This document shows positions 1 through 46,434 of a stretch of 46,434 nt of DNA, in pieces. Within the stretch, counting starts at the first letter, position 1. Each line of letters opens with the position of its first letter. The notes beneath the pieces are model-generated. The model searched no databases. It had not been told where the DNA came from and saw nothing but the letters and a program-made list of their open reading frames with translations. This DNA comes from Kiritimatiellia bacterium (GTDB taxonomy: Bacteria; Verrucomicrobiota; Kiritimatiellia; RFP12; UBA1067), in assembly GCA_051884935.1 (NCBI GenBank), contig JBJEWG010000150.1, forward strand, positions 1 through 46,434. Direction: 5' to 3'. A program made the position numbers and the translations under genes.

Positions 1-271
1 GACGGGGGAGATCGGAGATGCGGGGGACGGACTCGGAGGGGGCGGGGGGAGATGATTCGGCCTGCAGCTGTTCCAGCGCCTCCTGCCGCGACCGCTCGAA
101 CGCGGCGTCCCCCGAGGCGCCGAGGGAGATGCGCCCGGCGGCATCCGTCGGGATTCTGCCGCGAATCGGAACCTTGAGATTCACGTCGATTCGCCGCCCG
201 TCCCGGTTGAGACGGGCATACCAGGTTGGACGATGCGCACCGTCCTTGGTCGTGATGATTCGAAGCCCCAT
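1..271 (-). CDS. Partial tyrosine recombinase/integrase, N-terminal region; ORF runs off the left window edge
   Basis: The - strand is open from ATG 271-269 to position 1: MGLRIITTKDGAHRPTWYARLNRDGRRIDVNLKVPIRG...GDAAFERSRQEALEQL. This pattern resembles integrase arm-binding N-termini as I recall them. It is absent from the ORF track because it is truncated. Confidence 0.4.
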   Translation of the reverse strand, partial: MGLRIITTKDGAHRPTWYARLNRDGRRIDVNLKVPIRGRIPTDAAGRISLGASGDAAFERSRQEALEQLQAESSPPAPSESVPRISDLPR

Positions 272-475
272 CTGTCGTAAACCAAGCCTTGTGAACTGAA
301 GTGCGGCGAGTATAACATACGCCGCGCGGGCGAGGCAAGGTCCAATGTGGACGAATTGGGTACAAGAGCGGAATGACATTGACAATGGCCTTGAATATCG
401 CTTAAATCGTGGGTTCGGATTGTTCTGATATGCAGTCAACGTCAAGGGTTTGAATCTAGCAACTTTCGCCATGAT

Positions 476-504
476 TTGCAGTATTTCGGTCAAAGTGGTA
501 TACT
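476..504 (+). promoter_or_regulatory. Sigma70-like promoter candidate for the 563 gene
   Basis: TTGCAG (476-481), a 17-nt spacer, then TATACT (499-504), in a low-GC intergenic region about 60 nt upstream of the ATG at 563. Confidence 0.35.
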
Positions 505-562
505 AGGCCGTGTTTTCCCTCGCGAGGAGAATGTGAGGGAGTTGACCGCAATGCGAGAGTGA

Positions 563-2662
563 ATGATGACGGCACGCACAACCGAAAAACTGTATCTGGG
601 CATCGACATTGGCTCGACGACCTTCAAGGCCGTCGTGCTCTCTCAGCGCGGGGAGGTGCTGTGCACCACCTACCAGCGCACGCAGCCGGTCGATTCCGGG
701 CGGCTGGCCTGCACGGGGCGGTGCAGCGGGTGCGGGAACTGCAGCATGGGCGCGGTGCGGAAGACGACGGAGGACTTCCTCAAGACGGCTGAGCTGGCGT
801 TCTCGGACATGGCCGCCATCGTCGTGACCGGCAGCCAGATCGTAGACGACACGAACCGCTTCATCCCCTTCGACTTCCAGGTGAGCGAGGTCTCGGCGCA
901 CGTCGCCGGCGCGAAGTTCTTCTATCCGGACGTGGACGCGATCATCGACTGCGGCGGGCAGGACTCGAAGTGCATGGTCTACAACCCCGAGATGGGGCTC
1001 TGGACGTCGATGATGTCCGGCGTGTGCGCGGCGGGCACGGGGAGCTACCTCGACAGCGTGGCGGCGAAGCTGGGGGTGCCGGTGGAGGAGATCGCGGGCA
1101 AGGTCAACTACGAATCCTCCACCGAGTTCAGTTCCGTCTGCGCCGTGCTCTCCGCGACGTCGATCAACAAGTTCAAGAACCGCATTCCGATCGGCGACCT
1201 GCTGGCGGGGGCGTGCCGCGCGCAGGCGCGCACGATCCTGAACAGCGTGGGGCAGCTGCTGCTGCACCGCCCCGGGCGGCGGATTCTCTTCCAGGGCGGC
1301 GTCGCCTCCAACGGCGCGGTGGCCCACTACCTGCGCGAGCTCACGGGCAGCGAGATCGTGATCCCCGAATACCATCAGGTGATGGGGGCGCTCGGCGCGG
1401 CGGTGCTGGCGCGGCAGTATGCGGAGCTGGCGGGGAAGACCCGGCGCGAGAAGATCCAGTACGAGCCCTCCCGCGGCAAGTCCGTGCGGCTGCGCGTCAA
1501 GTCCACGAAGCGCGACTTCTTCTCGACGGACAAGTCCAAGCCGCTCGTCTGGCGCAACCTCTTCTTCCCGACGGAGATCCTCAACGCGATGGATTGCCGC
1601 ATCCGCACGCTTGAGACCTATGCGGCGCTCTTCGGGCGCAAGGCCGACAAGGTGAAGGAGGCGCTCGGGCGGGCCGCCCAGAAAGGTTTCGACGGCCAGA
1701 CCTGCTCGTTCCTCCGGATGCTGGAGGGGATGCCGCTTGAGAAGCCGGACTACGTGGTCTCCACGATGCAGCCCTGCCAGCAGGCCGAGCGGGTCTTCGC
1801 GGACCTCGTGCGCGAATGCGAAATTCCCGACCGCCTCTACTCGCTGCAGACTCCCATCAACGGGCACAGCCGCAACGCCGTGGAGATGATGGCGGACGGC
1901 CTGGCGGAGTCCGTCTCGCTCATGGAGAAGGCCTTCGGGCGCAAGCTCGACCCCGCCCGCCTCGAAGAGGCCTGCGTGCTCTCGAACGAGGCCGCCGCGT
2001 TCGCGAAGAAGTGCGCCCATCTGCGCTTCACGTCGCCGCCGCTCGTGCGCGGCAGCGAGGCGATCTACAACGCCGTCGTCTTCTCGCAGCTCTGGGGCAC
2101 GCAGGACCTCGTGGACATCCAGAAGGCCTACTACGAGGAACTGCTCGCGAAGAAGGCGTGGGCCGAGGAGCGCTACTCGATCGACGACACGCACCGCCTG
2201 CTGTGGCTGCACCTGCCGCCGTTCTACGACTCGAAGCACCTGGACTTCATCGAGAAGACCTGCAACGCGCCGATCGTCTTCGAGGAGACGAACTTCGTCG
2301 CCTGGGAGCCGCTGGACCCGAAAGACCCCTACCGCTCGCTCGCGAAGAAGCTGCTCCAGTCCGGCTTCCTCGATCCGGCGCTGCGCGTGGACTACGTGAG
2401 GCGGGCCATCCCCGCGGGCAGGTTCAACGGCGTGATTCTCTACACGCACGGGTTCGGGCGCTGTTCCCTCGCGGACCGCGCGTTCTCGAAGCAGCTGCGC
2501 GAGACGCTGGACTCGGTTGGGGTGCCACTGCTCACTCTCGAAGGCGACTGCATGGACGCCTCCATCGACCCCTGCTCGACCGTGACGAAGATCGCCTCCT
2601 TCGTGGAGGCGCTGAACCTGAAGCGCTGCGGGAACATCTTCGGCCTGAGCGAAAAGGCCTGA
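563..2662 (+). CDS. Fused BadF/BadG/BcrA/BcrD-type ATPase (activase) plus 2-hydroxyacyl-CoA dehydratase-like (HgdB/D-component-like) domain protein
   Basis: 699-aa ORF. N-terminus has the ASKHA phosphate-1 motif LGIDIGSTTFKAVV. The C-terminal half (about 400 aa) is dehydratase-component-like. High GC3 throughout. Confidence 0.8.
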   Translation: MMTARTTEKLYLGIDIGSTTFKAVVLSQRGEVLCTTYQRTQPVDSGRLACTGRCSGCGNCSMGAVRKTTEDFLKTAELAFSDMAAIVVTGSQIVDDTNRFIPFDFQVSEVSAHVAGAKFFYPDVDAIIDCGGQDSKCMVYNPEMGLWTSMMSGVCAAGTGSYLDSVAAKLGVPVEEIAGKVNYESSTEFSSVCAVLSATSINKFKNRIPIGDLLAGACRAQARTILNSVGQLLLHRPGRRILFQGGVASNGAVAHYLRELTGSEIVIPEYHQVMGALGAAVLARQYAELAGKTRREKIQYEPSRGKSVRLRVKSTKRDFFSTDKSKPLVWRNLFFPTEILNAMDCRIRTLETYAALFGRKADKVKEALGRAAQKGFDGQTCSFLRMLEGMPLEKPDYVVSTMQPCQQAERVFADLVRECEIPDRLYSLQTPINGHSRNAVEMMADGLAESVSLMEKAFGRKLDPARLEEACVLSNEAAAFAKKCAHLRFTSPPLVRGSEAIYNAVVFSQLWGTQDLVDIQKAYYEELLAKKAWAEERYSIDDTHRLLWLHLPPFYDSKHLDFIEKTCNAPIVFEETNFVAWEPLDPKDPYRSLAKKLLQSGFLDPALRVDYVRRAIPAGRFNGVILYTHGFGRCSLADRAFSKQLRETLDSVGVPLLTLEGDCMDASIDPCSTVTKIASFVEALNLKRCGNIFGLSEKA

Positions 2663-2696
2663 TGCGCGGCCGCCTCGAACCCGAAGGGAGACCGAG

Positions 2697-3173
2697 ATGA
2701 GAAGACGGATCCATGCGCTTCTGCTGGCGGCGGCCTGCATGGCCGCGTGCGCGCAGTCCCCGGCGCACGAGGCGCTTCAGCGGGAGATCGACGCACTCAG
2801 GAAGAAGCCCGCCGTCTGCGAGCTGCCGCCCTATCTCCCGGCGGAGGCGGACTTCGACGCCGTCTGCCGGAAGGCGGGTGCGGAGAAGAAGCGGGTGTTC
2901 GTCTCCATCGGCCGCGAGGCCTGCGGACGCTGCCAGCGGTTCTACGAGCTGGTGCGGCGGGGGGCGGTGCGGATCGACACGAACGCATTCACATTCGTGC
3001 GCCTGAACATCGACGACCACGCGCAGCGCGAGTATTTTCTCGGGACGTTCGAGCCGACGGACAACCGGCTGCCGTTCGTGGGCGTGACGGATGGCGAACG
3101 GTCCGAGATTCGCCCCTGCCTCACGGGGGCGCCGTCCGCGGCGGAGTACCAGAAGCTGCTTGAAGCGAAGTGA
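2697..3173 (+). CDS. Thioredoxin-fold lipoprotein (CxxC = CGRC)
   Basis: Signal peptide with a lipobox-like LLAAACMAAC, and a KRVFVSIGREACGRCQRF motif typical of thioredoxin_7-like proteins. Confidence 0.7.
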   Translation: MRRRIHALLLAAACMAACAQSPAHEALQREIDALRKKPAVCELPPYLPAEADFDAVCRKAGAEKKRVFVSIGREACGRCQRFYELVRRGAVRIDTNAFTFVRLNIDDHAQREYFLGTFEPTDNRLPFVGVTDGERSEIRPCLTGAPSAAEYQKLLEAK

Positions 3174-3180
3174 CGGGGCC

Positions 3181-3936
3181 GTGGGCGCGTCCGATCCCAT
3201 CGGCTTCTTCGACAGCGGCGTCGGCGGGCTCTGCATCCGCGACGCCGTTCGCGCGCTTCTGCCCCGCGAGGACACCGTCTACATCGCCGACTCGGCGAAC
3301 TGCCCCTACGGGAACAAGCCCGCCGAGGAGATTCGCGCGCTGGCGCGGGGCCACGTGCGGTTTCTGCTGGCGCGGCACTGCAAGATGGTGGTCGTGGCGT
3401 GCAACACGGCGACGGCGGCGGCCATCGACGCGCTACGGGCGGAGTGGCCCGAGATCCCGTTCGTGGGCATGGAGCCGGCGGTGAAGCCGGCGGCGCTGCG
3501 CTCGCGGACGGGCGTGGTGGGCGTGTTGGCGACGCAGGGGACGTTCAACGGGCGCCTGTATCAAGAGACGCGCGCGCGGTGCGCGAAGCGGACGACGGTG
3601 CTGACCGTGGTGGCCGACGAGTTCGTCACCCTCGTGGAGCGGGGCGAGCTGGAGGGGGCGCGCGCCGAGGCGATTGTCCGCGCGAAGGTCGAGCCGCTTC
3701 TGGCGGCGGGGGCCGATCATCTCGTGTTGGGGTGCACGCACTTTCCGCATCTGGGGCCCCTCATCGCGCGTGTGGCGGCAGGGCGCGCGGCCCTCGTCGA
3801 ACCGTCTGCGGCCGTGGCGCGGCAGGTGCGTCGGCTGCTGGCGGCCCGCGGCGCCCTGAACGAAGCCGGCGGCGCGTCCCACGAATTCATTCGCACGGGG
3901 CGGCCACAGCCCTCTGGAGTTTTGGTATACTCCTAG
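3181..3936 (+). CDS. murI: Glutamate racemase
   Basis: Motifs FFDSGVGG, VVACNTATA and LGCTHFP. I chose the in-frame GTG at 3181, just after the upstream stop; the track ORF starts at 3091. Confidence 0.9.
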   Translation: MGASDPIGFFDSGVGGLCIRDAVRALLPREDTVYIADSANCPYGNKPAEEIRALARGHVRFLLARHCKMVVVACNTATAAAIDALRAEWPEIPFVGMEPAVKPAALRSRTGVVGVLATQGTFNGRLYQETRARCAKRTTVLTVVADEFVTLVERGELEGARAEAIVRAKVEPLLAAGADHLVLGCTHFPHLGPLIARVAAGRAALVEPSAAVARQVRRLLAARGALNEAGGASHEFIRTGRPQPSGVLVYS

Positions 3937-3986
3937 AACCGTTTAGGGGTTTCTTCAAGGTTTATCAACACAGAAAGGAAGATACA

Positions 3987-5591
3987 ATGCAGTTCAACCT
4001 CAGCAGAAGAGGGTTCCTCGGTGCCTCCGCCGGCTTCGCGCTGGCCGGTGGGTACACTTCGTATGGCGCCATCGCGCACAAGCCCGGCCAGAAAGTCAAG
4101 CTCGCCGCCGTGGGCGTGATGGGCAAGGGCTTCAGCGACTGGATGCCGATGGTGCAGAGCGGTTATGCCGAGATGGTCGCGTTCTGCGATGCGGACGCCA
4201 ACGCCATCAACGCCGCCGCCGGCGCGATTGCCGACCAGAAGAAAAAGGGCAAGCTTCCGGCCGACTACATGGACCCCAAGAAGGTGCCGTTCTACACGGA
4301 CTACCGCAAGCTGCTCGACGACTGCGCGAAGCTCGGCGTCGAGGCGATGACCATCTCCACGCCGGACCACGTGCACGCCCCCGTCGCCATCCAGGCGATG
4401 AAGATGGGCATCCACGTCTACGTGCAGAAGCCGCTCGTGCGGACGCTCTGGGAGCTCGACTACTTCAACCGCACGGCGAAGGAGAACGGCGTCATCACCC
4501 AGATGGGCAACCAGGGCTCGTCCCTCGACTCGATGCGCCGCTGCACGGAGGTGCTCCAGAGCGGCATCCTCGGCGAAGTGAAGGAAGTTCACGTGTGGAC
4601 GAACCGCCCCGTGTGGCCGCAGGGCAAGGCCGTGGCCGACTGGGTGAAGGGCCACCCGCAGGGCGACCCCGTCCGCAAGGGTCTCAACTGGGACGCCTGG
4701 CTCGCGACGGCGGCCGAGCGTCCGTTCCTCGACCAGTACCCCAAGGACGCGCCCGTGTACGACCCCTGGGGAATCGGCAAGAACGTGTACCACGCCTTCA
4801 CGTGGCGCGGCTTCTACGACTTCGGCGCCGGCGCCTTCGGCGACATGGCGTGCCACACGATGAACCTGCCCTTCCGCGGCCTTGAGCTTGGCGGCGTGAA
4901 ATCGGCGGAGTGCATCCAGATCGAGGAGCTGAACGACGTCGCCTATCCGATGAAGTCGATCGTCAAGCTCGTCTACAAGGAGCGCACCGGCCGCTTCGGC
5001 GGCAACGTCGGCAAGACGCTGCCCGAGGTCACGCTCTTCTGGTATGACGGCGGCAACTTCGAGAAGCCCGGCAAGAGCGGCAACAAGCCGAAGGCCGACC
5101 TCATGCCCAAGGTCGTCAAGACCTTCGGCGAGGTGCCGGATACCGGCTGCTACATCATCGGCAGCAAGGGCGCGGTGCTCATGCAGGACGACTACGGCGC
5201 CAAGTGCGCGATCGCACTGAACGACGAGGAGAAGTTCGTCGATGTGTTCCAGCACGAGGGCGCGAAGGCCGTCGCGCGTTCGATTCCGTTCCGCACGGAG
5301 GCGAGTGCCGTCCTCGGCAAGTCCTCGGTTCAGATGTCCGGCTTCGGCCAGGGCCAGTACATCGAGTTCATGCAGGCCATCAACGGCGAGGGCACGGTCT
5401 ACAAGCAGACGAACTCCCGCTGCTTCTCCGACATCGAGTACTCCATCCCGCAGATGGAGGGCATCCTCGTCGGCTGCGTCGCCCAGCGCGTCCCGGGCAA
5501 GCTCAACTGGTGCTCGAAGAAGCAGGCGTTCGACAGCCAGGCCGCGAACGCATTCGTCCGTCCCTTCATCCGCAAGGGCTTCGAGTTCTAA
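3987..5591 (+). CDS. Gfo/Idh/MocA-family oxidoreductase with twin-arginine signal
   Basis: ATG at 3987 preceded by GAAAGGAAG. N-terminus MQFNLSRRGFLGASAG is a TAT motif. Rossmann segment VKLAAVGVMGKG. The longer track ORF from 3399 is an upstream run-on. Confidence 0.9.
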   Translation: MQFNLSRRGFLGASAGFALAGGYTSYGAIAHKPGQKVKLAAVGVMGKGFSDWMPMVQSGYAEMVAFCDADANAINAAAGAIADQKKKGKLPADYMDPKKVPFYTDYRKLLDDCAKLGVEAMTISTPDHVHAPVAIQAMKMGIHVYVQKPLVRTLWELDYFNRTAKENGVITQMGNQGSSLDSMRRCTEVLQSGILGEVKEVHVWTNRPVWPQGKAVADWVKGHPQGDPVRKGLNWDAWLATAAERPFLDQYPKDAPVYDPWGIGKNVYHAFTWRGFYDFGAGAFGDMACHTMNLPFRGLELGGVKSAECIQIEELNDVAYPMKSIVKLVYKERTGRFGGNVGKTLPEVTLFWYDGGNFEKPGKSGNKPKADLMPKVVKTFGEVPDTGCYIIGSKGAVLMQDDYGAKCAIALNDEEKFVDVFQHEGAKAVARSIPFRTEASAVLGKSSVQMSGFGQGQYIEFMQAINGEGTVYKQTNSRCFSDIEYSIPQMEGILVGCVAQRVPGKLNWCSKKQAFDSQAANAFVRPFIRKGFEF

Positions 5592-5612
5592 TCCATCCTT
5601 CAACGGATGCGC

Positions 5613-5657
5613 AAACGGGGCCACGGCGATTCGCCGTGGCCCCGTTTCCTTTACACT
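5613..5657 (+). terminator. Rho-independent terminator of the oxidoreductase gene
   Basis: Perfect 17-bp palindromic arms, aaacggggccacggcga (5613-5629) and tcgccgtggccccgttt (5631-5647), followed by a T-rich cctttacact. Confidence 0.7.
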
Positions 5658-5926
5658 CACCTTCCCGTCGCCCATATGACACCCGTCAATGATGGACAAC
5701 GTTTCACGCCGAATCCCCCCGCCTGCCCCAACCTTCCGCGCCGCAGTTGTGCAGATTTACACAGTGACGGCATCCGTCGTGCCACGCAAATGAAGGGTAG
5801 ACGTGAGCGGCGGCTCGGGCGGAATCTCATCAAAGGCCTCCGGCCACACGGCCACACGAGCGGGTACGAACCGAGAGGTGGCCCACCTCTCGCCGACATC
5901 CTATCATACCAGAGGCGACAGGCGAT

Positions 5927-6146
5927 GCAATCTCCTAGGCGATTCTGAATTCCACTGGGCAGTGGAATCTAGTCTACTGCCGAGTAGAATAAATTCTACT
6001 GCCCAGTAGAATCCCATCCAGTGCCCAGTAAAACTCGTAACCGCTTAGGCACCCCCGCACAGCCTCCTAGGCGAAAGTACACTCCCACCTAGCCCACCCC
6101 ACGCCCCCACCTAGACCAATCCGCGCACCCACCTAGACGAAGCCCC
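5927..6146. repeat. Ten tandem 22-bp units in strict phase (4 palindromic units plus 6 CTAG-type units)
   Basis: Palindromes ATTCYACTG-NN-CAGTRGAAT start at 5949, 5971, 5993 and 6015. CTAG occurs at 5935, 6067, 6089, 6111 and 6133, with TTAG at 6045, always at unit offset 9-12. Confidence 0.85.
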
Positions 6147-6413
6147 ATCCCGCCCCTGTAAACCGGTCTTGTACCACTTACCTATAATGAGGTATATGGC
6201 TAACAGAAGTATCGGCAGAATCCTTCCCTTGAGGATGTTCTGGACCAACCCTCCGAGCAATCCTCCAACAGTCCCAATGCTCGAACCGAATTTCTTCAGC
6301 TCTTTTCCCGCGTCGTTGACCTGCGCCGTCAACTGTTTCGCCTACTGAGTGACATCGGAGAAACCGCTTCCCTGCGCGGCGCTCTTGAGCAGAATGTTTA
6401 CAATCCCGTTCAT
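6111..6413 (-). pseudogene. Truncated copy of the N-terminus of the tape-measure-like membrane protein encoded at 27636; carries an in-frame TAG
   Basis: MNGIVNILLKSAAQGSGF is identical to the 27636 gene. TAG at 6342-6344 replaces the CAG (Q) of the other copy. The frame continues AKQLTAQVNDAGKELKKF...ILPILLLAIYLIIGKW and then reads into the 22-bp repeat tract. Confidence 0.6.
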
Positions 6414-6452
6414 ACTGCGGATGCCTTCGATAGATGATAGAATCCGAACGCA

Positions 6453-6671
6453 ATGGCGAGAAGCGGCGTAAAGATCAGATGGATGCAGGTCCCGGGCGAG
6501 AGGACTCCGGCCAGGAAGAAGGCCAAAACGGAACCCGAGTGGACGGCGCACGACACCTGGGAAGCGATTTCCGGGCTTCTCGTGCTTGCGTTAATGATTG
6601 CACCGATCGTCCTTCTGTTCTGGTTCTGGCTAACGCACGCAGACCCGAATCGTCCACTACGCTTCCCCTAG
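6453..6671 (+). CDS. Small single-pass membrane protein (module copy 1)
   Basis: 72-aa ORF with one hydrophobic helix, ISGLLVLALMIAPIVLLFWFWL. Same position and orientation as the 27664 ORF in module copy 2. Confidence 0.3.
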   Translation: MARSGVKIRWMQVPGERTPARKKAKTEPEWTAHDTWEAISGLLVLALMIAPIVLLFWFWLTHADPNRPLRFP

Positions 6672-6702
6672 AGCATTCGTGTTGAATCTGTGAGGTAGCC
6701 CG

Positions 6703-6909
6703 TCACGTCGTGGCATCCTTCCCGCGCAAATGCCATCGGACAACCTCATCCGACACCGCGAGATATCGACGAACCGAACATTCACAGCATCTCCGATGCT
6801 GTTTCAGCGCACATCCAGAGCGCCATTGATTCAGGAAGTAAGGAGAATAACCGCTCGTTCTCGTCCCTGAGTTCTCGTACCGCCATGCAAACACATCCTC
6901 CCGCCCCAT
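6703..6909 (-). CDS. Small hypothetical protein (module copy 1), possibly degraded
   Basis: C-terminus EVVRWHLRGKDATT parallels EIVRRLKKEQETAT of the 27857-28138 ORF. Both stop codons lie within a shared 16-nt identity. Confidence 0.25.
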   Translation of the reverse strand: MGREDVFAWRYENSGTRTSGYSPYFLNQWRSGCALKQHRRCCECSVRRYLAVSDEVVRWHLRGKDATT

Positions 6910-6975
6910 AAAAAGAGACCGAAGAGTCCAATCTTCTCAAGGTTGCTTGACGTGTGGTTAATCATTCTATCCCCG

Positions 6976-8981
6976 CTACAACAGTTCCAGGATTCCAAGC
7001 CCTTTCAGATAAGTATAGTTACTGTTATACCATTCACGCCTACGGGTCTGATCTTCGTCGCTACCCATTGGGATATAAATTACCATGCCTTGGCGTGCGC
7101 GTGTAAGCAACACACGATATGCATTCTTCAGATAAAGACGATCATCTTCAGAATTGATCCTCTTCCAACGATTACCATTGAACCTATGGTAATTCCACAC
7201 ACCATCAACATAACGAAAGTCTGCGTCCCACGCGACAATGGAATAATCCAATTCAAGTCCTTGAATATCAAACTCCGTTACGACGTCCTCCAGGGCGTAA
7301 CTAGAGCGGACATCATCCTTTCCATTCAAGAACCAGTTGGCAACGGAGATTTTGTTTTTCACAAAAACCCCGTCGGTTTTCAGACGCAAAGCTCCACTGC
7401 TCGCAAGAAGTCCACAACGGGTAGTACCCTGGCAGCGTTCCTTGACCCAATTTTTTGCTTTATCCAAGTCTCGAGTAATGACAATGGGGTACTTACTCTG
7501 AATAAGCCCATAAAGTCGCTTTGCCTCCTGCGCATTAACATCTAGCAGTGCCTTTACAAATGCAGCTAGATCAGGAGTACGAAAAGATCGGGCCGAGGTA
7601 TCTAGATGAATATCTTCTCGCTCATAAACATTCCGCAAACCGCCAATCATCTCATCCCACTTTCGATTCCGACGATATTCTTCATCGTTAAGCTGAGGGG
7701 TAACATATACATCCCAGTCGGGAGATGAACGACGAAGGGAATCAAACCACTCTGGTAGACCAGCCTCACCAGTGTTGATCTCTTGTCCACCGCCAACCAG
7801 ACAAATCACAACCGCCCAATCATTATGACGGTCCATCGTACTGATCAGAAACTCTGGCTCACTCTGAGAGAAATCAGGTACGTGCCTTTTCTGTCGCATG
7901 AATCGAGCGATCTGGTCTTTGGTCCATGCACGCTGGGCCTCATCGAAAATAACGACATGTTCTGGCGGGATATCGGCATTGCCCACGTAACAATTACGAT
8001 AACGGTGAATCATTTGAATGAATGCGGAGACACTACGCAGCGCGTCATCCTTGCGAATACGATGAGCATGCCGTTTCTCCCGCTCAATATTGTCCCGAGC
8101 CAGCGCTTCCCGCAAAACGGTCACCAACGGAAAGTTTCCAGAAAGAAATACAGCACGCTCACCATCCTTCGCGTTGGAACGCTGAATGGCAATGTCCAAA
8201 CCAACCAGTGTCTTCCCCGCTCCAGGGACACCGGTCACAAAACAGATAGATTTTCGTTTCTTCGTTTTGCTATGCTCGACGATTTGGTTGATTGCATCTG
8301 CGGTAATGGTCAAATTCTTCGCGCCAGCATCGCTACGAGTGATATCGTGTACATTATGTCCACGAAACAACGCCTGCGCTGCCTCCACAATAGTCGGTGT
8401 GGGGAAATATGCGGATTTTTCCCACGCAACATAGTCAAAAGGCGGTTCATCGTACCGTTCAACAATATGAAGAATTGAATATCTGATATTTTCTGTATTA
8501 CAGCGAACCGGCTCAAGGATGCGCTCCCGCTCCTGTAGTTCGTTTGGAACGCACGGTGCACAAGTAGATATCATCATGGGTACTAACAATTTATTCTGGC
8601 TTCCCCTTTGAAAATTACGCAGGTCAAGTGCGTAATCATAGACTTGGTCATATGTACTTTGACGATATTCCTTATCACCACACTTGAATTCCAGTAGGAA
8701 CACAATACCTTTATGAAGAACAACCACGTCAACGCGCTTACCCATCCTTGGAATGGTGTACTCAAATAGAATCCGACCCTCTGAAAAATCACTGAGTTGG
8801 TTCTTAAGAATGCCCACTTCCTCTCCACTTCCTCTTCCCAAGTATTACTTTGTTGTATTGGGTTTTCGGCAGCACTACTATTGGAGTGAATAGCGCCAAG
8901 AATCTCATTGTCTTTTTGTTGCAGAAAATCGTGGATGGCGGCAGAATAATAAGCTCGCTGATTGCGCATAGTTGTCACCAT
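6976..8981 (-). pseudogene. DUF2075-family (Schlafen-like/SF1-type) ATPase with N-terminal nuclease-like domain, disrupted by an 11-bp tandem duplication
   Basis: Two track ORFs (8583-8981 and 6976-8841) are successive parts of one protein: MRNQRAYYSAAIHDFLQQKDNEILG...NTWEEEV then GILKNQL...FEYTIPRMGKRVDVVVL...Walker A GVPGAGKT. CCACTTCCTCT occurs twice in tandem (8814-8824 and 8825-8835). Removing one copy gives a 665-codon open frame. Low GC. Confidence 0.8.
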
Positions 8982-9187
8982 GTTCCCTTTAATCTATTCA
9001 ATTAGCGTCTCATCTGACGTATTCGTCTGTTTGGTTAACTACTTAGATCAGACCTTTGTATACGTCAGTGTAATTGTACCTGTTTTATATCAGCCCGTGC
9101 AAGTGATTTGAATAGAGAGGTCGCCCGGGTTACGCGCGGTGTCTGGTGCCAGGCCCCCTCCCGATCTCCGCGCGCAACACGAACCAG

Positions 9188-9675
9188 ATGCAGCGGCAGA
9201 AATCCGTGATGCTCGCGCTCGAGAACATGGGCGCGTGGGTCGCCATACAGCCGTGGAGGCTCGACCTCTGGCTCATCGACGCCGGAGGCGAACAGTTCGA
9301 GACCATCACGTCGTTCTGCCGCGCCGCTGCCAGTGGCACGAGGCCGCCGCGCTCGGCCAGAGGGCCACGAAGGACGAGGCGCTGGTGGCCGCGTTCAAGG
9401 CCCTCGCCACCGAGGCGGCCCTCAGGACGGACGCGAAGACGGCGGTCGGCTTCGTCGAATCGGCGATGGCGATCACCGACCGGCTCCAGCGGGAGCGCGA
9501 GCTCGGCCTCAAGGCCCGCGCCCAGGCGACGAGGGACGACCAGCTCAGGCTCGCGCGCGAGAAGTTCGAGGCCGCCGAGAAACGGCTCAGCGCCGCCACG
9601 AAGGCCGTCACGGACGAGACGCTCACCGACGAGCAGCGCGTGGAGAGAATCAAGGGGATCTTCGGCGTCAGATGA
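9188..9675 (+). pseudogene. Phage protein upstream of terL (small-terminase position), frameshifted near 9330
   Basis: High-GC3 coding runs in one frame from ATG 9188 (MQRQKSVMLALENMGAWVAIQPWRLDLWLIDAGGEQFETITSF). From about 9335 it runs in another frame (HEAAALGQRATKDEALVAAFKAL...RVERIKGIFGVR, stop 9675). The stop overlaps the terL start (ATGA). Confidence 0.45.
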
Positions 9676-10979
9676 GCGGGACCGAATCCATATTGGAGGA
9701 GATCCTCCTGCCCTGGCAGCGGCGGTGGGTGGCGGACCGGGCGCGCTTCAAGATCGGCATGTGGTCGCGCCAGACGGGCAAGAGCTTCTCGACCGCCTGC
9801 GAGGCCGTCACGGACTGCGCCGCCCAGCCGCGCGGCTCCACCTGCCTGTGGGTCGTCCTCTCCGCCGGCGAGCGCCAGGCCCTCGAATGGATGCAGAAGG
9901 CCCGCAAGTGGGCCGAGGCCGTGAAGGCGACCGTCGATTCCTACGACGAGGTGCGCCACGCGGCGGACGCGCTGATGGCGAAGGCGGAGATCCGCTTCGC
10001 GAACGGCGCGCGCATCGTCGCCATCCCCGCGAACCCGGACACGGCGCGCGGCTACTCCGCGAACCTCGTCCTCGACGAGTTCGCGATCCACGAGCGGCCA
10101 TTCGACATCTGGGCCGCGATCTACCCCTCCATCACCAACCCGCTCACGGGCGAGAAGAGGCTGCGCGTCGTCTCCACCCCCAAGGGGCGCGGCAACAAGT
10201 TCGCCGACCTCTGGGAGCACAACGCGAACTACTCCCGGCACAGGGTGACGATCGAGGACGCCGCGCGGGAGGGCCTGAAGGTCGATCTGGCGGCCCTGCG
10301 CGGCGGCGTGGACGACGACGACGTCTGGGCGCAGGAGTACATGTGCGAGTTCATCGACTCCACCTCGGTGCTGCTCACCTACGAGCTCATCGGCGCGTGC
10401 GAGTCGGACGCGATCCGCGACGACGGCGCGAGCCCGCTCTACGTCGGCATGGACGTGGGGCGGCGGCGGGACCTCTCGGTGATCGTGACGGCGGCGAAGC
10501 TGGGGGACGTGCTCGCGGTCGTCGCGGTGGACGTGCTCGCGAAGACGCCGTTCGCGGACCAGCTGCGCATCCTCGTCGGGAAGGCCCGCGACCGCCGCGT
10601 GCGGGGCGTCGCGGTCGACGCGACCGGGATCGGGGCGATGCTCGCCGAGGAGGCGGCCAGACAGCTCGGCGGCAAGTGCCGGGGCGTGGAGTTCACGGTC
10701 AAGTCGAAGGGCGAGATGTACGGCCTCATGCGGCGGCGCTTCGAGGAGCGCTCGATCCGCATCCCCGTCGAGCGCGTCCTCAGGGAGGACCTGCACGCGG
10801 TGCAGCGCGTCGTCTCGTCCTCCGGCGCGGTGACGTACTCCGCGCCCCGCAGCGAGGACGGCCACTCGGACCGCGCGGCGGCGCTCGCGCTCACGTGCCT
10901 CGCCGCGAAGGGCGGCGGGGACTACGTGGCCCCGTTCGCCGCCGGGGGCGTGCACAACCCGGACAGGAGGAGGATCTGA
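9672..10979 (+). CDS. terL: Terminase large subunit
   Basis: Walker A-like WSRQTGKS, Walker B-like NLVLDEFA, and a C-terminal RNaseH-like nuclease (YVGMDVGRRRD, GHSDRAAALAL). ATG 9672 overlaps the upstream stop. Confidence 0.85.
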   Translation: MSGTESILEEILLPWQRRWVADRARFKIGMWSRQTGKSFSTACEAVTDCAAQPRGSTCLWVVLSAGERQALEWMQKARKWAEAVKATVDSYDEVRHAADALMAKAEIRFANGARIVAIPANPDTARGYSANLVLDEFAIHERPFDIWAAIYPSITNPLTGEKRLRVVSTPKGRGNKFADLWEHNANYSRHRVTIEDAAREGLKVDLAALRGGVDDDDVWAQEYMCEFIDSTSVLLTYELIGACESDAIRDDGASPLYVGMDVGRRRDLSVIVTAAKLGDVLAVVAVDVLAKTPFADQLRILVGKARDRRVRGVAVDATGIGAMLAEEAARQLGGKCRGVEFTVKSKGEMYGLMRRRFEERSIRIPVERVLREDLHAVQRVVSSSGAVTYSAPRSEDGHSDRAAALALTCLAAKGGGDYVAPFAAGGVHNPDRRRI

Positions 10980-12499
10980 TGGCGAAGCGCGAGAGGAGGA
11001 CGGCCGCGCAGGCGTGGCTGGAGCGGATGAACCCGCTCGCGGGGCTCTCGATCCGCGAGGCGCAGGGCATCTTCGACGCGGCGCGCGACGGCGACACGCA
11101 GCGGCTGCACTGGCTCTTCCAGGAAATCGAGGCGGCGAACCCGGCGCTCCTGGTGTGCGTGGAGCGGCGCGCGAGCGCCATCGCGGGGTTCCGGTGGACG
11201 GTGAGCGAGATCGCCGCGCGGGACGGCGCGCTCGCCGCCGAGCAGAAGGACGCCGCCGAGCGGTTCCTCCGCGGCATCGACAACTTCGAGGACGCGCTGG
11301 AGCACCTGGACCTCGCGTTCTTCCGCGGCTTCGCGCACGCGCAGCCGGTGTGGGAGGCGGACGGGACGGTGAGGGAGATCGTCCTCCTCGACTCGTGGAA
11401 GTTCGTGCGCCGGGACGGCGAATGGTACTACAACCCTGCGTGCACGGGATTCAGCGAGGCCGACATGCAGCCGACGGACCGGTGCGGGCTCATGAGCGTC
11501 GTCCGGCGGCGCCCGGTGGACTACCCCGCGCTCGGGATCCACATCCGCATGGCGGTGGGCTCGCGCGACTGGGGCCGGTTCCTGGAGCGCTACGCCCTCC
11601 CGAAGCCCGCGGTGTTCATGCACCCCGGCGCGACCGCCGAGCAGCGCGCGGACTACCTCGCGGGCGCGCAGGCCGTCGAGAACGGGCAGGTGAGCGTGTG
11701 GCCGAACGGGGCGTCGCTCACGGACTTCGCGGGCGGATCGCGCGGCACGGACCCCTTCTCGGCGTTCGTGGAGCACCAGCAGAGGCAGATCGTGCTGCTG
11801 GCGACGGGCGGCACCCTGATGAGCCTCGCGGAGGCGGGGACGGGGACGCTCGCGGGGGGCGCCCAGAGCGAGGTGTGGGAGTCCATCGTCGCGCGGGACG
11901 CGGCGGTGGTCGCCCAGGCGGTGCGGCGCGCGATGCTGCTGCCGTTCCTCGCGCGCGCCTTCCCCGGGCGGCCCGCGTGCGTGGACTTCGCCTTCGACTT
12001 CGCAAAGCCCCCCTCGCCGAAGGAGGTCTTCGACACCGCTGCGGTCGCGCGGCAGGCGGGGTGGTCCATCGACCGCGGCCAGCTGGAGGAGCAGACGGGC
12101 TACACGCTCGAACGGGACGCGCCGGCGGCGCCCGCGCAGCCCCCCGCGCTCCTCAACAAGGCCCACGCGCCGGCGGACGATCCAGCCGAACCGCCGGCCA
12201 CCGCGCAGGCCGTCCTCGCCGAGATCGCCGCCATGATCCTCGACGGTTCAACCCCCCTTGAAGAGGCCTTGAAGGAGGCCCAGAGGAAGCTCGAGGCCAT
12301 CGACCCCTCCCTCCTCGCAGCCGACCTCGAAAAGGCGATCGAGGAGGCCATGTTCAAGGCCGCCGCCGCCGCGTCGGAACGCGCCGCCACCAACAAGACC
12401 GACGCCAACGGCATGGAGCACGCCGAAGCCGGCGGCGGCGACGGCGAAATCACGCAGGAACAGGCCGAGCGAATCTACGAGGAGATGATGGGCGAATGA
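10979..12499 (+). CDS. Portal protein, Mu gp29/DUF935-like
   Basis: 506 aa directly after terL (TGATG overlap). Sequence resembles the DUF935 family as I recall it. It is embedded in an artefactual 1117-aa track ORF. Confidence 0.8.
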   Translation: MAKRERRTAAQAWLERMNPLAGLSIREAQGIFDAARDGDTQRLHWLFQEIEAANPALLVCVERRASAIAGFRWTVSEIAARDGALAAEQKDAAERFLRGIDNFEDALEHLDLAFFRGFAHAQPVWEADGTVREIVLLDSWKFVRRDGEWYYNPACTGFSEADMQPTDRCGLMSVVRRRPVDYPALGIHIRMAVGSRDWGRFLERYALPKPAVFMHPGATAEQRADYLAGAQAVENGQVSVWPNGASLTDFAGGSRGTDPFSAFVEHQQRQIVLLATGGTLMSLAEAGTGTLAGGAQSEVWESIVARDAAVVAQAVRRAMLLPFLARAFPGRPACVDFAFDFAKPPSPKEVFDTAAVARQAGWSIDRGQLEEQTGYTLERDAPAAPAQPPALLNKAHAPADDPAEPPATAQAVLAEIAAMILDGSTPLEEALKEAQRKLEAIDPSLLAADLEKAIEEAMFKAAAAASERAATNKTDANGMEHAEAGGGDGEITQEQAERIYEEMMGE

Positions 12500-12666
12500 G
12501 CGCGCGCTGCCCACAGGACGGCGGCTTCGTCGGCGACGCCGGCTGCACGCACCCCAACCACGAGCACAGCGCGCTCGTGAAAAGGTTGGGGGGCCTTCCG
12601 TCTGCCCCCGCCGATTCCGACGCTACTGGTGAACGGCCCATGGCTTCGCGGCGGAACCGGCGGTGA
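12496..12666 (+). CDS. Short ORF after the portal gene, possibly the remnant 5' end of a replaced gene
   Basis: ATGA overlap with the portal stop. The first 28 codons (MSARCPQDGGFVGDAGCTHPNHEHSALV) have near-100% GC3; composition then collapses. Confidence 0.25.
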   Translation: MSARCPQDGGFVGDAGCTHPNHEHSALVKRLGGLPSAPADSDATGERPMASRRNRR

Positions 12667-12697
12667 TTGTACCACATCAAACCCGGACGGACAACCA

Positions 12698-13264
12698 CTA
12701 GAGGAAAGGAAAGATCAAATGATCACCTGTACGCTTTGCGCAATACTTGCGGTACTCGCCGCCGAGTGCCTTCTCGCACTTTCGTACGTCGTCGTCCGTC
12801 GCGTCCTTGCCGAGCGTGACGGACATGAGCACGTCCCCGAAACTCTCATGGTCGGATTCCAGGCCCTCGGCGATCAGACGTTTGCACTGCCGCCCAATGC
12901 GGGCGTGAAACTTCGTTTCGTCGGGAAGCTCGACGAAGAACGAGTGGAGCTGGTCGGGGTCTACGCCCCTGAAGCCATCGAACGGAACGCGGAGTGTGGC
13001 CGCATCGCCCGGCTCAATCCCCACCACCGCTGGTTCCCCTTTGAAGTCCACAGGTTCGACCTCGACGAAATCCCCGTCCAGACAGTGGAGATTTGCTCCT
13101 ACGGTCCTGATGGACACGGTCCTGCGCCCGCGATTATGGATCCGGAGCGCGACCACTTCGTATATCCCGCCGTCTCGGATGAGAACGAGCGCGCGCCTGA
13201 CGGAAAGCGCGACGCGGGCGGCTCTGGGCGGAACCCCGTTCAAAACCTCCGCCAAGGCGTTCAA
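12698..13264 (-). CDS. Reverse-oriented hypothetical protein (moron candidate) inside the head module; competes with antisense + ORF 12720-13360
   Basis: 188-aa ORF (TTG start) with somewhat better Lys/Asp/Gly/Glu codon choice than the + ORF. However, the + ORF has a GGAAAGGAAAG ribosome-binding site and a TAATG junction to the next gene. Unresolved. Confidence 0.4.
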   Translation of the reverse strand: MNALAEVLNGVPPRAARVALSVRRALVLIRDGGIYEVVALRIHNRGRRTVSIRTVGANLHCLDGDFVEVEPVDFKGEPAVVGIEPGDAATLRVPFDGFRGVDPDQLHSFFVELPDETKFHARIGRQCKRLIAEGLESDHESFGDVLMSVTLGKDATDDDVRKCEKALGGEYRKYCAKRTGDHLIFPFL

Positions 13265-13359
13265 AAACGCGCGGCGCGCTCCGGGCGGGCGCGGAGACGG
13301 CGGGCGCGCGGACGCGCCACAGGGGCGTTTTCGGCGGTCTGCGGAGAGGGGGGCGAATA

Positions 13360-14241
13360 ATGAAGGCTGACGGCAAAGGCCTCCCGGAGGCCGTGAAGGC
13401 GGGCGACGTCCTCGCGGGCGTGCTCATCTGCCCGTTCGGCGAGTTCCCGCACGGGGAGACCATCCAGGTGTGCGACCACGACGCCTTCGTGCGGCTCGTC
13501 GCCCGGTGGCGCGTCGCCGGCGCCAAGGAGGTCCTCTGCGACTTCGAGCACGCGAGCGAGGTGGACCGGGTGGACTCGGACACGCGCGCGGCGGCGTGGA
13601 TCGCGAACCTCGCCGTGTCGAGGGACGGCCTCGTCGGCGACATGAAGTTCACCGACGAGGGCGCGGCGGCGGTCTCGAACCGGCGCCTGCGGTTCCTCTC
13701 GCCCGTGTGGACGCTCGGCCCCGACGGCCGGCCCCGGTCGCTGCGGTCCGTCGCGCTCACGAACCGCCCCAACATCCACGGCGAGCCCGTCCTCAACAAG
13801 GAACCCGCTTCCAACCAGAACCCAAAACCCGAAAAGGAGAACGCGAAGATGGAGAAGATCAAGGAGCTGCTGGGCCTCGCGCCCGGCGCGACCGACGAGG
13901 AGGTCCTCGCCGCCGTGGGGCGGATGCGGGACGAGCTCGCCGAGGCGCGGAATGAGAGGGAGGCCGCCGAGGCCGAGGCCTTCGCCGAGGAGAACAAGGC
14001 GAAGTGCAGCAAGGATGCGCTGAAGGGCGCCTACCTCATGAACAAGGAGGCCGCGAAGGCGCTCGTCGCGGGCATCCCGGCCGCCCCGGCGAAGGCGGAG
14101 GCCCCGGCGCAGGTGCTCCTCAACAAGGGCGGCGCCGCGACGCCGGCGATCCCCCGCGCGGGCGACCCGCGCGCCGAGATGGCCGCGCTGCCCGCATCGA
14201 AGCGCGCCGCGTACTACGAGGCCCACAAGGGCGAATTCTGA
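13360..14241 (+). CDS. Mu gpI-like prohead protease fused to a coiled-coil scaffold region
   Basis: N-terminal motifs CPFGEFPH, DFEH and AAWI resemble the Mu-like prophage protein I family. The C-terminal half is an A/E/K-rich coiled coil. Confidence 0.8.
   Translation: MKADGKGLPEAVKAGDVLAGVLICPFGEFPHGETIQVCDHDAFVRLVARWRVAGAKEVLCDFEHASEVDRVDSDTRAAAWIANLAVSRDGLVGDMKFTDEGAAAVSNRRLRFLSPVWTLGPDGRPRSLRSVALTNRPNIHGEPVLNKEPASNQNPKPEKENAKMEKIKELLGLAPGATDEEVLAAVGRMRDELAEARNEREAAEAEAFAEENKAKCSKDALKGAYLMNKEAAKALVAGIPAAPAKAEAPAQVLLNKGGAATPAIPRAGDPRAEMAALPASKRAAYYEAHKGEF
13849..14241 (+). CDS. Nested in-frame scaffold ORF (Mu gpZ-like arrangement)
   Basis: Internal in-frame ATG at 13849, preceded by AAGGAG at 13834-13839, exactly at the start of the coiled-coil half (MEKIKELLGL...). 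Confidence 0.4.
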   Translation: MEKIKELLGLAPGATDEEVLAAVGRMRDELAEARNEREAAEAEAFAEENKAKCSKDALKGAYLMNKEAAKALVAGIPAAPAKAEAPAQVLLNKGGAATPAIPRAGDPRAEMAALPASKRAAYYEAHKGEF

Positions 14242-14269
14242 CGAACCGAACAGGAAAGGAAAGGAAGAC

Positions 14270-15148
14270 ATGGCACTCACAGCACCCGGCCTGACGCTCT
14301 CCATCGAGGCGCTCTTCGGCCACATCAAGCCCCAGCTGGACGTCGTCCGCCGCATGGGCTTCACCGACTTCTCGAAGGCCGACCCCGGCATCGAGATCAA
14401 GCCCGGCGCGACGATCAAGTACCCGCTCTCGTCCGTCGACGCCGCGAGCGTCTACGACGAGTCGACGAACAACTACCTCACGGGCGGCTCGACCGCCTGG
14501 GGCACGCTCACGGCGACGCACTACCTCCAGGGCTTCGACCTCAAGGGCGTGAACATCGACGAGGGCGTGAACGCGGGCCGCATCCGGCAGCTCTTCGCGG
14601 CGCGCGCGGGCGCGGGCATCGCCTGGGCCGTCAGGAACGCGGTGAAGACGTCCCTCGACGGCGCGACCGCCTCCACGGCGGTGACGCTCAAGGCCGCCCC
14701 CGCGCTCGCGGACTACGACGCGCTCGGCGAGGGCGTCGGCTGGCTCGACAAGGCGAACGCCACGCTCGTCGTGAACGGCGCGGAGTGGGCGAAGATCAAG
14801 GGCGTCCTCCACGGCGCGCACCTCTCCGCCACGCCGGCGGCCGCCGCCGAGGAGCTCGGCTTCCGCGAGCTCGTCGTGCTCCCGGACCTGACGGCGCGCG
14901 CGGTGATCGTGCCCTTCAGCTCGGTCGGCTTCATCGCCCGCGTCCCCGCGATCGTCGCGAATTACCCCGAGTCGGGCGCGGAGACGGACGAGGACTCCGG
15001 CCTCTCCGTGGGGATCGTCGTCGCCGACGACCAGGCGAAGAACCGCCAGGTGGTGAACGCCGACCTGTGGTTCGGCGTGGCCCTCATCTCGGCGAGCGCG
15101 AACGCCACCACCTCGAAGGGCGCCATCAAGGTGGGCACCGCGAGCTGA
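14270..15148 (+). CDS. Major capsid protein (Mu gpT-like, HK97 fold)
   Basis: 292 aa, follows the protease/scaffold gene. Ribosome-binding site GGAAAGGAAAGGAAG. Very high GC3. Confidence 0.8.
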   Translation: MALTAPGLTLSIEALFGHIKPQLDVVRRMGFTDFSKADPGIEIKPGATIKYPLSSVDAASVYDESTNNYLTGGSTAWGTLTATHYLQGFDLKGVNIDEGVNAGRIRQLFAARAGAGIAWAVRNAVKTSLDGATASTAVTLKAAPALADYDALGEGVGWLDKANATLVVNGAEWAKIKGVLHGAHLSATPAAAAEELGFRELVVLPDLTARAVIVPFSSVGFIARVPAIVANYPESGAETDEDSGLSVGIVVADDQAKNRQVVNADLWFGVALISASANATTSKGAIKVGTAS

Positions 15149-15210
15149 CGGGGAATCCGCCGCGCGCCCACAGGGCCGTTTCCCGCGCCATCGAGGCGCG
15201 CGGCCAACGG

Positions 15211-15240
15211 ACACATCGAGGCGCGCGGCTTCAGCCGCGC
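15211..15240 (+). repeat. 30-nt hairpin-containing repeat, copy a (intergenic, after the capsid gene)
   Basis: acacatcgaggcgcgcggcttcagccgcgc. Stem GCGCGGC/GCCGCGC, loop TTCA. Matches copy d at 29 of 30 positions. A 16-nt partial copy lies at 15189-15204. Confidence 0.8.
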
Positions 15241-15258
15241 AGACGAAAGGATACAGCC

Positions 15259-15684
15259 ATGTGGCGAAAGATCACGAAGGAGGACCTCCACGCGACCCTC
15301 TCCGAGCAGGAGATCCGCGCATTCGGCCAGACCGACGCCTTCGACGCATCCGCCGTCGAGCGCCAGGTCGCCAACACCGTCGCCGCCGTCCGCGGGTTCG
15401 TCCGCTCCGGACGCAGGTGCCGCATGTCCCCCGACGAGTCCACCCTCCCCGAGATGCTCGTCTCCCCAGCAATGGACGTCGCCGCCTTCAACCTCCTCAA
15501 GCGCTTCAACCGCGTCCCCAACGAGGCCCGGACGAAGGCCGCCGAGCGCGCCCAGGACCTCTTCGAGAGGATCGCCGCCGGCGCCGTCGTCCCCGAGGAC
15601 CACGGCGAGGAGCCCGCCGACGCGAGCCCCGCCGCCGCCGCCCCCGCGTTCTCGCCCCCCAGCCCAGTCCGCCTCCTCGACTAG
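15259..15684 (+). CDS. Head-tail connector protein, Mu gp36/DUF1320-like
   Basis: 141 aa. Starts MWRKITKEDLHATLSEQEIRAF, typical of the DUF1320 family in position and size. Ribosome-binding site GAAAGGA. Confidence 0.65.
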   Translation: MWRKITKEDLHATLSEQEIRAFGQTDAFDASAVERQVANTVAAVRGFVRSGRRCRMSPDESTLPEMLVSPAMDVAAFNLLKRFNRVPNEARTKAAERAQDLFERIAAGAVVPEDHGEEPADASPAAAAPAFSPPSPVRLLD

Positions 15685-15692
15685 GAAGACCC

Positions 15693-16115
15693 ATGGACCT
15701 TCAGGAACTCCAGAGCCGCGTCTCCGCGCGCGTCCGCGAAATCCCCCTCCTCGTCGGCCTCCCCGTCTTCGACGAGGACAGGGGCAACGTCGTCGAGAAC
15801 GTCCGGCAGGAGATCGCGAAGTCGAGCTTCTGCGTCGTCGTCGGCGCCCTCTCGTTCACGGACGAGGCCCCCGACGCCTCCCGCTGCTACGGAACCGCCC
15901 GCGTCGCGATCTCCGTCTTCGAGGACCCCATGCTCAACCGCGCCGGCGCCGGCCGCCCCACCTTCCTCGCCGCCGCCCAGGAGATCGCCCGCGCCCTCAA
16001 GCTCTTCGACACCGGCGACGGCGTCCTCACCTCCCCCGCCATCTCCGCCGCCGAGAACGTCGGCGGGGGCGTCGTCGCGCTCACCGTCACCCTCTCCCTC
16101 AAGACCACCCTCTAG
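15693..16115 (+). CDS. Head-tail adaptor or tail terminator-like phage protein
   Basis: 140-aa ORF between the connector and tube genes with high GC3. Function inferred from position only. Confidence 0.5.
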   Translation: MDLQELQSRVSARVREIPLLVGLPVFDEDRGNVVENVRQEIAKSSFCVVVGALSFTDEAPDASRCYGTARVAISVFEDPMLNRAGAGRPTFLAAAQEIARALKLFDTGDGVLTSPAISAAENVGGGVVALTVTLSLKTTL

Positions 16116-16129
16116 AAAGGAACCCACAC

Positions 16130-17050
16130 ATGGCCACCACACGCCAGTCCATCGTCCGCGGCCCCGGCACCGTCACGTTCAACGGCGTCAGGCTCTTCGA
16201 CGCCTCCGGCGTCTCCGCCGAGATCGACTCCGCCACGGGCGAGATCCCCTCCTCCATCGCCGGGACCCTCGACGTCATCAAGACCGACCAGGTCGGCAAG
16301 GTCTCCCTCACCCCCGTCGGCAGCCTCTCCGAGGACCTCCTCGCCGTCCTCTACCCCGCCTGGGCCCGCGTCCCGGAGATCGGCCGCTCCGTCCTCGGCG
16401 CCGCCGACCAGCCCCTCGTCGTCGCCTCGAAGGCCGGCGTCAAGGTCACGTTCGCCGCAGCCGCCCTCACCAAATGCCCCGACCTCCTCCTCTCGCCGGT
16501 CAAGACCGCCTTCGGCCCCGCCGAGTTCTCCGCACTCGTCGCGAACGGCAGGCTCCCCTCCGAGGCGGGCGCCCTCCACACCGTCGCCTCCGCCGCCTAC
16601 GCCGACGGCGAGCCGCCCCGCGACGGCCTCTCCGGCTTCCACTACCAGGGCTCCTACGGCTCCCTCTCCATCCCGGACACCCTCGACGGCTGGACCGTCT
16701 CCGTCGAGCTGGGGCTCGAGCCCGTCCACACCGACTCGCAGGGCACCATCGACTACACCCTCTCCGGCGTGAACGTCACCGCCCGCTGCACCCCGCTCGG
16801 GCTCTCCGAGGCGCAGATCCTCGCCGCCCTCCCCGTCGGCCTCGGCCGCGGAGCCTCCCTCGCCACCGCCAGCGACCTCGTCGTCTCCGCCAAGGGCGGC
16901 CTCAAGGTCACGCTCAAGTGCGCCTCGCTCCTCACCGGCCCCCTCAACTGGGGCGCCACCGCCCTCCGCGCCGGCGAGCTCGGCTTCCGCGCGAACGTCG
17001 ATCCCGCCACGGGCTCACTCTTCGACGTCGCCCTGCAGGGGGACGAATGA
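16130..17050 (+). CDS. Major tail tube protein (non-contractile tail)
   Basis: 306 aa immediately upstream of the chaperone-position gene and the tape measure. Internal duplication (GVKVTFAAAALTKCP... and GLKVTLKCASLLTGP...). No sheath gene present. Confidence 0.6.
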   Translation: MATTRQSIVRGPGTVTFNGVRLFDASGVSAEIDSATGEIPSSIAGTLDVIKTDQVGKVSLTPVGSLSEDLLAVLYPAWARVPEIGRSVLGAADQPLVVASKAGVKVTFAAAALTKCPDLLLSPVKTAFGPAEFSALVANGRLPSEAGALHTVASAAYADGEPPRDGLSGFHYQGSYGSLSIPDTLDGWTVSVELGLEPVHTDSQGTIDYTLSGVNVTARCTPLGLSEAQILAALPVGLGRGASLATASDLVVSAKGGLKVTLKCASLLTGPLNWGATALRAGELGFRANVDPATGSLFDVALQGDE

Positions 17051-17421
17051 CCATCTCCCTCGGCTCCGCCGTCCTCTGCGCCGGTCAGGCCCGCAGCGCG
17101 ACGGGCTCCCCCGTGGGGCCCTCGGGGCTCGCGGTGGAGATCGCGCCGGGCGTGGAGGCGCGCGAGTTCGTCGGCGCCGACCGCGTCCAGCCGGAGCACG
17201 TCAGATGCGACCACGGCGTCGTCTCCTTCGGCGTCACGCGCACGTTCCCCTCGGTCGCCGCCGCCCTCGCGTGGATCGCCGGGCCGTTCGTCTCGGAGGC
17301 GAGCGAGGGCGAGCTGAAGTTCGACGGCGCGCGCGTCTTCGGCCCGAAGTCGGCCGTCACGAGCCGCCGCTGCTCCCACGTCGGCTGCACCGTCGCCGTC
17401 ACCTACACCATCGAGGGCTAG
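17047..17421 (+). CDS. Tail assembly chaperone-position protein
   Basis: 124 aa. ATGA overlap with the tube gene, directly before the tape measure. Confidence 0.45.
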   Translation: MTISLGSAVLCAGQARSATGSPVGPSGLAVEIAPGVEAREFVGADRVQPEHVRCDHGVVSFGVTRTFPSVAAALAWIAGPFVSEASEGELKFDGARVFGPKSAVTSRRCSHVGCTVAVTYTIEG

Positions 17422-17424
17422 ACA

Positions 17425-18876
17425 ATGGCGGACGACGGGAACGTGGACATCCGGATCAGGGTCAGGGCGGACACGGCTCCGGCCGACAAGGCGAAGAGGG
17501 CCGTCGAGTCGGTCGGCGCCGCCGCGAGGACCGCCGCCGAGTCGTCGAAGGGCGGCTTCGAGCGGTTCAAGGGCGCCGTCGGCAGGGCCACGAGCGCGGT
17601 GGGCGCGCTGCGCGGCGTCCTCGCCGGCTTCGGCGCGGCGGGCCTCGTCGCCCCGCTCGTCGGCGCCTTCCGGAACTGGCGCAAGTCCATCGCCGAGACG
17701 GAGAAGAAGCTCCAGGACGCGCGCAGGGCCGCCGCCGAGGCCGCCGACGCGAAGGCCGTCCGCGAGATGGCCGAGGCCTGGGGCGAACTGAAGGACGCGG
17801 TCAACGCCGCGAACGAGGCCCGCCAGCGGGGCCGCGAGCTCCTCGACGAGGAGGTGCGCCTCCGCCGCGAGGAGGAGGACGCGCGGACCGACCTCGACGA
17901 GCGCAGGGCCCTCGCGGCGATCGACCCCGAATCGCCGAGCGCCGCCGCCGAGCGCGCCGCCGTCTCCGCCCGCTTCGCCGCGCGCCGCTCCGAGACGAAC
18001 GCCTCCCGCAGGGGCGAGGACGTCGTCCTGCGCCGCCAGGCGCTCGACGAGGAGGCCCGGGGCGCCGCCTCCGCCGCGGACGCGCTCGCGGGGCAGCTCC
18101 CCGCCGCCGACCGCGCGATCCTGCGCGCGCGCACCCGCGCCTCCACCCTCGACGCCCTCTCCCGCGAGCGCAACGACCGCGACGGAACCTGGTACAATCC
18201 GAGGAAGCGCACCGAGGAGGGCGACGCCGAGCGCGGGCGGATGCGGGCCGAGGCCGAGCGGGCCCGCGAGCAGGTCCGCGCGCTCGAGCGCGACCGGGAC
18301 GCGAAGGCGCGCGAGATCGCCGCCCTGCGCGCGAAGGCCGAGCACGCGAACGCCCGCCGCGACCTGCTCGGCGGGGCCCTCGCGACGGCCCAGACGCGCC
18401 GCGAGGCCGACGCGCTCGGCGCCGCCCAGACCGTGGGGGAGGCCGACCGGCAGCTCGCCCGGGGCCGCGCCGCCGAGGCCGCGCGGGCCGAGCAGGCCCG
18501 CCTCGAACGCGACCGCGCCGCGAAGGCCGGGAAGCTCGCGGCCCTCCAGGCGCGGGCCGACAGTCAGATCGCCGGGGCCGACGCGCGCGTCTCGCGCGAG
18601 GAGCTGGAGGCCGAGGCGGCCCGCCGGAACCTCGCCGGATTCGACGCGACCGTGGGCGCCCGCCGCACCGGCGTCGCCTCGGCGCGCGCGGCCCTCGCCG
18701 CGCAGGTCGAGCGCGAGGAGGGCGACGTGCGCGCCGCGCAGGAGGACGCCCGCGCGATCCGCTCGAACCTCGGCGCGCTCATCCAGTCGCTCAGGAACGA
18801 GATCGCCGCCATCGAGCGCGACCTGCGCGCCGCGAAGAGCCGCCAGAACTTCAGCGAGTCGGAGGCGCAGCCGTGA
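17425..18876 (+). CDS. Tail tape measure protein
   Basis: 483 aa. Gly-rich hydrophobic segment GVLAGFGAAGLVAPLVGAF followed by a long A/R/E coiled coil. Canonical position. Confidence 0.7.
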   Translation: MADDGNVDIRIRVRADTAPADKAKRAVESVGAAARTAAESSKGGFERFKGAVGRATSAVGALRGVLAGFGAAGLVAPLVGAFRNWRKSIAETEKKLQDARRAAAEAADAKAVREMAEAWGELKDAVNAANEARQRGRELLDEEVRLRREEEDARTDLDERRALAAIDPESPSAAAERAAVSARFAARRSETNASRRGEDVVLRRQALDEEARGAASAADALAGQLPAADRAILRARTRASTLDALSRERNDRDGTWYNPRKRTEEGDAERGRMRAEAERAREQVRALERDRDAKAREIAALRAKAEHANARRDLLGGALATAQTRREADALGAAQTVGEADRQLARGRAAEAARAEQARLERDRAAKAGKLAALQARADSQIAGADARVSREELEAEAARRNLAGFDATVGARRTGVASARAALAAQVEREEGDVRAAQEDARAIRSNLGALIQSLRNEIAAIERDLRAAKSRQNFSESEAQP

Positions 18877-20684
18877 CCGTCGCCGAGAACGGGGCCATCG
18901 CGCCGCGCGCGGACGCGGCCTTCGCCTTCGCCGTGGACGGGACGCGGTTCTTCCCCCAGGCGGGCGCGCGCCTCTCGTTCGCCTCGCGCACCGCCGCGAC
19001 GCTCCACCTCCCCGGCCTCCCGCAGGGCCTCGTCGCCCCCGGCGCGGAGGTGACGGCCACCTTCAACGGAGAGACGGTCTTCCGGGGCACGGCGGAGAGG
19101 ATCGTCACGCGCCGCCGGCGCGGCCTCGTCGTCGAGGACGTGACGTGCCGCGACGCCTGGGACCTCCTTGAGCGGCGCGTCTACCGCCAGGCGTGGCGCG
19201 TCGCCGCCGCGGACGGGACGGCCGTCGAGACCTCCACCGCCCGCGTCGTCCTGAACGTGGACGCGGACGGCCTGCCCATCCCACTCGCCGAGCAGGTGAC
19301 GGAGATCTGCTCGGCGGGCGGGCTCATGGCCTCCGACGGCGGGATCCCGGCGGCGACGCTCCCCGCGGACGAGGCGCGCGACGTCACGTGCGCGGACGCG
19401 ATCCGCCGCGCCCTCCGGCTCTTCCCCCAGGTGGTCGCCGCCTACGACGCCGCCTACGACGCCGTCGCCTTCCGCGTCCCCGCCGCCGGGGACGCCGCCT
19501 ACATGGCGGGCCCGCTCCTCTCCCGCGCGACGACGCGCACGGCCCACCCCGTCGTCGGCGTGGACATCGCGACCGAGTCGGTCGACACGAGCGTCGTCTC
19601 GCCGGAGACGGGCCTCGCCGTCGCCTCGCGCGCCGTCACGCACCAGACCGCCGGGGACGTCGCATCCGACGACTGCCTCCACGTCTACCTCCCCCTCGCG
19701 GGCGGCGCGTCCTCCACCTCGTGGGAGTCGCTCGTCGTGGAGACGGAGGAGATGCCCGCCCTCCAGAACGCGCCGTTCTGGCAGCGCAAGCACCACCGCC
19801 TCGCGAACGTGCCCGCATCCGCGATCACGATCACCGAGGCCGGGCGCAGCTCCACCAAGTACGACAAGATCACCTCGAACGACGTGGGCGCGCTCCGCGC
19901 GTTCGGGCTGAACGCCGAGGTCGTCCACTGCCACTGCAAGGCGACGGTCAAAACCGCCGACGACGTGGAGGAGGAGCTCTACCTGACGATGGACTTCGCG
20001 ATGACGGACGCCTCGCCGGGCCGCCACACGCGCCAGACGGGCAGCTCCTCGACGGCGGCGGAGACGCTGCCCGAGGGGCTCGCGGCGGCCATCCTCGCCC
20101 AGCGCGGCGGCGCGGTCGAGGCGGAGGACGTCTCGATCGTCGTCGGAGAGGCGTTCCCCCGGATCGGCGACTCGTTCGGCGGGCTCGTCCTCCAGAGCTT
20201 CGACGTGGACTGCGCGACCCTCGTCGCGAACCTCCACTTCGGCCACCCGGACTACCTGACGCCGGAGGACATGCGCGACCTGCTGAACGGCTTCCGCGCG
20301 CGCGGCTCCGCCGCGAACGTCCCCCACCGCGCCGAGAGCGACCTCGGCGCCGACGCGACCCCCGTCGCGGGCGGGGTGATGCCCCTCACGACGACCGAGT
20401 TCTGCCCCGGCGTGAAGGCGAAGACCACCGTCAAGTCGTCGAGCGGCGGCGGCTCGATCGTGCTCGACGCGGCGGCGGTGGGCGCCGGGAAGTCGCTCGC
20501 CGTCCGCGAGCTCACCTACACCCCGTCCGGCGGCTCCGCCACGACGCTCAAGGTGCTCGCGGAGGATGACGTGGAGCTCCCGCCGGGCGGCGGGGGCGGC
20601 GCGGAGCACGCCGCCGAGCCGGACACGAACGCGACGTTCACGGAGAGGGACGGCAAGATCGTGGTGGGGGTCTACTACCTATGA
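18873..20684 (+). CDS. Distal tail or tail hub protein
   Basis: 603 aa. GTG start overlaps the tape-measure stop (GTGA). Function inferred from position. Confidence 0.55.
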   Translation: MTVAENGAIAPRADAAFAFAVDGTRFFPQAGARLSFASRTAATLHLPGLPQGLVAPGAEVTATFNGETVFRGTAERIVTRRRRGLVVEDVTCRDAWDLLERRVYRQAWRVAAADGTAVETSTARVVLNVDADGLPIPLAEQVTEICSAGGLMASDGGIPAATLPADEARDVTCADAIRRALRLFPQVVAAYDAAYDAVAFRVPAAGDAAYMAGPLLSRATTRTAHPVVGVDIATESVDTSVVSPETGLAVASRAVTHQTAGDVASDDCLHVYLPLAGGASSTSWESLVVETEEMPALQNAPFWQRKHHRLANVPASAITITEAGRSSTKYDKITSNDVGALRAFGLNAEVVHCHCKATVKTADDVEEELYLTMDFAMTDASPGRHTRQTGSSSTAAETLPEGLAAAILAQRGGAVEAEDVSIVVGEAFPRIGDSFGGLVLQSFDVDCATLVANLHFGHPDYLTPEDMRDLLNGFRARGSAANVPHRAESDLGADATPVAGGVMPLTTTEFCPGVKAKTTVKSSSGGGSIVLDAAAVGAGKSLAVRELTYTPSGGSATTLKVLAEDDVELPPGGGGGAEHAAEPDTNATFTERDGKIVVGVYYL

Positions 20685-21709
20685 TCGGCGCGCGCGACCA
20701 GTACGCCTTCGTGGACCTCTCGCAGGTCCCGGAGATGCGGATCGACGGCGGAATCCTGCCCGCGCGCGACGTGGCGGCCGACGGCTCGTGGCGCGTCCTC
20801 AGGGGCGAGGACGCGGCGTTCCTCCAGGAGGCCGCGCGCGAGCGCGTCCAGGCCGCCACCGGCGCGACCGTCCCCCCGCACGCGATGACGCGCGTCCTCT
20901 CGGCGGACCGCATGGAGGACGCGCGCGGGCGGCTCGCCGCCTGCGCCTCGCTCCACGGCTACTGCAAGGACCCGCCGGAGGACGCCCAGGCCATCGACGG
21001 CCTCGACGCCTTCGCGACGGCGGCGACGGCCCACGGCCTCGCGTGGAGCGACGGGGAGCCCGCGCTCCCGGCCTTTGGCGCGTTCCGCGCGCTGCGGGCG
21101 GACGACGTGCGCGCGCTCTTCCGCGCCGTCTCCCGCCTCCGGCAGTTCGAGGTCCACGGCGCGCCGTTCGGCATTTCAAACGGGGCGGGCGCGGAATACG
21201 CCGTCGAGCTCCACGAGGAGAGGCCGGGCGCGAACGCGGCGGCGAGCGCGCCGCCCCTGGGGCTCGTCGAGCACGTCTGCGACGACGCCTGGCGCGGCAC
21301 GAGCCGCGAGGAGGTGTGCTTCGCGCGCGACGCCGTCGTGGCGGGCGGCGACTGGTCGCTCACCGTCCCGGAGGCCGCGCGGCCGTGGATCGCCTCCGTC
21401 CGCGCATTCGTCCGCCTGCGCTACGCGTCCGTCGAGACGCCGCCGGGGGGCGCGGCGGCGGAGACCTCGGACTACATCGTCGCGCCCGTCGAATCCGCGT
21501 TCTCGGACGGGGTGTGCGCGGTCGCGCGCGCGTCCCTCGTCGATGCGGCCCAGGCGGCGCGCGCCCGGCGCGGCTACGTCCCGCGCGCCCTCGGAAGCGG
21601 CTGGAGCCAGGTGAACCGCGTCTCGGCGGACGGCCTCTCGTTCATCTGCTCGCTCACCGGCCACACCGACTTTTCCGGCATCGGCTGGACCTGGCAGCCG
21701 AACAACTGA
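20681..21709 (+). CDS. Phage tail protein, unknown function
   Basis: 342 aa. ATGA overlap with the upstream gene. High GC3. Confidence 0.5.
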   Translation: MIGARDQYAFVDLSQVPEMRIDGGILPARDVAADGSWRVLRGEDAAFLQEAARERVQAATGATVPPHAMTRVLSADRMEDARGRLAACASLHGYCKDPPEDAQAIDGLDAFATAATAHGLAWSDGEPALPAFGAFRALRADDVRALFRAVSRLRQFEVHGAPFGISNGAGAEYAVELHEERPGANAAASAPPLGLVEHVCDDAWRGTSREEVCFARDAVVAGGDWSLTVPEAARPWIASVRAFVRLRYASVETPPGGAAAETSDYIVAPVESAFSDGVCAVARASLVDAAQAARARRGYVPRALGSGWSQVNRVSADGLSFICSLTGHTDFSGIGWTWQPNN

Positions 21710-21735
21710 AGACTTGAACCCAAATGGAGGAGAAC

Positions 21736-22594
21736 ATGGCAGACGAGGAGAACGCGGCGGCGGTGCCGCTCAGGTGGACGGTCGAGACCTCCCGCGCCCA
21801 GGCCGCCCGGTTCGAGGCCTTCCGGGGCGAGACGCTCGCCCTTGAAGCCACGCTGAAGACGTATGGAAACCCCCTTGAAACGGACCTGAAACCGTCTCTG
21901 CACTGGCAGACGCCCGGGATGGGGGACGCGTGGTGGACGGCCCCCGCGACGGCGGAGGGGGGCGTGCTGCGGGCCGCGTTCACGCCCGAGATGGACCCCG
22001 GCGCGCCGATGGTCGTGGGCTTCATCGGCGTTGCGGGCGGGATCTGGCGCGCCGCGTTCGCGATCCGCTTCCGCCACGCCCCCGGCGCGCACCCGAACGA
22101 GATCGACCTCCCCCCCGCGCGAGATCGACTTCGCGACGGTCGTCGTCCGCAACGCCCCCTGGGCCACCCCCGCCGACGTCGCCGCGCTGACGTCCGGCAA
22201 GCTCGACAGGGCCGACGTGCGCTACAGGCTGCACGAGGTGGACCTGGGCGGCTACATCAAGCTTCTCGAAGACCGCGCAGTCAACGTGTTCTCGTCGTCC
22301 GAGACGGTCAGGGTCACGCCGCCGCGCCCGTCGGAAGGCGGACGCGCGCGCGACCTGCTCGTCGTCGCGACGCTCTCCAACGGCGCGGGCGTCACGTTCG
22401 ACGTCAACGACGATATGGTCTGCCTCGTCAGCTACGTGACGGAGGACGCGGACGCGCTCGCCGCCGAGGACGGAATCAACGTCTACTCGCTCACCGAGAT
22501 CATGCCGGCCACGGCTGACCATCGCGCGATGTTCCTCGTCGCGCGCAGGACCGTGGCCGAATTCGACCCGATGACAACCCCAGCGGAGGCCTGA
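21736..22594 (+). pseudogene. Tail-region protein interrupted by a +1 frame change at a C7 homopolymer
   Basis: High-GC3 coding switches frame exactly at CCCCCCC (22110-22116). A C6 tract would read ...HPNEIDLPPREIDFATVVVRNAPW... as one protein of about 285 aa. GGAGGAG ribosome-binding site before ATG 21736. Confidence 0.6.
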
Positions 22595-22596
22595 AG

Positions 22597-23076
22597 ATGA
22601 ACCGAGACTTTGGAAAACTGGCAGACGGCAGAATCACCTACGCCCCGCGCGTCGTCATGACGGAGGCCGGGCTCGCCACGCGCCCCACGGCCGCCGACTA
22701 CCTCGCGGCGGGCTATAAGCGAATCATCGACACGCCGCCGCCCGTCGAGGCTGGCGGCTTCAGCCGCCCATCCGGCTGGCTCGAAGCCGCCGATACCATT
22801 ACCCGCCGGTACGAGACCGTCGCGGCGCCGCCGCCCGCGCCGCGCGTCTTCTCGAAGCTGAAGTGCCACCTCGCGCTCAAGGCCGCCGGGCACTGGCCCG
22901 CAGTCAAAGCGTGGCTGGAGGCGAACGACCTCTGGGACGCCTTCCTGCTCGCGCAGGACGTCCGCGAGGACGACGAGCAGTTCACGGCGGGCGTCGCCGC
23001 GCTGAAGGCATCTCTCGGCCTCTCCGACGACGACGTGGAGAAACTGCTCGCCGCGTGCGTGCTGGAGGGCGCGTGA
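22597..23076 (+). CDS. Phage protein, unknown function (tail-fibre-accessory position)
   Basis: 159-aa ORF. Contains hairpin repeat copy b at 22742-22769. Confidence 0.5.
   Translation: MNRDFGKLADGRITYAPRVVMTEAGLATRPTAADYLAAGYKRIIDTPPPVEAGGFSRPSGWLEAADTITRRYETVAAPPPAPRVFSKLKCHLALKAAGHWPAVKAWLEANDLWDAFLLAQDVREDDEQFTAGVAALKASLGLSDDDVEKLLAACVLEGA
22742..22769 (+). repeat. Hairpin repeat, diverged copy b (inside a CDS, in a different reading frame from copy c)
   Basis: ccgtcgaggctggcggcttcagccgccc. Hairpin GGCGGC-TTCA-GCCGCC. Shares tcgaggc..gcggcttcagccgc with the other copies. Confidence 0.5.
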
Positions 23077-23077
23077 G

Positions 23078-23773
23078 ATGCTGATCGGTTCGAGACTGTC
23101 CATGACGGGCGGCGGCGCCGCCGCCAAGACGAGGCGGTACGCGGAGTACTATCTCAGAATCGCGGACGGCACGATCAAAGAGATATGCGACGAGGACACG
23201 ACGATAATCGGAGATTATGTGTTCCAATATTTAAACAAACTCGCGCGTGTGGACTTCACGAACTGCACGACAATCGGCAAATATTCGTTCAGCGAATGCA
23301 CCAGCCTTGCGAGCGTGGACTTTCCGAACTGCACGTCCATCAACCAAAGTTCGTTCAGCGGCTGCACCAGCCTTGTAAACGTCAACATTCCGAAAATCTA
23401 TTCGGTCGGCAACAGGTCGTTCATCGGCTGCACCAGACTTGCGAGCGTGGACTTCCCGAACGTCACATACACGAACATCTACGCGTTCAGCGGCTGCACC
23501 GGCCTTACGCGCGTTAACATGCCGAAGTTGTGGGATATTAGTGAAAACTCGTTCAGGAATTGCACTAAACTGAATCTGCTCCGCATGGACGGGATATCGG
23601 AAGTGACGACGTTGTCCAACACAAACGCATTCTATAACACGCCTTCGACGATGAGGATCGTCGTGCCGGACGCGCTCGTGGACGCGATGAGGGCCGCGCC
23701 GAAATGGAGCGACTACGCCGACCGCATCGTCGGCGTGACGGAATACGACGCCGCGAACGGAGGCGCCCGATGA
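23078..23773 (+). CDS. BspA-type leucine-rich repeat protein (likely receptor-binding or adhesin module)
   Basis: Five tandem 22-23-aa repeats: FSECTSLASVDFPNCTSI, FSGCTSLVNVNIPKI, FIGCTRLASVDFPNVT, FSGCTGLTRVNMPKL, FRNCTKLNLLRMDG. GC is clearly lower than in neighbouring genes. Confidence 0.75.
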   Translation: MLIGSRLSMTGGGAAAKTRRYAEYYLRIADGTIKEICDEDTTIIGDYVFQYLNKLARVDFTNCTTIGKYSFSECTSLASVDFPNCTSINQSSFSGCTSLVNVNIPKIYSVGNRSFIGCTRLASVDFPNVTYTNIYAFSGCTGLTRVNMPKLWDISENSFRNCTKLNLLRMDGISEVTTLSNTNAFYNTPSTMRIVVPDALVDAMRAAPKWSDYADRIVGVTEYDAANGGAR

Positions 23774-24201
23774 CCGTCGCCGAATGCCGCGAGCTGCTCG
23801 CCCGCGCGCGCGCCCTCGGCCTCTCCGGGGCCGGCGAGGCCGCCGCCCACCCCGTCGAGTGCCTCGCGCGCGACTGCAACGGCATCGGCCCGGAGTGGCT
23901 CCCCGCACCCGCGCGCGAGCTCCTCGACCGCCTCGCCCCGGACCTCCGCCCCGCCGCGCTGGTCCACGACTTCCGCTGGTCCCACTCCGACGGCTCCCGC
24001 GCCGCCTTCGACGCATCCAACCGGGAGCTTGAGGACAACTGCGCCATCGTCGCGCGCTCCTTCCCCTGGTGGAACTGGCGGCGGTACGCCCTGCGCCACC
24101 TCGGCGTCGCCTTCGCCGACGTCTGCTCCCGCCACGGCCTCCCCGCCTACCTCATGGCGCACGCTTCAACCACAACCGAAAACAAAGGAAAACAGACATG
24201 A
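23770..24201 (+). CDS. HD-motif phage protein (DUF1353-like, phospholipase A2-like motifs)
   Basis: 143 aa. NGIGPEWL loop followed by RPAALVHDFRWS, resembling DGASIP...HDxxY of DUF1353 and the YxGxG...HDxxY logic of PLA2 enzymes. From memory only. Confidence 0.45.
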   Translation: MTVAECRELLARARALGLSGAGEAAAHPVECLARDCNGIGPEWLPAPARELLDRLAPDLRPAALVHDFRWSHSDGSRAAFDASNRELEDNCAIVARSFPWWNWRRYALRHLGVAFADVCSRHGLPAYLMAHASTTTENKGKQT

Positions 24202-24749
24202 AGAAATCCCTCGTCGCCCTCGCCGCCGCGCTCGCGCTCGCCGGCTGCACCTCCTCCACCCGCATCGAGTGGGGCGGCCGCACCGCCCTCCGCAACCCCG
24301 ACGGCTCCGTCCTCCTCGACGCATCCGGCGCCCCGCACTACGAGACCGCCCCGAATATCTACAGGGACGCCAACTGGCTCACCCGCCGCGAGGAGCGCGA
24401 CGTCTCCGTCAGCGTCAACGCCGACGGCTCCTACTCCGCCGGCATCGGCGCGCGCGTCAACGACGTCTCCACGAACGGCGTCGCCATCGTCACCGGCGGC
24501 CTCGACGCCACCACGCGCCTCGTCTCCACCGTCGCCGCCGCCTACGCCTCCATATCGGGGGGCGCGGCTTCAGCCGCGACCGTCGTTGACGTCGCCCGCT
24601 CCGTCTACAGGGCGTTCGCTTCGGCCGGCGGCGACCCCGCGAAGGCCACCGTCTCCGCCGGGGGCGGCTCCCTCGCCGTCTCCGACGGATCCGTCTGCAC
24701 CGAGTGCGACGCGGCCGGCAACTGCACCGCCGGCGCCTGCCGCGAGTGA
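24198..24749 (+). CDS. Phage-encoded lipoprotein with Cys-rich C-terminus
   Basis: Lipobox LALAGC. C-terminus SVCTECDAAGNCTAGAC. ATGA overlap with the upstream gene. Contains hairpin repeat copy c. Confidence 0.6.
   Translation: MKKSLVALAAALALAGCTSSTRIEWGGRTALRNPDGSVLLDASGAPHYETAPNIYRDANWLTRREERDVSVSVNADGSYSAGIGARVNDVSTNGVAIVTGGLDATTRLVSTVAAAYASISGGAASAATVVDVARSVYRAFASAGGDPAKATVSAGGGSLAVSDGSVCTECDAAGNCTAGACRE
24550..24579 (+). repeat. 30-nt hairpin repeat, copy c (inside the lipoprotein CDS)
   Basis: ccatatcggggggcgcggcttcagccgcga, about 26 of 30 identical to copy d. Confidence 0.7.
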
Positions 24750-24754
24750 CCGCC

Positions 24755-25948
24755 ATGACCCCGGCAGAAGACGTCCTCCGCAGGAGCCTCGCCGCCTCCG
24801 GCCTCCCGTCCGCCGGGTGGTCCGCCCTCCCGGCGGCCATCCGCGACCGCGCCTTCTTCTCCTCGCGCGTCGAGTCCGTCCGGTTCCTCGACGCCGCCCG
24901 CGCCCGCGTCGCCGAGCTCCTCGCCGGCGCCCGGAACGCCGACGGCGCCATCACCTCCCGCGCACAGGCCGTCTCGGACGTCATGCGCGCCGCGCGCGAC
25001 GCCGGAATCGCGACAGGGAAGGGCGGCCTCCAGGACCCCGGCTCCGCCGCGCGCGCCGCCCTCGTCGTCGAAACCAACGCCGCCATGGCCGCCGGACGCG
25101 CCGCCGCCGAGATCTCAAACTCCTACGGCGCCCGCCTCGCCTTCCCCGCCCAGGAGCTCGTCCGCGTCGAGGCGCGCGCCCGCCCGCGGAACTGGAGGGC
25201 GATCTGGACCGCCCGCGGCGGCGTCCTCCGCGACGGCCGCATGGTCGCCCTCAAGGGCGACCCCGTCTGGACCGCCATCTCGCGGTTCGGCCACCCCTAC
25301 CCCCCCTTCGACTTCAACTCCGGCATGGGCCTCGACGACGTCTCATTCGACGACGCCGTCGCCCTCGGCCTCATCGAGCCCTCCTACAGGCCCCCCGTTG
25401 AATCCCCCCTCAAGGCCTTCAACGACGGCCTTGAAGCCGACTTGAAGGTCGGCGACGGCCGCCTCCTGGGGGAGCTCAGGAAGATGTTCGGCGACCAGAT
25501 CCGAAACGACAACGGCGTCATCCGCTGGCGCCAGGACCTCATCCGCGACGCCTTCACCTCCGGCAAACCGTTCTCGATCAAACTCGGCGAGGCGTCCGGC
25601 GACCTCCTTTCCAGAATCCCGGCTTCGGTGCCGGCGCAGTCGCTGGCGGGCAAACCGCTCACGATCACGCAGGACTGGCTGGACCGCAAGCGGAAGGACG
25701 GGACGGACCACCGCGCGCACTTCGCCCCGATCGAAGCGCACCCGGGGGACATCCCACTCACGCTCTCCGACCTCGAACTTCTCCCGGAGATATGGCGACG
25801 ACCCGACAAGGCCGAGAAGGTCGGCAAGCACAGGATCATGCTGTCCATGGGCGCGAGCGACGGCGGAACCTACAGGGCCGTCGTCGATTACGAGGGAAGA
25901 CCTCAGCTTAAAACCTTCTACAAGGAGGGTGAAAAGAAGGGCCCGTGA
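24755..25948 (+). CDS. MuF-like minor head protein with C-terminal nuclease-like (PBECR/BECR-type?) extension
   Basis: ARAALVVETNAAMAAGRAAAE and the downstream FGHPYPPFDFNSG resemble the Phage_Mu_F/SPP1 gp7 core. The C-terminal 100 aa (DHRAHFAPIEAHPGDIPLTLSDLELLPEIWRRPD...YRAVVDYEGRPQLKTFYKE) resemble phage BECR-fold toxin modules. Confidence 0.6.
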   Translation: MTPAEDVLRRSLAASGLPSAGWSALPAAIRDRAFFSSRVESVRFLDAARARVAELLAGARNADGAITSRAQAVSDVMRAARDAGIATGKGGLQDPGSAARAALVVETNAAMAAGRAAAEISNSYGARLAFPAQELVRVEARARPRNWRAIWTARGGVLRDGRMVALKGDPVWTAISRFGHPYPPFDFNSGMGLDDVSFDDAVALGLIEPSYRPPVESPLKAFNDGLEADLKVGDGRLLGELRKMFGDQIRNDNGVIRWRQDLIRDAFTSGKPFSIKLGEASGDLLSRIPASVPAQSLAGKPLTITQDWLDRKRKDGTDHRAHFAPIEAHPGDIPLTLSDLELLPEIWRRPDKAEKVGKHRIMLSMGASDGGTYRAVVDYEGRPQLKTFYKEGEKKGP

Positions 25949-26065
25949 AGCCTTTCAAGCGCGAGGGGAAGACCGAGGTCTTCGCCCTGCATAATGCAGG
26001 AAAAGAAGCACGAGCCCGGAACGCCTCCCAGTATACCACCACCCACCCGCCAAATCAACCGCCCC

Positions 26066-26095
26066 ACATATCGAGGCGCGCGGCTTCAGCCGCGC
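26066..26095 (+). repeat. 30-nt hairpin repeat, copy d
   Basis: acatatcgaggcgcgcggcttcagccgcgc, ending 20 nt before ATG 26116. Copy a ends 18 nt before ATG 15259. Confidence 0.8.
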
Positions 26096-26115
26096 CACCA
26101 GCCCCCACGCCAGCC

Positions 26116-26580
26116 ATGCCCGTCTCCGTCTCCATCGACATCCCGCGCCTCGAAGCCTCCCGCAAGGCCGCCGAGAAGGTCCTCGGCCGCCTCTCCACAC
26201 CGGAAGCCCGCAAGGCCGTCATCGACAAGGGCAACGCCGCCCTCGTCGAAGCCCTGCGCCGCCACTTCGCCGAGCGCGAGCGCGAACCGCAGAGGACCGC
26301 CGGCTTCCCCTGGTTCGGCCAGCCACACCCAAAGAGCTACTTCTGGCGCGGCGCGCGCGGCGACTCCGTCTCCGAACGCATCGCCTACCAGTCGTCGCCC
26401 GACCGCATGGAGGGCCTCGTCTCGATCCAGTCTCCCGCCCTCGCCCACAAGCTCGACCCCAACCCGCCGCCAATCACCCCAAAGGGCGGACGCCGCTGCC
26501 TCGCCATCCCCGCCAGCCCAGCCGCCGCGTCCTGGCGCCCCATGCCCCGCGACTTCCCCGGCGGCCTCAGGTTCGCCTTC
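26116..26580 (+). pseudogene. Phage virion-associated protein, 3'-truncated at a rearrangement junction
   Basis: Plausible sequence MPVSVSIDIPRLEAS...PKGGRRCLAIPASPAAASWRPMPRDFPGGLRFAF. Beyond about 26580 the frame becomes S/A-rich antisense of the convergent coiled-coil gene, with no stop until 26811. Confidence 0.45.
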
Positions 26581-27636
26581 TCCCGCTCCGCCTCGAGCTT
26601 CCTCTCGGCGGCCTCGCGGGCGGCCTTGAGCTCGTCCTCTGCCTTCATGCGCTTCGCCTTCTCGTCGAGCTGGAGGGCCTCCGCGCGCTTGTCGAGGACG
26701 CCCTGCTGGCGGTCGAACTCGTCGCGCTCGGCCTCGATCCTGTCCAGCGCCTGCTCGAAGTCGAGCCGCTTCGCGCGCGCGGCGTCCACGCGCCCCGTGA
26801 GCTCCTTGTAGCGGTCTGACTTCATGAAGCCCTCGACGGCGCGGTCTCCGGCTATCCGGCGGTCCGCGTCGGATGCCGTCATATACGCCAGCGCGCCGTT
26901 TCCGGCGACGTATGCCGTTCCGAGCGCGGACTTCTCGGCCTGTTCGCGCACGTCCCGGACGGCCTTCGCGAGCGCGTCCTCCTCGGCCTTGACGACCTTC
27001 TGCGCGTCCTCCCAGTCCTTCCACCCCGCGTCCACGGCGGCCTCCGCGTCCCTCCTCTTGCGCGCGAGCTCGTCGAGCTCGCCGGCCATCTTCGTGCGGG
27101 CGGCGTTGGCGTCCGATTCGCCGATCTCCCTTTGGATGCGCTCGGCCGCGCCCGCGTCGCCGCGCCGCATGGCCTCGATCTTCTGGATTTCGAGCTTCTT
27201 CTTCGCGAGCTCGTTGGTGGCGTCCACCTCCTCCTTGATGGCGCGGAGGCGGTCGTTCGATTCCCTGATGGATGCCTGGCGCGCCTGCTCGGTCTTCTCG
27301 ATGAGTCCGTCGATGGACTTCATGCGCTCCTCGTGCGCCTTCTTCTCGGCCTCCGCGATCGCCTTCGCCGCCTCCTCGGCTGAGTTCTTCCACGCCATGA
27401 ACGCATCGACGCCAATACATAACGCCCCAAATGCCGCCCTTGAGGACATTCTGAATGAAATCTCCAACAAGGCCGCCGAATGTGCCAAGATGAGAACTAA
27501 ATTTCTTGATCGAATTCCCCGCTTCATTGACCTGAGCTGTCAACTGCTTCGCCTGCTGCGCGGTGTCTGCGAACCCGCTTCCCTGCGCGGCGCTCTTGAG
27601 CAGAATGTTTACAATGCCATTCATATTGCCACACAA
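26385..27636 (-). pseudogene. Tape-measure-like membrane-anchored coiled-coil protein; frameshifted at about 27420, with the 3' end lost at the 26580 junction
   Basis: The N-terminal 70 aa (low GC) are in one frame: MNGIVNILLKSAAQGSGFADTAQQAKQL...NVLKGGIWG. The coiled coil is in another frame: DAFMAWKNSAEEAAKAIAEAEKK...KLEAEREKANL. The architecture parallels the 17425 tape measure (GAFRNWRKSIAETEKK). Confidence 0.55.
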
Positions 27637-27663
27637 TCGTATAAATGCTAAAATCCAATCGTT

Positions 27664-27852
27664 GTGAATGACAGCAGAAACAAAATGCGCAATGCGACTT
27701 CGGACGAAGAGGAGCAGCTTCTCGTCTTACATGCTGTTTTCGCAATATTTCTTCTGATTGCGCTGATCCTGTTCGTGTGGCTCATCCCATATAAATCCCC
27801 AGCAGACAGGGTATTCCTCCTGCCGCACGAGAGAATCCTCTTCTCGAAGTAG
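27664..27852 (+). CDS. Small single-pass membrane protein (module copy 2)
   Basis: 62 aa with TM helix LVLHAVFAIFLLIALILFVWLI. Low GC. Divergent from the 27636 gene. Confidence 0.35.
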   Translation: MNDSRNKMRNATSDEEEQLLVLHAVFAIFLLIALILFVWLIPYKSPADRVFLLPHERILFSK

Positions 27853-27856
27853 CCCG

Positions 27857-28138
27857 TCACGTCGCGGTCTCCTGTTCCTTCTTGAGGCGGCGGACGATCT
27901 CGCGGAGGGTGAGGTCGTATTCGGCGCGGAGGCGGGCCTCGTCGCGGTGCGGCATTCTGCCGAGCTCGACGGCGGCGGCGGAGCAGATGCGGTCGAGCCG
28001 CGAGGGGGTCTCGGCCTTGATCTCATCCGGCGCGACGTGGAGGACGGCGCAGGCCTCCGCGAGGACGCTCTCCAGGGCGGCGAGGTTGCGCGCGGCGGCA
28101 TCCGTCGAGGCGCGGCGGGCCGGCGTGTATCGAAACAT
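27857..28138 (-). CDS. Small hypothetical protein (module copy 2)
   Basis: 93-aa ORF with high GC3. C-terminus is similar to that of the 6703-6909 ORF. Confidence 0.4.
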   Translation of the reverse strand: MFRYTPARRASTDAAARNLAALESVLAEACAVLHVAPDEIKAETPSRLDRICSAAAVELGRMPHRDEARLRAEYDLTLREIVRRLKKEQETAT

Positions 28139-28346
28139 ACAGTTTCGAGCATACTACCCCTTCCCGCGATTTCCCGTTCCCAACGCTCTTTCCGCCTAGA
28201 CAAGATGCCTACACCACGGACAACTCAAGCGCAAGGTCTATTATTTTATCGCCCACGATATCCACCATGTTGAGCAAGAGATAACACAGGCACCCTATTT
28301 CTTTACACTAAGGCATAGGGTGGCCAAACAACAGCGGATAGGGGTA

Positions 28347-29459
28347 TTACAATTTCGCGAGGATCTCGCGGATCGAACGCTCTCGGGCCTCGATCGCCTC
28401 GCAGAGACGGAACTGCACACGGGCGCGGTTGAGGTTCTGACCCGGCTGACGAACCTTGAAGTAGATGTCGCCGGCGAGATAGTCCTGGAAGAAGCGAAGC
28501 CCAAGCTCGAACGGCAGCAGACGGATCGCGTCGTAGAGGTAGGCGCGCTCGGCCTCCGTCATGAACGAACCGGCCTCCCGAAGGTAGCCCTTCATAAACG
28601 CCATGAAAAGGTTCTCGTCGAAGGTGACCTTGCCCAGATTGAGCTCCTCCTCGCCGGCGGGGTTGCAGATGGAGCGAATGGCGTCGCCCACGTCCACGTG
28701 CATGAGGCCGGGCGAGACCGTATCCAAGTCGATCATCGCCGTTCCCTTGCCGGTGAAGTCGTCGATCATGATGTTGTTCACCTTCGGGTCGCCATGGAAC
28801 ATACGCTTCCTCAACTCGCCTCTGGCCTCCGCCTTTTCGAGCGAGACGGCGAATTCACGGCGTTCCTCAATGTACTTCGCGAGACGCTTCGCCTCCATCG
28901 ACGCGCCGAGAATCTCGCGGGCGGACTCGGCGGCAAGCGTTTCGTCGTACTGGGCCAGATAGCCGCTGGTGACGTGGAAGCCCGGCAGAGGGTCCACGAT
29001 CGTCTCGGGGTCCATATCCGAGACAAGGTAGTGGAAATGCCCCAGCGCCGCGCCGCACTCAAGGGCGTGCTCCGGGCTCTGCGCCGTGTCGAACGCATGG
29101 GCGGAGAGAATGCGCGTGATGACGCGCCAGACCTCGCCGTTCTCGTCGCGCAGGAAGTCGGCGCCATCCTTCGTCCTGATGATCCGCGGCATCTGCCACA
29201 CGCGGTCGTCGCGATCCGTCTTCGCGTCCTCTTCAAGCTTCTCGTGACAGTGCAGCGTGATCTCGTGCATATTCTGCATGATGGCCTCCGGCTGGGTGAA
29301 CACGGCCCTGTTCACGCGCTGGAGGATCACCTGCGTCTCGGTGAAGGTGTTGCGAAAGACGGCGAGGAACGTGTCGTTGATGTTCCCGTTGCCGAACGGC
29401 ACGAGCGTGACGAGGTGTCCCTTGATGTTGAACTTGTTGATGAGCCGGGCGAGTTCCAT
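28347..29459 (-). CDS. APH-family phosphotransferase (N-acetylhexosamine 1-kinase-like)
   Basis: HGDPKVNNIMID catalytic loop and IDLDT metal-binding motif. 370 aa. Confidence 0.8.
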   Translation of the reverse strand: MELARLINKFNIKGHLVTLVPFGNGNINDTFLAVFRNTFTETQVILQRVNRAVFTQPEAIMQNMHEITLHCHEKLEEDAKTDRDDRVWQMPRIIRTKDGADFLRDENGEVWRVITRILSAHAFDTAQSPEHALECGAALGHFHYLVSDMDPETIVDPLPGFHVTSGYLAQYDETLAAESAREILGASMEAKRLAKYIEERREFAVSLEKAEARGELRKRMFHGDPKVNNIMIDDFTGKGTAMIDLDTVSPGLMHVDVGDAIRSICNPAGEEELNLGKVTFDENLFMAFMKGYLREAGSFMTEAERAYLYDAIRLLPFELGLRFFQDYLAGDIYFKVRQPGQNLNRARVQFRLCEAIEARERSIREILAKL

Positions 29460-29470
29460 TCTGTCGCCTC

Positions 29471-30901
29471 CTAGCGAAGGGGCTTCATGAACATGAGACA
29501 GTGGGAGATCGTCCAGGCCCAGTCGGCCGGCATGCGCTTGAGCTCGTGCCCGGCCCCCCAGCTGTCCGAATAGAGAATCTCCCGTCGTTTGTCGTTGTAG
29601 CCGAAGATCAGTCGCATGTGGCCGCCCCGGGCCTGCGGGATGTCGGGCTCGGGGTAGGTGCCGAGCGTCACCCCCCAGAAGAGCGGAATGCCCTTGTCGA
29701 TCTGGTCGTGGACGTCCTTCATGAAGCGGGTGAACTTCGACCGCTGCGCGCCGTTCACCTTCATGTCGCGGAGCACCTCGGGGTCCATCGCCTCATCGAC
29801 GGCTGCCGGGCTGTAGATCGTCATGTTGCCCTCACGGCGCACGTAGACGCTCTCGGCGATCTCCTTCTTCTTCAGCTTCTTCGCCGCCTTGTTGTAGTTC
29901 GCGACCTCCTTCACGAGCCCCTCGATGCGCGCGACGGGCGGCTTCTCGAAGTCGCCGTAGGTGACGACCGTGCCGAGCTTGTACTTCCGCCCGATCGCCT
30001 GGACGGAGTCCTTCATGGCGCGCGTGGATGTGCCGCCCTCCGCCGTGGAGCCCGCGGCCTGGGCGATCTCATGCTCATCGACGTCCACGCCGTAATACCG
30101 CAGCACGCGCTCGGACGTCGCGACGGCGCAGTAGCCCTTCTGCCCCTGATCAACCATCGGAACGGCGTCGATGAACACGTCGCCGCGCGGATCACGAAGC
30201 ACGTTGTCGGCAATCTTCTTCGCACCCCGTGCCGCAGGTGCGGCGGCGCGCCCCGCGCCCGACGCGGTCAGCCGCGCGGGGCCGTCCACCGCCAGGCGCA
30301 CGAAGCCGGCCGCGAACGTGTCCGCCCGTCGGCCCTCCTGCGAATAGCACCACGTCAGCTTCGCGACCGTCGGAATCGCCGTCTTCGGCCAGACCTGAAA
30401 TTTCTGCACCATGCCCGGACGGGACGTGCGCGCGGACTCGATCGGCGGCGCCTTCGCCCCCTCGGCCGTCAACTGCGCCCGCACGTCCTTCACGATCTGG
30501 ACGAACGCCTCGCGCGTGATGGGCTTCGCCTTCCGCACGCGCCGCCGCACCTGCCGCCCGCTCTCCGTGGCGATCACCTCCTCCGCCTCGGTGCCGGCGG
30601 ACGCATAGAGCATCAGCTCCACGCGCGAGATGCCCCCCAGCTCCCCGAATACGACCTTCGTCTCATAGACGGGAATGCCGTGGTAGACCACGGCGCCGTC
30701 GAGGCGCGTGTCGGCGCCATCGCGGTTGCCGGACGTGAATTGGAAACCCTGCCCCTCGTGGCGCTTCACGAACAGAACCGGGTCGGACGCCCAGAAGACC
30801 TCCTCCGCGAAGTCCCGCCCAATGTCGTACGCCGCGTCATCCGCGCCGAACACCACGCCCGCGGCCACCAGCGCGGCCACCAGAATGCCTTTTCCCATCA
30901 C
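29471..30901 (-). CDS. Secreted papain/C39-like cysteine peptidase domain protein
   Basis: Signal peptide. QKGYCAVATSERVL (Gln/Cys), GGHMRLIFGY (His) and YSDSWG motifs in the C-terminal half. Confidence 0.6.
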   Translation of the reverse strand: MMGKGILVAALVAAGVVFGADDAAYDIGRDFAEEVFWASDPVLFVKRHEGQGFQFTSGNRDGADTRLDGAVVYHGIPVYETKVVFGELGGISRVELMLYASAGTEAEEVIATESGRQVRRRVRKAKPITREAFVQIVKDVRAQLTAEGAKAPPIESARTSRPGMVQKFQVWPKTAIPTVAKLTWCYSQEGRRADTFAAGFVRLAVDGPARLTASGAGRAAAPAARGAKKIADNVLRDPRGDVFIDAVPMVDQGQKGYCAVATSERVLRYYGVDVDEHEIAQAAGSTAEGGTSTRAMKDSVQAIGRKYKLGTVVTYGDFEKPPVARIEGLVKEVANYNKAAKKLKKKEIAESVYVRREGNMTIYSPAAVDEAMDPEVLRDMKVNGAQRSKFTRFMKDVHDQIDKGIPLFWGVTLGTYPEPDIPQARGGHMRLIFGYNDKRREILYSDSWGAGHELKRMPADWAWTISHCLMFMKPLR

Positions 30902-32996
30902 CAGTCCCCTTTCTTTTTCCCTTCGCCCGCATGGCCCGACCCGCAGCGGCGCCGCGCGCGGCCACCGGCACGAAATCCACCAGACGACGGTCGAAGTCGA
31001 TCTTCTCCACGCCCACCTTCAGACGCATGCCCACGCGCCAAACCGCCCCGCCGCCTTCAAGCGTCTCGTCGAAGTCGTTCCAGCGCAGATAGGCATCCGA
31101 GAGCTTCGACACGTGCACCATGCCCCCCACCGCGAGGTCCGGCAGATCGACGAACACGCCGTAGCGCGTGCACTTGGAGACGACCGCGTCGAAGCAGTTC
31201 CGTGACGCGCCGCCCGCGCGCCCGCGCGCCTCGTCGAGAATCTGCTGTAGATAGCGGTACTTCTTGATCTCGTCGAGCGCGCGCTCCGCGTCGTCCGCAT
31301 TCTGCTCGCGCGCGGAGCAGTGGAGCGCGGCGGCGTTGAGCCACCCCAGGTCAAGCTGCCCGCCCTTGCCCGCGAGCCAGGACGCCAGCTGGCGGTGCAG
31401 CACGAGGTCCGGATAGCGGCGGATCGGGCTCGTGAAATGCGCGTAGTAGACCTTTGCGAGCCCGAAGTGCCCAATCGCCTTCGCGGAGTAGAGCGCCCGC
31501 TTCATCGAACGGAGCACCATCACCGAAAGCACGCCCTCCAGTGGGGAGCCCTTGATCTTCTTGAGGAAGCGCGCGAGGTTCTTCTGGTGGGTGAGGTCGC
31601 CGCACGAGATGCCCAGCTTCGCGAGATTGCCGCGCAGCTCCGCGAGCTTGTCGGCGTCCGGCGCCTCGTGGAGACGCGCGAGGATCTTCACGCCGCGCGT
31701 CCAGAGTTCCTTTGCCACGGCCTCGTTCGCCGTCACCATGCACTCCTCCACCATCTGATGCGATTCGTCGTAGGGTCGCACCTCGATGCCGGTCATCCGG
31801 CCCGTCTCGTCGAGCATGATCTCCGCCTCGGGCACCTCCATGTCGAGCGCACCCGCGGCGAAGCGGTTCGCGCGCAGCTGCTGCGCAAGCTCGTGGATCG
31901 CCCGGATCGTCCGCCGTTCGTTCGGCTTCAGCCGCTTCCCCTCCGCCGGCGCGGCGCCCCTCAGCTCCGCCAGCACCTGTTCATAGGTGAAGCGGGCCTT
32001 GGAACGGATTACGCTCTTCGCAAACGACCGCGCGATGCAGACGCCCTTCGCGTCGAACGTCAGGAACGCCGAGAAGGCATAGCGATCCTGATTCGGGACG
32101 AGCGAGCAGACGCCGTTCGACAACTGCTCGGGCAGCATCGGGACGACCTTGTCCACGAGGTAGACCGAGGTCGAGCGCTGATACGCCTCGCGGTCCAGCG
32201 CGCTCCCCGGCGTCACGAAGTGCGAGACGTCCGCGATGTGCACGCCGAGCACGCGATTGCCAGCCTTGTCCAGTTCCAGCGAAAGCGCGTCGTCGTAGTC
32301 CCGCGCGGACTCCGGGTCACACGTGAAGATGTACTTCCGACGAAGGTCCAGCCGCTTTCCGGCCGCGCCCTTTCGCCCTCGGGCGGGCGCGGTTTCGGGG
32401 ATCACCCCCACGCGCTCGGCCTCGGCCACGACCGCCGGCGGGAACGCCTCGGGCAAGTCGTATTGCTTCATCACGGCGAGCGTGTCGAGCGACGGGTCGT
32501 CCGCAGGGCCAATCACGTCCGTCACCTCGCCTTCGGGGGCAAGGCGCGGGTTCTCCCAACGCACAAAGCGCATCACCACCCGGTCGTTCAGCTTCGCGCC
32601 CCGCGCGTCGGGAACGATGAACTCCTGCCGATACGTCGGCGAAAGCGGCTGCACGCGCGTGAAGCGGCCCAGCGAGACGATTGTTCCCACAATCGACCGG
32701 GGGGCCCGCGCTTCGATGCGGATGATGCGGCCCTCGGGCCCGGTCTTCCCCGCGTCCTGCGGACGCGCGGCGCGGCCGCGCCGCCCCTCCGCCGCCCCGC
32801 CGCGCGTGAGCTTGATCGTCACCGTGTCGCCCACCAGCGCCGTGCCGAGATTCTCGCGTTCAATCCAGATCGCCTCGTTCGTCTCGGGATCGACGAGGAA
32901 GCCCGCGCCGTTGCGCGCCATATGCAATTCGCCGGTCATCGTCCCGGTCTCGCGCGGCGACTGCCGGACCTTCTGTTTCTCTTTTCGCTTGTTCAT
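30837..32996 (-). CDS. rnr: Ribonuclease R
   Basis: RNB motif LGVHIADVSHFV, C-terminal S1 domain (GMVHVSKLSD) and a basic tail. 719 aa. Confidence 0.9.
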   Translation of the reverse strand: MNKRKEKQKVRQSPRETGTMTGELHMARNGAGFLVDPETNEAIWIERENLGTALVGDTVTIKLTRGGAAEGRRGRAARPQDAGKTGPEGRIIRIEARAPRSIVGTIVSLGRFTRVQPLSPTYRQEFIVPDARGAKLNDRVVMRFVRWENPRLAPEGEVTDVIGPADDPSLDTLAVMKQYDLPEAFPPAVVAEAERVGVIPETAPARGRKGAAGKRLDLRRKYIFTCDPESARDYDDALSLELDKAGNRVLGVHIADVSHFVTPGSALDREAYQRSTSVYLVDKVVPMLPEQLSNGVCSLVPNQDRYAFSAFLTFDAKGVCIARSFAKSVIRSKARFTYEQVLAELRGAAPAEGKRLKPNERRTIRAIHELAQQLRANRFAAGALDMEVPEAEIMLDETGRMTGIEVRPYDESHQMVEECMVTANEAVAKELWTRGVKILARLHEAPDADKLAELRGNLAKLGISCGDLTHQKNLARFLKKIKGSPLEGVLSVMVLRSMKRALYSAKAIGHFGLAKVYYAHFTSPIRRYPDLVLHRQLASWLAGKGGQLDLGWLNAAALHCSAREQNADDAERALDEIKKYRYLQQILDEARGRAGGASRNCFDAVVSKCTRYGVFVDLPDLAVGGMVHVSKLSDAYLRWNDFDETLEGGGAVWRVGMRLKVGVEKIDFDRRLVDFVPVAARGAAAGRAMRAKGKRKGTGDGKRHSGGRAGGRGRGVRRG

Positions 32997-33029
32997 TTGC
33001 TAAACCCCTTCGGCGACCGACCACCAACC

Positions 33030-34076
33030 TCAGAAGAACCACTTCGCGCAGGCCAGCAGACCCTGCTTCCAAGGCACACGGTGGGAGACGCCCGTCTTGC
33101 CGGCGAACTCCGAAAGATGCGCGACGTACCAGTCGTAGTTACGCACCAGCGCGTCCTTGTTGGAGTAGCGCGGCGCAAAGCCCAGCTCCCGCTCGGCGCG
33201 GGCGATGGAGACGAAGCTATCCGTCGATGCCGTCTCGTACACCCACGGGTAGAGCGGCGAGAGGTGGAGCTTTTCAAGGATGCGGAGAATGAAGACGATG
33301 GGCTTGACGGGCAGACCGTGAATCTTCTTGCCATGTCCAGCACGGTCCAGCACCGCCTGATAGTCCTCCTTCATCGTCGTGAACTCCTTCGCGCCGATGT
33401 TGAACTCGGTGTTCACGACCTTCTCCTCGCGCGTCATCGCCAGCCAGATCGCCTCGCAGAGATCCGCCACGTCCATCAGCTGATAGCGGTTGTCGCCACG
33501 GCCGATCATCGGGAAGCCGTGCCCCGTGTAGGCCCAGTCGTAGAACAGCGCGAATACGCCCAGGCGCTCGGGCCCGACGAAGCTCTTCGGGCGGATGATC
33601 GGCACGCAGAACCCGCTCGCGCGCGCATCGCGGCAGATTCTCTCGGCCTCGATCTTCGCGTGTCCATAAGGTCCCACGCCGACCAGCTCGTCGTCCTCGT
33701 AGATCGGGTGCCGCTTCGGCACGCCGTAGACGGCGGTGGATGATATCTGGATCATGCGCGGCACCCCCGTGCGGCGGCAGGCCGTGATCACGTTGCGCAC
33801 GCCATCGACCTCCGTCGTGCGGATATCCTCGGGGGAGTAGAGCGGCAGCGCGGCGGCCGTGTTGACCACCGCATCGCATCCCTCCACGCACCGGTTCACG
33901 GCCGCGGGGTCCCGAACGTCGCCCTTGACGAACTTCAGCCAGGGCTCCCCGGCCTCCGGGTAGTCGAAGTCCGCGATGTCGAGCACGCGAATCTCCTCGA
34001 CGCCCTTCATCCGGAGGTGGCGGATCAAGTTGATGCCGAGGAAGCCGCTGCCACCGGTAACTAACACTGTCTTCAT
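33030..34076 (-). CDS. NAD-dependent epimerase/dehydratase (SDR family)
   Basis: VTGGSGFLG Rossmann motif and YGHAK (YxxxK). I chose ATG 34076, which follows GGAG. Confidence 0.85.
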   Translation of the reverse strand: MKTVLVTGGSGFLGINLIRHLRMKGVEEIRVLDIADFDYPEAGEPWLKFVKGDVRDPAAVNRCVEGCDAVVNTAAALPLYSPEDIRTTEVDGVRNVITACRRTGVPRMIQISSTAVYGVPKRHPIYEDDELVGVGPYGHAKIEAERICRDARASGFCVPIIRPKSFVGPERLGVFALFYDWAYTGHGFPMIGRGDNRYQLMDVADLCEAIWLAMTREEKVVNTEFNIGAKEFTTMKEDYQAVLDRAGHGKKIHGLPVKPIVFILRILEKLHLSPLYPWVYETASTDSFVSIARAERELGFAPRYSNKDALVRNYDWYVAHLSEFAGKTGVSHRVPWKQGLLACAKWFF

Positions 34077-34083
34077 GTCTTCT

Positions 34084-35817
34084 TCACTCCGTGATTGCAA
34101 CCATCAGGTTCGCGACCGTCCCGCGGTCGAGCACGAAGATCGCATCCGCGCCGCCAACCGTCGCATAGCGTCCCCCACCGCCGGCGAGCGCGCCCAGCAT
34201 GAGATTCCGTCGCACCGCATCCGCCCCCTCGCAGTCGATTGCGATCACGAGGGCGGGTGCGCTCAGTCCACAGCGCCGCAGATCGTCCGGCGACGCCGCG
34301 ACGGTTTCGACCGCCACGGCCTCCACCCGCGTCAGTGCGGCCAGAAGGTTCTTGACCGCCGCGACACGCACCGTCGCGGGCGCAGAACCTGCATCGAGAT
34401 TCCATACGCCGCGCTCGGCGTCGAAGACGACGGAGACGGCCGCGCCCGACGCGGGCTTCAGCGAGAGGCGCCGCACGGCCTTCGGGTCGAGCTCGATCAA
34501 CGTCTTGGACCGCAGATTCGCCCACGGGCCGCACTCCTTGAAGAGCGCGCGGGCGACCGTCACATCCGGGTGAACGCGCGCCGACGTCGCGACGGAGATG
34601 CGAACCGCGTCCGCGCCGAGGTCGCCCACCGGCACATCGCTGCCGCGCAGGCGAAGGATCACATCGACGAGGGCCGTTGCGGCCGCCTGGTCCGCCGCAG
34701 CCGCCACCGGCGCCTCCAAACGCCAGACGCCGTTCGTCGAACAGGAGAGGACGTAGACAAGCTCGCCGGCGGAGATGGAGATCGACCGCACGCGCTCGTC
34801 CGCGCCGAACGGAAATACGCGCGTGTCACGGAATGCGGCATCTCCTTTCCGGAACAGGTCGGCCACTGCGGCTTCAAGCGTCACGACGGCGCTTCCGTTC
34901 CGCACGAGCGCATAGACGAGATTCGTGCCCGCCGAGGAACCGAATACGATCTGGTCGGGCACACCCGCCCCGGACTTGACGGTCACCGAGAGCCCCGACT
35001 CCGACGCGAGCCCGTACGGCGCCAGCGCGGACTGCGGCAGAACGGCCTGGTCGCCCGCAGGTGCCGCGTGCGCGGCGGAGGGCAACACGAACCCGGCGAT
35101 GCGGGCCGACGCGAGGGCCTCCGTCAGCGACGCCACCACGTCGTCGTCCGCCGGAGCCTCAAGCGGGGCCGCAAGGCGCCAGCCGGACGCATTGCGCACA
35201 AGGCGGATGAACGACGACTCCGACGCCCGCAGGTCCAGCCCGGCGATCTGCTCCCGTGCGGTCGAGATGAGCGTGCGGTCGCGGAACCCGTCCGCATCGG
35301 ATGGAATCGCGTCCAGCGCCGCCACGGGGACCGTGAAGACATTGCGCAGCCCCTCCGTGCGCGCGTAGACATCCTTCCCCGAAGCCGTGAGCGCGCCGAA
35401 GAACACCCGCGACGCAACGCCGTTCGCCCGAAGCGTGACCGCGACGCGCACGCTCCCCGAGAGCCCGAAGTCAACGAAGTCCTCGCCCAGCTCCGCCAGT
35501 TCGGATTCCGTCCGCATGTCCCCGAGCGGCAGCAGCGTCACCATATCCACGAGCCGCGCCACGGGCGCCGCGGCCGCAGCGGCGGAATAGGGGGCGGCGA
35601 TCGACCACGCGCCGAAGTCGCCGCGCACAAGCCGCACGACATTCGTCCCGTGGCGCGCGATCTCGATTTCGTCCACGGCCTCCGGCGCAAAGGTGCAGAG
35701 CGTGTTGCGCGTGACCTCGCTCGCCACCGCGCGCGACCGCCAGGAGAGGAACGCGAGCAGCGCGGCGAGGAGCACGATCCCCGTCAGGAAGAACACGATG
35801 AAACGACGATTGCTCAT
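34084..35817 (-). CDS. DUF4340 domain protein (GldG-associated)
   Basis: N-terminal TM anchor MSNRRFIVFFLTGIVLLAALLAF. Positioned after the GldG-like gene. Its start overlaps the upstream stop. Confidence 0.7.
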   Translation of the reverse strand: MSNRRFIVFFLTGIVLLAALLAFLSWRSRAVASEVTRNTLCTFAPEAVDEIEIARHGTNVVRLVRGDFGAWSIAAPYSAAAAAAPVARLVDMVTLLPLGDMRTESELAELGEDFVDFGLSGSVRVAVTLRANGVASRVFFGALTASGKDVYARTEGLRNVFTVPVAALDAIPSDADGFRDRTLISTAREQIAGLDLRASESSFIRLVRNASGWRLAAPLEAPADDDVVASLTEALASARIAGFVLPSAAHAAPAGDQAVLPQSALAPYGLASESGLSVTVKSGAGVPDQIVFGSSAGTNLVYALVRNGSAVVTLEAAVADLFRKGDAAFRDTRVFPFGADERVRSISISAGELVYVLSCSTNGVWRLEAPVAAAADQAAATALVDVILRLRGSDVPVGDLGADAVRISVATSARVHPDVTVARALFKECGPWANLRSKTLIELDPKAVRRLSLKPASGAAVSVVFDAERGVWNLDAGSAPATVRVAAVKNLLAALTRVEAVAVETVAASPDDLRRCGLSAPALVIAIDCEGADAVRRNLMLGALAGGGGRYATVGGADAIFVLDRGTVANLMVAITE

Positions 35818-37997
35818 GCTCCGCGCCTCCTGAGCGGCCAGAGAAGGAGCCCGACGAGGACCACGAACAAAGAGGGCCCCAGCACGGCGATGAAGCCAAA
35901 GCGAATCCAGCCCTCGCGGTCCATCCCCGTGGCGACCGCATTGCCCGGCGCGCGGGAGGCCGTCAGCGCGTCGAGCCCGGCCAGCCACGCGAGCGAATTG
36001 AGGAAGATTTCACGGTTCGCATTGCCCCGCAGCGCCAGCGCGCCGTTCGAGACGAACGCGGCATCGCCCAGAACCACGAGGCGCATCGGGTGGAGCGCCA
36101 CGTCCTTCGCGACGTCGCCGCCGCGTTCGAGCGCAACGGCAAGCGCGAGGGGGCCGCCCGGCTCGAACGTCGCGTCGCGCGTCCAGGGGCGCACCGAGAG
36201 GTCGGACTCCCCCCAGGCCCGCTCGTCCGTCCGCGCGAGCTCCGTGTAGACGGTTCCCTCGACCTGGGAGGACGGCACGGCGACGAGGGCGACCGCGTCG
36301 GCGAACACGGCCGTGCCACCCATCAGCGGGCGCGTCACGGGATGGTCCGAGAAGTCACGCACCACCACATCCGAGCCGGAGAGGGTGCGCGGCGAAACGA
36401 CGGCATACGGCAACACCTTCACCCCGAGATTCGCCAACAACGCCCCGACGCCCGCGTTCGGACCCTGCGTCGCCAACACCAGCAGACGCCCGCCGGCCCG
36501 CATCCATCCTTCGAGGCGGGTCGTCTCCACCCGCGAGAACGGCTCACGTGCCCCCGCGACGACAAGGACGGCGGCATCTTCGGGGATCACGGGCGAGGCC
36601 GTCAGGTCGAGTTCCCCGAGATGATAGCCGTCGCGCCGCAGCTCCCGCGCGATGTCGCTCATCCCGGCAACGGCGTCGTACGACGTATAGGACGTCTCGC
36701 CATGCCCCACCGTCCAGTAGACCGTCTCGCGCCGCGCGGGCAGGGAGAGCCGCTGAAGCGCCGAGGCGCACGCCGTCTCGCCGACAAAGAGCCCCGACTC
36801 GCCCACGGCGACAACCCCGTTGGTCGCACTCGAAAACAGGTCCTTCACCGGCACCTGAATCTTCCGGCTCCCGCGCCGGAAGACGAGCGTACCCTCCTCG
36901 GCGCCCTTCCGGACCAGTTCCACGGCCCGCCCCAGCTCCCAGCGCGGATCGACGTACTCGACCGAAAGGCGGGCCCCCGCAACGGAGCGCGCCGTCGCCT
37001 CAAGGCCGCGCAGCAGACGGGAGACCGCGCGGAACTCCGGCGCCCGCCGCGCGAGGAAACACGTCACGTGCACGTCACCGTGCGTCTCGGAGAGTATCTG
37101 CCGCGTCCGCGCCGAAGTCTTCGCCGTCCCGGAATGGAGCGGCAGCTCGAAGGTGAAGTCGAGATTCAGGGTGAGCGTGACCACCAGGCTGGCGAAGACG
37201 AACGCCAACACCGTCACCGCCAGGGTCGAACACCGAAGGCCGCGCGCCCCCCGCCCGCGCAGCCGCACCGCCGCCACGGCCTTCGTCGCGGCGAACAGCG
37301 CGAAGAGGATCAGCACGCCGTAGAACGCCAGCGTCGAGAGCCGCACAAGCCCCGTGGCGAAATCGACGATGTGCGCCTCGAACGGCATCGACGCGAACCG
37401 CATCCGCAGCACGGGCGACCAGGCCGTGGCCATCTCGAACGCCGCATGGGGAAGCGCCAGCACGAGAATCATCGACGCGAACGCGGCCACGGCGGCATGG
37501 CGGGAACACGCGCTCGCAAGCAACCCCACCGCACACCACAGAGCGGACTGCAGCAACAACGCCAGCATGGCCGGAAGGAAGGAGAACAGCGACAAGGCCC
37601 CGCGAAGCGCCGGCGCGCACAGCGGCAGCAGCACGACCGGCACGACCAGATACAGCGCCAGCGCCAGCGCGCACAGCGCGAAGGCCCCCAGATACTTTCC
37701 CAGAACGATCTCCCGCTCCAGGAGAGGGGCCGACAACAGCAGCTCCAGACGCCCGTTCGCGCGCTCGTCGGCCACAAGGCGCATCGTCACCAGCGCCGCG
37801 AGCACGGGCAGGAACGGAACCGCCGCCGTCGCCCAGAGCGCCTCGACCGGCGTCGTCCCCCCGTCGCCGCGCACGAGCGCGTGCGTGAAGAACGCGCCCG
37901 AAAGCGCCAGAAACCCGGCGACGCAGACAGCCGTCGAGAACGAAGGCCACAGCCGCCCGACCGTGCGGGCGAAGATCACGCGGACCGTGCGCGTCAC
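35814..37997 (-). CDS. Fused ABC-2 permease (GldF-like) and GldG-like auxiliary domain
   Basis: Six or more TM helices in the N-terminal 300 aa, then a large periplasmic GldG-like domain and a C-terminal TM. GTG 37997 overlaps the ATPase stop (GTGA). Confidence 0.75.
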   Translation of the reverse strand: MTRTVRVIFARTVGRLWPSFSTAVCVAGFLALSGAFFTHALVRGDGGTTPVEALWATAAVPFLPVLAALVTMRLVADERANGRLELLLSAPLLEREIVLGKYLGAFALCALALALYLVVPVVLLPLCAPALRGALSLFSFLPAMLALLLQSALWCAVGLLASACSRHAAVAAFASMILVLALPHAAFEMATAWSPVLRMRFASMPFEAHIVDFATGLVRLSTLAFYGVLILFALFAATKAVAAVRLRGRGARGLRCSTLAVTVLAFVFASLVVTLTLNLDFTFELPLHSGTAKTSARTRQILSETHGDVHVTCFLARRAPEFRAVSRLLRGLEATARSVAGARLSVEYVDPRWELGRAVELVRKGAEEGTLVFRRGSRKIQVPVKDLFSSATNGVVAVGESGLFVGETACASALQRLSLPARRETVYWTVGHGETSYTSYDAVAGMSDIARELRRDGYHLGELDLTASPVIPEDAAVLVVAGAREPFSRVETTRLEGWMRAGGRLLVLATQGPNAGVGALLANLGVKVLPYAVVSPRTLSGSDVVVRDFSDHPVTRPLMGGTAVFADAVALVAVPSSQVEGTVYTELARTDERAWGESDLSVRPWTRDATFEPGGPLALAVALERGGDVAKDVALHPMRLVVLGDAAFVSNGALALRGNANREIFLNSLAWLAGLDALTASRAPGNAVATGMDREGWIRFGFIAVLGPSLFVVLVGLLLWPLRRRGA

Positions 37998-38689
37998 GCC
38001 GCACCTCCCGGCACCTTCATGCCCAGCACCGTGCGCACGCCCGCCACCGTCTTCGCGCCGAAGATGCGCCCCTCGCGGAGAACGTAGAACTTGCTCGCCC
38101 ACTGGGCCAGCTCATCGAGCTCGTGCCCGCTCACGATCACCGCCGCGAAGGACGAGACCGCCCCGACGATTCGGCCGAACGACGCCCGCGTCGCGGGGTC
38201 GAGCCCCGCCAGCAGATCGTCGAGGATGAGAAAACGCGGGCGCAGCAGCACGGCGTCCGCCAGCGCGACGCGCTTGCGCAGGCCAAGGGAGAGCGTGTCG
38301 ATGCGGGTCTCCGCATAGGCCTCCAGCCCGCAGAGCTCCATCGCCTCGGCCACGCGGTGACGGATCTTCTTCGCCATCTCCCCCCGCAGATTCGCCCGGT
38401 AGCGCAGATACCCCCGCACGCGCATATCGGGCTCCACCGCGGCCGTCTCGGGCAGATACCCCAGCATCCGGCGGAACCGCAGCGGCTGCCGAAAGGCATC
38501 GGCACCGTCCACGCGGACCGTCCCCGCCGACGGCACGCAGAGCCCCACGAGAATCTTCAGAAGCGTCGTCTTCCCCGCACCGTTCGCCCCGGCCAGAACG
38601 GCCGTCTCTCCCGGGGCGACGGAGAACGACACATCTTCCAGAAGAGGTCTGCGGCCCCACGAAAAAGATATGTGCTGTACTTCAAGCAT
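37994..38689 (-). CDS. ABC transporter ATP-binding protein
   Basis: Walker A GANGAGKTT, signature LSLGLRKR, Walker B FLILDD. I chose the start at MLEVQHISF. Confidence 0.9.
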   Translation of the reverse strand: MLEVQHISFSWGRRPLLEDVSFSVAPGETAVLAGANGAGKTTLLKILVGLCVPSAGTVRVDGADAFRQPLRFRRMLGYLPETAAVEPDMRVRGYLRYRANLRGEMAKKIRHRVAEAMELCGLEAYAETRIDTLSLGLRKRVALADAVLLRPRFLILDDLLAGLDPATRASFGRIVGAVSSFAAVIVSGHELDELAQWASKFYVLREGRIFGAKTVAGVRTVLGMKVPGGAA

Positions 38690-38765
38690 CAGTCGCGGAT
38701 ATTCTATCAAATATCCACGGCTGGTTGTAGCGGAATCGGGGCGCGGCGCTGAACAGGTCAAATCC

Positions 38766-40622
38766 CTACTTTGAGGAGAACGTCGTCGTGAGCGTCGCCT
38801 CCGTCACGGGCTCCGTGAAGGCGAACGCGAGGCGCTGCACGTCCGGGCAGGACGGGTTCTCGATCGTCTCCGCGGAGAACGCCACCGGCGCCGAGCCCGC
38901 CACGGCGAGCTTCATCTTGCGGTAGGTCTTCGGGCTCTTGTCGAACGTGAAGGCGAGCGGCCCCTCGTCCGTCCGCCGCCAGGTGCGGTAGGTGATCACG
39001 GGCACCTCGAACGTCGTCGGCTCGGTGCAGACGACCCGGTCCACGATCGTGATCGCGTCCGCCTCGCGGTCGAACGTGAGCGTGCGGACGAGCGACTTCA
39101 GCGCGGGCACCGCGTAGGCGGCCGCGTACTCGATCTCCAGCACGTCCCGCGTCGGCGTGAACTCGGTGCGCAGCACCTTGGCGGCGGCGCGGCGCCCCGC
39201 CGATTGCAGCCTGCCGCCGACCACCGGCACGGGGTGGCCGAACGAGTTGAGCACCTTCGAGACGTAGCGGTCCTTCGAGAAGGTGCGGCGCGTGTAGACC
39301 TCGCCGCCCGGGTCGCCGGCCATCTCCGCGCCGTCCAGCATGATGTAGTAGGTGCCCACGTCGTTGTGGTTGTGCAGTTCGGCGTTGTGGCCCCCCTTGA
39401 AGGCGACGCCGAAGGTCATCGTGCGCGCGGGATGGTGCGCGCGCGAGATGAGCACCTGCGCATCGGGGAACCACGTGCGCGCCGGCAGCACGTCCAGCGT
39501 GGGCGGCACGGGCGCGGGCTCCTGCCCGAACGCGCGCAGGGAGAACAGCGGCGCGCCGCCCTGGAACGGCTCCGCCTTCAGCGCCGCCGTGTTCGCCAGC
39601 TCCGGCCACACCTGCCGCCCGAGCGCCAGATACGCGGGCGAGGCGTTCCCGCCGCCGTCCGCGAAGTGCGGGGACTTCCCGGACTGCACCTGGAAGCCGT
39701 AGGCGTACTTCATCACCTCGCGGCACTTCGGGTCGGCGAAAAGATCGACCTTCCCGCCCGTGGCCGCGCGCACGGCCAGCCCCATTTCGAGGTGGTGCCC
39801 GTAGCCGTAGTTCCAGTAGCCCATGCCCTCCGAGCAGTAGCCGTCGTCGTTGTAGCCCTTCAGCGCATACGGCACGCTCTCCTCGGCGAAGGCGACGAAC
39901 TCGGCGCGCAGCCGGCGGTCCTCGACCACCGCGAGCGCGGTGCGCACCACGCAGGCGTTGCACACGCTGTTCCAGTTGTTGCCGCCGTGGAACCACCAGT
40001 GCCCGGGGATCCTCTCCTGCCCGCGCGCGTGGCGCAGATGCGGCTGGAACGTGCGGCGGTCGAGCTCGGCGACGATCTTCGCGCGCGTCGCCTCCGGCAG
40101 GCGGCCCTTCAGCCAGTCGGCGCAGAACGCGAGCGAGAGGGAGATGTGCCCGGCCATCAGGTCGATGTGCGGCTTGCCCCCGAAGCAGGTCAGCGTCCCG
40201 TCATGCGCCGGCAGCGTCCAGCTCTTCATCGCACAGAAGGCATCGACGTATTCGACGATCTTCGGCAGGAAGCGGCCCTTCCCCTCCAGACACTCGGCGG
40301 TGACGAGATGCGCGAAGGCCGCGTTGCGCCGGCCCAGGCTCTTCTGGTAGTGCGTGCGGTTGCCGGTCTGCGTGAATTCGAGGTATTCGGCGTCCGGCGC
40401 GTCCGGCACGGGCTGGTTCAGCAGCGCCTCGGCGGCCTTGACCTCGGCGAGGCCCTGCGCGGTGGACGCGAGGCGCCCCCAGGCGGCGCGGTCGTCGGCC
40501 CGCGCGCCGTCCGCGGCGGGGTGTTCCGGCAGCCACGCGGCGATCTCGTCCACGCGCGCGTCCGTGATGGCGAAGGCGCTCGTCACGCCCGCCAGCGCCA
40601 GTCCCAGTAGCAGTCTTCTCAT
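38766..40622 (-). CDS. Heparinase II/III-like polysaccharide lyase family protein
   Basis: Signal peptide. GGNNWNSVCN and HNHNDVGTYYIMLDG motifs typical of the heparinase II/III family. Confidence 0.75.
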   Translation of the reverse strand: MRRLLLGLALAGVTSAFAITDARVDEIAAWLPEHPAADGARADDRAAWGRLASTAQGLAEVKAAEALLNQPVPDAPDAEYLEFTQTGNRTHYQKSLGRRNAAFAHLVTAECLEGKGRFLPKIVEYVDAFCAMKSWTLPAHDGTLTCFGGKPHIDLMAGHISLSLAFCADWLKGRLPEATRAKIVAELDRRTFQPHLRHARGQERIPGHWWFHGGNNWNSVCNACVVRTALAVVEDRRLRAEFVAFAEESVPYALKGYNDDGYCSEGMGYWNYGYGHHLEMGLAVRAATGGKVDLFADPKCREVMKYAYGFQVQSGKSPHFADGGGNASPAYLALGRQVWPELANTAALKAEPFQGGAPLFSLRAFGQEPAPVPPTLDVLPARTWFPDAQVLISRAHHPARTMTFGVAFKGGHNAELHNHNDVGTYYIMLDGAEMAGDPGGEVYTRRTFSKDRYVSKVLNSFGHPVPVVGGRLQSAGRRAAAKVLRTEFTPTRDVLEIEYAAAYAVPALKSLVRTLTFDREADAITIVDRVVCTEPTTFEVPVITYRTWRRTDEGPLAFTFDKSPKTYRKMKLAVAGSAPVAFSAETIENPSCPDVQRLAFAFTEPVTEATLTTTFSSK

Positions 40623-40832
40623 CGAGCCCTCGTTCCTTTCCTATGGTCTCCCCAGTGCCGCCAGTCTAGCATCTTCCCCGCCGCCCTGTCAACCGCCCCT
40701 TCTCGCCGAATCTTCCAAAACCACGCGGCGAGGCGGACGTTTTGCCCCGGAGGGGGCGGTTCCGTGGTGCGCGACACTCGGTCAAATGGTGCGCATCACC
40801 CCGGTCAGATGCTCGGACGATTTGGAGTTTGG

Positions 40833-40986
40833 TTGCGCAAGAGAATGAATTCAGTTGCGCAACTGAATTTGTTCACTTGCGCAAGAGAATTTATTTGGTT
40901 GCGCAAGAGAATTCCGGATGACGGGGGGAGAATGCCGTTGGGTCGGTGGTGATTTGCCGTTTCGTCGGGGGGAGAATGCCGCAGCC
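40833..40986. repeat. Seven tandem 22-bp units in phase (4 x TTGCGCAAGAGAAT type, 3 x GGGGAGAATGCCG type)
   Basis: TTGCGCAA starts at 40833, 40855, 40877 and 40899. Units at 40921, 40943 and 40965 are related to each other (40921 and 40965 match at 16 of 22 positions). Confidence 0.85.
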
Positions 40987-41017
40987 TCCGGCACCACCCG
41001 GGCGACTGTTCGGGGAG

Positions 41018-41055
41018 GAAACTCTGGCCCCGGCCGCCCGACTATTGGCAGTCGG
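41018..41055 (-). terminator. Stem-loop terminator candidate after the 903-aa gene
   Basis: Perfect 16-bp stem, ccccggccgcccgact and agtcgggcggccgggg, with a 6-nt loop, about 40 nt past the stop at 41097. The T-tract is weak. Confidence 0.5.
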
Positions 41056-41096
41056 GCGGCCGGGGTCATGTCGGCTGACTGTTTCTGGAGAACACC

Positions 41097-43808
41097 CTAC
41101 CGCAGGATCACGGCGAAGCCGTCGCGACCGAGGGCGATGCGGAAGCGCGTGTAGGCGGCGCCGTCGTAGGTGACCTCGTCGGTCTCGATCTGCGCGCGGC
41201 ACCCCTTCAGCGGCCTCCGCACGTTGATCCGCCCCGCGAGCTTCGCCGCCGTCTCGGCGGGCACCGTGCAGAGCGGCACGCGCAGCGTCCCCGTCTCGAA
41301 CGCCTCGTACCCGTCGATGCGCACCTCCAGCGCCCTGCCCTCGGGCAGAATGAACGACCCCTCGGTGTCTTCGCCGCGCGCGACATAGCGATTGAAGAGC
41401 CCGTATTCCGCCACGCCCGCATCCGCCGGACGGGCATCCACCGCCAATCCGCCGCCTTCGCCGAAGACGAGCTTCAGCTTCGCGAACGCCGTCGTCGAGA
41501 GCGGCTTCACCCAGCCCTCCACCACGCGCAGAATGCCGCGCTTGCCGATCTGGTCGTTGGTGGCGTCCCACGTTGATGAGCCGATCACGGACGTGCCGCC
41601 GAGCGCCAGCGTGCCCGCGCCCTCCTTCCAGATGGCGCCCGTGAAGTAGAGCATCGTCTTGAGCCTGAACTCGATCCCCTCGCCCACGTCGATGCCGGCC
41701 TTCCAGCCCGCGTTCCGGATGTGGCGGTTCGGCGTCTCGTAGGTCATCGACGCGAGCGGCCTCAGGTACGTGTTGTTCTCAAGCCGGATCCACTCGCCCT
41801 GCGGGGCCGCCGGCGAACCGCCGAGCGCCTCGGGGCGCGTGAAGGCAAGCGTCGCCTCGCGCGGCAGACTCGGAGAGGGATCGCGGTCCTTCGAGTTCAC
41901 GATGAGCTTGCCCGTCCACGCCGAGTTGTCGCCCGCGAGCGTGTGCTCCGTCACGTTCGTCACCTTGACGCCCGAATCGTCATAGGGCTGTGCGGTCAGG
42001 CTTCCCGTCCCGCGGATGTCGCTCTCGATCCACAGCCGCTGGTACGCGACGCCATGCAGCACCGCCGCCGCCGATCCGGCGGCCTCCGGCAGAACGACGG
42101 TCCCGGCGATGACCTGGTTCGTCACGGTCTCGTCCACACCCGCCGCGTTGATGCGCGTGTTGCCCCACAGCACGAAGTTCGAGATCGTGAGATGCGCGTT
42201 CTTGTGGGCCAGCCAGGTCCCGTTTCCGCGCAGAGCGAGGGACGCGCCGGGGAAGACGAGTGGTTGGCGTCCACTGCGGCCGCCGGGCGAGGTCCGCAAG
42301 GTGCGGGCTGCACCGAACGGAACGATATAGTCCTTGTCCGCGCTCGGCGCGAGGCCGTCCGACCAGGTGACGGCATCGGTGATGTACCAGTTCCCGCCGT
42401 TGATGGTATTGTTGTTCTTCGCGGCTTCGACGAGACTGACCTCCTTCCGCACCCGCACGGAGACCGTCTGCATGCCATCCTCCTCCGCGAACAGCAGCTC
42501 GGTGCGGGGGACGGGATTATCCACGGCGTCCAGCTTCAGCACGAAGTCCGCCGCCGTCAGCGCGCGGACGGCGACGGGGATGCGAGCCACCGCCACGGGC
42601 TGCCCGGTGAGAATCGTCTCCACGTCGCCGTTGAGCCGAATCGTGTAGGGCCCCGCGCCCAGCGTGCAGGTCTCGTCAAGCGTCACCGCGCCCACCTGGC
42701 CGTCCCTGACCATCCCCGAGAAGCCGACGCCGTCCGGCAGGGCAAGCCCCGTCAGCGTCAAGCCCGCCGCGCCGAACGGCTCGACGACGAAGGCCGCGCC
42801 CGGGTTGACGGTGATCGAGGGCAGTCCGTTCGGGGCGGAGAAGCCGTCCGAGATCGCGAGCGTGCCCTGTTCCACGATCCACGCCCCCGTCGCCGTGGAG
42901 GCGGCGCAGAGGCGAACCGTCCCGGTGCCCATCTTGCGCAGCGCGCCCGCGCCCGTCACGGGCATCCCGAGCGACCAGGTCTCGTTGGAGATCGTCGTGA
43001 CGCGCGACTCGCCTTCGCCCAGCGTCACGCCGCGGTTCACCGGCGCGAACGGGGCCTCCGCGCAGAGCTCGGGCGAGACGGCGAGCGCGCCGCCGTTTGA
43101 AAGCTGCACCGCGTCCATCCGCATCGCATCGGGCGCGGCGCCGATGGCGGTCGGGCTCTCGAAGATCAGGATGACGCCGGCCTTCTGCTCGGCCCCACTG
43201 CGGTTGTAGACCCTCCACACGCCCTGATACTGCGAGTTGTCCCCGCGCACCCGCATCCGGCCAGTTGGGTTATTGGCATCGGCCCCATAGCCATGCGACA
43301 GATCGACGATTGCGTTCGGGCCGCCCACAAGGCTGCCGTCGTTGATCCAGACATTGCTCCTGCCGCCATTGACGCCGAACCGGAGCCGGGAGTTGACCTT
43401 GAAGTTGCCGCCGATGCGGCACGTCACCTCTTCATAGGAGATCGACCACAGAATCTCGTCCGTGGACCCCTCCTTGCCGAAGACGGCATCCGGGAATTCC
43501 ACATAGTTGCTGCCGCATGTCTTGTGCGCAAGACTCCCGCCGGTGAACTCGATTCGGTCGCCTGCGAACACATAGGTGTTGGCGCCGTCCTTGATGTCGG
43601 GCGTGCGGAACGTCGAGCCCGACCACACGTAGACATTGCCGGCGCACGGGGCCTCGCCGTTCGGCCAGTCATTTCCCGTATTGAAGGAGGTCTTGCCGCC
43701 GGCGTCGCCTTTGCCGTTGTTGGAAATCGTCGCCCCCTGCGCCAGGAACACAGACAAGCCCACAGCCGCGCAGGCGAGCGCGCACACCACTTCGTTTCGA
43801 CTTCTCAT
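41097..43808 (-). CDS. Autotransporter-associated beta-strand repeat protein (secreted or surface)
   Basis: Signal peptide after MRSRNEV (AAGGAG ribosome-binding site). Recurrent GxGTxxL...G...V..GTLA units. Confidence 0.75.
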   Translation of the reverse strand: MRSRNEVVCALACAAVGLSVFLAQGATISNNGKGDAGGKTSFNTGNDWPNGEAPCAGNVYVWSGSTFRTPDIKDGANTYVFAGDRIEFTGGSLAHKTCGSNYVEFPDAVFGKEGSTDEILWSISYEEVTCRIGGNFKVNSRLRFGVNGGRSNVWINDGSLVGGPNAIVDLSHGYGADANNPTGRMRVRGDNSQYQGVWRVYNRSGAEQKAGVILIFESPTAIGAAPDAMRMDAVQLSNGGALAVSPELCAEAPFAPVNRGVTLGEGESRVTTISNETWSLGMPVTGAGALRKMGTGTVRLCAASTATGAWIVEQGTLAISDGFSAPNGLPSITVNPGAAFVVEPFGAAGLTLTGLALPDGVGFSGMVRDGQVGAVTLDETCTLGAGPYTIRLNGDVETILTGQPVAVARIPVAVRALTAADFVLKLDAVDNPVPRTELLFAEEDGMQTVSVRVRKEVSLVEAAKNNNTINGGNWYITDAVTWSDGLAPSADKDYIVPFGAARTLRTSPGGRSGRQPLVFPGASLALRGNGTWLAHKNAHLTISNFVLWGNTRINAAGVDETVTNQVIAGTVVLPEAAGSAAAVLHGVAYQRLWIESDIRGTGSLTAQPYDDSGVKVTNVTEHTLAGDNSAWTGKLIVNSKDRDPSPSLPREATLAFTRPEALGGSPAAPQGEWIRLENNTYLRPLASMTYETPNRHIRNAGWKAGIDVGEGIEFRLKTMLYFTGAIWKEGAGTLALGGTSVIGSSTWDATNDQIGKRGILRVVEGWVKPLSTTAFAKLKLVFGEGGGLAVDARPADAGVAEYGLFNRYVARGEDTEGSFILPEGRALEVRIDGYEAFETGTLRVPLCTVPAETAAKLAGRINVRRPLKGCRAQIETDEVTYDGAAYTRFRIALGRDGFAVILR

Positions 43809-44015
43809 CTCGTCTCCTTGGGTTGTTGGTTCGGCGGCGACACTAACCGCCACTTCCTTCAACTTTCGAGCCGATTATAGCATTTTTTTTTTCCTGCCAA
43901 GAGGAAAGTCATCGGGAAGTTGTCGCGCGGCCCTCGGGCAGGATGCTGCGCATCAGGTGGGCAGGGTGTCGGCGACGGGAGACCGGCCCCTCCAGTCCGG
44001 ACGCGCGGATTCGCC

Positions 44016-45275
44016 CTACCAGGCGATGAAATTCCAGAGCAGCGAATGGCGCGTGCGCCCGTCCGGGCGCTCGTCCATCTCCCAGAGCGACCAGAACGGC
44101 GCCCAGTTCCGCTCAATTCCCTCGGAATGGCGGATCGGCGAGAGCTCAAGCGTCCGCCGGCGCGTGCGCCCGCCCTCGGTTTCCGCGCTCCAGAACGGCC
44201 AGACCCGCAGATAGGAGGCGGAAAGGACGCAGGACTCGGCGGATCGGCCGGATTTCGTCCAGCGGCGTTCCCAGGTGAAGAAGGGAAAGAGGCTGAAGCG
44301 CGTCTCGCGCGTGCGGTCGGTTTCAAGCGTCGTGCTCTCGACCAGCTTCCAGCCGAAACGCCAGGTCCGCTCCTCCACCTGCCGCCGTCCGTAGGAGTAG
44401 CCCCGCAGCTGCTCCCAGATCGGCCAGATGGATATCCGGTCGCGCGTGGCGGAGGATTCGAGGTCGATGAACGGCCACGGCAGCCGCCACCGCCGGGCGG
44501 AATCGGTCTCGGTGTAGGAGAAGAACGGCGGCAGCACCATCGTCTGCGATTCCCGCGCGCGGCGGACTTCCCCGTAGAACGGCAGCATCCACCACGACCA
44601 CCCCGCGCCGGACGTGTCGCGGTCTTCGTCGTACGCGGCCCACGTCACCAGCGGCCAGAGGAGGTAGCGATGTTCGCTTTCGCGCAGGCGCGCCTGCCCG
44701 TAGAGGGGCCACACGCCCACCCCCGCGCGCGGCGAATCCCGCCAGGTCACGAACGGCCAGCACACGGCGTGGCTGCGCACGCCCTTCACCTCGTAGGTGT
44801 GCCAGATCGGCCACAGCGCATACGAGAAGTCGTCCACCAGCAGCGTGTGCGGATGATGCCCGTAGAACGGGAAGAACCCCCAGTAGCCCGCGCCGGACCG
44901 ATCCGCGCCGCTGAACCAGAACGGATAGAGGGCGAAGCTCCAGGAGGAATCCGTCGCGCGCGCGTCGCCGTGGAACAGCAGAAAGGCCGACCACCAGGAG
45001 GCGTCCGCATGGTCGCGGAACGTCACGAGCGGCCAGAGGCCGTCCCGCGCGGTCGTGCGCGTGGCGGGGTCGCGCACCTGCGAGTAGAACGGGCGGACGG
45101 CCCAGAACGTGGCGTCGCCCGGCTCGGCGCGGCGATACTCGAAGAACGGGCCGAGATGCCAGTTCGAGAGCAGCCGCTCGCCGCCGCGCCGCGCGTGTTC
45201 CGCCTCGATCCCCCACGCCCCGCACGCCAGCAGGGCCACCAGCGCCAGGAGGGGCGACGCCGCCCGCCGAGCCAT
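44016..45275 (-). CDS. Secreted aromatic-rich repeat protein (about 16 WP/FP-containing units), unknown function
   Basis: Signal peptide. Recurrent LWPLVTF, CWPFVTW, LWPLVTW, LFPFFTW and VWPFWSA units roughly every 22-26 aa. Confidence 0.6.
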   Translation of the reverse strand: MARRAASPLLALVALLACGAWGIEAEHARRGGERLLSNWHLGPFFEYRRAEPGDATFWAVRPFYSQVRDPATRTTARDGLWPLVTFRDHADASWWSAFLLFHGDARATDSSWSFALYPFWFSGADRSGAGYWGFFPFYGHHPHTLLVDDFSYALWPIWHTYEVKGVRSHAVCWPFVTWRDSPRAGVGVWPLYGQARLRESEHRYLLWPLVTWAAYDEDRDTSGAGWSWWMLPFYGEVRRARESQTMVLPPFFSYTETDSARRWRLPWPFIDLESSATRDRISIWPIWEQLRGYSYGRRQVEERTWRFGWKLVESTTLETDRTRETRFSLFPFFTWERRWTKSGRSAESCVLSASYLRVWPFWSAETEGGRTRRRTLELSPIRHSEGIERNWAPFWSLWEMDERPDGRTRHSLLWNFIAW

Positions 45276-45278
45276 CGA

Positions 45279-46434
45279 CTACTTGCCCTTCGCGGTCGTG
45301 GCCTTCTGGAGCTTCTCCAGCTCGCCGAGGTCGAACTTCGAGAGCTCGTCCTGATGGGCGCGGATCGTCCGCAGCGTCCCGCGCGCGCGCCCCAGGTCGC
45401 CCTTGGCAATCTGCACGCGCGCAAGCGTGATCTGCATGCGGACGTCCTCGATCTTGTTCTTCTCGCGGGAGAGGCGGATCGCCTCCTTCACGCAGCTCTC
45501 GGCCTCGTCGAGGCCCTTGCCCTGGTCGAGCAGCGCGGAGCCCAGCGTCTCCCACGCCACGTAGAGCTCGGGGGCGTTCTTCACGGCGAGGCGCGCGAAC
45601 GTCTCCGCCTCGTCCGCGCGCTGCAGGCGGCGCAGCACCTCGGCGAGGTCGTTCTGCGCGGTGGCGAGCGGGCGCTCCTGCGCGACGGAGAGGCGCAGGA
45701 ACGTCTCGGCCATCGAGTAGTCGCCCTCCTTCAGGCGCAGCGAGCCCATCACGTAGTTCGCGAGCTTGTTGTTGCGGTCCTGCCGCAACACCTGGCGGGC
45801 GTGCTTCTCGGCGCTCTCGCCGTCGTTCATCGCAATGTCGAGGTTGAGGATCATGTCGCCCACCACCGTCACGTCGGGCCGCGTGGCGCTCGCGGCGATG
45901 AGGGCGTCGCGCGCCTGCTTCTGGAAGGCCTTGCCCTTGCGCATCATCACGAGCGCGCGCGTCATCTGCACGAAGTAGTCGCGCGGCGAGTCGGCGATGG
46001 ACTCCATCTTCGGCAGGATGATGCCGTCGAGCTCTTCGATCACCTTCTTGCGCGTCGCCTCGTCCTTCGCGCCGTCGAACTGCTGCAGCAGCGCGCCGGC
46101 GAGCAGCGACCACGCCTGAAGCGACTTGGGCTGGAGGTCCGTCACCTTCTGCAGCGCGAGGCGCGCGGCGGAGAAGTCGTTGTTCATGAGATGCAGCAGC
46201 GCCCAGTCGAAGCCGGCGCTCTCCTGGCTCTTCGCCGCCTTCACGGCCTTTTCGAGGTGCTGCTTCGCCTCGCCGAGCGCGCCGTTCTGCAGCGCGAGGC
46301 GCGTGAGGCCCATCAGAGCGTCGTGGTTCGCCGCGTCGCCCGCGAGCACCTTGTTGTAGACCTCGCGCGACTTGCGGGACTGGTTGCCGCTCGCGTAGAT
46401 GGCGGCCATCATGTTGAGGAGGCCCGCCTGGCGG
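45279..46434 (-). CDS. TPR-repeat protein (likely continues beyond the right window edge)
   Basis: A/L-rich 34-aa TPR-like periodicity. The frame is still open at 46434. Confidence 0.65.
   Translation of the reverse strand, partial: RQAGLLNMMAAIYASGNQSRKSREVYNKVLAGDAANHDALMGLTRLALQNGALGEAKQHLEKAVKAAKSQESAGFDWALLHLMNNDFSAARLALQKVTDLQPKSLQAWSLLAGALLQQFDGAKDEATRKKVIEELDGIILPKMESIADSPRDYFVQMTRALVMMRKGKAFQKQARDALIAASATRPDVTVVGDMILNLDIAMNDGESAEKHARQVLRQDRNNKLANYVMGSLRLKEGDYSMAETFLRLSVAQERPLATAQNDLAEVLRRLQRADEAETFARLAVKNAPELYVAWETLGSALLDQGKGLDEAESCVKEAIRLSREKNKIEDVRMQITLARVQIAKGDLGRARGTLRTIRAHQDELSKFDLGELEKLQKATTAKGK

Follow-up and report, generated by a model that had tools for sequence, protein, structure and literature searches.

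A strictly phased array of ten 22-bp units beside a decayed Mu-like prophage in a Kiritimatiellia bacterium: a candidate orphaned protein-binding array

A 220-bp stretch of non-coding DNA at positions 5927-6146 (array 1) consists of ten 22-bp units in a single register. It lies on a contig of a gut Kiritimatiellia bacterium that was analyzed over its whole length of 46,434 nucleotides (the window). A second ten-unit array of the same layout (array 2) is present on the same contig (Table 1). The contig is chromosomal, with an RNB-domain (RNase R-type) gene and ABC-transporter genes, and it also carries a gene that we take to be murI from reading its translation. Its relatives are gut and rumen Kiritimatiellae. 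Array 1 is tentatively interpreted as a cooperative, helically phased, putative protein-binding array upstream of a promoter, which is now orphaned; we assign this reading a probability of roughly 0.4.

Repeat anatomy of the two arrays

An earlier reading of the sequence alone (the sequence-only reading) had placed the unit starts of array 1 at 5927+22n. Every coordinate that it gave was re-read and found to be correct. The lag-22 autocorrelation, a check which it had proposed, was 0.551, as compared to 0.276 ± 0.031 for dinucleotide shuffles (z = 9). None of 2000 shuffles reached the observed value, even at their best lag between 5 and 59, and TRF called both sub-arrays of array 1 with a period of 22. 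The strict 22-bp phasing and the presence of two unit families are real. The units are ordered as one CTAG-core unit, four dyad units and five CTAG-core units.

Table 1. Coordinates of the two arrays and of the features next to array 1.
Feature	Position	Strand	Remarks
Gfo/Idh/MocA gene	3987-5591		left of array 1
Perfect 17-1-17 hairpin, terminator of the Gfo/Idh/MocA gene	5613-5647	+	similarity to L012-L014 stops here
Left CTAG-core unit (CTCCTAGGCGA)	5927-5948	+	shares the register of the CTAG units on the right
Four abutting 20-bp dyad units, ATTCYACTG-NN-CAGTRGAAT	5949-6036		GC 47%, versus 66-72% in the background
Five direct CTAG-core units, consensus cCnCCTAGnC	6037-6146	+	top strand C-rich, G-poor
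Spacer from array end to start of paralog homology	6147-6226	+	46% GC; holds TATAAT 6183-6188
Decayed small ORF	6111-6413	-	in-frame TAG 6342-6344; paralog of the N-terminus of 27636->26385
Second ten-unit 22-bp array (array 2)	40766-40985		lag-22 autocorrelation 0.54, z 8.8

Two of the dyads (5949-5968 and 5993-6012) are 9-2-9 palindromes without a mismatch, while 7 of 9 positions pair in the unit at 5971 and 4 of 9 in the unit at 6015. With 2-bp linkers between the dyads, eight half-sites result, one per 11 bp and in alternating orientation. The junctions between neighboring dyads are dyads themselves (GAAT-NN-ATTC), and a larger imperfect dyad (5934-5990/5993-6049) comprises the four dyads and both neighboring units. 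Between the units at 5949 and 5993, C:G is exchanged for T:A on both arms, so the symmetry is preserved. A chain of at least three such 20-bp palindromes at 22-bp spacing was found in array 1 only when 1.16 Mb of Kiritimatiellae DNA was searched.

CTAG was confirmed at 5935, 6067, 6089, 6111 and 6133 and TTAG at 6045, as was the recurrence of the 11-mer CTCCTAGGCGA at 5932 and 6064, i.e., at a spacing of 132 bp or 6 x 22 bp. A seventh CTAG, at 5969, is off-register, and a possible degenerate eleventh unit follows at 6147-6168. The mean pairwise identity of the six CTAG-family units is only 59%. Their invariant columns (6, 8, 10-12 and 14) cluster within 9 of the 22 columns (p ~0.01). When the consensus sequences of the two families are compared in register, about 5 of 22 columns are shared, which is the level expected by chance. 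On the contig, CTAG is depleted about 7-fold, with 21 sites observed and 139 expected from composition (43 by a Markov estimate), and 6 of these 21 sites fall in array 1. The scarcity suggests CTAG-directed restriction or repair pressure in the organism. Many of the remaining CTAG sites of the contig fall at ORF boundaries listed by the ORF finder. In the right CTAG block, C makes up 49% of the top strand and G 16%. A canonical G-quadruplex pattern (GGGGG-CGT-GGGG-T-GGG-CTAGGT-GGG) occurs at 6081-6107 on the minus strand, where the complement of the CTAG units is rich in G.

A Logan contig of 931 bp (L336, run SRR30616840) is 100% identical to the window over 5463-6393. Array 1 is therefore not an assembly artefact, unless SRR30616840 is also the source data of the MAG. 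With regard to strain variation, this single Logan contig covers array 1 and is identical to the window; look-ups with the Gfo protein, the 72-aa ORF and P0121, which is 100% identical to a window protein, gave no record.

Among all 220-bp segments of the contig, a lag-22 autocorrelation of at least 0.42 was reached only by array 1 and array 2. Array 2 can be read in a single register as well. Its four dyad units (40832-40919), with TTGCGCAA at their centre, are preceded by two to three GGTGCGC units and followed by three GGGGGGAGAATGCCG units, and its G-rich flank units carry GAGAATGCCG. The GGTGCGC flank units resemble diverged copies of the central GTTGCGC units. Common to both arrays is the layout of four dyad units flanked by in-phase asymmetric units. 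The dyads of array 2 also share with array 1 the outer ATTC...GAAT, the GAAT-NN-ATTC junction and the 22-bp period. When 1.18 Mb of Kiritimatiellae DNA was searched for pairs of GAAT-NN-ATTC at 21-23 bp, with one mismatch allowed, such pairs turned up in the two arrays and nowhere else; about 0.15 pairs would be expected by chance, as estimated from the counts of this search. Beyond a motif of 10-18 bp, the two arrays cannot be aligned (z ~1).

Array 2 comes after the terminator of a PATR-repeat gene (41097-43862), with its C-rich side on the transcribed strand just past this terminator, and it abuts the sigma70-like promoter (TTGACA-18-TAGACT; 40692->40663, minus strand) of a heparinase-like gene. 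In five related loci, either a GH88-like gene or no gene at all stands between the heparinase-like gene and the neighboring 419-aa gene. Since the PATR gene and array 2 are absent from these five loci, they form a lineage-specific insert of 3.4 kb. No array matching array 2 was found at the other edge of the inserted segment. The sequence-only reading had considered that the motifs could prove to be a generic dispersed repeat without a positional link to mobile elements. The data go some way in this direction: a second array of the same architecture does lie beside an ordinary chromosomal gene, but this array, too, is located within a lineage-specific insert. Two candidate functions of array 2 were rejected. 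A dif-like site was dropped, as GGTGCGCATCA, which matches the XerC arm, is not followed by a XerD arm. A sigma54 enhancer was dropped as well, as no GG-N10-GC promoter was found on reading the sequence between array 2 and the gene start.

Genomic setting of array 1 and searches for related arrays

On the left side of array 1, the three most closely related genomes (L012-L014) resemble the contig at the DNA level only as far as 5642-5652, by the terminator of the Gfo/Idh/MocA gene. The relatives of this gene (88-92% identity) each diverge past the terminator, at ~5650. Because each relative continues differently after the terminator, neither an island boundary nor an empty site, from which a terminus (5'-TG...CA-3') with a short target duplication could be read, can be set. 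The GC skew switches its sign near 4-6 kb, being positive leftward, where no more than 5 kb of sequence is available, and negative over the remainder of the contig. This switch may reflect either a replication landmark or gene content.

On the right side, the small ORF 6413->6111, described before as a truncated gene that reads into the repeats, does read into array 1 and is interrupted by an in-frame stop. It shares 76% nucleotide identity with the N-terminus of gene 27636->26385 (6226-6418 versus 27437-27629). Since the homology ends at 6226, array 1 lies beyond a rearrangement junction. Neither viral contigs nor a collection of 5.8 billion proteins contained a relative of this ORF. Its paralog, a coiled-coil gene on the right margin of the phage cluster (26385-27636, minus strand), is apparently frameshifted near 27425, with about the first 70 codons in another frame. 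The N-terminal module of this gene and a divergent small membrane ORF (27660-27853) are duplicated at 6111-6671. Between array 1 and the terminase, a low-GC accessory gene for a Schlafen group 3/DUF2075-type helicase is located in DNA of 46% GC (6976-8981, minus strand). This gene is split by a frameshift, with the N-terminal part in ORF 8583-8981 and the remainder in 6976-8841.

The TATAAT in the spacer starts 37 bp past the end of array 1. It is one of two on the contig when both strands are counted, and the other is the -10 element of the PATR gene. No -35 hexamer was found for the TATAAT at 6183-6188, and no consensus promoter was called there.

A cluster of late phage genes, including those for a terminase and a Mu-like protease, starts at ~9100. 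Its earlier assignment to a transposable, Mu-like lineage was corroborated by the terminase relatives in IMG/VR (L345, L346 and L349), which carry the transposase phrog_310; L346 additionally has a MuB/TniB-like ATPase (phrog_296). As had been noted for the transposase, the prophage copy in the window lacks both the transposase and the MuB-like ATPase, and its early region is missing. No Rep, ParB, Par, HTH, RHH, integrase or transposase gene was recognizable on the contig with Pfam and PHROGs, in line with the sequence-only reading, and searching PHROGs with every small ORF around array 1 yielded nothing useful. In L345, L346 and L349, the transposase gene of the early region points leftward, away from the late genes, and so does the ATPase gene of L346. 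A candidate binder, the 98-aa ORF 27860-28153 at the prophage end, showed no sequence match in the PDB. AlphaFold predicted a three-helix bundle for it (pLDDT 69), and this model gave no significant Foldseek match and no DNA-binding fold. In L349, a related transposable phage, the 15-bp palindrome TTCCAAYSRTTGGAA occurs seven times, in two phased clusters of 31-bp period (3427-3510 and 4520-4640) located between the leftward transposase gene and the late genes. One of these clusters is contained in the 3' end of a weak HTH_31 ORF, and both flank two genes for secreted proteins (signal peptide/lipoprotein), followed by a terminator.

Homologs of array 1 were found neither in viral contigs nor in metagenome contigs, phage records or plasmid records, and BLAST against phages and plasmids gave no match to the array. 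Scans of viral sequences with the motifs of array 1 returned only chance matches or unrelated 22-bp phage arrays. A metagenome scan for three phased AGTRGAAT half-sites, a poorly chosen pattern, returned at least 120 unrelated 22-bp satellites; among the matches listed, none showed the palindrome or similarity to the window. The 46-kb contig contains no other copy of either motif of array 1, an inverted partner array included. The sole near-match, with one mismatch, is at 28192 in direct orientation and is within chance. In two viral contigs, L378 (1040-1130) and L399 (690-780), three to four 22-bp units with GAAT-NN-ATTC dyads were found. Since they lie inside lambda-O-like initiator genes, these arrays are origin iterons. 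An unrelated viral contig (L365, 7311-8239) contains a 67-bp tandem array of about 14 copies with two palindromes each (GGCAGTG...CTGCC and TGCGACAGGGTGTCGTA).

Three further assignments of array 1 were tried and rejected. CCRCCTAGAC, found at 6107/6129 and again at 28192, was considered as the direct repeat of an att site, but the match does not exceed chance. A MITE was dismissed for the dyad block 5934-6049 because a target duplication is missing and its termini match at only 13 of 20 positions. Type III antitoxin repeats have the wrong period, and no toxin gene is present.

The spacers of Kiritimatiellae are rich in short tandem repeats, and other 21-23-bp arrays occur in relatives. Tandem repeats of 7-8 bp were observed in orthologous spacers of L337 (5951-5969), L338 (5943-5969), L339 (5929-5966) and L340 (3169-3357 and 4612-4664). 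They are rich in TGA and TAG (GTTAGTT, GAAAGTT, GTTGAAAY, 15 copies of TGAAGGT, 7.6 copies of AATCTGA), and their copy number varies between two MAGs, with three in L337 and four in L338. Tandem repeats between co-directional genes look like a lineage-wide habit.

Proposed function and rival explanations

Under the preferred reading, array 1 would be an operator or upstream-activating region for a rightward promoter with the TATAAT at 6183-6188 as its -10 element. Each of the abutting dyad units would take one dimer. With alternating half-sites every 11 bp, all dimers would be placed on one side of the helix, and neighboring dimers could be in contact. The CTAG-core units, being in the same register, may be bound by a second factor or may be weaker copies for the same assembly, and they would extend this assembly to the expected position of the -35 element. 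The bound protein could either recruit RNA polymerase to the promoter lacking a -35 element or block RNA polymerase. Array 1 itself would be part of accessory or acquired DNA at the edge of the decayed transposable prophage. Since its regulator is not encoded on the contig, array 1 would either be served in trans, possibly by the factor of array 2, or be a relic.

Several observations argue for such a binding array. In both arrays, the phasing at two helical turns by far exceeds what chance would give, and the contig has no other such locus. Conservation is focused on the motif cores, with p ~0.01 for the CTAG family, the dyad symmetry has survived the two-sided change from C:G to T:A, and CTAG is retained although it is avoided about 7-fold. 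GAAT-NN-ATTC at 22-bp spacing is common to both arrays, and both lie just upstream of promoter elements directed away from them. Moreover, L349 carries its phased palindrome clusters beside a weak HTH ORF. The absence of a recognizable HTH or RHH gene from the contig weighs against the binding array, as does the 98-aa ORF without a DNA-binding match. No collection searched held a homologous array, so evolutionary conservation does not support it. In addition, the TATAAT lacks a -35 element, nothing but decayed sequence would be transcribed from the putative promoter, in antisense to the pseudo-ORF, and the two arrays are unalignable outside their short common motif. The many intergenic tandem repeats of the lineage raise the prior for a mutational by-product.

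Among the four candidates of the sequence-only reading (iterons, partition centromeres, stacked phage operators and transposase end-binding sites), stacked operators upstream of a promoter fit best, with regard to dyads and phasing, though not to an adjacent repressor gene. Known stacked phage operators include lambda OR/OL, coliphage 186 pR (three dyad operators about two turns apart, CI wheel) and the Mu O1-O3 operator/enhancer. They comprise three to four sites in the control region of temperate or transposable phages and are bound cooperatively on one face of the DNA. Array 1 resembles them by its side-by-side dyad-symmetric sites at about two turns, the nearby candidate promoter and the phage setting. 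It differs in that no repressor gene is adjacent, only 2 bp separate the 20-bp dyads, six more asymmetric CTAG-core units stand in register, and a look-alike exists at a chromosomal promoter. Phased activator arrays such as the PhoB pho boxes, OmpR F1-F3, the NtrC upstream sites and the DevR boxes (tandem) usually have two to four sites of one family. Contiguous sites at one or two turns, leading toward a weak or absent -35 element, are shared with array 1, whereas its ten units and two families are not. Mosaics such as BIME/REP and BOX are extragenic and combine palindromic units with short motifs, and array 1, with palindromic units and other motifs after a terminator, is similar in this respect. 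However, REP-type elements exist as many near-identical copies, whereas the two arrays on the contig have only a 10-bp motif in common.

The main rival of the binding array is a neutral minisatellite, which we regard as rather unlikely. Here, a 22-bp unit would have been amplified by slippage or unequal exchange in non-coding DNA at the rearrangement junction, and the sub-blocks would have diverged and been re-amplified. Because indels are absent, the units would stay in register without selection, and the strict register is thus explained cheaply. The abundance of tandem repeats in Kiritimatiellae spacers, including the difference in copy number between L337 and L338, and the other 21-23-bp arrays in relatives fit this explanation, and so do the position of array 1 among pseudogenes just beyond the homology breakpoint at 6226 and the GGTGCGC units of array 2, which look like diverged GTTGCGC copies. 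It accounts neither for the conservation of the cores nor for the parallel architecture. The two families of array 1 match in register only at chance level. Moreover, divergence is uneven with invariant motif cores, two-sided change keeps the dyad symmetry, and CTAG persists in a genome that avoids it. Two unlinked arrays have the same four-dyad layout and junction motif, and no chain of at least three 20-bp palindromes spaced 22 bp apart was found elsewhere in the 1.16 Mb. An undescribed class of elements, which we consider a doubtful proposal, would comprise about 220 bp and about ten 22-bp units in one register, with four abutting central dyads and asymmetric, strand-skewed flank units, at the borders of horizontally acquired Kiritimatiellia segments. 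Such elements would be bound by a host-encoded factor whose assembly would insulate or silence the acquired DNA, set its expression or provide a scaffold for its recombination. This class would be drawn from two loci on one contig.

Alternatively, array 1 might be the relic cis site of a lost replicon, i.e., an origin of the lambda-O or plasmid type, with an initiator wrapping the four dyad iterons, or a centromere of the ParR/ParG type, in either case with the genes of the element since deleted, which appears quite unlikely. Four dyad-symmetric units at about 22 bp, or two helical turns, correspond to the layout of ori-lambda, the GAAT-NN-ATTC arrays of L378 and L399 lie within lambda-O-like initiator genes, and the island is decayed with a 46% GC stretch nearby. 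However, neither a gene nor a remnant for an initiator, a helicase loader or partition was found. In contrast to ori-lambda, the low-GC stretch (6147-6226) that might be an A+T-rich unwinding region does not abut the dyads but lies 110 bp from them, and stops in all six frames across array 1 preclude its being part of an O-like gene. No DnaA box is present within 800 bp, the sister array is located at a chromosomal promoter, and phages of the Mu type, which replicate by transposition, do not require an origin. As for centromeres, each unit of the type II ParR-parC centromeres (pSK41, 20-bp repeats) takes a dimer of dimers, and a continuous protein-DNA superstructure is formed. Contiguous units of about 20 bp are common to these and array 1, which, unlike them, has no parM/parR operon (parA/parB are also absent), a chromosomal context and two unit families. 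The iteron and centromere candidates of the sequence-only reading have thus lost ground, given the missing initiator and partition genes, the lack of a nearby DnaA box and the chromosomal contig. A function in RNA or single-stranded DNA seems improbable. In that case, the hairpin stack of the dyads would stabilize or terminate transcripts, and the C-rich, G-poor block would be a Rho-loading site. Both strands of array 1 fold far better than shuffles (z of -5.3 and -5.6), but any array of DNA palindromes folds well, so these scores do not discriminate. Read-through from the upstream gene would run along the strand on which the block has 49% C and 16% G, and array 2 is likewise C-rich on the transcribed strand; yet a strong intrinsic terminator already stands 280 nt ahead of array 1. 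Searches for tRNA, tmRNA and Rfam families gave no match, and no homologs were found from which covariation could be drawn. Highly improbable, finally, are end-binding sites of a MuA- or TnsB-type transposase that mark the terminus of an element. The 22-bp units, the five contiguous direct CTAG units, which are asymmetric and recall the right end of Tn7, and the transposable lineage of the adjoining phage speak for such ends. This candidate of the sequence-only reading conflicts with the absence of an inverted partner or any other copy on the 46-kb contig (the match at 28192 being direct and at chance level), of a recognizable terminus and of a transposase or ATPase gene in the window, and with the dyad-symmetric central units, which transposase ends do not have. 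From the leftward transposase in L345, L346 and L349, the phage end would be expected beyond the early genes and not on the side of the terminase. As for the sister array, it lies beside one inserted gene only, and nothing at the other edge of that segment matches it.

Implications for Kiritimatiellia

Phased binding-site arrays are a well-known kind of element, and array 1 would be a long, composite case in a poorly known phylum. If the arrays are only products of slippage, they are a record of how strongly this clade tends to form tandem repeats. If they accompany the borders of acquired DNA throughout the genome, they would mark how the lineage controls or inserts foreign genes. If the arrays are bound cooperatively by a specific factor, they would be an unusually long and regular upstream control region for a bacterium, with ten units and two families of sites. 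They would then offer a way into the gene regulation of Kiritimatiellia, a lineage of uncultured gut bacteria with regulators that are largely uncharacterized.

Follow-up and report, generated by a model that had tools for sequence, protein, structure and literature searches.

The isolated phages closest by TerL to the 17-kb cluster described here were Mu-like siphophages of 33–39 kb with the canonical early/lysis/late order. TerL of the five compared (Pseudomonas B3 and D3112, Rhodovulum vB_RhkS_P1, Thiobacimonas vB_ThpS-P1 and Alteromonadaceae phage B23) was 30–40% identical to that of the cluster. Escherichia phage Mu resembles it in the portal, protease, gp36 and hub (gp44) families. RcGTA, a head-tail block of another kind, is one locus conserved across an order, under purifying selection and with a complete morphogenesis set. 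Within the Kiritimatiellae, a region with two Mu-like proteins and a large terminase in the 'Ca. Marcellius' MAG was described as a 'defective prophage', degraded and lacking integration, induction and propagation genes, a call made by annotation only (PMC6920513). That record weakens the statement in the preliminary description that nothing of the sort had been described for this kind of genome; the two regions were likened by description, and truncation of the present one was established against complete relatives.

The window (the whole stretch analysed, 46,434 nt) likely contains the head and tail (late-gene) block of a Mu-like transposable siphophage that was recently grounded, is defective and has lost both ends. 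With siphophages of the B3/D3112 type it shares the order TerS-position gene, TerL, Mu portal, gpI protease, capsid and DUF1320 gene, followed by a gene of ~300 aa, one of ~125 aa and a long tail gene, and a MuF-like protein is present. Those phages are complete (33–39 kb) and encode, upstream of the terminase, a transposase, regulators and an amidase, all of which the window lacks; its MuF-like gene stands not beside the portal but at the right-hand extreme, accompanied by a partner gene. Except for the hub, which was identified by fold, the tail genes tested had no detectable sequence similarity to theirs. The tail of Mu is contractile and its early genes run collinearly, whereas no sheath family was detected in the window and the early arm of its relatives is divergent; these relatives are like Mu in ending in ...CA and in their varied insertion sites.

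Six uncultured Mu-like prophages of Kiritimatiellae type (L042, L044, L049, L050, L055 and L057) share the whole late module with the window gene for gene, with identities of 70–81% for TerL, 53–71% for the tube, 39–64% for the hub and 68–73% for the MuF-like protein. Unlike the window, L044, L049 and L050 keep a left arm, and L042 and L055 run rightward into non-coding DNA and host genes. The positions of the g17/g18 pair and of the MuF-like/g20 pair vary among members.

Head and packaging genes

All genes of the cluster are on the + strand, with start-stop junctions that overlap or abut, as had been described.

9343–9675, + strand, g01 remnant, TerS-position gene, 3' ~110 codons with a coiled-coil C-terminus
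9672–10979, + strand, TerL, 435 aa, full length; Pfam Terminase_6N/6C, PHROG terminase large subunit
10979–12499, + strand, Mu-type portal (DUF935), 506 aa, full length; Pfam Portal_Mu, 6e-32
12496–12663, + strand, accessory-gene remnant, 56 codons (158 aa in relatives)
12719–13360, + strand, g04, moron-like ORF of lower GC, transmembrane segment at its N-terminus
13360–14241, + strand, gpI-type head protease/scaffold, 293 aa; Pfam Mu-like_Pro, 1e-30; PHROG head maturation protease
14270–15148, + strand, g06, major capsid candidate, 292 aa, by position between protease and gp36
15211–15240, + strand, GC-rich hairpin element (family D5) after the capsid gene
15259–15684, + strand, gp36/DUF1320 head-tail connector; Pfam Phage_Mu_Gp36, PHROG head-tail adaptor
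15693–16115, + strand, g08, neck/tail-completion position, 140 aa, full length
24755–25948, + strand, g19, MuF-like virion morphogenesis protein, 397 aa, full length
26116–26577, + strand, g20 remnant, last phage gene and conserved partner of g19, first ~155 of 243 codons

Pfam confirmed TerL, the DUF935 portal, the gpI protease and the DUF1320 connector. TerL was 73–82% identical to many TerL proteins of Kiritimatiellae-type prophages and the portal 51–61% identical to those of relatives, and g08 matched the L057 gene along its entire length (71% identity). The accessory remnant matched only the first 51 residues of the 158-aa protein of L044 (57% identity); g04 had no counterpart in related loci. 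The capsid candidate g06 had no direct Pfam match, but was 54% identical to the gene at the same position in L046/L047, and related capsid-position genes match Phage_capsid_4. The hairpin has a 97% identical copy at 26066–26095.

By profile comparison and fold, g19 is MuF-like, as the preliminary description had it, although Pfam Phage_Mu_F matched neither g19 nor any of the 18 homologs scanned. Its family profile matched a Rhodovulum phage MuF protein (hhalign E 1.8e-5, 185 columns), and the AF2 model (pLDDT 87.7) gave BFVD fold matches to 'phage head morphogenesis domain' and minor capsid proteins. Among 543 homologs, the closest were 73–75% identical and of equal length.

Tail genes and exchangeable parts

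16130–17050, + strand, g09, tail tube candidate, by position
17047–17421, + strand, g10, tail assembly chaperone position, 124 aa, by position
17425–18876, + strand, g11, coiled-coil protein at the tape-measure position, 483 aa, full length, by position
18873–20684, + strand, g12, tail/baseplate hub (gp27/Mu gp44/Tal-like), 603 aa, full length
20681–21709, + strand, g13, tail tip protein, 342 aa
21724–22594, + strand, g14, fibre-like tail protein, conserved in its N-terminal domain and interrupted by a C7 tract
22597–23076, + strand, g15, 159 aa
23078–23773, + strand, g16, low-GC BspA-type leucine-rich-repeat protein; Pfam LRR_5, 9e-42
23770–24201, + strand, g17, conserved NGIGPEW...HD protein
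24198–24749, + strand, g18, lipoprotein with a lipobox, conserved partner of g17

The capsid, tube, chaperone and tape-measure assignments made earlier fit the gene positions; g09, g10 and g11 gained no support from families, PDB or hhalign. The tube candidate is conserved in relatives at 52–71% and always precedes g10 and the coiled-coil gene, and residues 1–480 of g11 aligned with a 497-aa gene of L044. The proposed tail proteins were borne out by g12 (186 homologs), which is a tail hub by predicted structure: its AF2 model (pLDDT 78.6) matched contractile-injection-system hubs best in a Foldseek search of PDB (E 6e-12), and further Mu gp44, MuSo2 and siphophage tail tips (phage 80alpha, Bxb1). 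The tail tip protein g13 aligned end to end with the 337-aa gene at the same position in L042 (32% identity). A homolog of g17 lies upstream of the terminase genes in most relatives, which is the lysis-cassette position in Mu, and g17 has a weak link to DUF1353; g18 was 59% identical to a 184-aa protein of L042.

The tract in g14 (~22110–22116) is C6 in two other samples, where the gene is intact at 285 aa. It is a polymorphic, reversible homopolymer and the sole frameshift inside the cluster; the 'at least three frameshifts' counted previously reduce to this one, every other change of frame falling at a normal gene boundary or at one of the two truncations. The exact g15 protein was present in four other samples. 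Five 66-nt tandem repeats are carried by g16, and in L054 an otherwise 99.8% identical module has g16 replaced by an unrelated gene beyond a common N-terminus (MLIGSR in the window, MLIASR in L054). Thus g16 is likely an exchangeable receptor-binding cassette, and its swap shows recent exchange at a host-range position; the module could still be in use.

Another reading is that the defective element still works in trans: it would be expressed, and infection by an intact Mu-like relative, or its induction in the same cell, would let the genes recombine or be complemented. The L054 module with its different g16 would fit, as would the abundance of TerL relatives in the same kinds of samples, where they are very common (2317 at E ≤ 1e-60). 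No helper prophage was found in the 46-kb contig, and we consider this reading very improbable.

Truncated ends and complete relatives

The left break lies inside g01, of which the last ~110 of ~190–200 codons remain, from ~nt 9343. Homologs of 187–199 aa aligned only from their residue ~81–92, at nt 9343–9373 onward, so that ~90 N-terminal residues including the conserved TRSDAWGEDL and PPSRAGWYRFL motifs have been lost. GC falls from ~0.66–0.70 in the cluster to ~0.46–0.53 left of ~9125, as reported earlier, but the phage DNA starts at ~9343–9373, within g01, and not at 9125 as had been proposed. The intervening segment matched no related locus.

9125–9342, no strand assigned, high-GC stretch between the low-GC island and truncated g01, GC3 resembling that of coding sequence in a different frame, peptide MQRQKSVMLALENMGAWVAIQPW...

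The right boundary of 26580 was accurate. Residues 4–155 of a 243-aa protein matched at 26125–26577, where the similarity ends; the C-terminal ~88 residues of g20, with the conserved DPSxLPT motif, are lost and the right phage end is also gone. The gene occurs once in each relative examined, and in L055/L056 it is the last before ~500 bp of non-coding DNA bearing repeats, followed by host DNA. Here it is fused tail-to-tail to an unrelated minus-strand gene, likewise truncated.

No other assembly contained the ORFs that span the junctions, both of which are known from one assembled contig. Copies of the cluster in other samples were fragments of only 1–3 kb, 99.8–100% identical, with variable break points. 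The matching copies all came from the same strain. A contig misjoined at ~9125–9343 and 26577, from a genome in which the prophage is complete, would account for this single metagenome-derived record being the only one with these full-length proteins and for the short fragments elsewhere, and transposable phages with many insertion sites assemble poorly. Against such an artefact, which we consider improbable, the breakpoints are inside conserved genes and not at phage ends, where multi-insertion misjoins are expected, two independent chimeric joins would be needed, and neither junction showed a repeat common to the sequences it joins.

No transposase, integrase, repressor, lysozyme/endolysin or holin family was found by Pfam in 150 six-frame stop-to-stop ORFs of at least 80 aa from 5500–28400, in agreement with the preliminary description, and the left-arm proteins of four complete relatives had no tblastn match within the whole window. 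These relatives (L044, L046, L049 and L050; TerL 73–81% identical) each carry, upstream of the terminase, a left arm of 9–10 kb with HTH regulators (HTH_17/HTH_3), a conserved protein of 686–717 aa, a TniB/MuB-like ATPase (TniB/AAA_22) and small genes, with DUF3164/DUF3102 additionally in L046, and so explain the absence of early genes from the window. The ~700-aa protein is probably the transposase; it had no Pfam or PDB match and a weak hhalign match to a Mu-like phage transposase. The left arm of the complete genomes is transcribed away from the late genes. Rightward small genes, including the g17/g18 pair and TerS-position g01, lie between it and TerL, after which the order is portal, protease, capsid, gp36, MuF-like/g20, tube, chaperone, tape measure, hub, fibre and right end.

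Chromosomal position was not conserved among relatives, in keeping with transposition in the wider family: L038 and L039 contain the same phage through ...GTTACA, after which the host flanks differ, and L042 adjoins rpmH-rnpA-yidC while L055 adjoins a different host gene.

State and history of the element

Sixteen conserved late genes are full length, g01 and g20 aside; besides these two end genes the accessory gene after the portal is shortened, and the remaining conserved late genes are intact. This counts against a remnant reading, as neutral decay would not long preserve them, and so does the reversible nature of the sole frameshift, absent from two samples; that reading, put forward previously, is supported by the two terminal truncations and not by an accumulation of frameshifts.

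A GTA-like or otherwise host-retained particle cluster, whose head-tail block the host keeps and expresses, would also have its late genes intact. In that case the TerS-position protein without its N-terminal half might package non-specifically, the kept part of g01 being the coiled-coil C-terminus adjoining TerL, and tail-fibre variation might tune recipients, as the g14 on/off tract and the g16 swap among copies otherwise 99.8–100% identical would suggest. Like RcGTA, the window has a head-tail block of host-like GC without replication, integration or regulatory genes; the absence of recognised lysis genes would also fit host retention. Unlike RcGTA with its complete morphogenesis set, it has two conserved genes truncated, and a third of g20, the MuF-like protein's conserved partner, is missing along with a conserved motif. 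Vertical conservation is without evidence, matching copies being confined to one strain and the next relatives reaching at most 82% (TerL) and 65% (g12) identity, and relatives with enough recovered flank are complete transposable prophages at other chromosomal sites. Host-like GC3, offered earlier as evidence of domestication, is uninformative because complete relatives, L044 (71% GC overall) among them, match the cluster in GC richness, and it is common to active relatives. The + strand upstream of the cluster showed no sigma-70-like promoter, a weak point, as the host's promoters may be of another type. We consider host retention quite improbable; the cluster is most probably an ordinary stranded prophage, not a new domesticated particle system.

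Two deletions probably stranded this prophage. The left one, running outward from within g01, would have taken the N-terminal half of that gene together with all early and regulatory genes and the left end; the right one, running outward from within g20, would have removed the right end and joined g20 to the truncated minus-strand gene. Between them, the truncations leave the element with no early arm, only half of g01, no 3' third of g20 and neither phage end. Because the late genes are full length and the copies 99.8–100% identical, the grounding appears recent. Lacking ends, transposase and regulators, and with both the TerS-position protein and g20 incomplete, the element would neither transpose nor replicate, and induction or packaging of its own DNA would most probably be impossible. 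The group to which it belongs is very large and uncharacterised and infects Kiritimatiellae-type bacteria (PVC group), as the host is here; in this host the element would be carried passively, its remaining genes still usable as recombination partners for incoming relatives.

The head and tail modules

The block is what remains of a Mu-like prophage after deletions at either end grounded it. The GC content of the window was 66–75% except in a low-GC stretch at about 5600–9100, so that most long ORFs are spurious, and genes were called from third-position GC together with homologues. The coding segments of 9139–26811 were all + strand and their junctions overlapped or abutted, in agreement with the preliminary description, and beyond the genes described here the contig carried ordinary cellular genes. 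Among the cluster genes (g01–g20, left to right), Pfam and PHROGs identified a Mu-type head module with a gp28-like TerL, a Portal_Mu/DUF935 portal, a gpI protease and gp36/DUF1320:

9672–10979, + strand, TerL (Pfam, PHROGs)
10979–12499, + strand, Mu-type portal (Pfam, PHROGs)
13360–14241, + strand, gpI-type protease/scaffold (Pfam, PHROGs)
14270–15148, + strand, capsid (g06; by position, with 54% identity to the same-position gene of a relative)
15259–15684, + strand, gp36/DUF1320 (Pfam, PHROGs)

The capsid gene was without a direct family match, and Phage_capsid_4 was matched by other capsid-position genes of the family. Scanning of viral contigs with the portal gave zero relatives, and exact look-up gave no record of it. 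A 30-nt GC-rich hairpin element (ACAyATCGAGGCGCGCGGCTTCAGCCGCGC) was present 3′ of the capsid gene (15211–15240) and 3′ of g19 (26066–26095), the two copies being 97% identical. Copies of weaker similarity were at 22740 and 24550, and the element may act in RNA stabilisation or attenuation.

Family matches to the tail genes were zero, and Pfam, PHROGs and PDB sequence searches gave nothing useful for g06, g08–g15, g17, g19 and g20. Pooled Pfam scanning of 86 proteins (g19, together with homologues of the window's genes and their neighbours in related loci) returned Phage_capsid_4, DUF1353 and Phage_tail_C only. For g12, an AF2 model was built on an alignment of 54 homologues (pLDDT 78.6) and compared with the PDB using Foldseek, which gave 36 matches at E ≤ 1e-3 (best 6e-12) to tail/baseplate hubs, including Mu gp44, MuSo2 and siphophage tips; by its predicted fold, g12 is a tail/baseplate hub (gp27/Mu gp44/Tal). 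The tube (g09), chaperone-position gene (g10) and tape measure (g11) were assigned by position only. Comparison of g09 with the 309-aa gene of the Rhodovulum phage using hhalign, and a PDB profile search, gave no support for it as tube. Both g11 and g12 matched their own full-length genes in relatives. A sheath family was absent from every frame of 5500–28400 (Pfam), tube and tape measure being positional only.

No Pfam match was obtained for g19, the MuF protein of the preliminary description, or for its 18 homologues in the A3 scan. The g19 family profile aligned with the MuF protein of Rhodovulum phage vB_RhkS_P1 (hhalign E 1.8e-5, probability 78%, 185 columns) across the motifs GS..R..I.DTN and DPIW...YPP. 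The confident g19 model (pLDDT 87.7) had no match in the PDB, and in BFVD it matched a ‘head morphogenesis domain’ and minor capsid proteins at E values of 7e-5 to 7e-3. The g19/g20 pair occurred once per phage at one of two alternative positions: directly after gp36 as 244–256 aa and 195–207 aa versions in the related loci L042, L044, L049 and L050, or at the far right end as versions of about 397 aa and 243 aa in the window, L055 and L057. The pair is thus a two-gene module that moves within the late region. As gpG/Phage_tail_S, g20 was rejected after hhalign comparison with two annotated proteins was negative.

Complete relatives and the genes missing from the window

TerL had 2317 relatives at E ≤ 1e-60, many of them 72–82% identical, and those named were from Kiritimatiellae or Lentisphaerae MAGs. 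The closest isolated phages by TerL (30–40%) were Mu-like siphophages of 33–39 kb with the canonical early/lysis/late order. The four relatives whose upstream sequence reached far enough (L044, L046, L049 and L050) had a common architecture, and their left arms held a divergent small-gene operon with HTH_17, a protein of 686–717 aa and a TniB/AAA_22 ATPase; DUF3164 and DUF3102 genes were present in L046 and an HTH_3 protein in L049. Among the small rightward genes just before TerL were g17 and g01 homologues, joined in L044 and L050 by a g18 homologue. The conserved protein of 656–717 aa beside the TniB/MuB-like ATPase was located as follows:

L044, 178–2238
L046, 2851–4989
L049, 1073–3226
L050, 1075–3153
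L002, 4–1970

This protein of about 700 aa had no match in Pfam and none by PDB sequence or profile search. It is the presumed transposase, and hhalign comparison with a Mu-like phage transposase gave a weak match (E 0.0018, probability 15%). Should the assignment be right, these abundant phages will look transposase-less to standard annotation. Two loci of the wider family, L038 and L039, contained one phage that was identical up to ...GTTACA and was followed by differing host DNA, a flank switch that is the signature of transposition. Positions 1–4200 of these loci, from a more distant Mu-like relative, held, in this order, AAA_22, DUF3164, three small genes, MuF, Phage_tail_S, protease and gpT capsid; TerL and portal were not visible in the 22-kb locus.

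The preliminary description had recognised no mobility, regulatory or lysis genes in the block. A Pfam scan of all 150 six-frame ORFs (stop to stop, 80 aa or longer) in 5500–28400 gave no match to a transposase, an integrase, an HTH repressor, a lysozyme or a holin. The only families returned belonged to the head genes, to a BspA leucine-rich-repeat protein, to a Schlafen-type helicase, which also accounts for weak P-loop/helicase matches, and to host enzymes, apart from an isolated weak match to DinB_2. Families of the DDE transposase (A) and ATPase (B) were absent from every frame of this interval, and the relatives' protein of about 700 aa, TniB-like ATPase and other early proteins gave zero tblastn matches in the 46-kb window. 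As to a repressor or Ner-type regulator, no HTH family was found in 5500–28400; the relatives have HTH_3 and HTH_17.

Endolysin and holin families were likewise absent from 5500–28400, and in several relatives the lysis-cassette position is held by homologues of g17/g18, a conserved pair located at 23770–24749 in the window (counterparts at 7573–8645 in L044 and 7796–8572 in L046). The pair occupied this Mu position, upstream of the terminase genes, in L002–L004, L044 and L050; in L046 only a g17 homologue was noted there, the pair seemingly being fused in one ORF. The g18 product is a lipoprotein and g17 has invariant NGIGP...HD...NC residues. The YxGxG...HD pattern of most g17 members recalls viral phospholipase A2 motifs, a lead only, and in the window copy the Y of YxGxG is replaced by C. 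Circular permutation was considered, since g17/g18 precede the terminase in some relatives, and was rejected: in L042 and L055/L056 the same position on the right, which is at or close to an intact right end, is taken by a DUF1353 gene and, after it, a small lipoprotein-type gene.

Breakpoints and flanks

The left boundary had been placed at the GC step at 9125 and has to be moved inwards. Homologues of the TerS-position gene g01 are 187–199 aa long with the N-terminal motifs TRSDAWGEDL and PPSRAGWYRFL in common, and they matched the window in any frame only from residue 81–92 or so (nt 9343–9373 onward), so the break lies inside g01. The 218 bases between the low-GC island and truncated g01 (9125–9342) were of high GC with coding-like GC3 in their own frame (MQRQKSVMLALENMGAWVAIQPWRLDLWLIDAGGEQFE...) and had no match in any fetched locus; tblastx of the flanks gave high-GC noise only.

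At the right, the boundary at 26580 proved to be a true breakpoint. In g20 (26125–26577), 62% identity to residues 4–155 of the relatives' last gene was followed by an end of the match at 26577, and by alignment the conserved DPSxLPT motif falls in the lost part. Beyond that point the g20 ORF is antisense of g21, a coiled-coil gene on the minus strand, and g21 in turn ends in 64 codons that are antisense of g20. The closest g19 (73%) was that of L055/L056, in which a DUF1353 gene, a small lipoprotein gene, g19 and a 236–243 aa gene were followed by about 500 bp of repeat-bearing non-coding DNA and then by host DNA. Right-end sequences of L038 and L042 were not found in the window, and the right phage end is deleted too. 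The window has no defined phage end that passes into variable host DNA, a feature seen in L038/L039; both ends lie beyond the truncation points. As a phage tape-measure gene, g21 was rejected; its matches to relatives were only antisense of g20 or of coiled-coil genes, and its true N-terminus had no match in any related locus.

Two junctions of this kind could also arise in an assembly chimera, which is kept as a separate caveat: ORFs spanning the junctions were found only in the window's own contig, although both breaks are inside genes and not at phage ends.

The low-GC ‘cargo’ gene at 6976–8981 (− strand) matched PADLOC PDC-S41 (E 1e-261) and the Pfam Schlafen group 3 helicase domain, and is a candidate anti-phage defence gene. 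The first 46 or so profile positions were in another frame (ORF 8583–8981), which places a frameshift near 8840. The island and prophage block were bracketed by a direct repeat of about 220 nt (6226–6445 and 27437–27656, 75% identical), both copies of which encode on the − strand an N-terminus, MNGIVNILLKSAAQGSGF..., belonging to a small protein of membrane or coiled-coil type. An in-frame stop interrupts the left copy; the right copy forms the true start of g21, for which a frameshift near 27450 is needed. Neither copy had a relative in any related phage locus. Within the block, 56 codons (12496–12663) are left of the 158-aa post-portal gene of L044 and L050, followed by g04, a lower-GC moron-like ORF.

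Remnant or retained particle system

TerL, portal, protease, capsid, gp36, g08–g13, g15 and g17–g19 aligned with homologues from end to end or nearly so. The preliminary description had counted at least three frameshifts; a single true case was found in the cluster, a C7 tract at about 22110–22116 in the fibre-like tail gene g14, and the other frame changes that may have been counted were gene boundaries. The tract was C7, splitting the gene, in the window and the SRR30616841 contig, and C6 with an intact 285-aa gene in the SRR30616845 and SRR10097268 contigs, which were otherwise identical; the split product was absent from records by exact look-up. Either a sequencing artefact or slipped-strand on/off switching accounts for the difference. 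At 23078–23773, g16 is a low-GC BspA-type leucine-rich-repeat gene with five 66-nt repeats. In L054 (836–1012), a 99.8% identical contig from another sample, an unrelated high-GC gene replaces g16 after a common N-terminus, which reads MLIGSR in the window and MLIASR in L054; an exchangeable receptor-binding cassette would be expected to show this.

A GTA-like or domesticated particle cluster is favoured by three points: the core is intact, the poly-C tract is reversible and a cassette has been exchanged at g16. Against it, only same-strain copies were found and no diverged copy at the same locus, the nearest relatives were at other loci, and truncation of g01 and g20 leaves the morphogenesis/packaging set incomplete. 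A structural cluster without replication, integration and regulation genes, as in GTAs, is here a trivial consequence of truncation, and overall the GTA-like reading has no positive support. Host-like GC3 is no argument for long residence, because the complete relative L044 is itself 71% GC overall. It is very improbable that the block is a retained, host-controlled particle system of Mu-like origin in a PVC-group bacterium, in which the halved TerS-position protein would give sequence-independent packaging, and the g14 switch and g16 exchange would reflect continuing selection on the cells bound.

For the grounded prophage, autonomous transposition, induction and specific packaging are implausible, since ends, transposase and regulators are gone, g01 is halved and a third of g20 is lost. 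Fragments of 99.8–100% identity were present in at least six sequencing runs, which together with the intact interior points to a recent event. The finding itself is ordinary, as prophages left defective by the loss of their ends and early genes occur commonly.

Literature searches turned up neither a paper on Mu-derived gene transfer agents nor one about this phage group. A ‘degraded prophage’ with Mu-like proteins and terminase, and without integration and propagation genes, has been described in a Kiritimatiellae MAG (PMC6920513) and may be a complete member of the group mistaken for a defective one. A useful side result is a large undescribed phage group, the presumed transposase of which escapes Pfam and PDB sequence searches. 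Complete members of the group can look ‘defective’ to annotation pipelines, and the gene map and truncation points provide an aid for annotating such prophages in gut and environmental MAGs.

Follow-up and report, generated by a model that had tools for sequence, protein, structure and literature searches.

The gene at 24755-25948 on the + strand of the window (the whole 46,434-nucleotide stretch of Kiritimatiellia bacterium DNA analysed here) probably encodes a minor head protein of the Mu gp30 (F) / SPP1 gp7 type that carries a predicted PBECR3 endoRNase domain, and it lies in a Mu-like head-tail cluster. Its architecture is a known one, and the MuF-PBECR3 gene does not represent a new kind of system. 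One less ordinary point of the gene is that the predicted RNase end is swapped as a cassette without an attached immunity gene.

The gene is real and intact. An ATG at 24755, inside an ORF that spans 24704-25948 (+), opens a 397-residue product in which all conserved residues are present. The ORF has a GC3 of 0.90 and the expected codon-position pattern. The NCBI MAG protein ACI4RA_05585, a 'hypothetical protein' of a Kiritimatiellia bacterium, has the same sequence as the product from end to end, and the C-terminal sequence quoted in the earlier note is found in the product as written. The family comprises 543 homologues, counted as clusters at 90% identity, from Kiritimatiellia and Lentisphaerae metagenomes; nearly all are about 400 residues long. 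Among the matches listed, a precomputed Pfam domain is present in none of 120, and the few that are named by their source are called 'hypothetical protein'. The window protein itself has zero matches in Pfam (E<=1), PHROGs and PDB sequences, as does the family profile against PDB sequences. Since Pfam and PHROGs are blind to both domains on the window protein, the MuF and nuclease assignments rest on profile-profile and structure evidence, the latter using an AlphaFold model of the 397-residue protein with a pLDDT of 86 and a pTM of 0.80. The gene and its parts are as follows.

24755-25948 (stop codon included), + strand: complete MuF-PBECR3 gene, 397 residues (ORF, GC3 0.90, identity to ACI4RA_05585)
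24755-25444, + strand: divergent MuF core of Mu gp30 / SPP1 gp7 type, residues 1-230 (hhalign, BFVD Foldseek)
25445-25561, + strand: variable middle segment, residues 231-269, with a conserved FGDQ motif (mean pairwise identity 34%)
25562-25945, + strand: PBECR3 domain, residues 270-397, a predicted metal-independent endoRNase (profile search, hhalign)
25718-25720, + strand: codon of His322, the predicted catalytic His, in a short helix (conservation, PBECR3 alignment, model)
25913-25924, + strand: codons of T387-F-Y-K390, which hold the conserved Ser/Thr and Lys of the PBECR3 (S/T)FYK motif and fall in the final beta strand (conservation, model)

Residues 1-230 are a divergent core of the MuF superfamily, in agreement with the earlier note, which had called the product a MuF-domain protein. 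Mu gp30 (protein F; PF04233 Phage_Mu_F plus PF18819 MuF_C) has the same MuF core followed by a PBECR-type C-terminal domain. The family (A1) was compared by hhalign with about 100 homologues of Mu gp30, having PF04233 and, in most cases, PF18819, and aligned collinearly at 91.4% (E 9e-7) over 311 columns across both domains; a single-sequence version was run besides the family version. The PYPPFDFNSGMG motif of the core aligns with YPPNGWNCRC of Mu gp30. A BFVD Foldseek search with the AlphaFold model returned 'phage head morphogenesis' and 'minor capsid' proteins at a probability of 1.0 (E 8e-5 to 5e-3), together with a 943-residue 'nuclease', also at 1.0. A PHROG 220 match ('minor head protein and DNA pilot') was obtained for one member of the family, P0111. 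Unlike Mu gp30, the core has diverged beyond the reach of PF04233, which was not detected in the window protein, in 43 family members or in 10 IMG/VR relatives.

The closest proteins among deposited phage genomes are the 'head morphogenesis' proteins of the Akkermansia phages Chambord, Chantilly and DTMo-2021a, which align over the N-terminal ~250 residues at 28-32% identity. The hosts of these phages belong to the PVC superphylum, as does the window host. The C-terminal half of the Akkermansia phage proteins is unrelated to PBECR3 and matches PHROG 4529, and in Chambord the small terminase gene follows a short way downstream.

A PBECR3 domain, with predicted RNase activity, makes up the C-terminal ~125 residues, and the active-site arrangement of a His and a Ser/Thr, plus a Lys, is retained in it. 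A profile search with this region found 270 library matches, some of them domains inside proteins 2-5.7 thousand residues long. All six matches that were scanned carry Pfam PBECR3 (PF18812) above the gathering score. The best Pfam match coincides with the profile-matched region in five of them; P0186, the sixth, scores best at its other PBECR3 copy. Kinase-PolyVal, LPD3, LPD23 or SNF2-type helicase domains are also present in four of the six. By hhalign, the region aligns with 18 Pfam-accepted PBECR3 domains at 99.2% (E 1.2e-19) over 119 columns. In the alignment, His322 pairs with the PBECR3 'H(F/Y)G' histidine and T387 falls in (S/T)FYK. The earlier suggestion of a nuclease-like BECR/PBECR module is thus supported, and made specific, by profile searches, hhalign and the conserved His and Ser/Thr pair by which PBECR domains are defined.

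Pfam PBECR3 has zero matches at E<=1 on the window protein, and sub-threshold matches occur in 15 of 43 family members. The four of these that we inspected score 13.6-17.9 bits and are collinear, and a full-length IMG/VR homologue that is 37% identical (L012) scores 37.1 bits, above the gathering cut-off of 30 bits. The family is a divergent PBECR3 subgroup, because its sequences score below that cut-off. Its domain shares the motifs H(F/Y), NIPLT, PD, G.Y.L and (S/T)FYK with the PBECR3 domains of the polyvalent proteins that phages and conjugative elements encode. Those proteins combine many domains in 2-5.7 thousand residues, several effector domains in one large polypeptide being what defines them, whereas the window protein joins a MuF core to a single PBECR3 effector domain in 397 residues. 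The fusion of PBECR with MuF is the simplest PBECR architecture (Iyer et al. 2017, PMC5512222).

In the model, the C-terminus consists of helices followed by four strands, with extra strands before them, in an order that fits the BECR/PBECR topology as described. H322 lies in a helix at 319-323 and T387 in a strand at 384-391. Foldseek searches of the PDB with the full model, and with a separately predicted C-terminal domain, returned nothing at E<=0.001, solved BECR structures included. The sole BECR-type match is the RelE-like toxin BrnT (3u97; E 1.4-1.8, target TM 0.45).

The protein could instead be purely structural, its C-terminal domain serving as a non-catalytic module for binding RNA or DNA, like the degenerate MuF_C of Mu gp30. 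The collinearity with Mu gp30 extends through MuF_C, and Iyer et al. (2017, PMC5512222) hold the PBECR copy of Mu gp30 to be inactive and those of its orthologues to be active. The lack of an immunity gene and of a significant Foldseek match to solved RNases would also suit this explanation. However, Mu gp30 is gapped at the catalytic His that the window family keeps, and H322 is invariant in all 43 family members. Across 229 domain copies, the His is present in 225, the Ser/Thr in 228 and the Lys/Arg in 220. These residues are thus retained in 96-99% of copies, even where cassettes are 20% identical, which is the pattern typical of an active site. In addition, 39 of the 80 IMG/VR relatives fetched are without any C-terminal domain, so the domain is dispensable for head assembly. 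We therefore regard a purely structural role as unlikely, and the predicted endoRNase remains the preferred reading of the C-terminal domain.

In close relatives, the C-terminal half behaves as a discrete cassette that is swapped between several divergent types of PBECR3, while the flanking DNA, including the downstream gene, is conserved. Close relatives with cores that are 98-100% identical have C-termini that are only 20-38% identical, and in 30 homologue pairs the cores are at least 90% identical and the C-termini at most 40% identical. When clustered at 50% identity, the core forms one cluster and the C-terminal domain nine. At the DNA level, a comparison of two loci (L003 and L008) shows identity collapsing from about codon 223, and the breakpoint between cassette types falls at about codon 223-230. 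The far end of the swapped segment lies within a short intergenic spacer. Base composition also dips in the cassette, with a GC of 0.64 and a GC3 of 0.83 in the PBECR3 part against 0.75 and 0.95 in the core. The check for a polymorphic C-terminus behind a conserved MuF core, which the earlier note had proposed, therefore gives a positive answer through both the 30 pairs and the DNA comparison.

The region 3' of the gene contains the following features.

25949-26115, no strand: intergenic stretch with two small hairpins (repeat family D5)
26116-26583, + strand: truncated copy, comprising the first 156 of about 240 residues, of a conserved partner gene (alignment with the L001-L004 products)

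As the earlier note had described, the intergenic stretch contains a hairpin repeat. One 30-nt copy, at 26066-26095, ends 20 nt before the next ATG and is one of four copies of this stem-loop repeat (family D5) in the cluster. The note was also correct that the next gene is truncated. Its homology to the ~240-residue family ends after residue 156, at about 26583. The complete partner family has 83 homologues with zero Pfam domains, 42-89% identity and no excess diversity, and 13 IMG/VR loci have it downstream of their MuF gene. Similarity to Mu G (gp31) is undetectable in this neighbour; hhalign with 3 and then 76 sequences gave a probability below 1%, and Pfam and PHROGs gave nothing.

The note's statement that no clear immunity gene follows holds. 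No small ORF fit for an immunity protein was found 3' of the MuF-like gene, and no conserved small ORF was found within the swapped cassettes that were compared. We considered the ~240-residue downstream gene as an immunity gene and rejected it, as it does not co-vary with the cassette; its DNA is 80-90% identical across a PBECR3 cassette swap. Antisense ORFs within the cassettes were likewise rejected, those of the two compared cassettes being mutually unrelated.

These comparisons bear on whether the protein belongs to the MuF polymorphic toxins described by Jamet et al. (2017, PMC5576092). Such a toxin would be released from lysing lysogens to kill competitors while sister cells are shielded by a cognate immunity protein. 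The window family resembles such toxins in its conserved MuF core, its C-termini that vary and are exchanged by recombination, and its short and long versions. More distant relatives also bear other C-terminal domains, including an ADP-ribosyltransferase. MuF polymorphic toxins differ, though, in having a small downstream immunity ORF: the next ORF is shorter than 150 residues for about 89% of MuF toxin genes (Jamet et al. 2017, PMC5576092). Here the next gene encodes a conserved ~240-residue protein that neither diversifies in excess nor moves with the cassette, the swapped segment stops inside the short spacer before it, and the antisense ORFs offer no shared candidate. The variation among close relatives is also between subtypes of one family, PBECR3, in contrast to the unrelated toxin folds of MuF polymorphic toxins. 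We consider a toxin of this kind quite improbable.

For the preferred reading, a minor head protein with a predicted PBECR3 endoRNase, known MuF proteins and the work of Iyer et al. (2017) together suggest a course of action. Through its MuF core, the protein would enter the procapsid at the portal, and it would leave the head together with the DNA. In the newly entered cell, PBECR3 would then act as a metal-independent endoRNase on host or phage RNA. We propose that an immunity protein would be unnecessary because the protein would be made late, in a cell near lysis, or held inactive until release. An arms race, over either the RNA target or a host inhibitor, might explain the cassette turnover. 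The earlier note had suggested that a virion-delivered nuclease effector would be new in such an element. That suggestion is not supported, as the MuF and PBECR combination was published in 2017 (PMC5512222) and the collinearity with Mu gp30 takes in both domains of the window protein. What the analysis does provide is a putative function for a large unannotated family, and it shows that present MuF and PBECR3 models miss a whole branch in the PVC superphylum. The family also offers a natural experiment, in which near-identical MuF cores are joined to at least four to nine divergent PBECR3 cassettes with no immunity gene moving along. The matched sets of PBECR3 domains could be used to find the RNA target.

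The position of the gene was compared with that in Mu, where the MuF gene directly follows the portal. Two features of the window define the corresponding site.

10976-12499, + strand: Mu-type portal gene, start approximate (PF06074 Portal_Mu, E 6.5e-32; frame plot)
12500-13359, no strand: portal-protease interval of about 860 nt, the site of genes F and G in Mu (frame plot, tblastn)

The head module shares a Mu-type portal, protease and gp36 with Mu, and the protease (PF10123) begins at 13360. The interval between portal and protease has a weak + strand coding signal, and its only ORF is on the minus strand at 12698-13264 (188 residues). A MuF relic in this slot was sought by tblastn and rejected, and tblastn over the whole window found no second MuF copy. 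The MuF-like gene itself begins 12.3 kb past the portal end, away from the portal-adjacent site of the MuF superfamily and at the end of the tail genes. Upstream of it are large tail-region genes, a BspA-type LRR gene (23078-23773) and a lipoprotein gene (24195-24749). The earlier note was therefore right to place the gene after the tail and LRR genes and far from the portal, but its view that the gene was displaced in this window is not supported, since all four other homologous loci with upstream genes examined (L001, L003, L004 and L089) share the position. Among IMG/VR relatives with a portal match, the gene is directly after the portal in 13, at 1.3-6 kb in 27, at more than 6 kb in 3 and upstream in 3. 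The tail-end position is one extreme of a family whose distance from the portal varies widely.

The cluster at 9.1-26.6 kb lies between host genes and consists of head and tail genes only; no gene for an integrase, a transposase, lysis or regulation could be recognised in it. With structural genes only and a truncated neighbour, the cluster may no longer make particles. The minus-strand gene that adjoins it appears frameshifted, and in a sister MAG the copy of the MuF-like gene lacks its N-terminal part. Such signs, with the break in the next gene at about 26583, would fit a gene that is an idle leftover of a decaying prophage in this genome, whatever the family does elsewhere. Yet the ORF is full-length with every conserved residue in place, its codon-position GC is like that of host-like neighbours, and the scanned head and tail ORFs between 9.1 and 24.7 kb are open without internal stops. 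The truncation junction could also be an artefact of MAG assembly. On balance, an idle leftover seems rather unlikely, and we retain the reading of a minor head protein with a predicted endoRNase.

A further and very improbable interpretation is that the 17.5-kb cluster is a domesticated GTA-like particle system of Kiritimatiellia, with MuF-PBECR3 as a particle-delivered RNase whose warhead would be swapped between lineages without an immunity partner. If true, this would describe a head-borne interbacterial effector that follows rules unlike those of polymorphic toxin-immunity pairs. A contig search with a tail-region protein (17425-18873) gave zero relatives, and no tRNA was found at the element borders. 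A 200-nt direct repeat (6219 / 27430) was considered as a pair of att sites and rejected; its two copies share only 75% identity and correspond to the 5' ends of paralogous genes.

The MuF-PBECR3 gene lies within an open reading frame at 24704-25948 on the forward strand, and its ATG at 24755 gives a 397-residue product. Its GC is 0.90 at third codon positions and lowest at second positions, a pattern shared with the other genes in the window, which has an overall GC of 70%. The protein is identical over its full length to ACI4RA_05585, a 'hypothetical protein' of a Kiritimatiellia metagenome-assembled genome (MAG), and contains the C-terminal sequence given in the earlier note exactly as quoted there.

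The N-terminal part of the protein is a divergent MuF core (residues 1-230), as had been proposed from the sequence alone. Pfam PF04233 matches neither the protein, nor 43 members of its family, nor 10 more distant relatives, and a PHROGs search with the protein also gave no match. Four indirect lines of evidence agree on the assignment. The AlphaFold2 model, computed from an alignment of 43 sequences, has high confidence (pLDDT 86, pTM 0.80), and among predicted viral structures it best matches proteins annotated as 'phage head morphogenesis domain', 'minor capsid protein', 'GpF-like' and a 943-aa 'nuclease' (probability 1.0 and E 8e-5 to 3e-3 for the six top matches). The only deposited phages that match are three Akkermansia phages, through 'head morphogenesis' proteins that align over residues 1-250 at 28-32% identity. 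Profile-profile comparison of the family with about 100 Mu gp30 homologues, which contain PF04233 and mostly PF18819, gave 91.4% probability (E 9e-7, 311 columns) and aligned the PYPPFDFNSGMG motif of the family with YPPNGWNCRC of Mu. Finally, the MuF-like gene directly follows the portal gene in 13 IMG/VR relatives, which is the classical MuF position.

The C-terminal part is a PBECR3 domain, which confirms and narrows the PBECR-type assignment of the earlier note. Sub-threshold Pfam PBECR3 matches occur in 15 of 43 family members; the four inspected score 13.6-17.9 bits against a 30-bit cut-off, lie within the last ~90 residues and are collinear with the Pfam model, which three of them cover nearly in full. 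An exhaustive search of 1.84 billion representative proteins with a profile of residues 270-397 returned 270 matches, and among the 150 listed, 15 are inside proteins of 2,080-5,661 residues. All six non-family matches scanned with Pfam have PBECR3 above the gathering score. The best PBECR3 match falls on the profile-matched region in five of these proteins, and on the other PBECR3 copy in the sixth (P0186). Kinase-PolyVal, LPD3, LPD23 or SNF2-type helicase domains are present in four of the six, which are polyvalent proteins of Iyer et al. The family C-terminal alignment matches 18 such PBECR3 domains in hhalign at 99.2% (E 1.2e-19), and a full-length IMG/VR homologue with 37% identity (L012) itself exceeds the Pfam PBECR3 cut-off at 37.1 bits. 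Foldseek searches of the PDB gave no significant match with either the whole model or the separately predicted C-terminal domain (pLDDT 84.6), with the RelE-like RNase toxin BrnT reaching no better than E 1.4-1.8. The secondary structure of the domain runs from extra strands through short helices to four strands and fits the published element order of PBECR-type remodelled BECR domains, a resemblance rather than a test.

According to Iyer et al. [quoted passage not shown] In our model, H322 falls within a short helix and T387 within the final strand. Across 229 domain copies drawn from the family, representatives and polyvalent proteins, the His is kept in 225, the Ser/Thr in 228 and a Lys/Arg (K390) in 220; that the domain is non-catalytic and structural is, in our judgement, unlikely. 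The alignment between the family and Mu gp30 spans both halves of the protein, pairing residues 22-208 with 33-202 of the Mu gp30 family across the MuF core and residues ~280-381 with 318-394, the MuF_C region of Mu. Mu gp30 has a gap at the position of the family's invariant His, in agreement with the published view that its PBECR domain is inactive and that of its orthologues active (PMC5512222). The description that fits the protein best is therefore a distant counterpart of Mu F whose predicted RNase module is intact. MuF plus PBECR is the simplest PBECR architecture described by Iyer et al. (PMC5512222).

In the close family, the evolution of the core is very different from that of the C-terminus. 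Pairwise identity averages 64% over residues 1-230 and 33% over the PBECR3 domain, and single linkage at 50% identity gives one cluster for the core and nine for the domain. The 111 full-length members include 30 pairs that combine a core identity of 90% or more with a C-terminal identity of no more than 40%, such as P0044/P0055 (core 99%, C-terminus 20%) and P0031/P0057 (100% and 38%). The C-terminus is thus polymorphic behind a conserved MuF core, a pattern that the earlier note had raised. At the DNA level, homologous loci L003 and L008 share mostly 70-95% identity over the upstream genes and the initial ~670 nt of the MuF-like gene. Identity is 33-47% between about codon 223 and the far side of the short spacer, and returns to 80-90% in the next gene. 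The GC of this exchanged cassette is below that of its flanks in L008 and in the window (GC3 0.83 versus 0.95). Of 80 IMG/VR loci with this core, 39 encode a short version with no C-terminal module, 12 carry PBECR3, 25 have another extension, including an ADP-ribosyltransferase, and four are incomplete at a contig end; the structural core thus carries its C-terminal module as an optional extra. The ADP-ribosyltransferase (ADPrib_exo_Tox, 39 bits) is joined to the same divergent core at L016 9914-11212, and at L036 9863-11506 the core is followed by a weakly metallopeptidase-like region. C-terminal extensions of 200-420 aa without a Pfam match occur in eight of ten relatives scanned.

A small cognate immunity gene is the defining second component of polymorphic toxin systems and follows about 89% of published MuF toxins (PMC5576092). 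None is present next to our gene, as the earlier note had stated. The next gene belongs to a conserved family of ~240-aa proteins (83 homologues, 42-89% identity, no Pfam domain) and does not co-vary with the cassette. In each of the five other full-length homologous loci for which downstream sequence was available, and in 13 IMG/VR loci, it comes after the MuF-like gene. Several relatives with canonical gene order have it in the place of Mu gene G, and no sequence similarity of its product to Mu G could be shown. A classical toxin-immunity system is, on our assessment, very unlikely. The small antisense ORFs in the two compared cassettes are mutually unrelated and were rejected as immunity genes.

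The gene lies 12.3 kb after the portal gene, in a phage-like cluster with the following features.

~9139-26600 (9.1-26.6 kb), + strand: phage-like cluster of head and tail genes
First in the cluster, + strand: T4-type large terminase
Ends at 12499, + strand: Mu-type portal (PF06074)
12698-13264, - strand: 188-aa ORF in the portal-protease insert, moderate GC3, no Pfam match
Starts at 13360, + strand: Mu-type protease (PF10123)
ATG at 15259, + strand: Mu gp36-like gene, after the protease
After the gp36-like gene, + strand: several large proteins, no Pfam match
23078-23773, + strand: BspA-type LRR protein
24195-24749, + strand: lipoprotein, directly before the MuF-PBECR3 gene

The portal-protease interval (~860 nt) has a weak coding signal on the + strand, and its minus-strand ORF looks like a moron; the window contains no second MuF-like sequence. 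The earlier note regarded the MuF gene as displaced. Its tail-end position is no local accident, being common to homologous loci L001 (DFGM01000142.1), L003, L004 and L089, where tail-region genes, small genes, the MuF-like gene and the 240-aa gene follow in this order; in L001, host genes come next. Among IMG/VR relatives with a detectable portal, the MuF-like gene is adjacent to the portal in 13, 1.3-6 kb after it and beyond head genes in 27, more than 6 kb after it in three, and upstream in three. In Akkermansia phage Chambord it is just before the small terminase gene. Position is loose across the whole MuF-like family, with the window at the far extreme of the range. Elsewhere in the tail region, ORF 21724-22518 (frame 0) has coding-type GC3 up to ~22000 only and overlaps ORF 22031-22594, in another frame, by ~490 nt, which may reflect a frameshift or a mis-called gene boundary.

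Host metabolic and housekeeping genes border the cluster on both sides, with HGD-D, racemase and oxidoreductase genes on the left and APH, C39-like peptidase, RNase R-type and ABC transporter genes on the right. No integrase, transposase, lysis or regulatory gene was recognised in 9139-26600, and the cluster represents a prophage remnant or else a GTA-like element. The 240-aa-family gene is truncated, as previously noted: homology is lost after residue 156 (~26583), and the frame continues antisense to a convergent coiled-coil gene. This junction is either a deletion or rearrangement, or a MAG mis-assembly. A sister Kiritimatiellia MAG (GCA_051884875.1, JBJEWD010000017.1; L090 10001-12549) has an N-terminally truncated, 303-aa MuF-PBECR3 gene adjoining a block of restriction-modification, RadC, Fic and SLFN_AlbA (Schlafen-type) genes. 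The presence of head and tail genes only, set between host genes, together with the truncated last gene and the truncated sister copy, makes particle production in this particular genome uncertain. It also speaks for a functionless relic here, a reading that we consider very unlikely. The sister locus also has an inserted gene ahead of the 240-aa gene; it is methyltransferase-like, encodes 268 aa and carries an NPPF motif.

The domain identities, conserved active-site residues, cassette exchange and lack of a co-varying partner come from the analysis itself; the mechanism that we propose draws on knowledge of SPP1 gp7 and Mu F and on the proposal of Iyer et al. The protein is probably a virion-carried MuF core with a PBECR3 RNase that acts in the entered cell and needs no immunity. 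The core would carry the protein into the procapsid at the portal, the protein would exit the head together with the DNA, and the PBECR3 domain would cut RNA in the entered cell. The producer could do without immunity if the protein were made late in a cell bound to lyse, or if the domain were inactive until release. Cassette turnover may reflect selection on the target or on host countermeasures. The novelty claimed in the earlier note does not hold, since the MuF-PBECR architecture, its predicted activity and the idea of virion delivery were all published in 2017 (PMC5512222), and MuF proteins whose toxic C-termini vary were described in the same year (PMC5576092). The new elements are modest: a large PVC-superphylum branch missed by current Pfam models, a conserved tail-end gene position, and clean evidence that PBECR3 cassettes are exchanged alone, without an immunity gene.

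A 30-nt GC-rich stem-loop repeat with the core GCGCGGC-TTCA-GCCGCGC has four copies in the cluster.

15211-15240: intergenic
22740-22769: weaker, inside an ORF
24550-24579: weaker, inside an ORF
26066-26095: intergenic, in the 168-nt spacer after the MuF-PBECR3 gene

The last is the hairpin of the earlier note, whose observations on the gene, its position, this repeat and the truncated next gene are correct in every part. The two intergenic copies are 97% identical and end 18-20 nt before the ATGs of the gp36-like gene (15259) and the 240-aa gene (26116), which suggests an intercistronic RNA signal. A 200-nt direct repeat (6219-6418 and 27430-27629, 75% identity) corresponds to the 5' ends of two paralogous minus-strand genes beginning MNGIVNILLKSAAQGSGF (starts 6413 and 27624). 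The left paralogue has an in-frame stop at codon 24, and in the right one a frame change after ~65 codons leads into the coiled-coil ORF 26385-27527. The repeat copies bracket the entire phage-like cluster and a low-GC block.

6000-9000: low-GC block, GC 0.46-0.55 versus ~0.70 elsewhere
6976-8841, - strand: 620-aa Schlafen group 3-type helicase gene, in the low-GC block

Situated next to the cluster, this helicase gene resembles a defence-type gene acquired by horizontal transfer.
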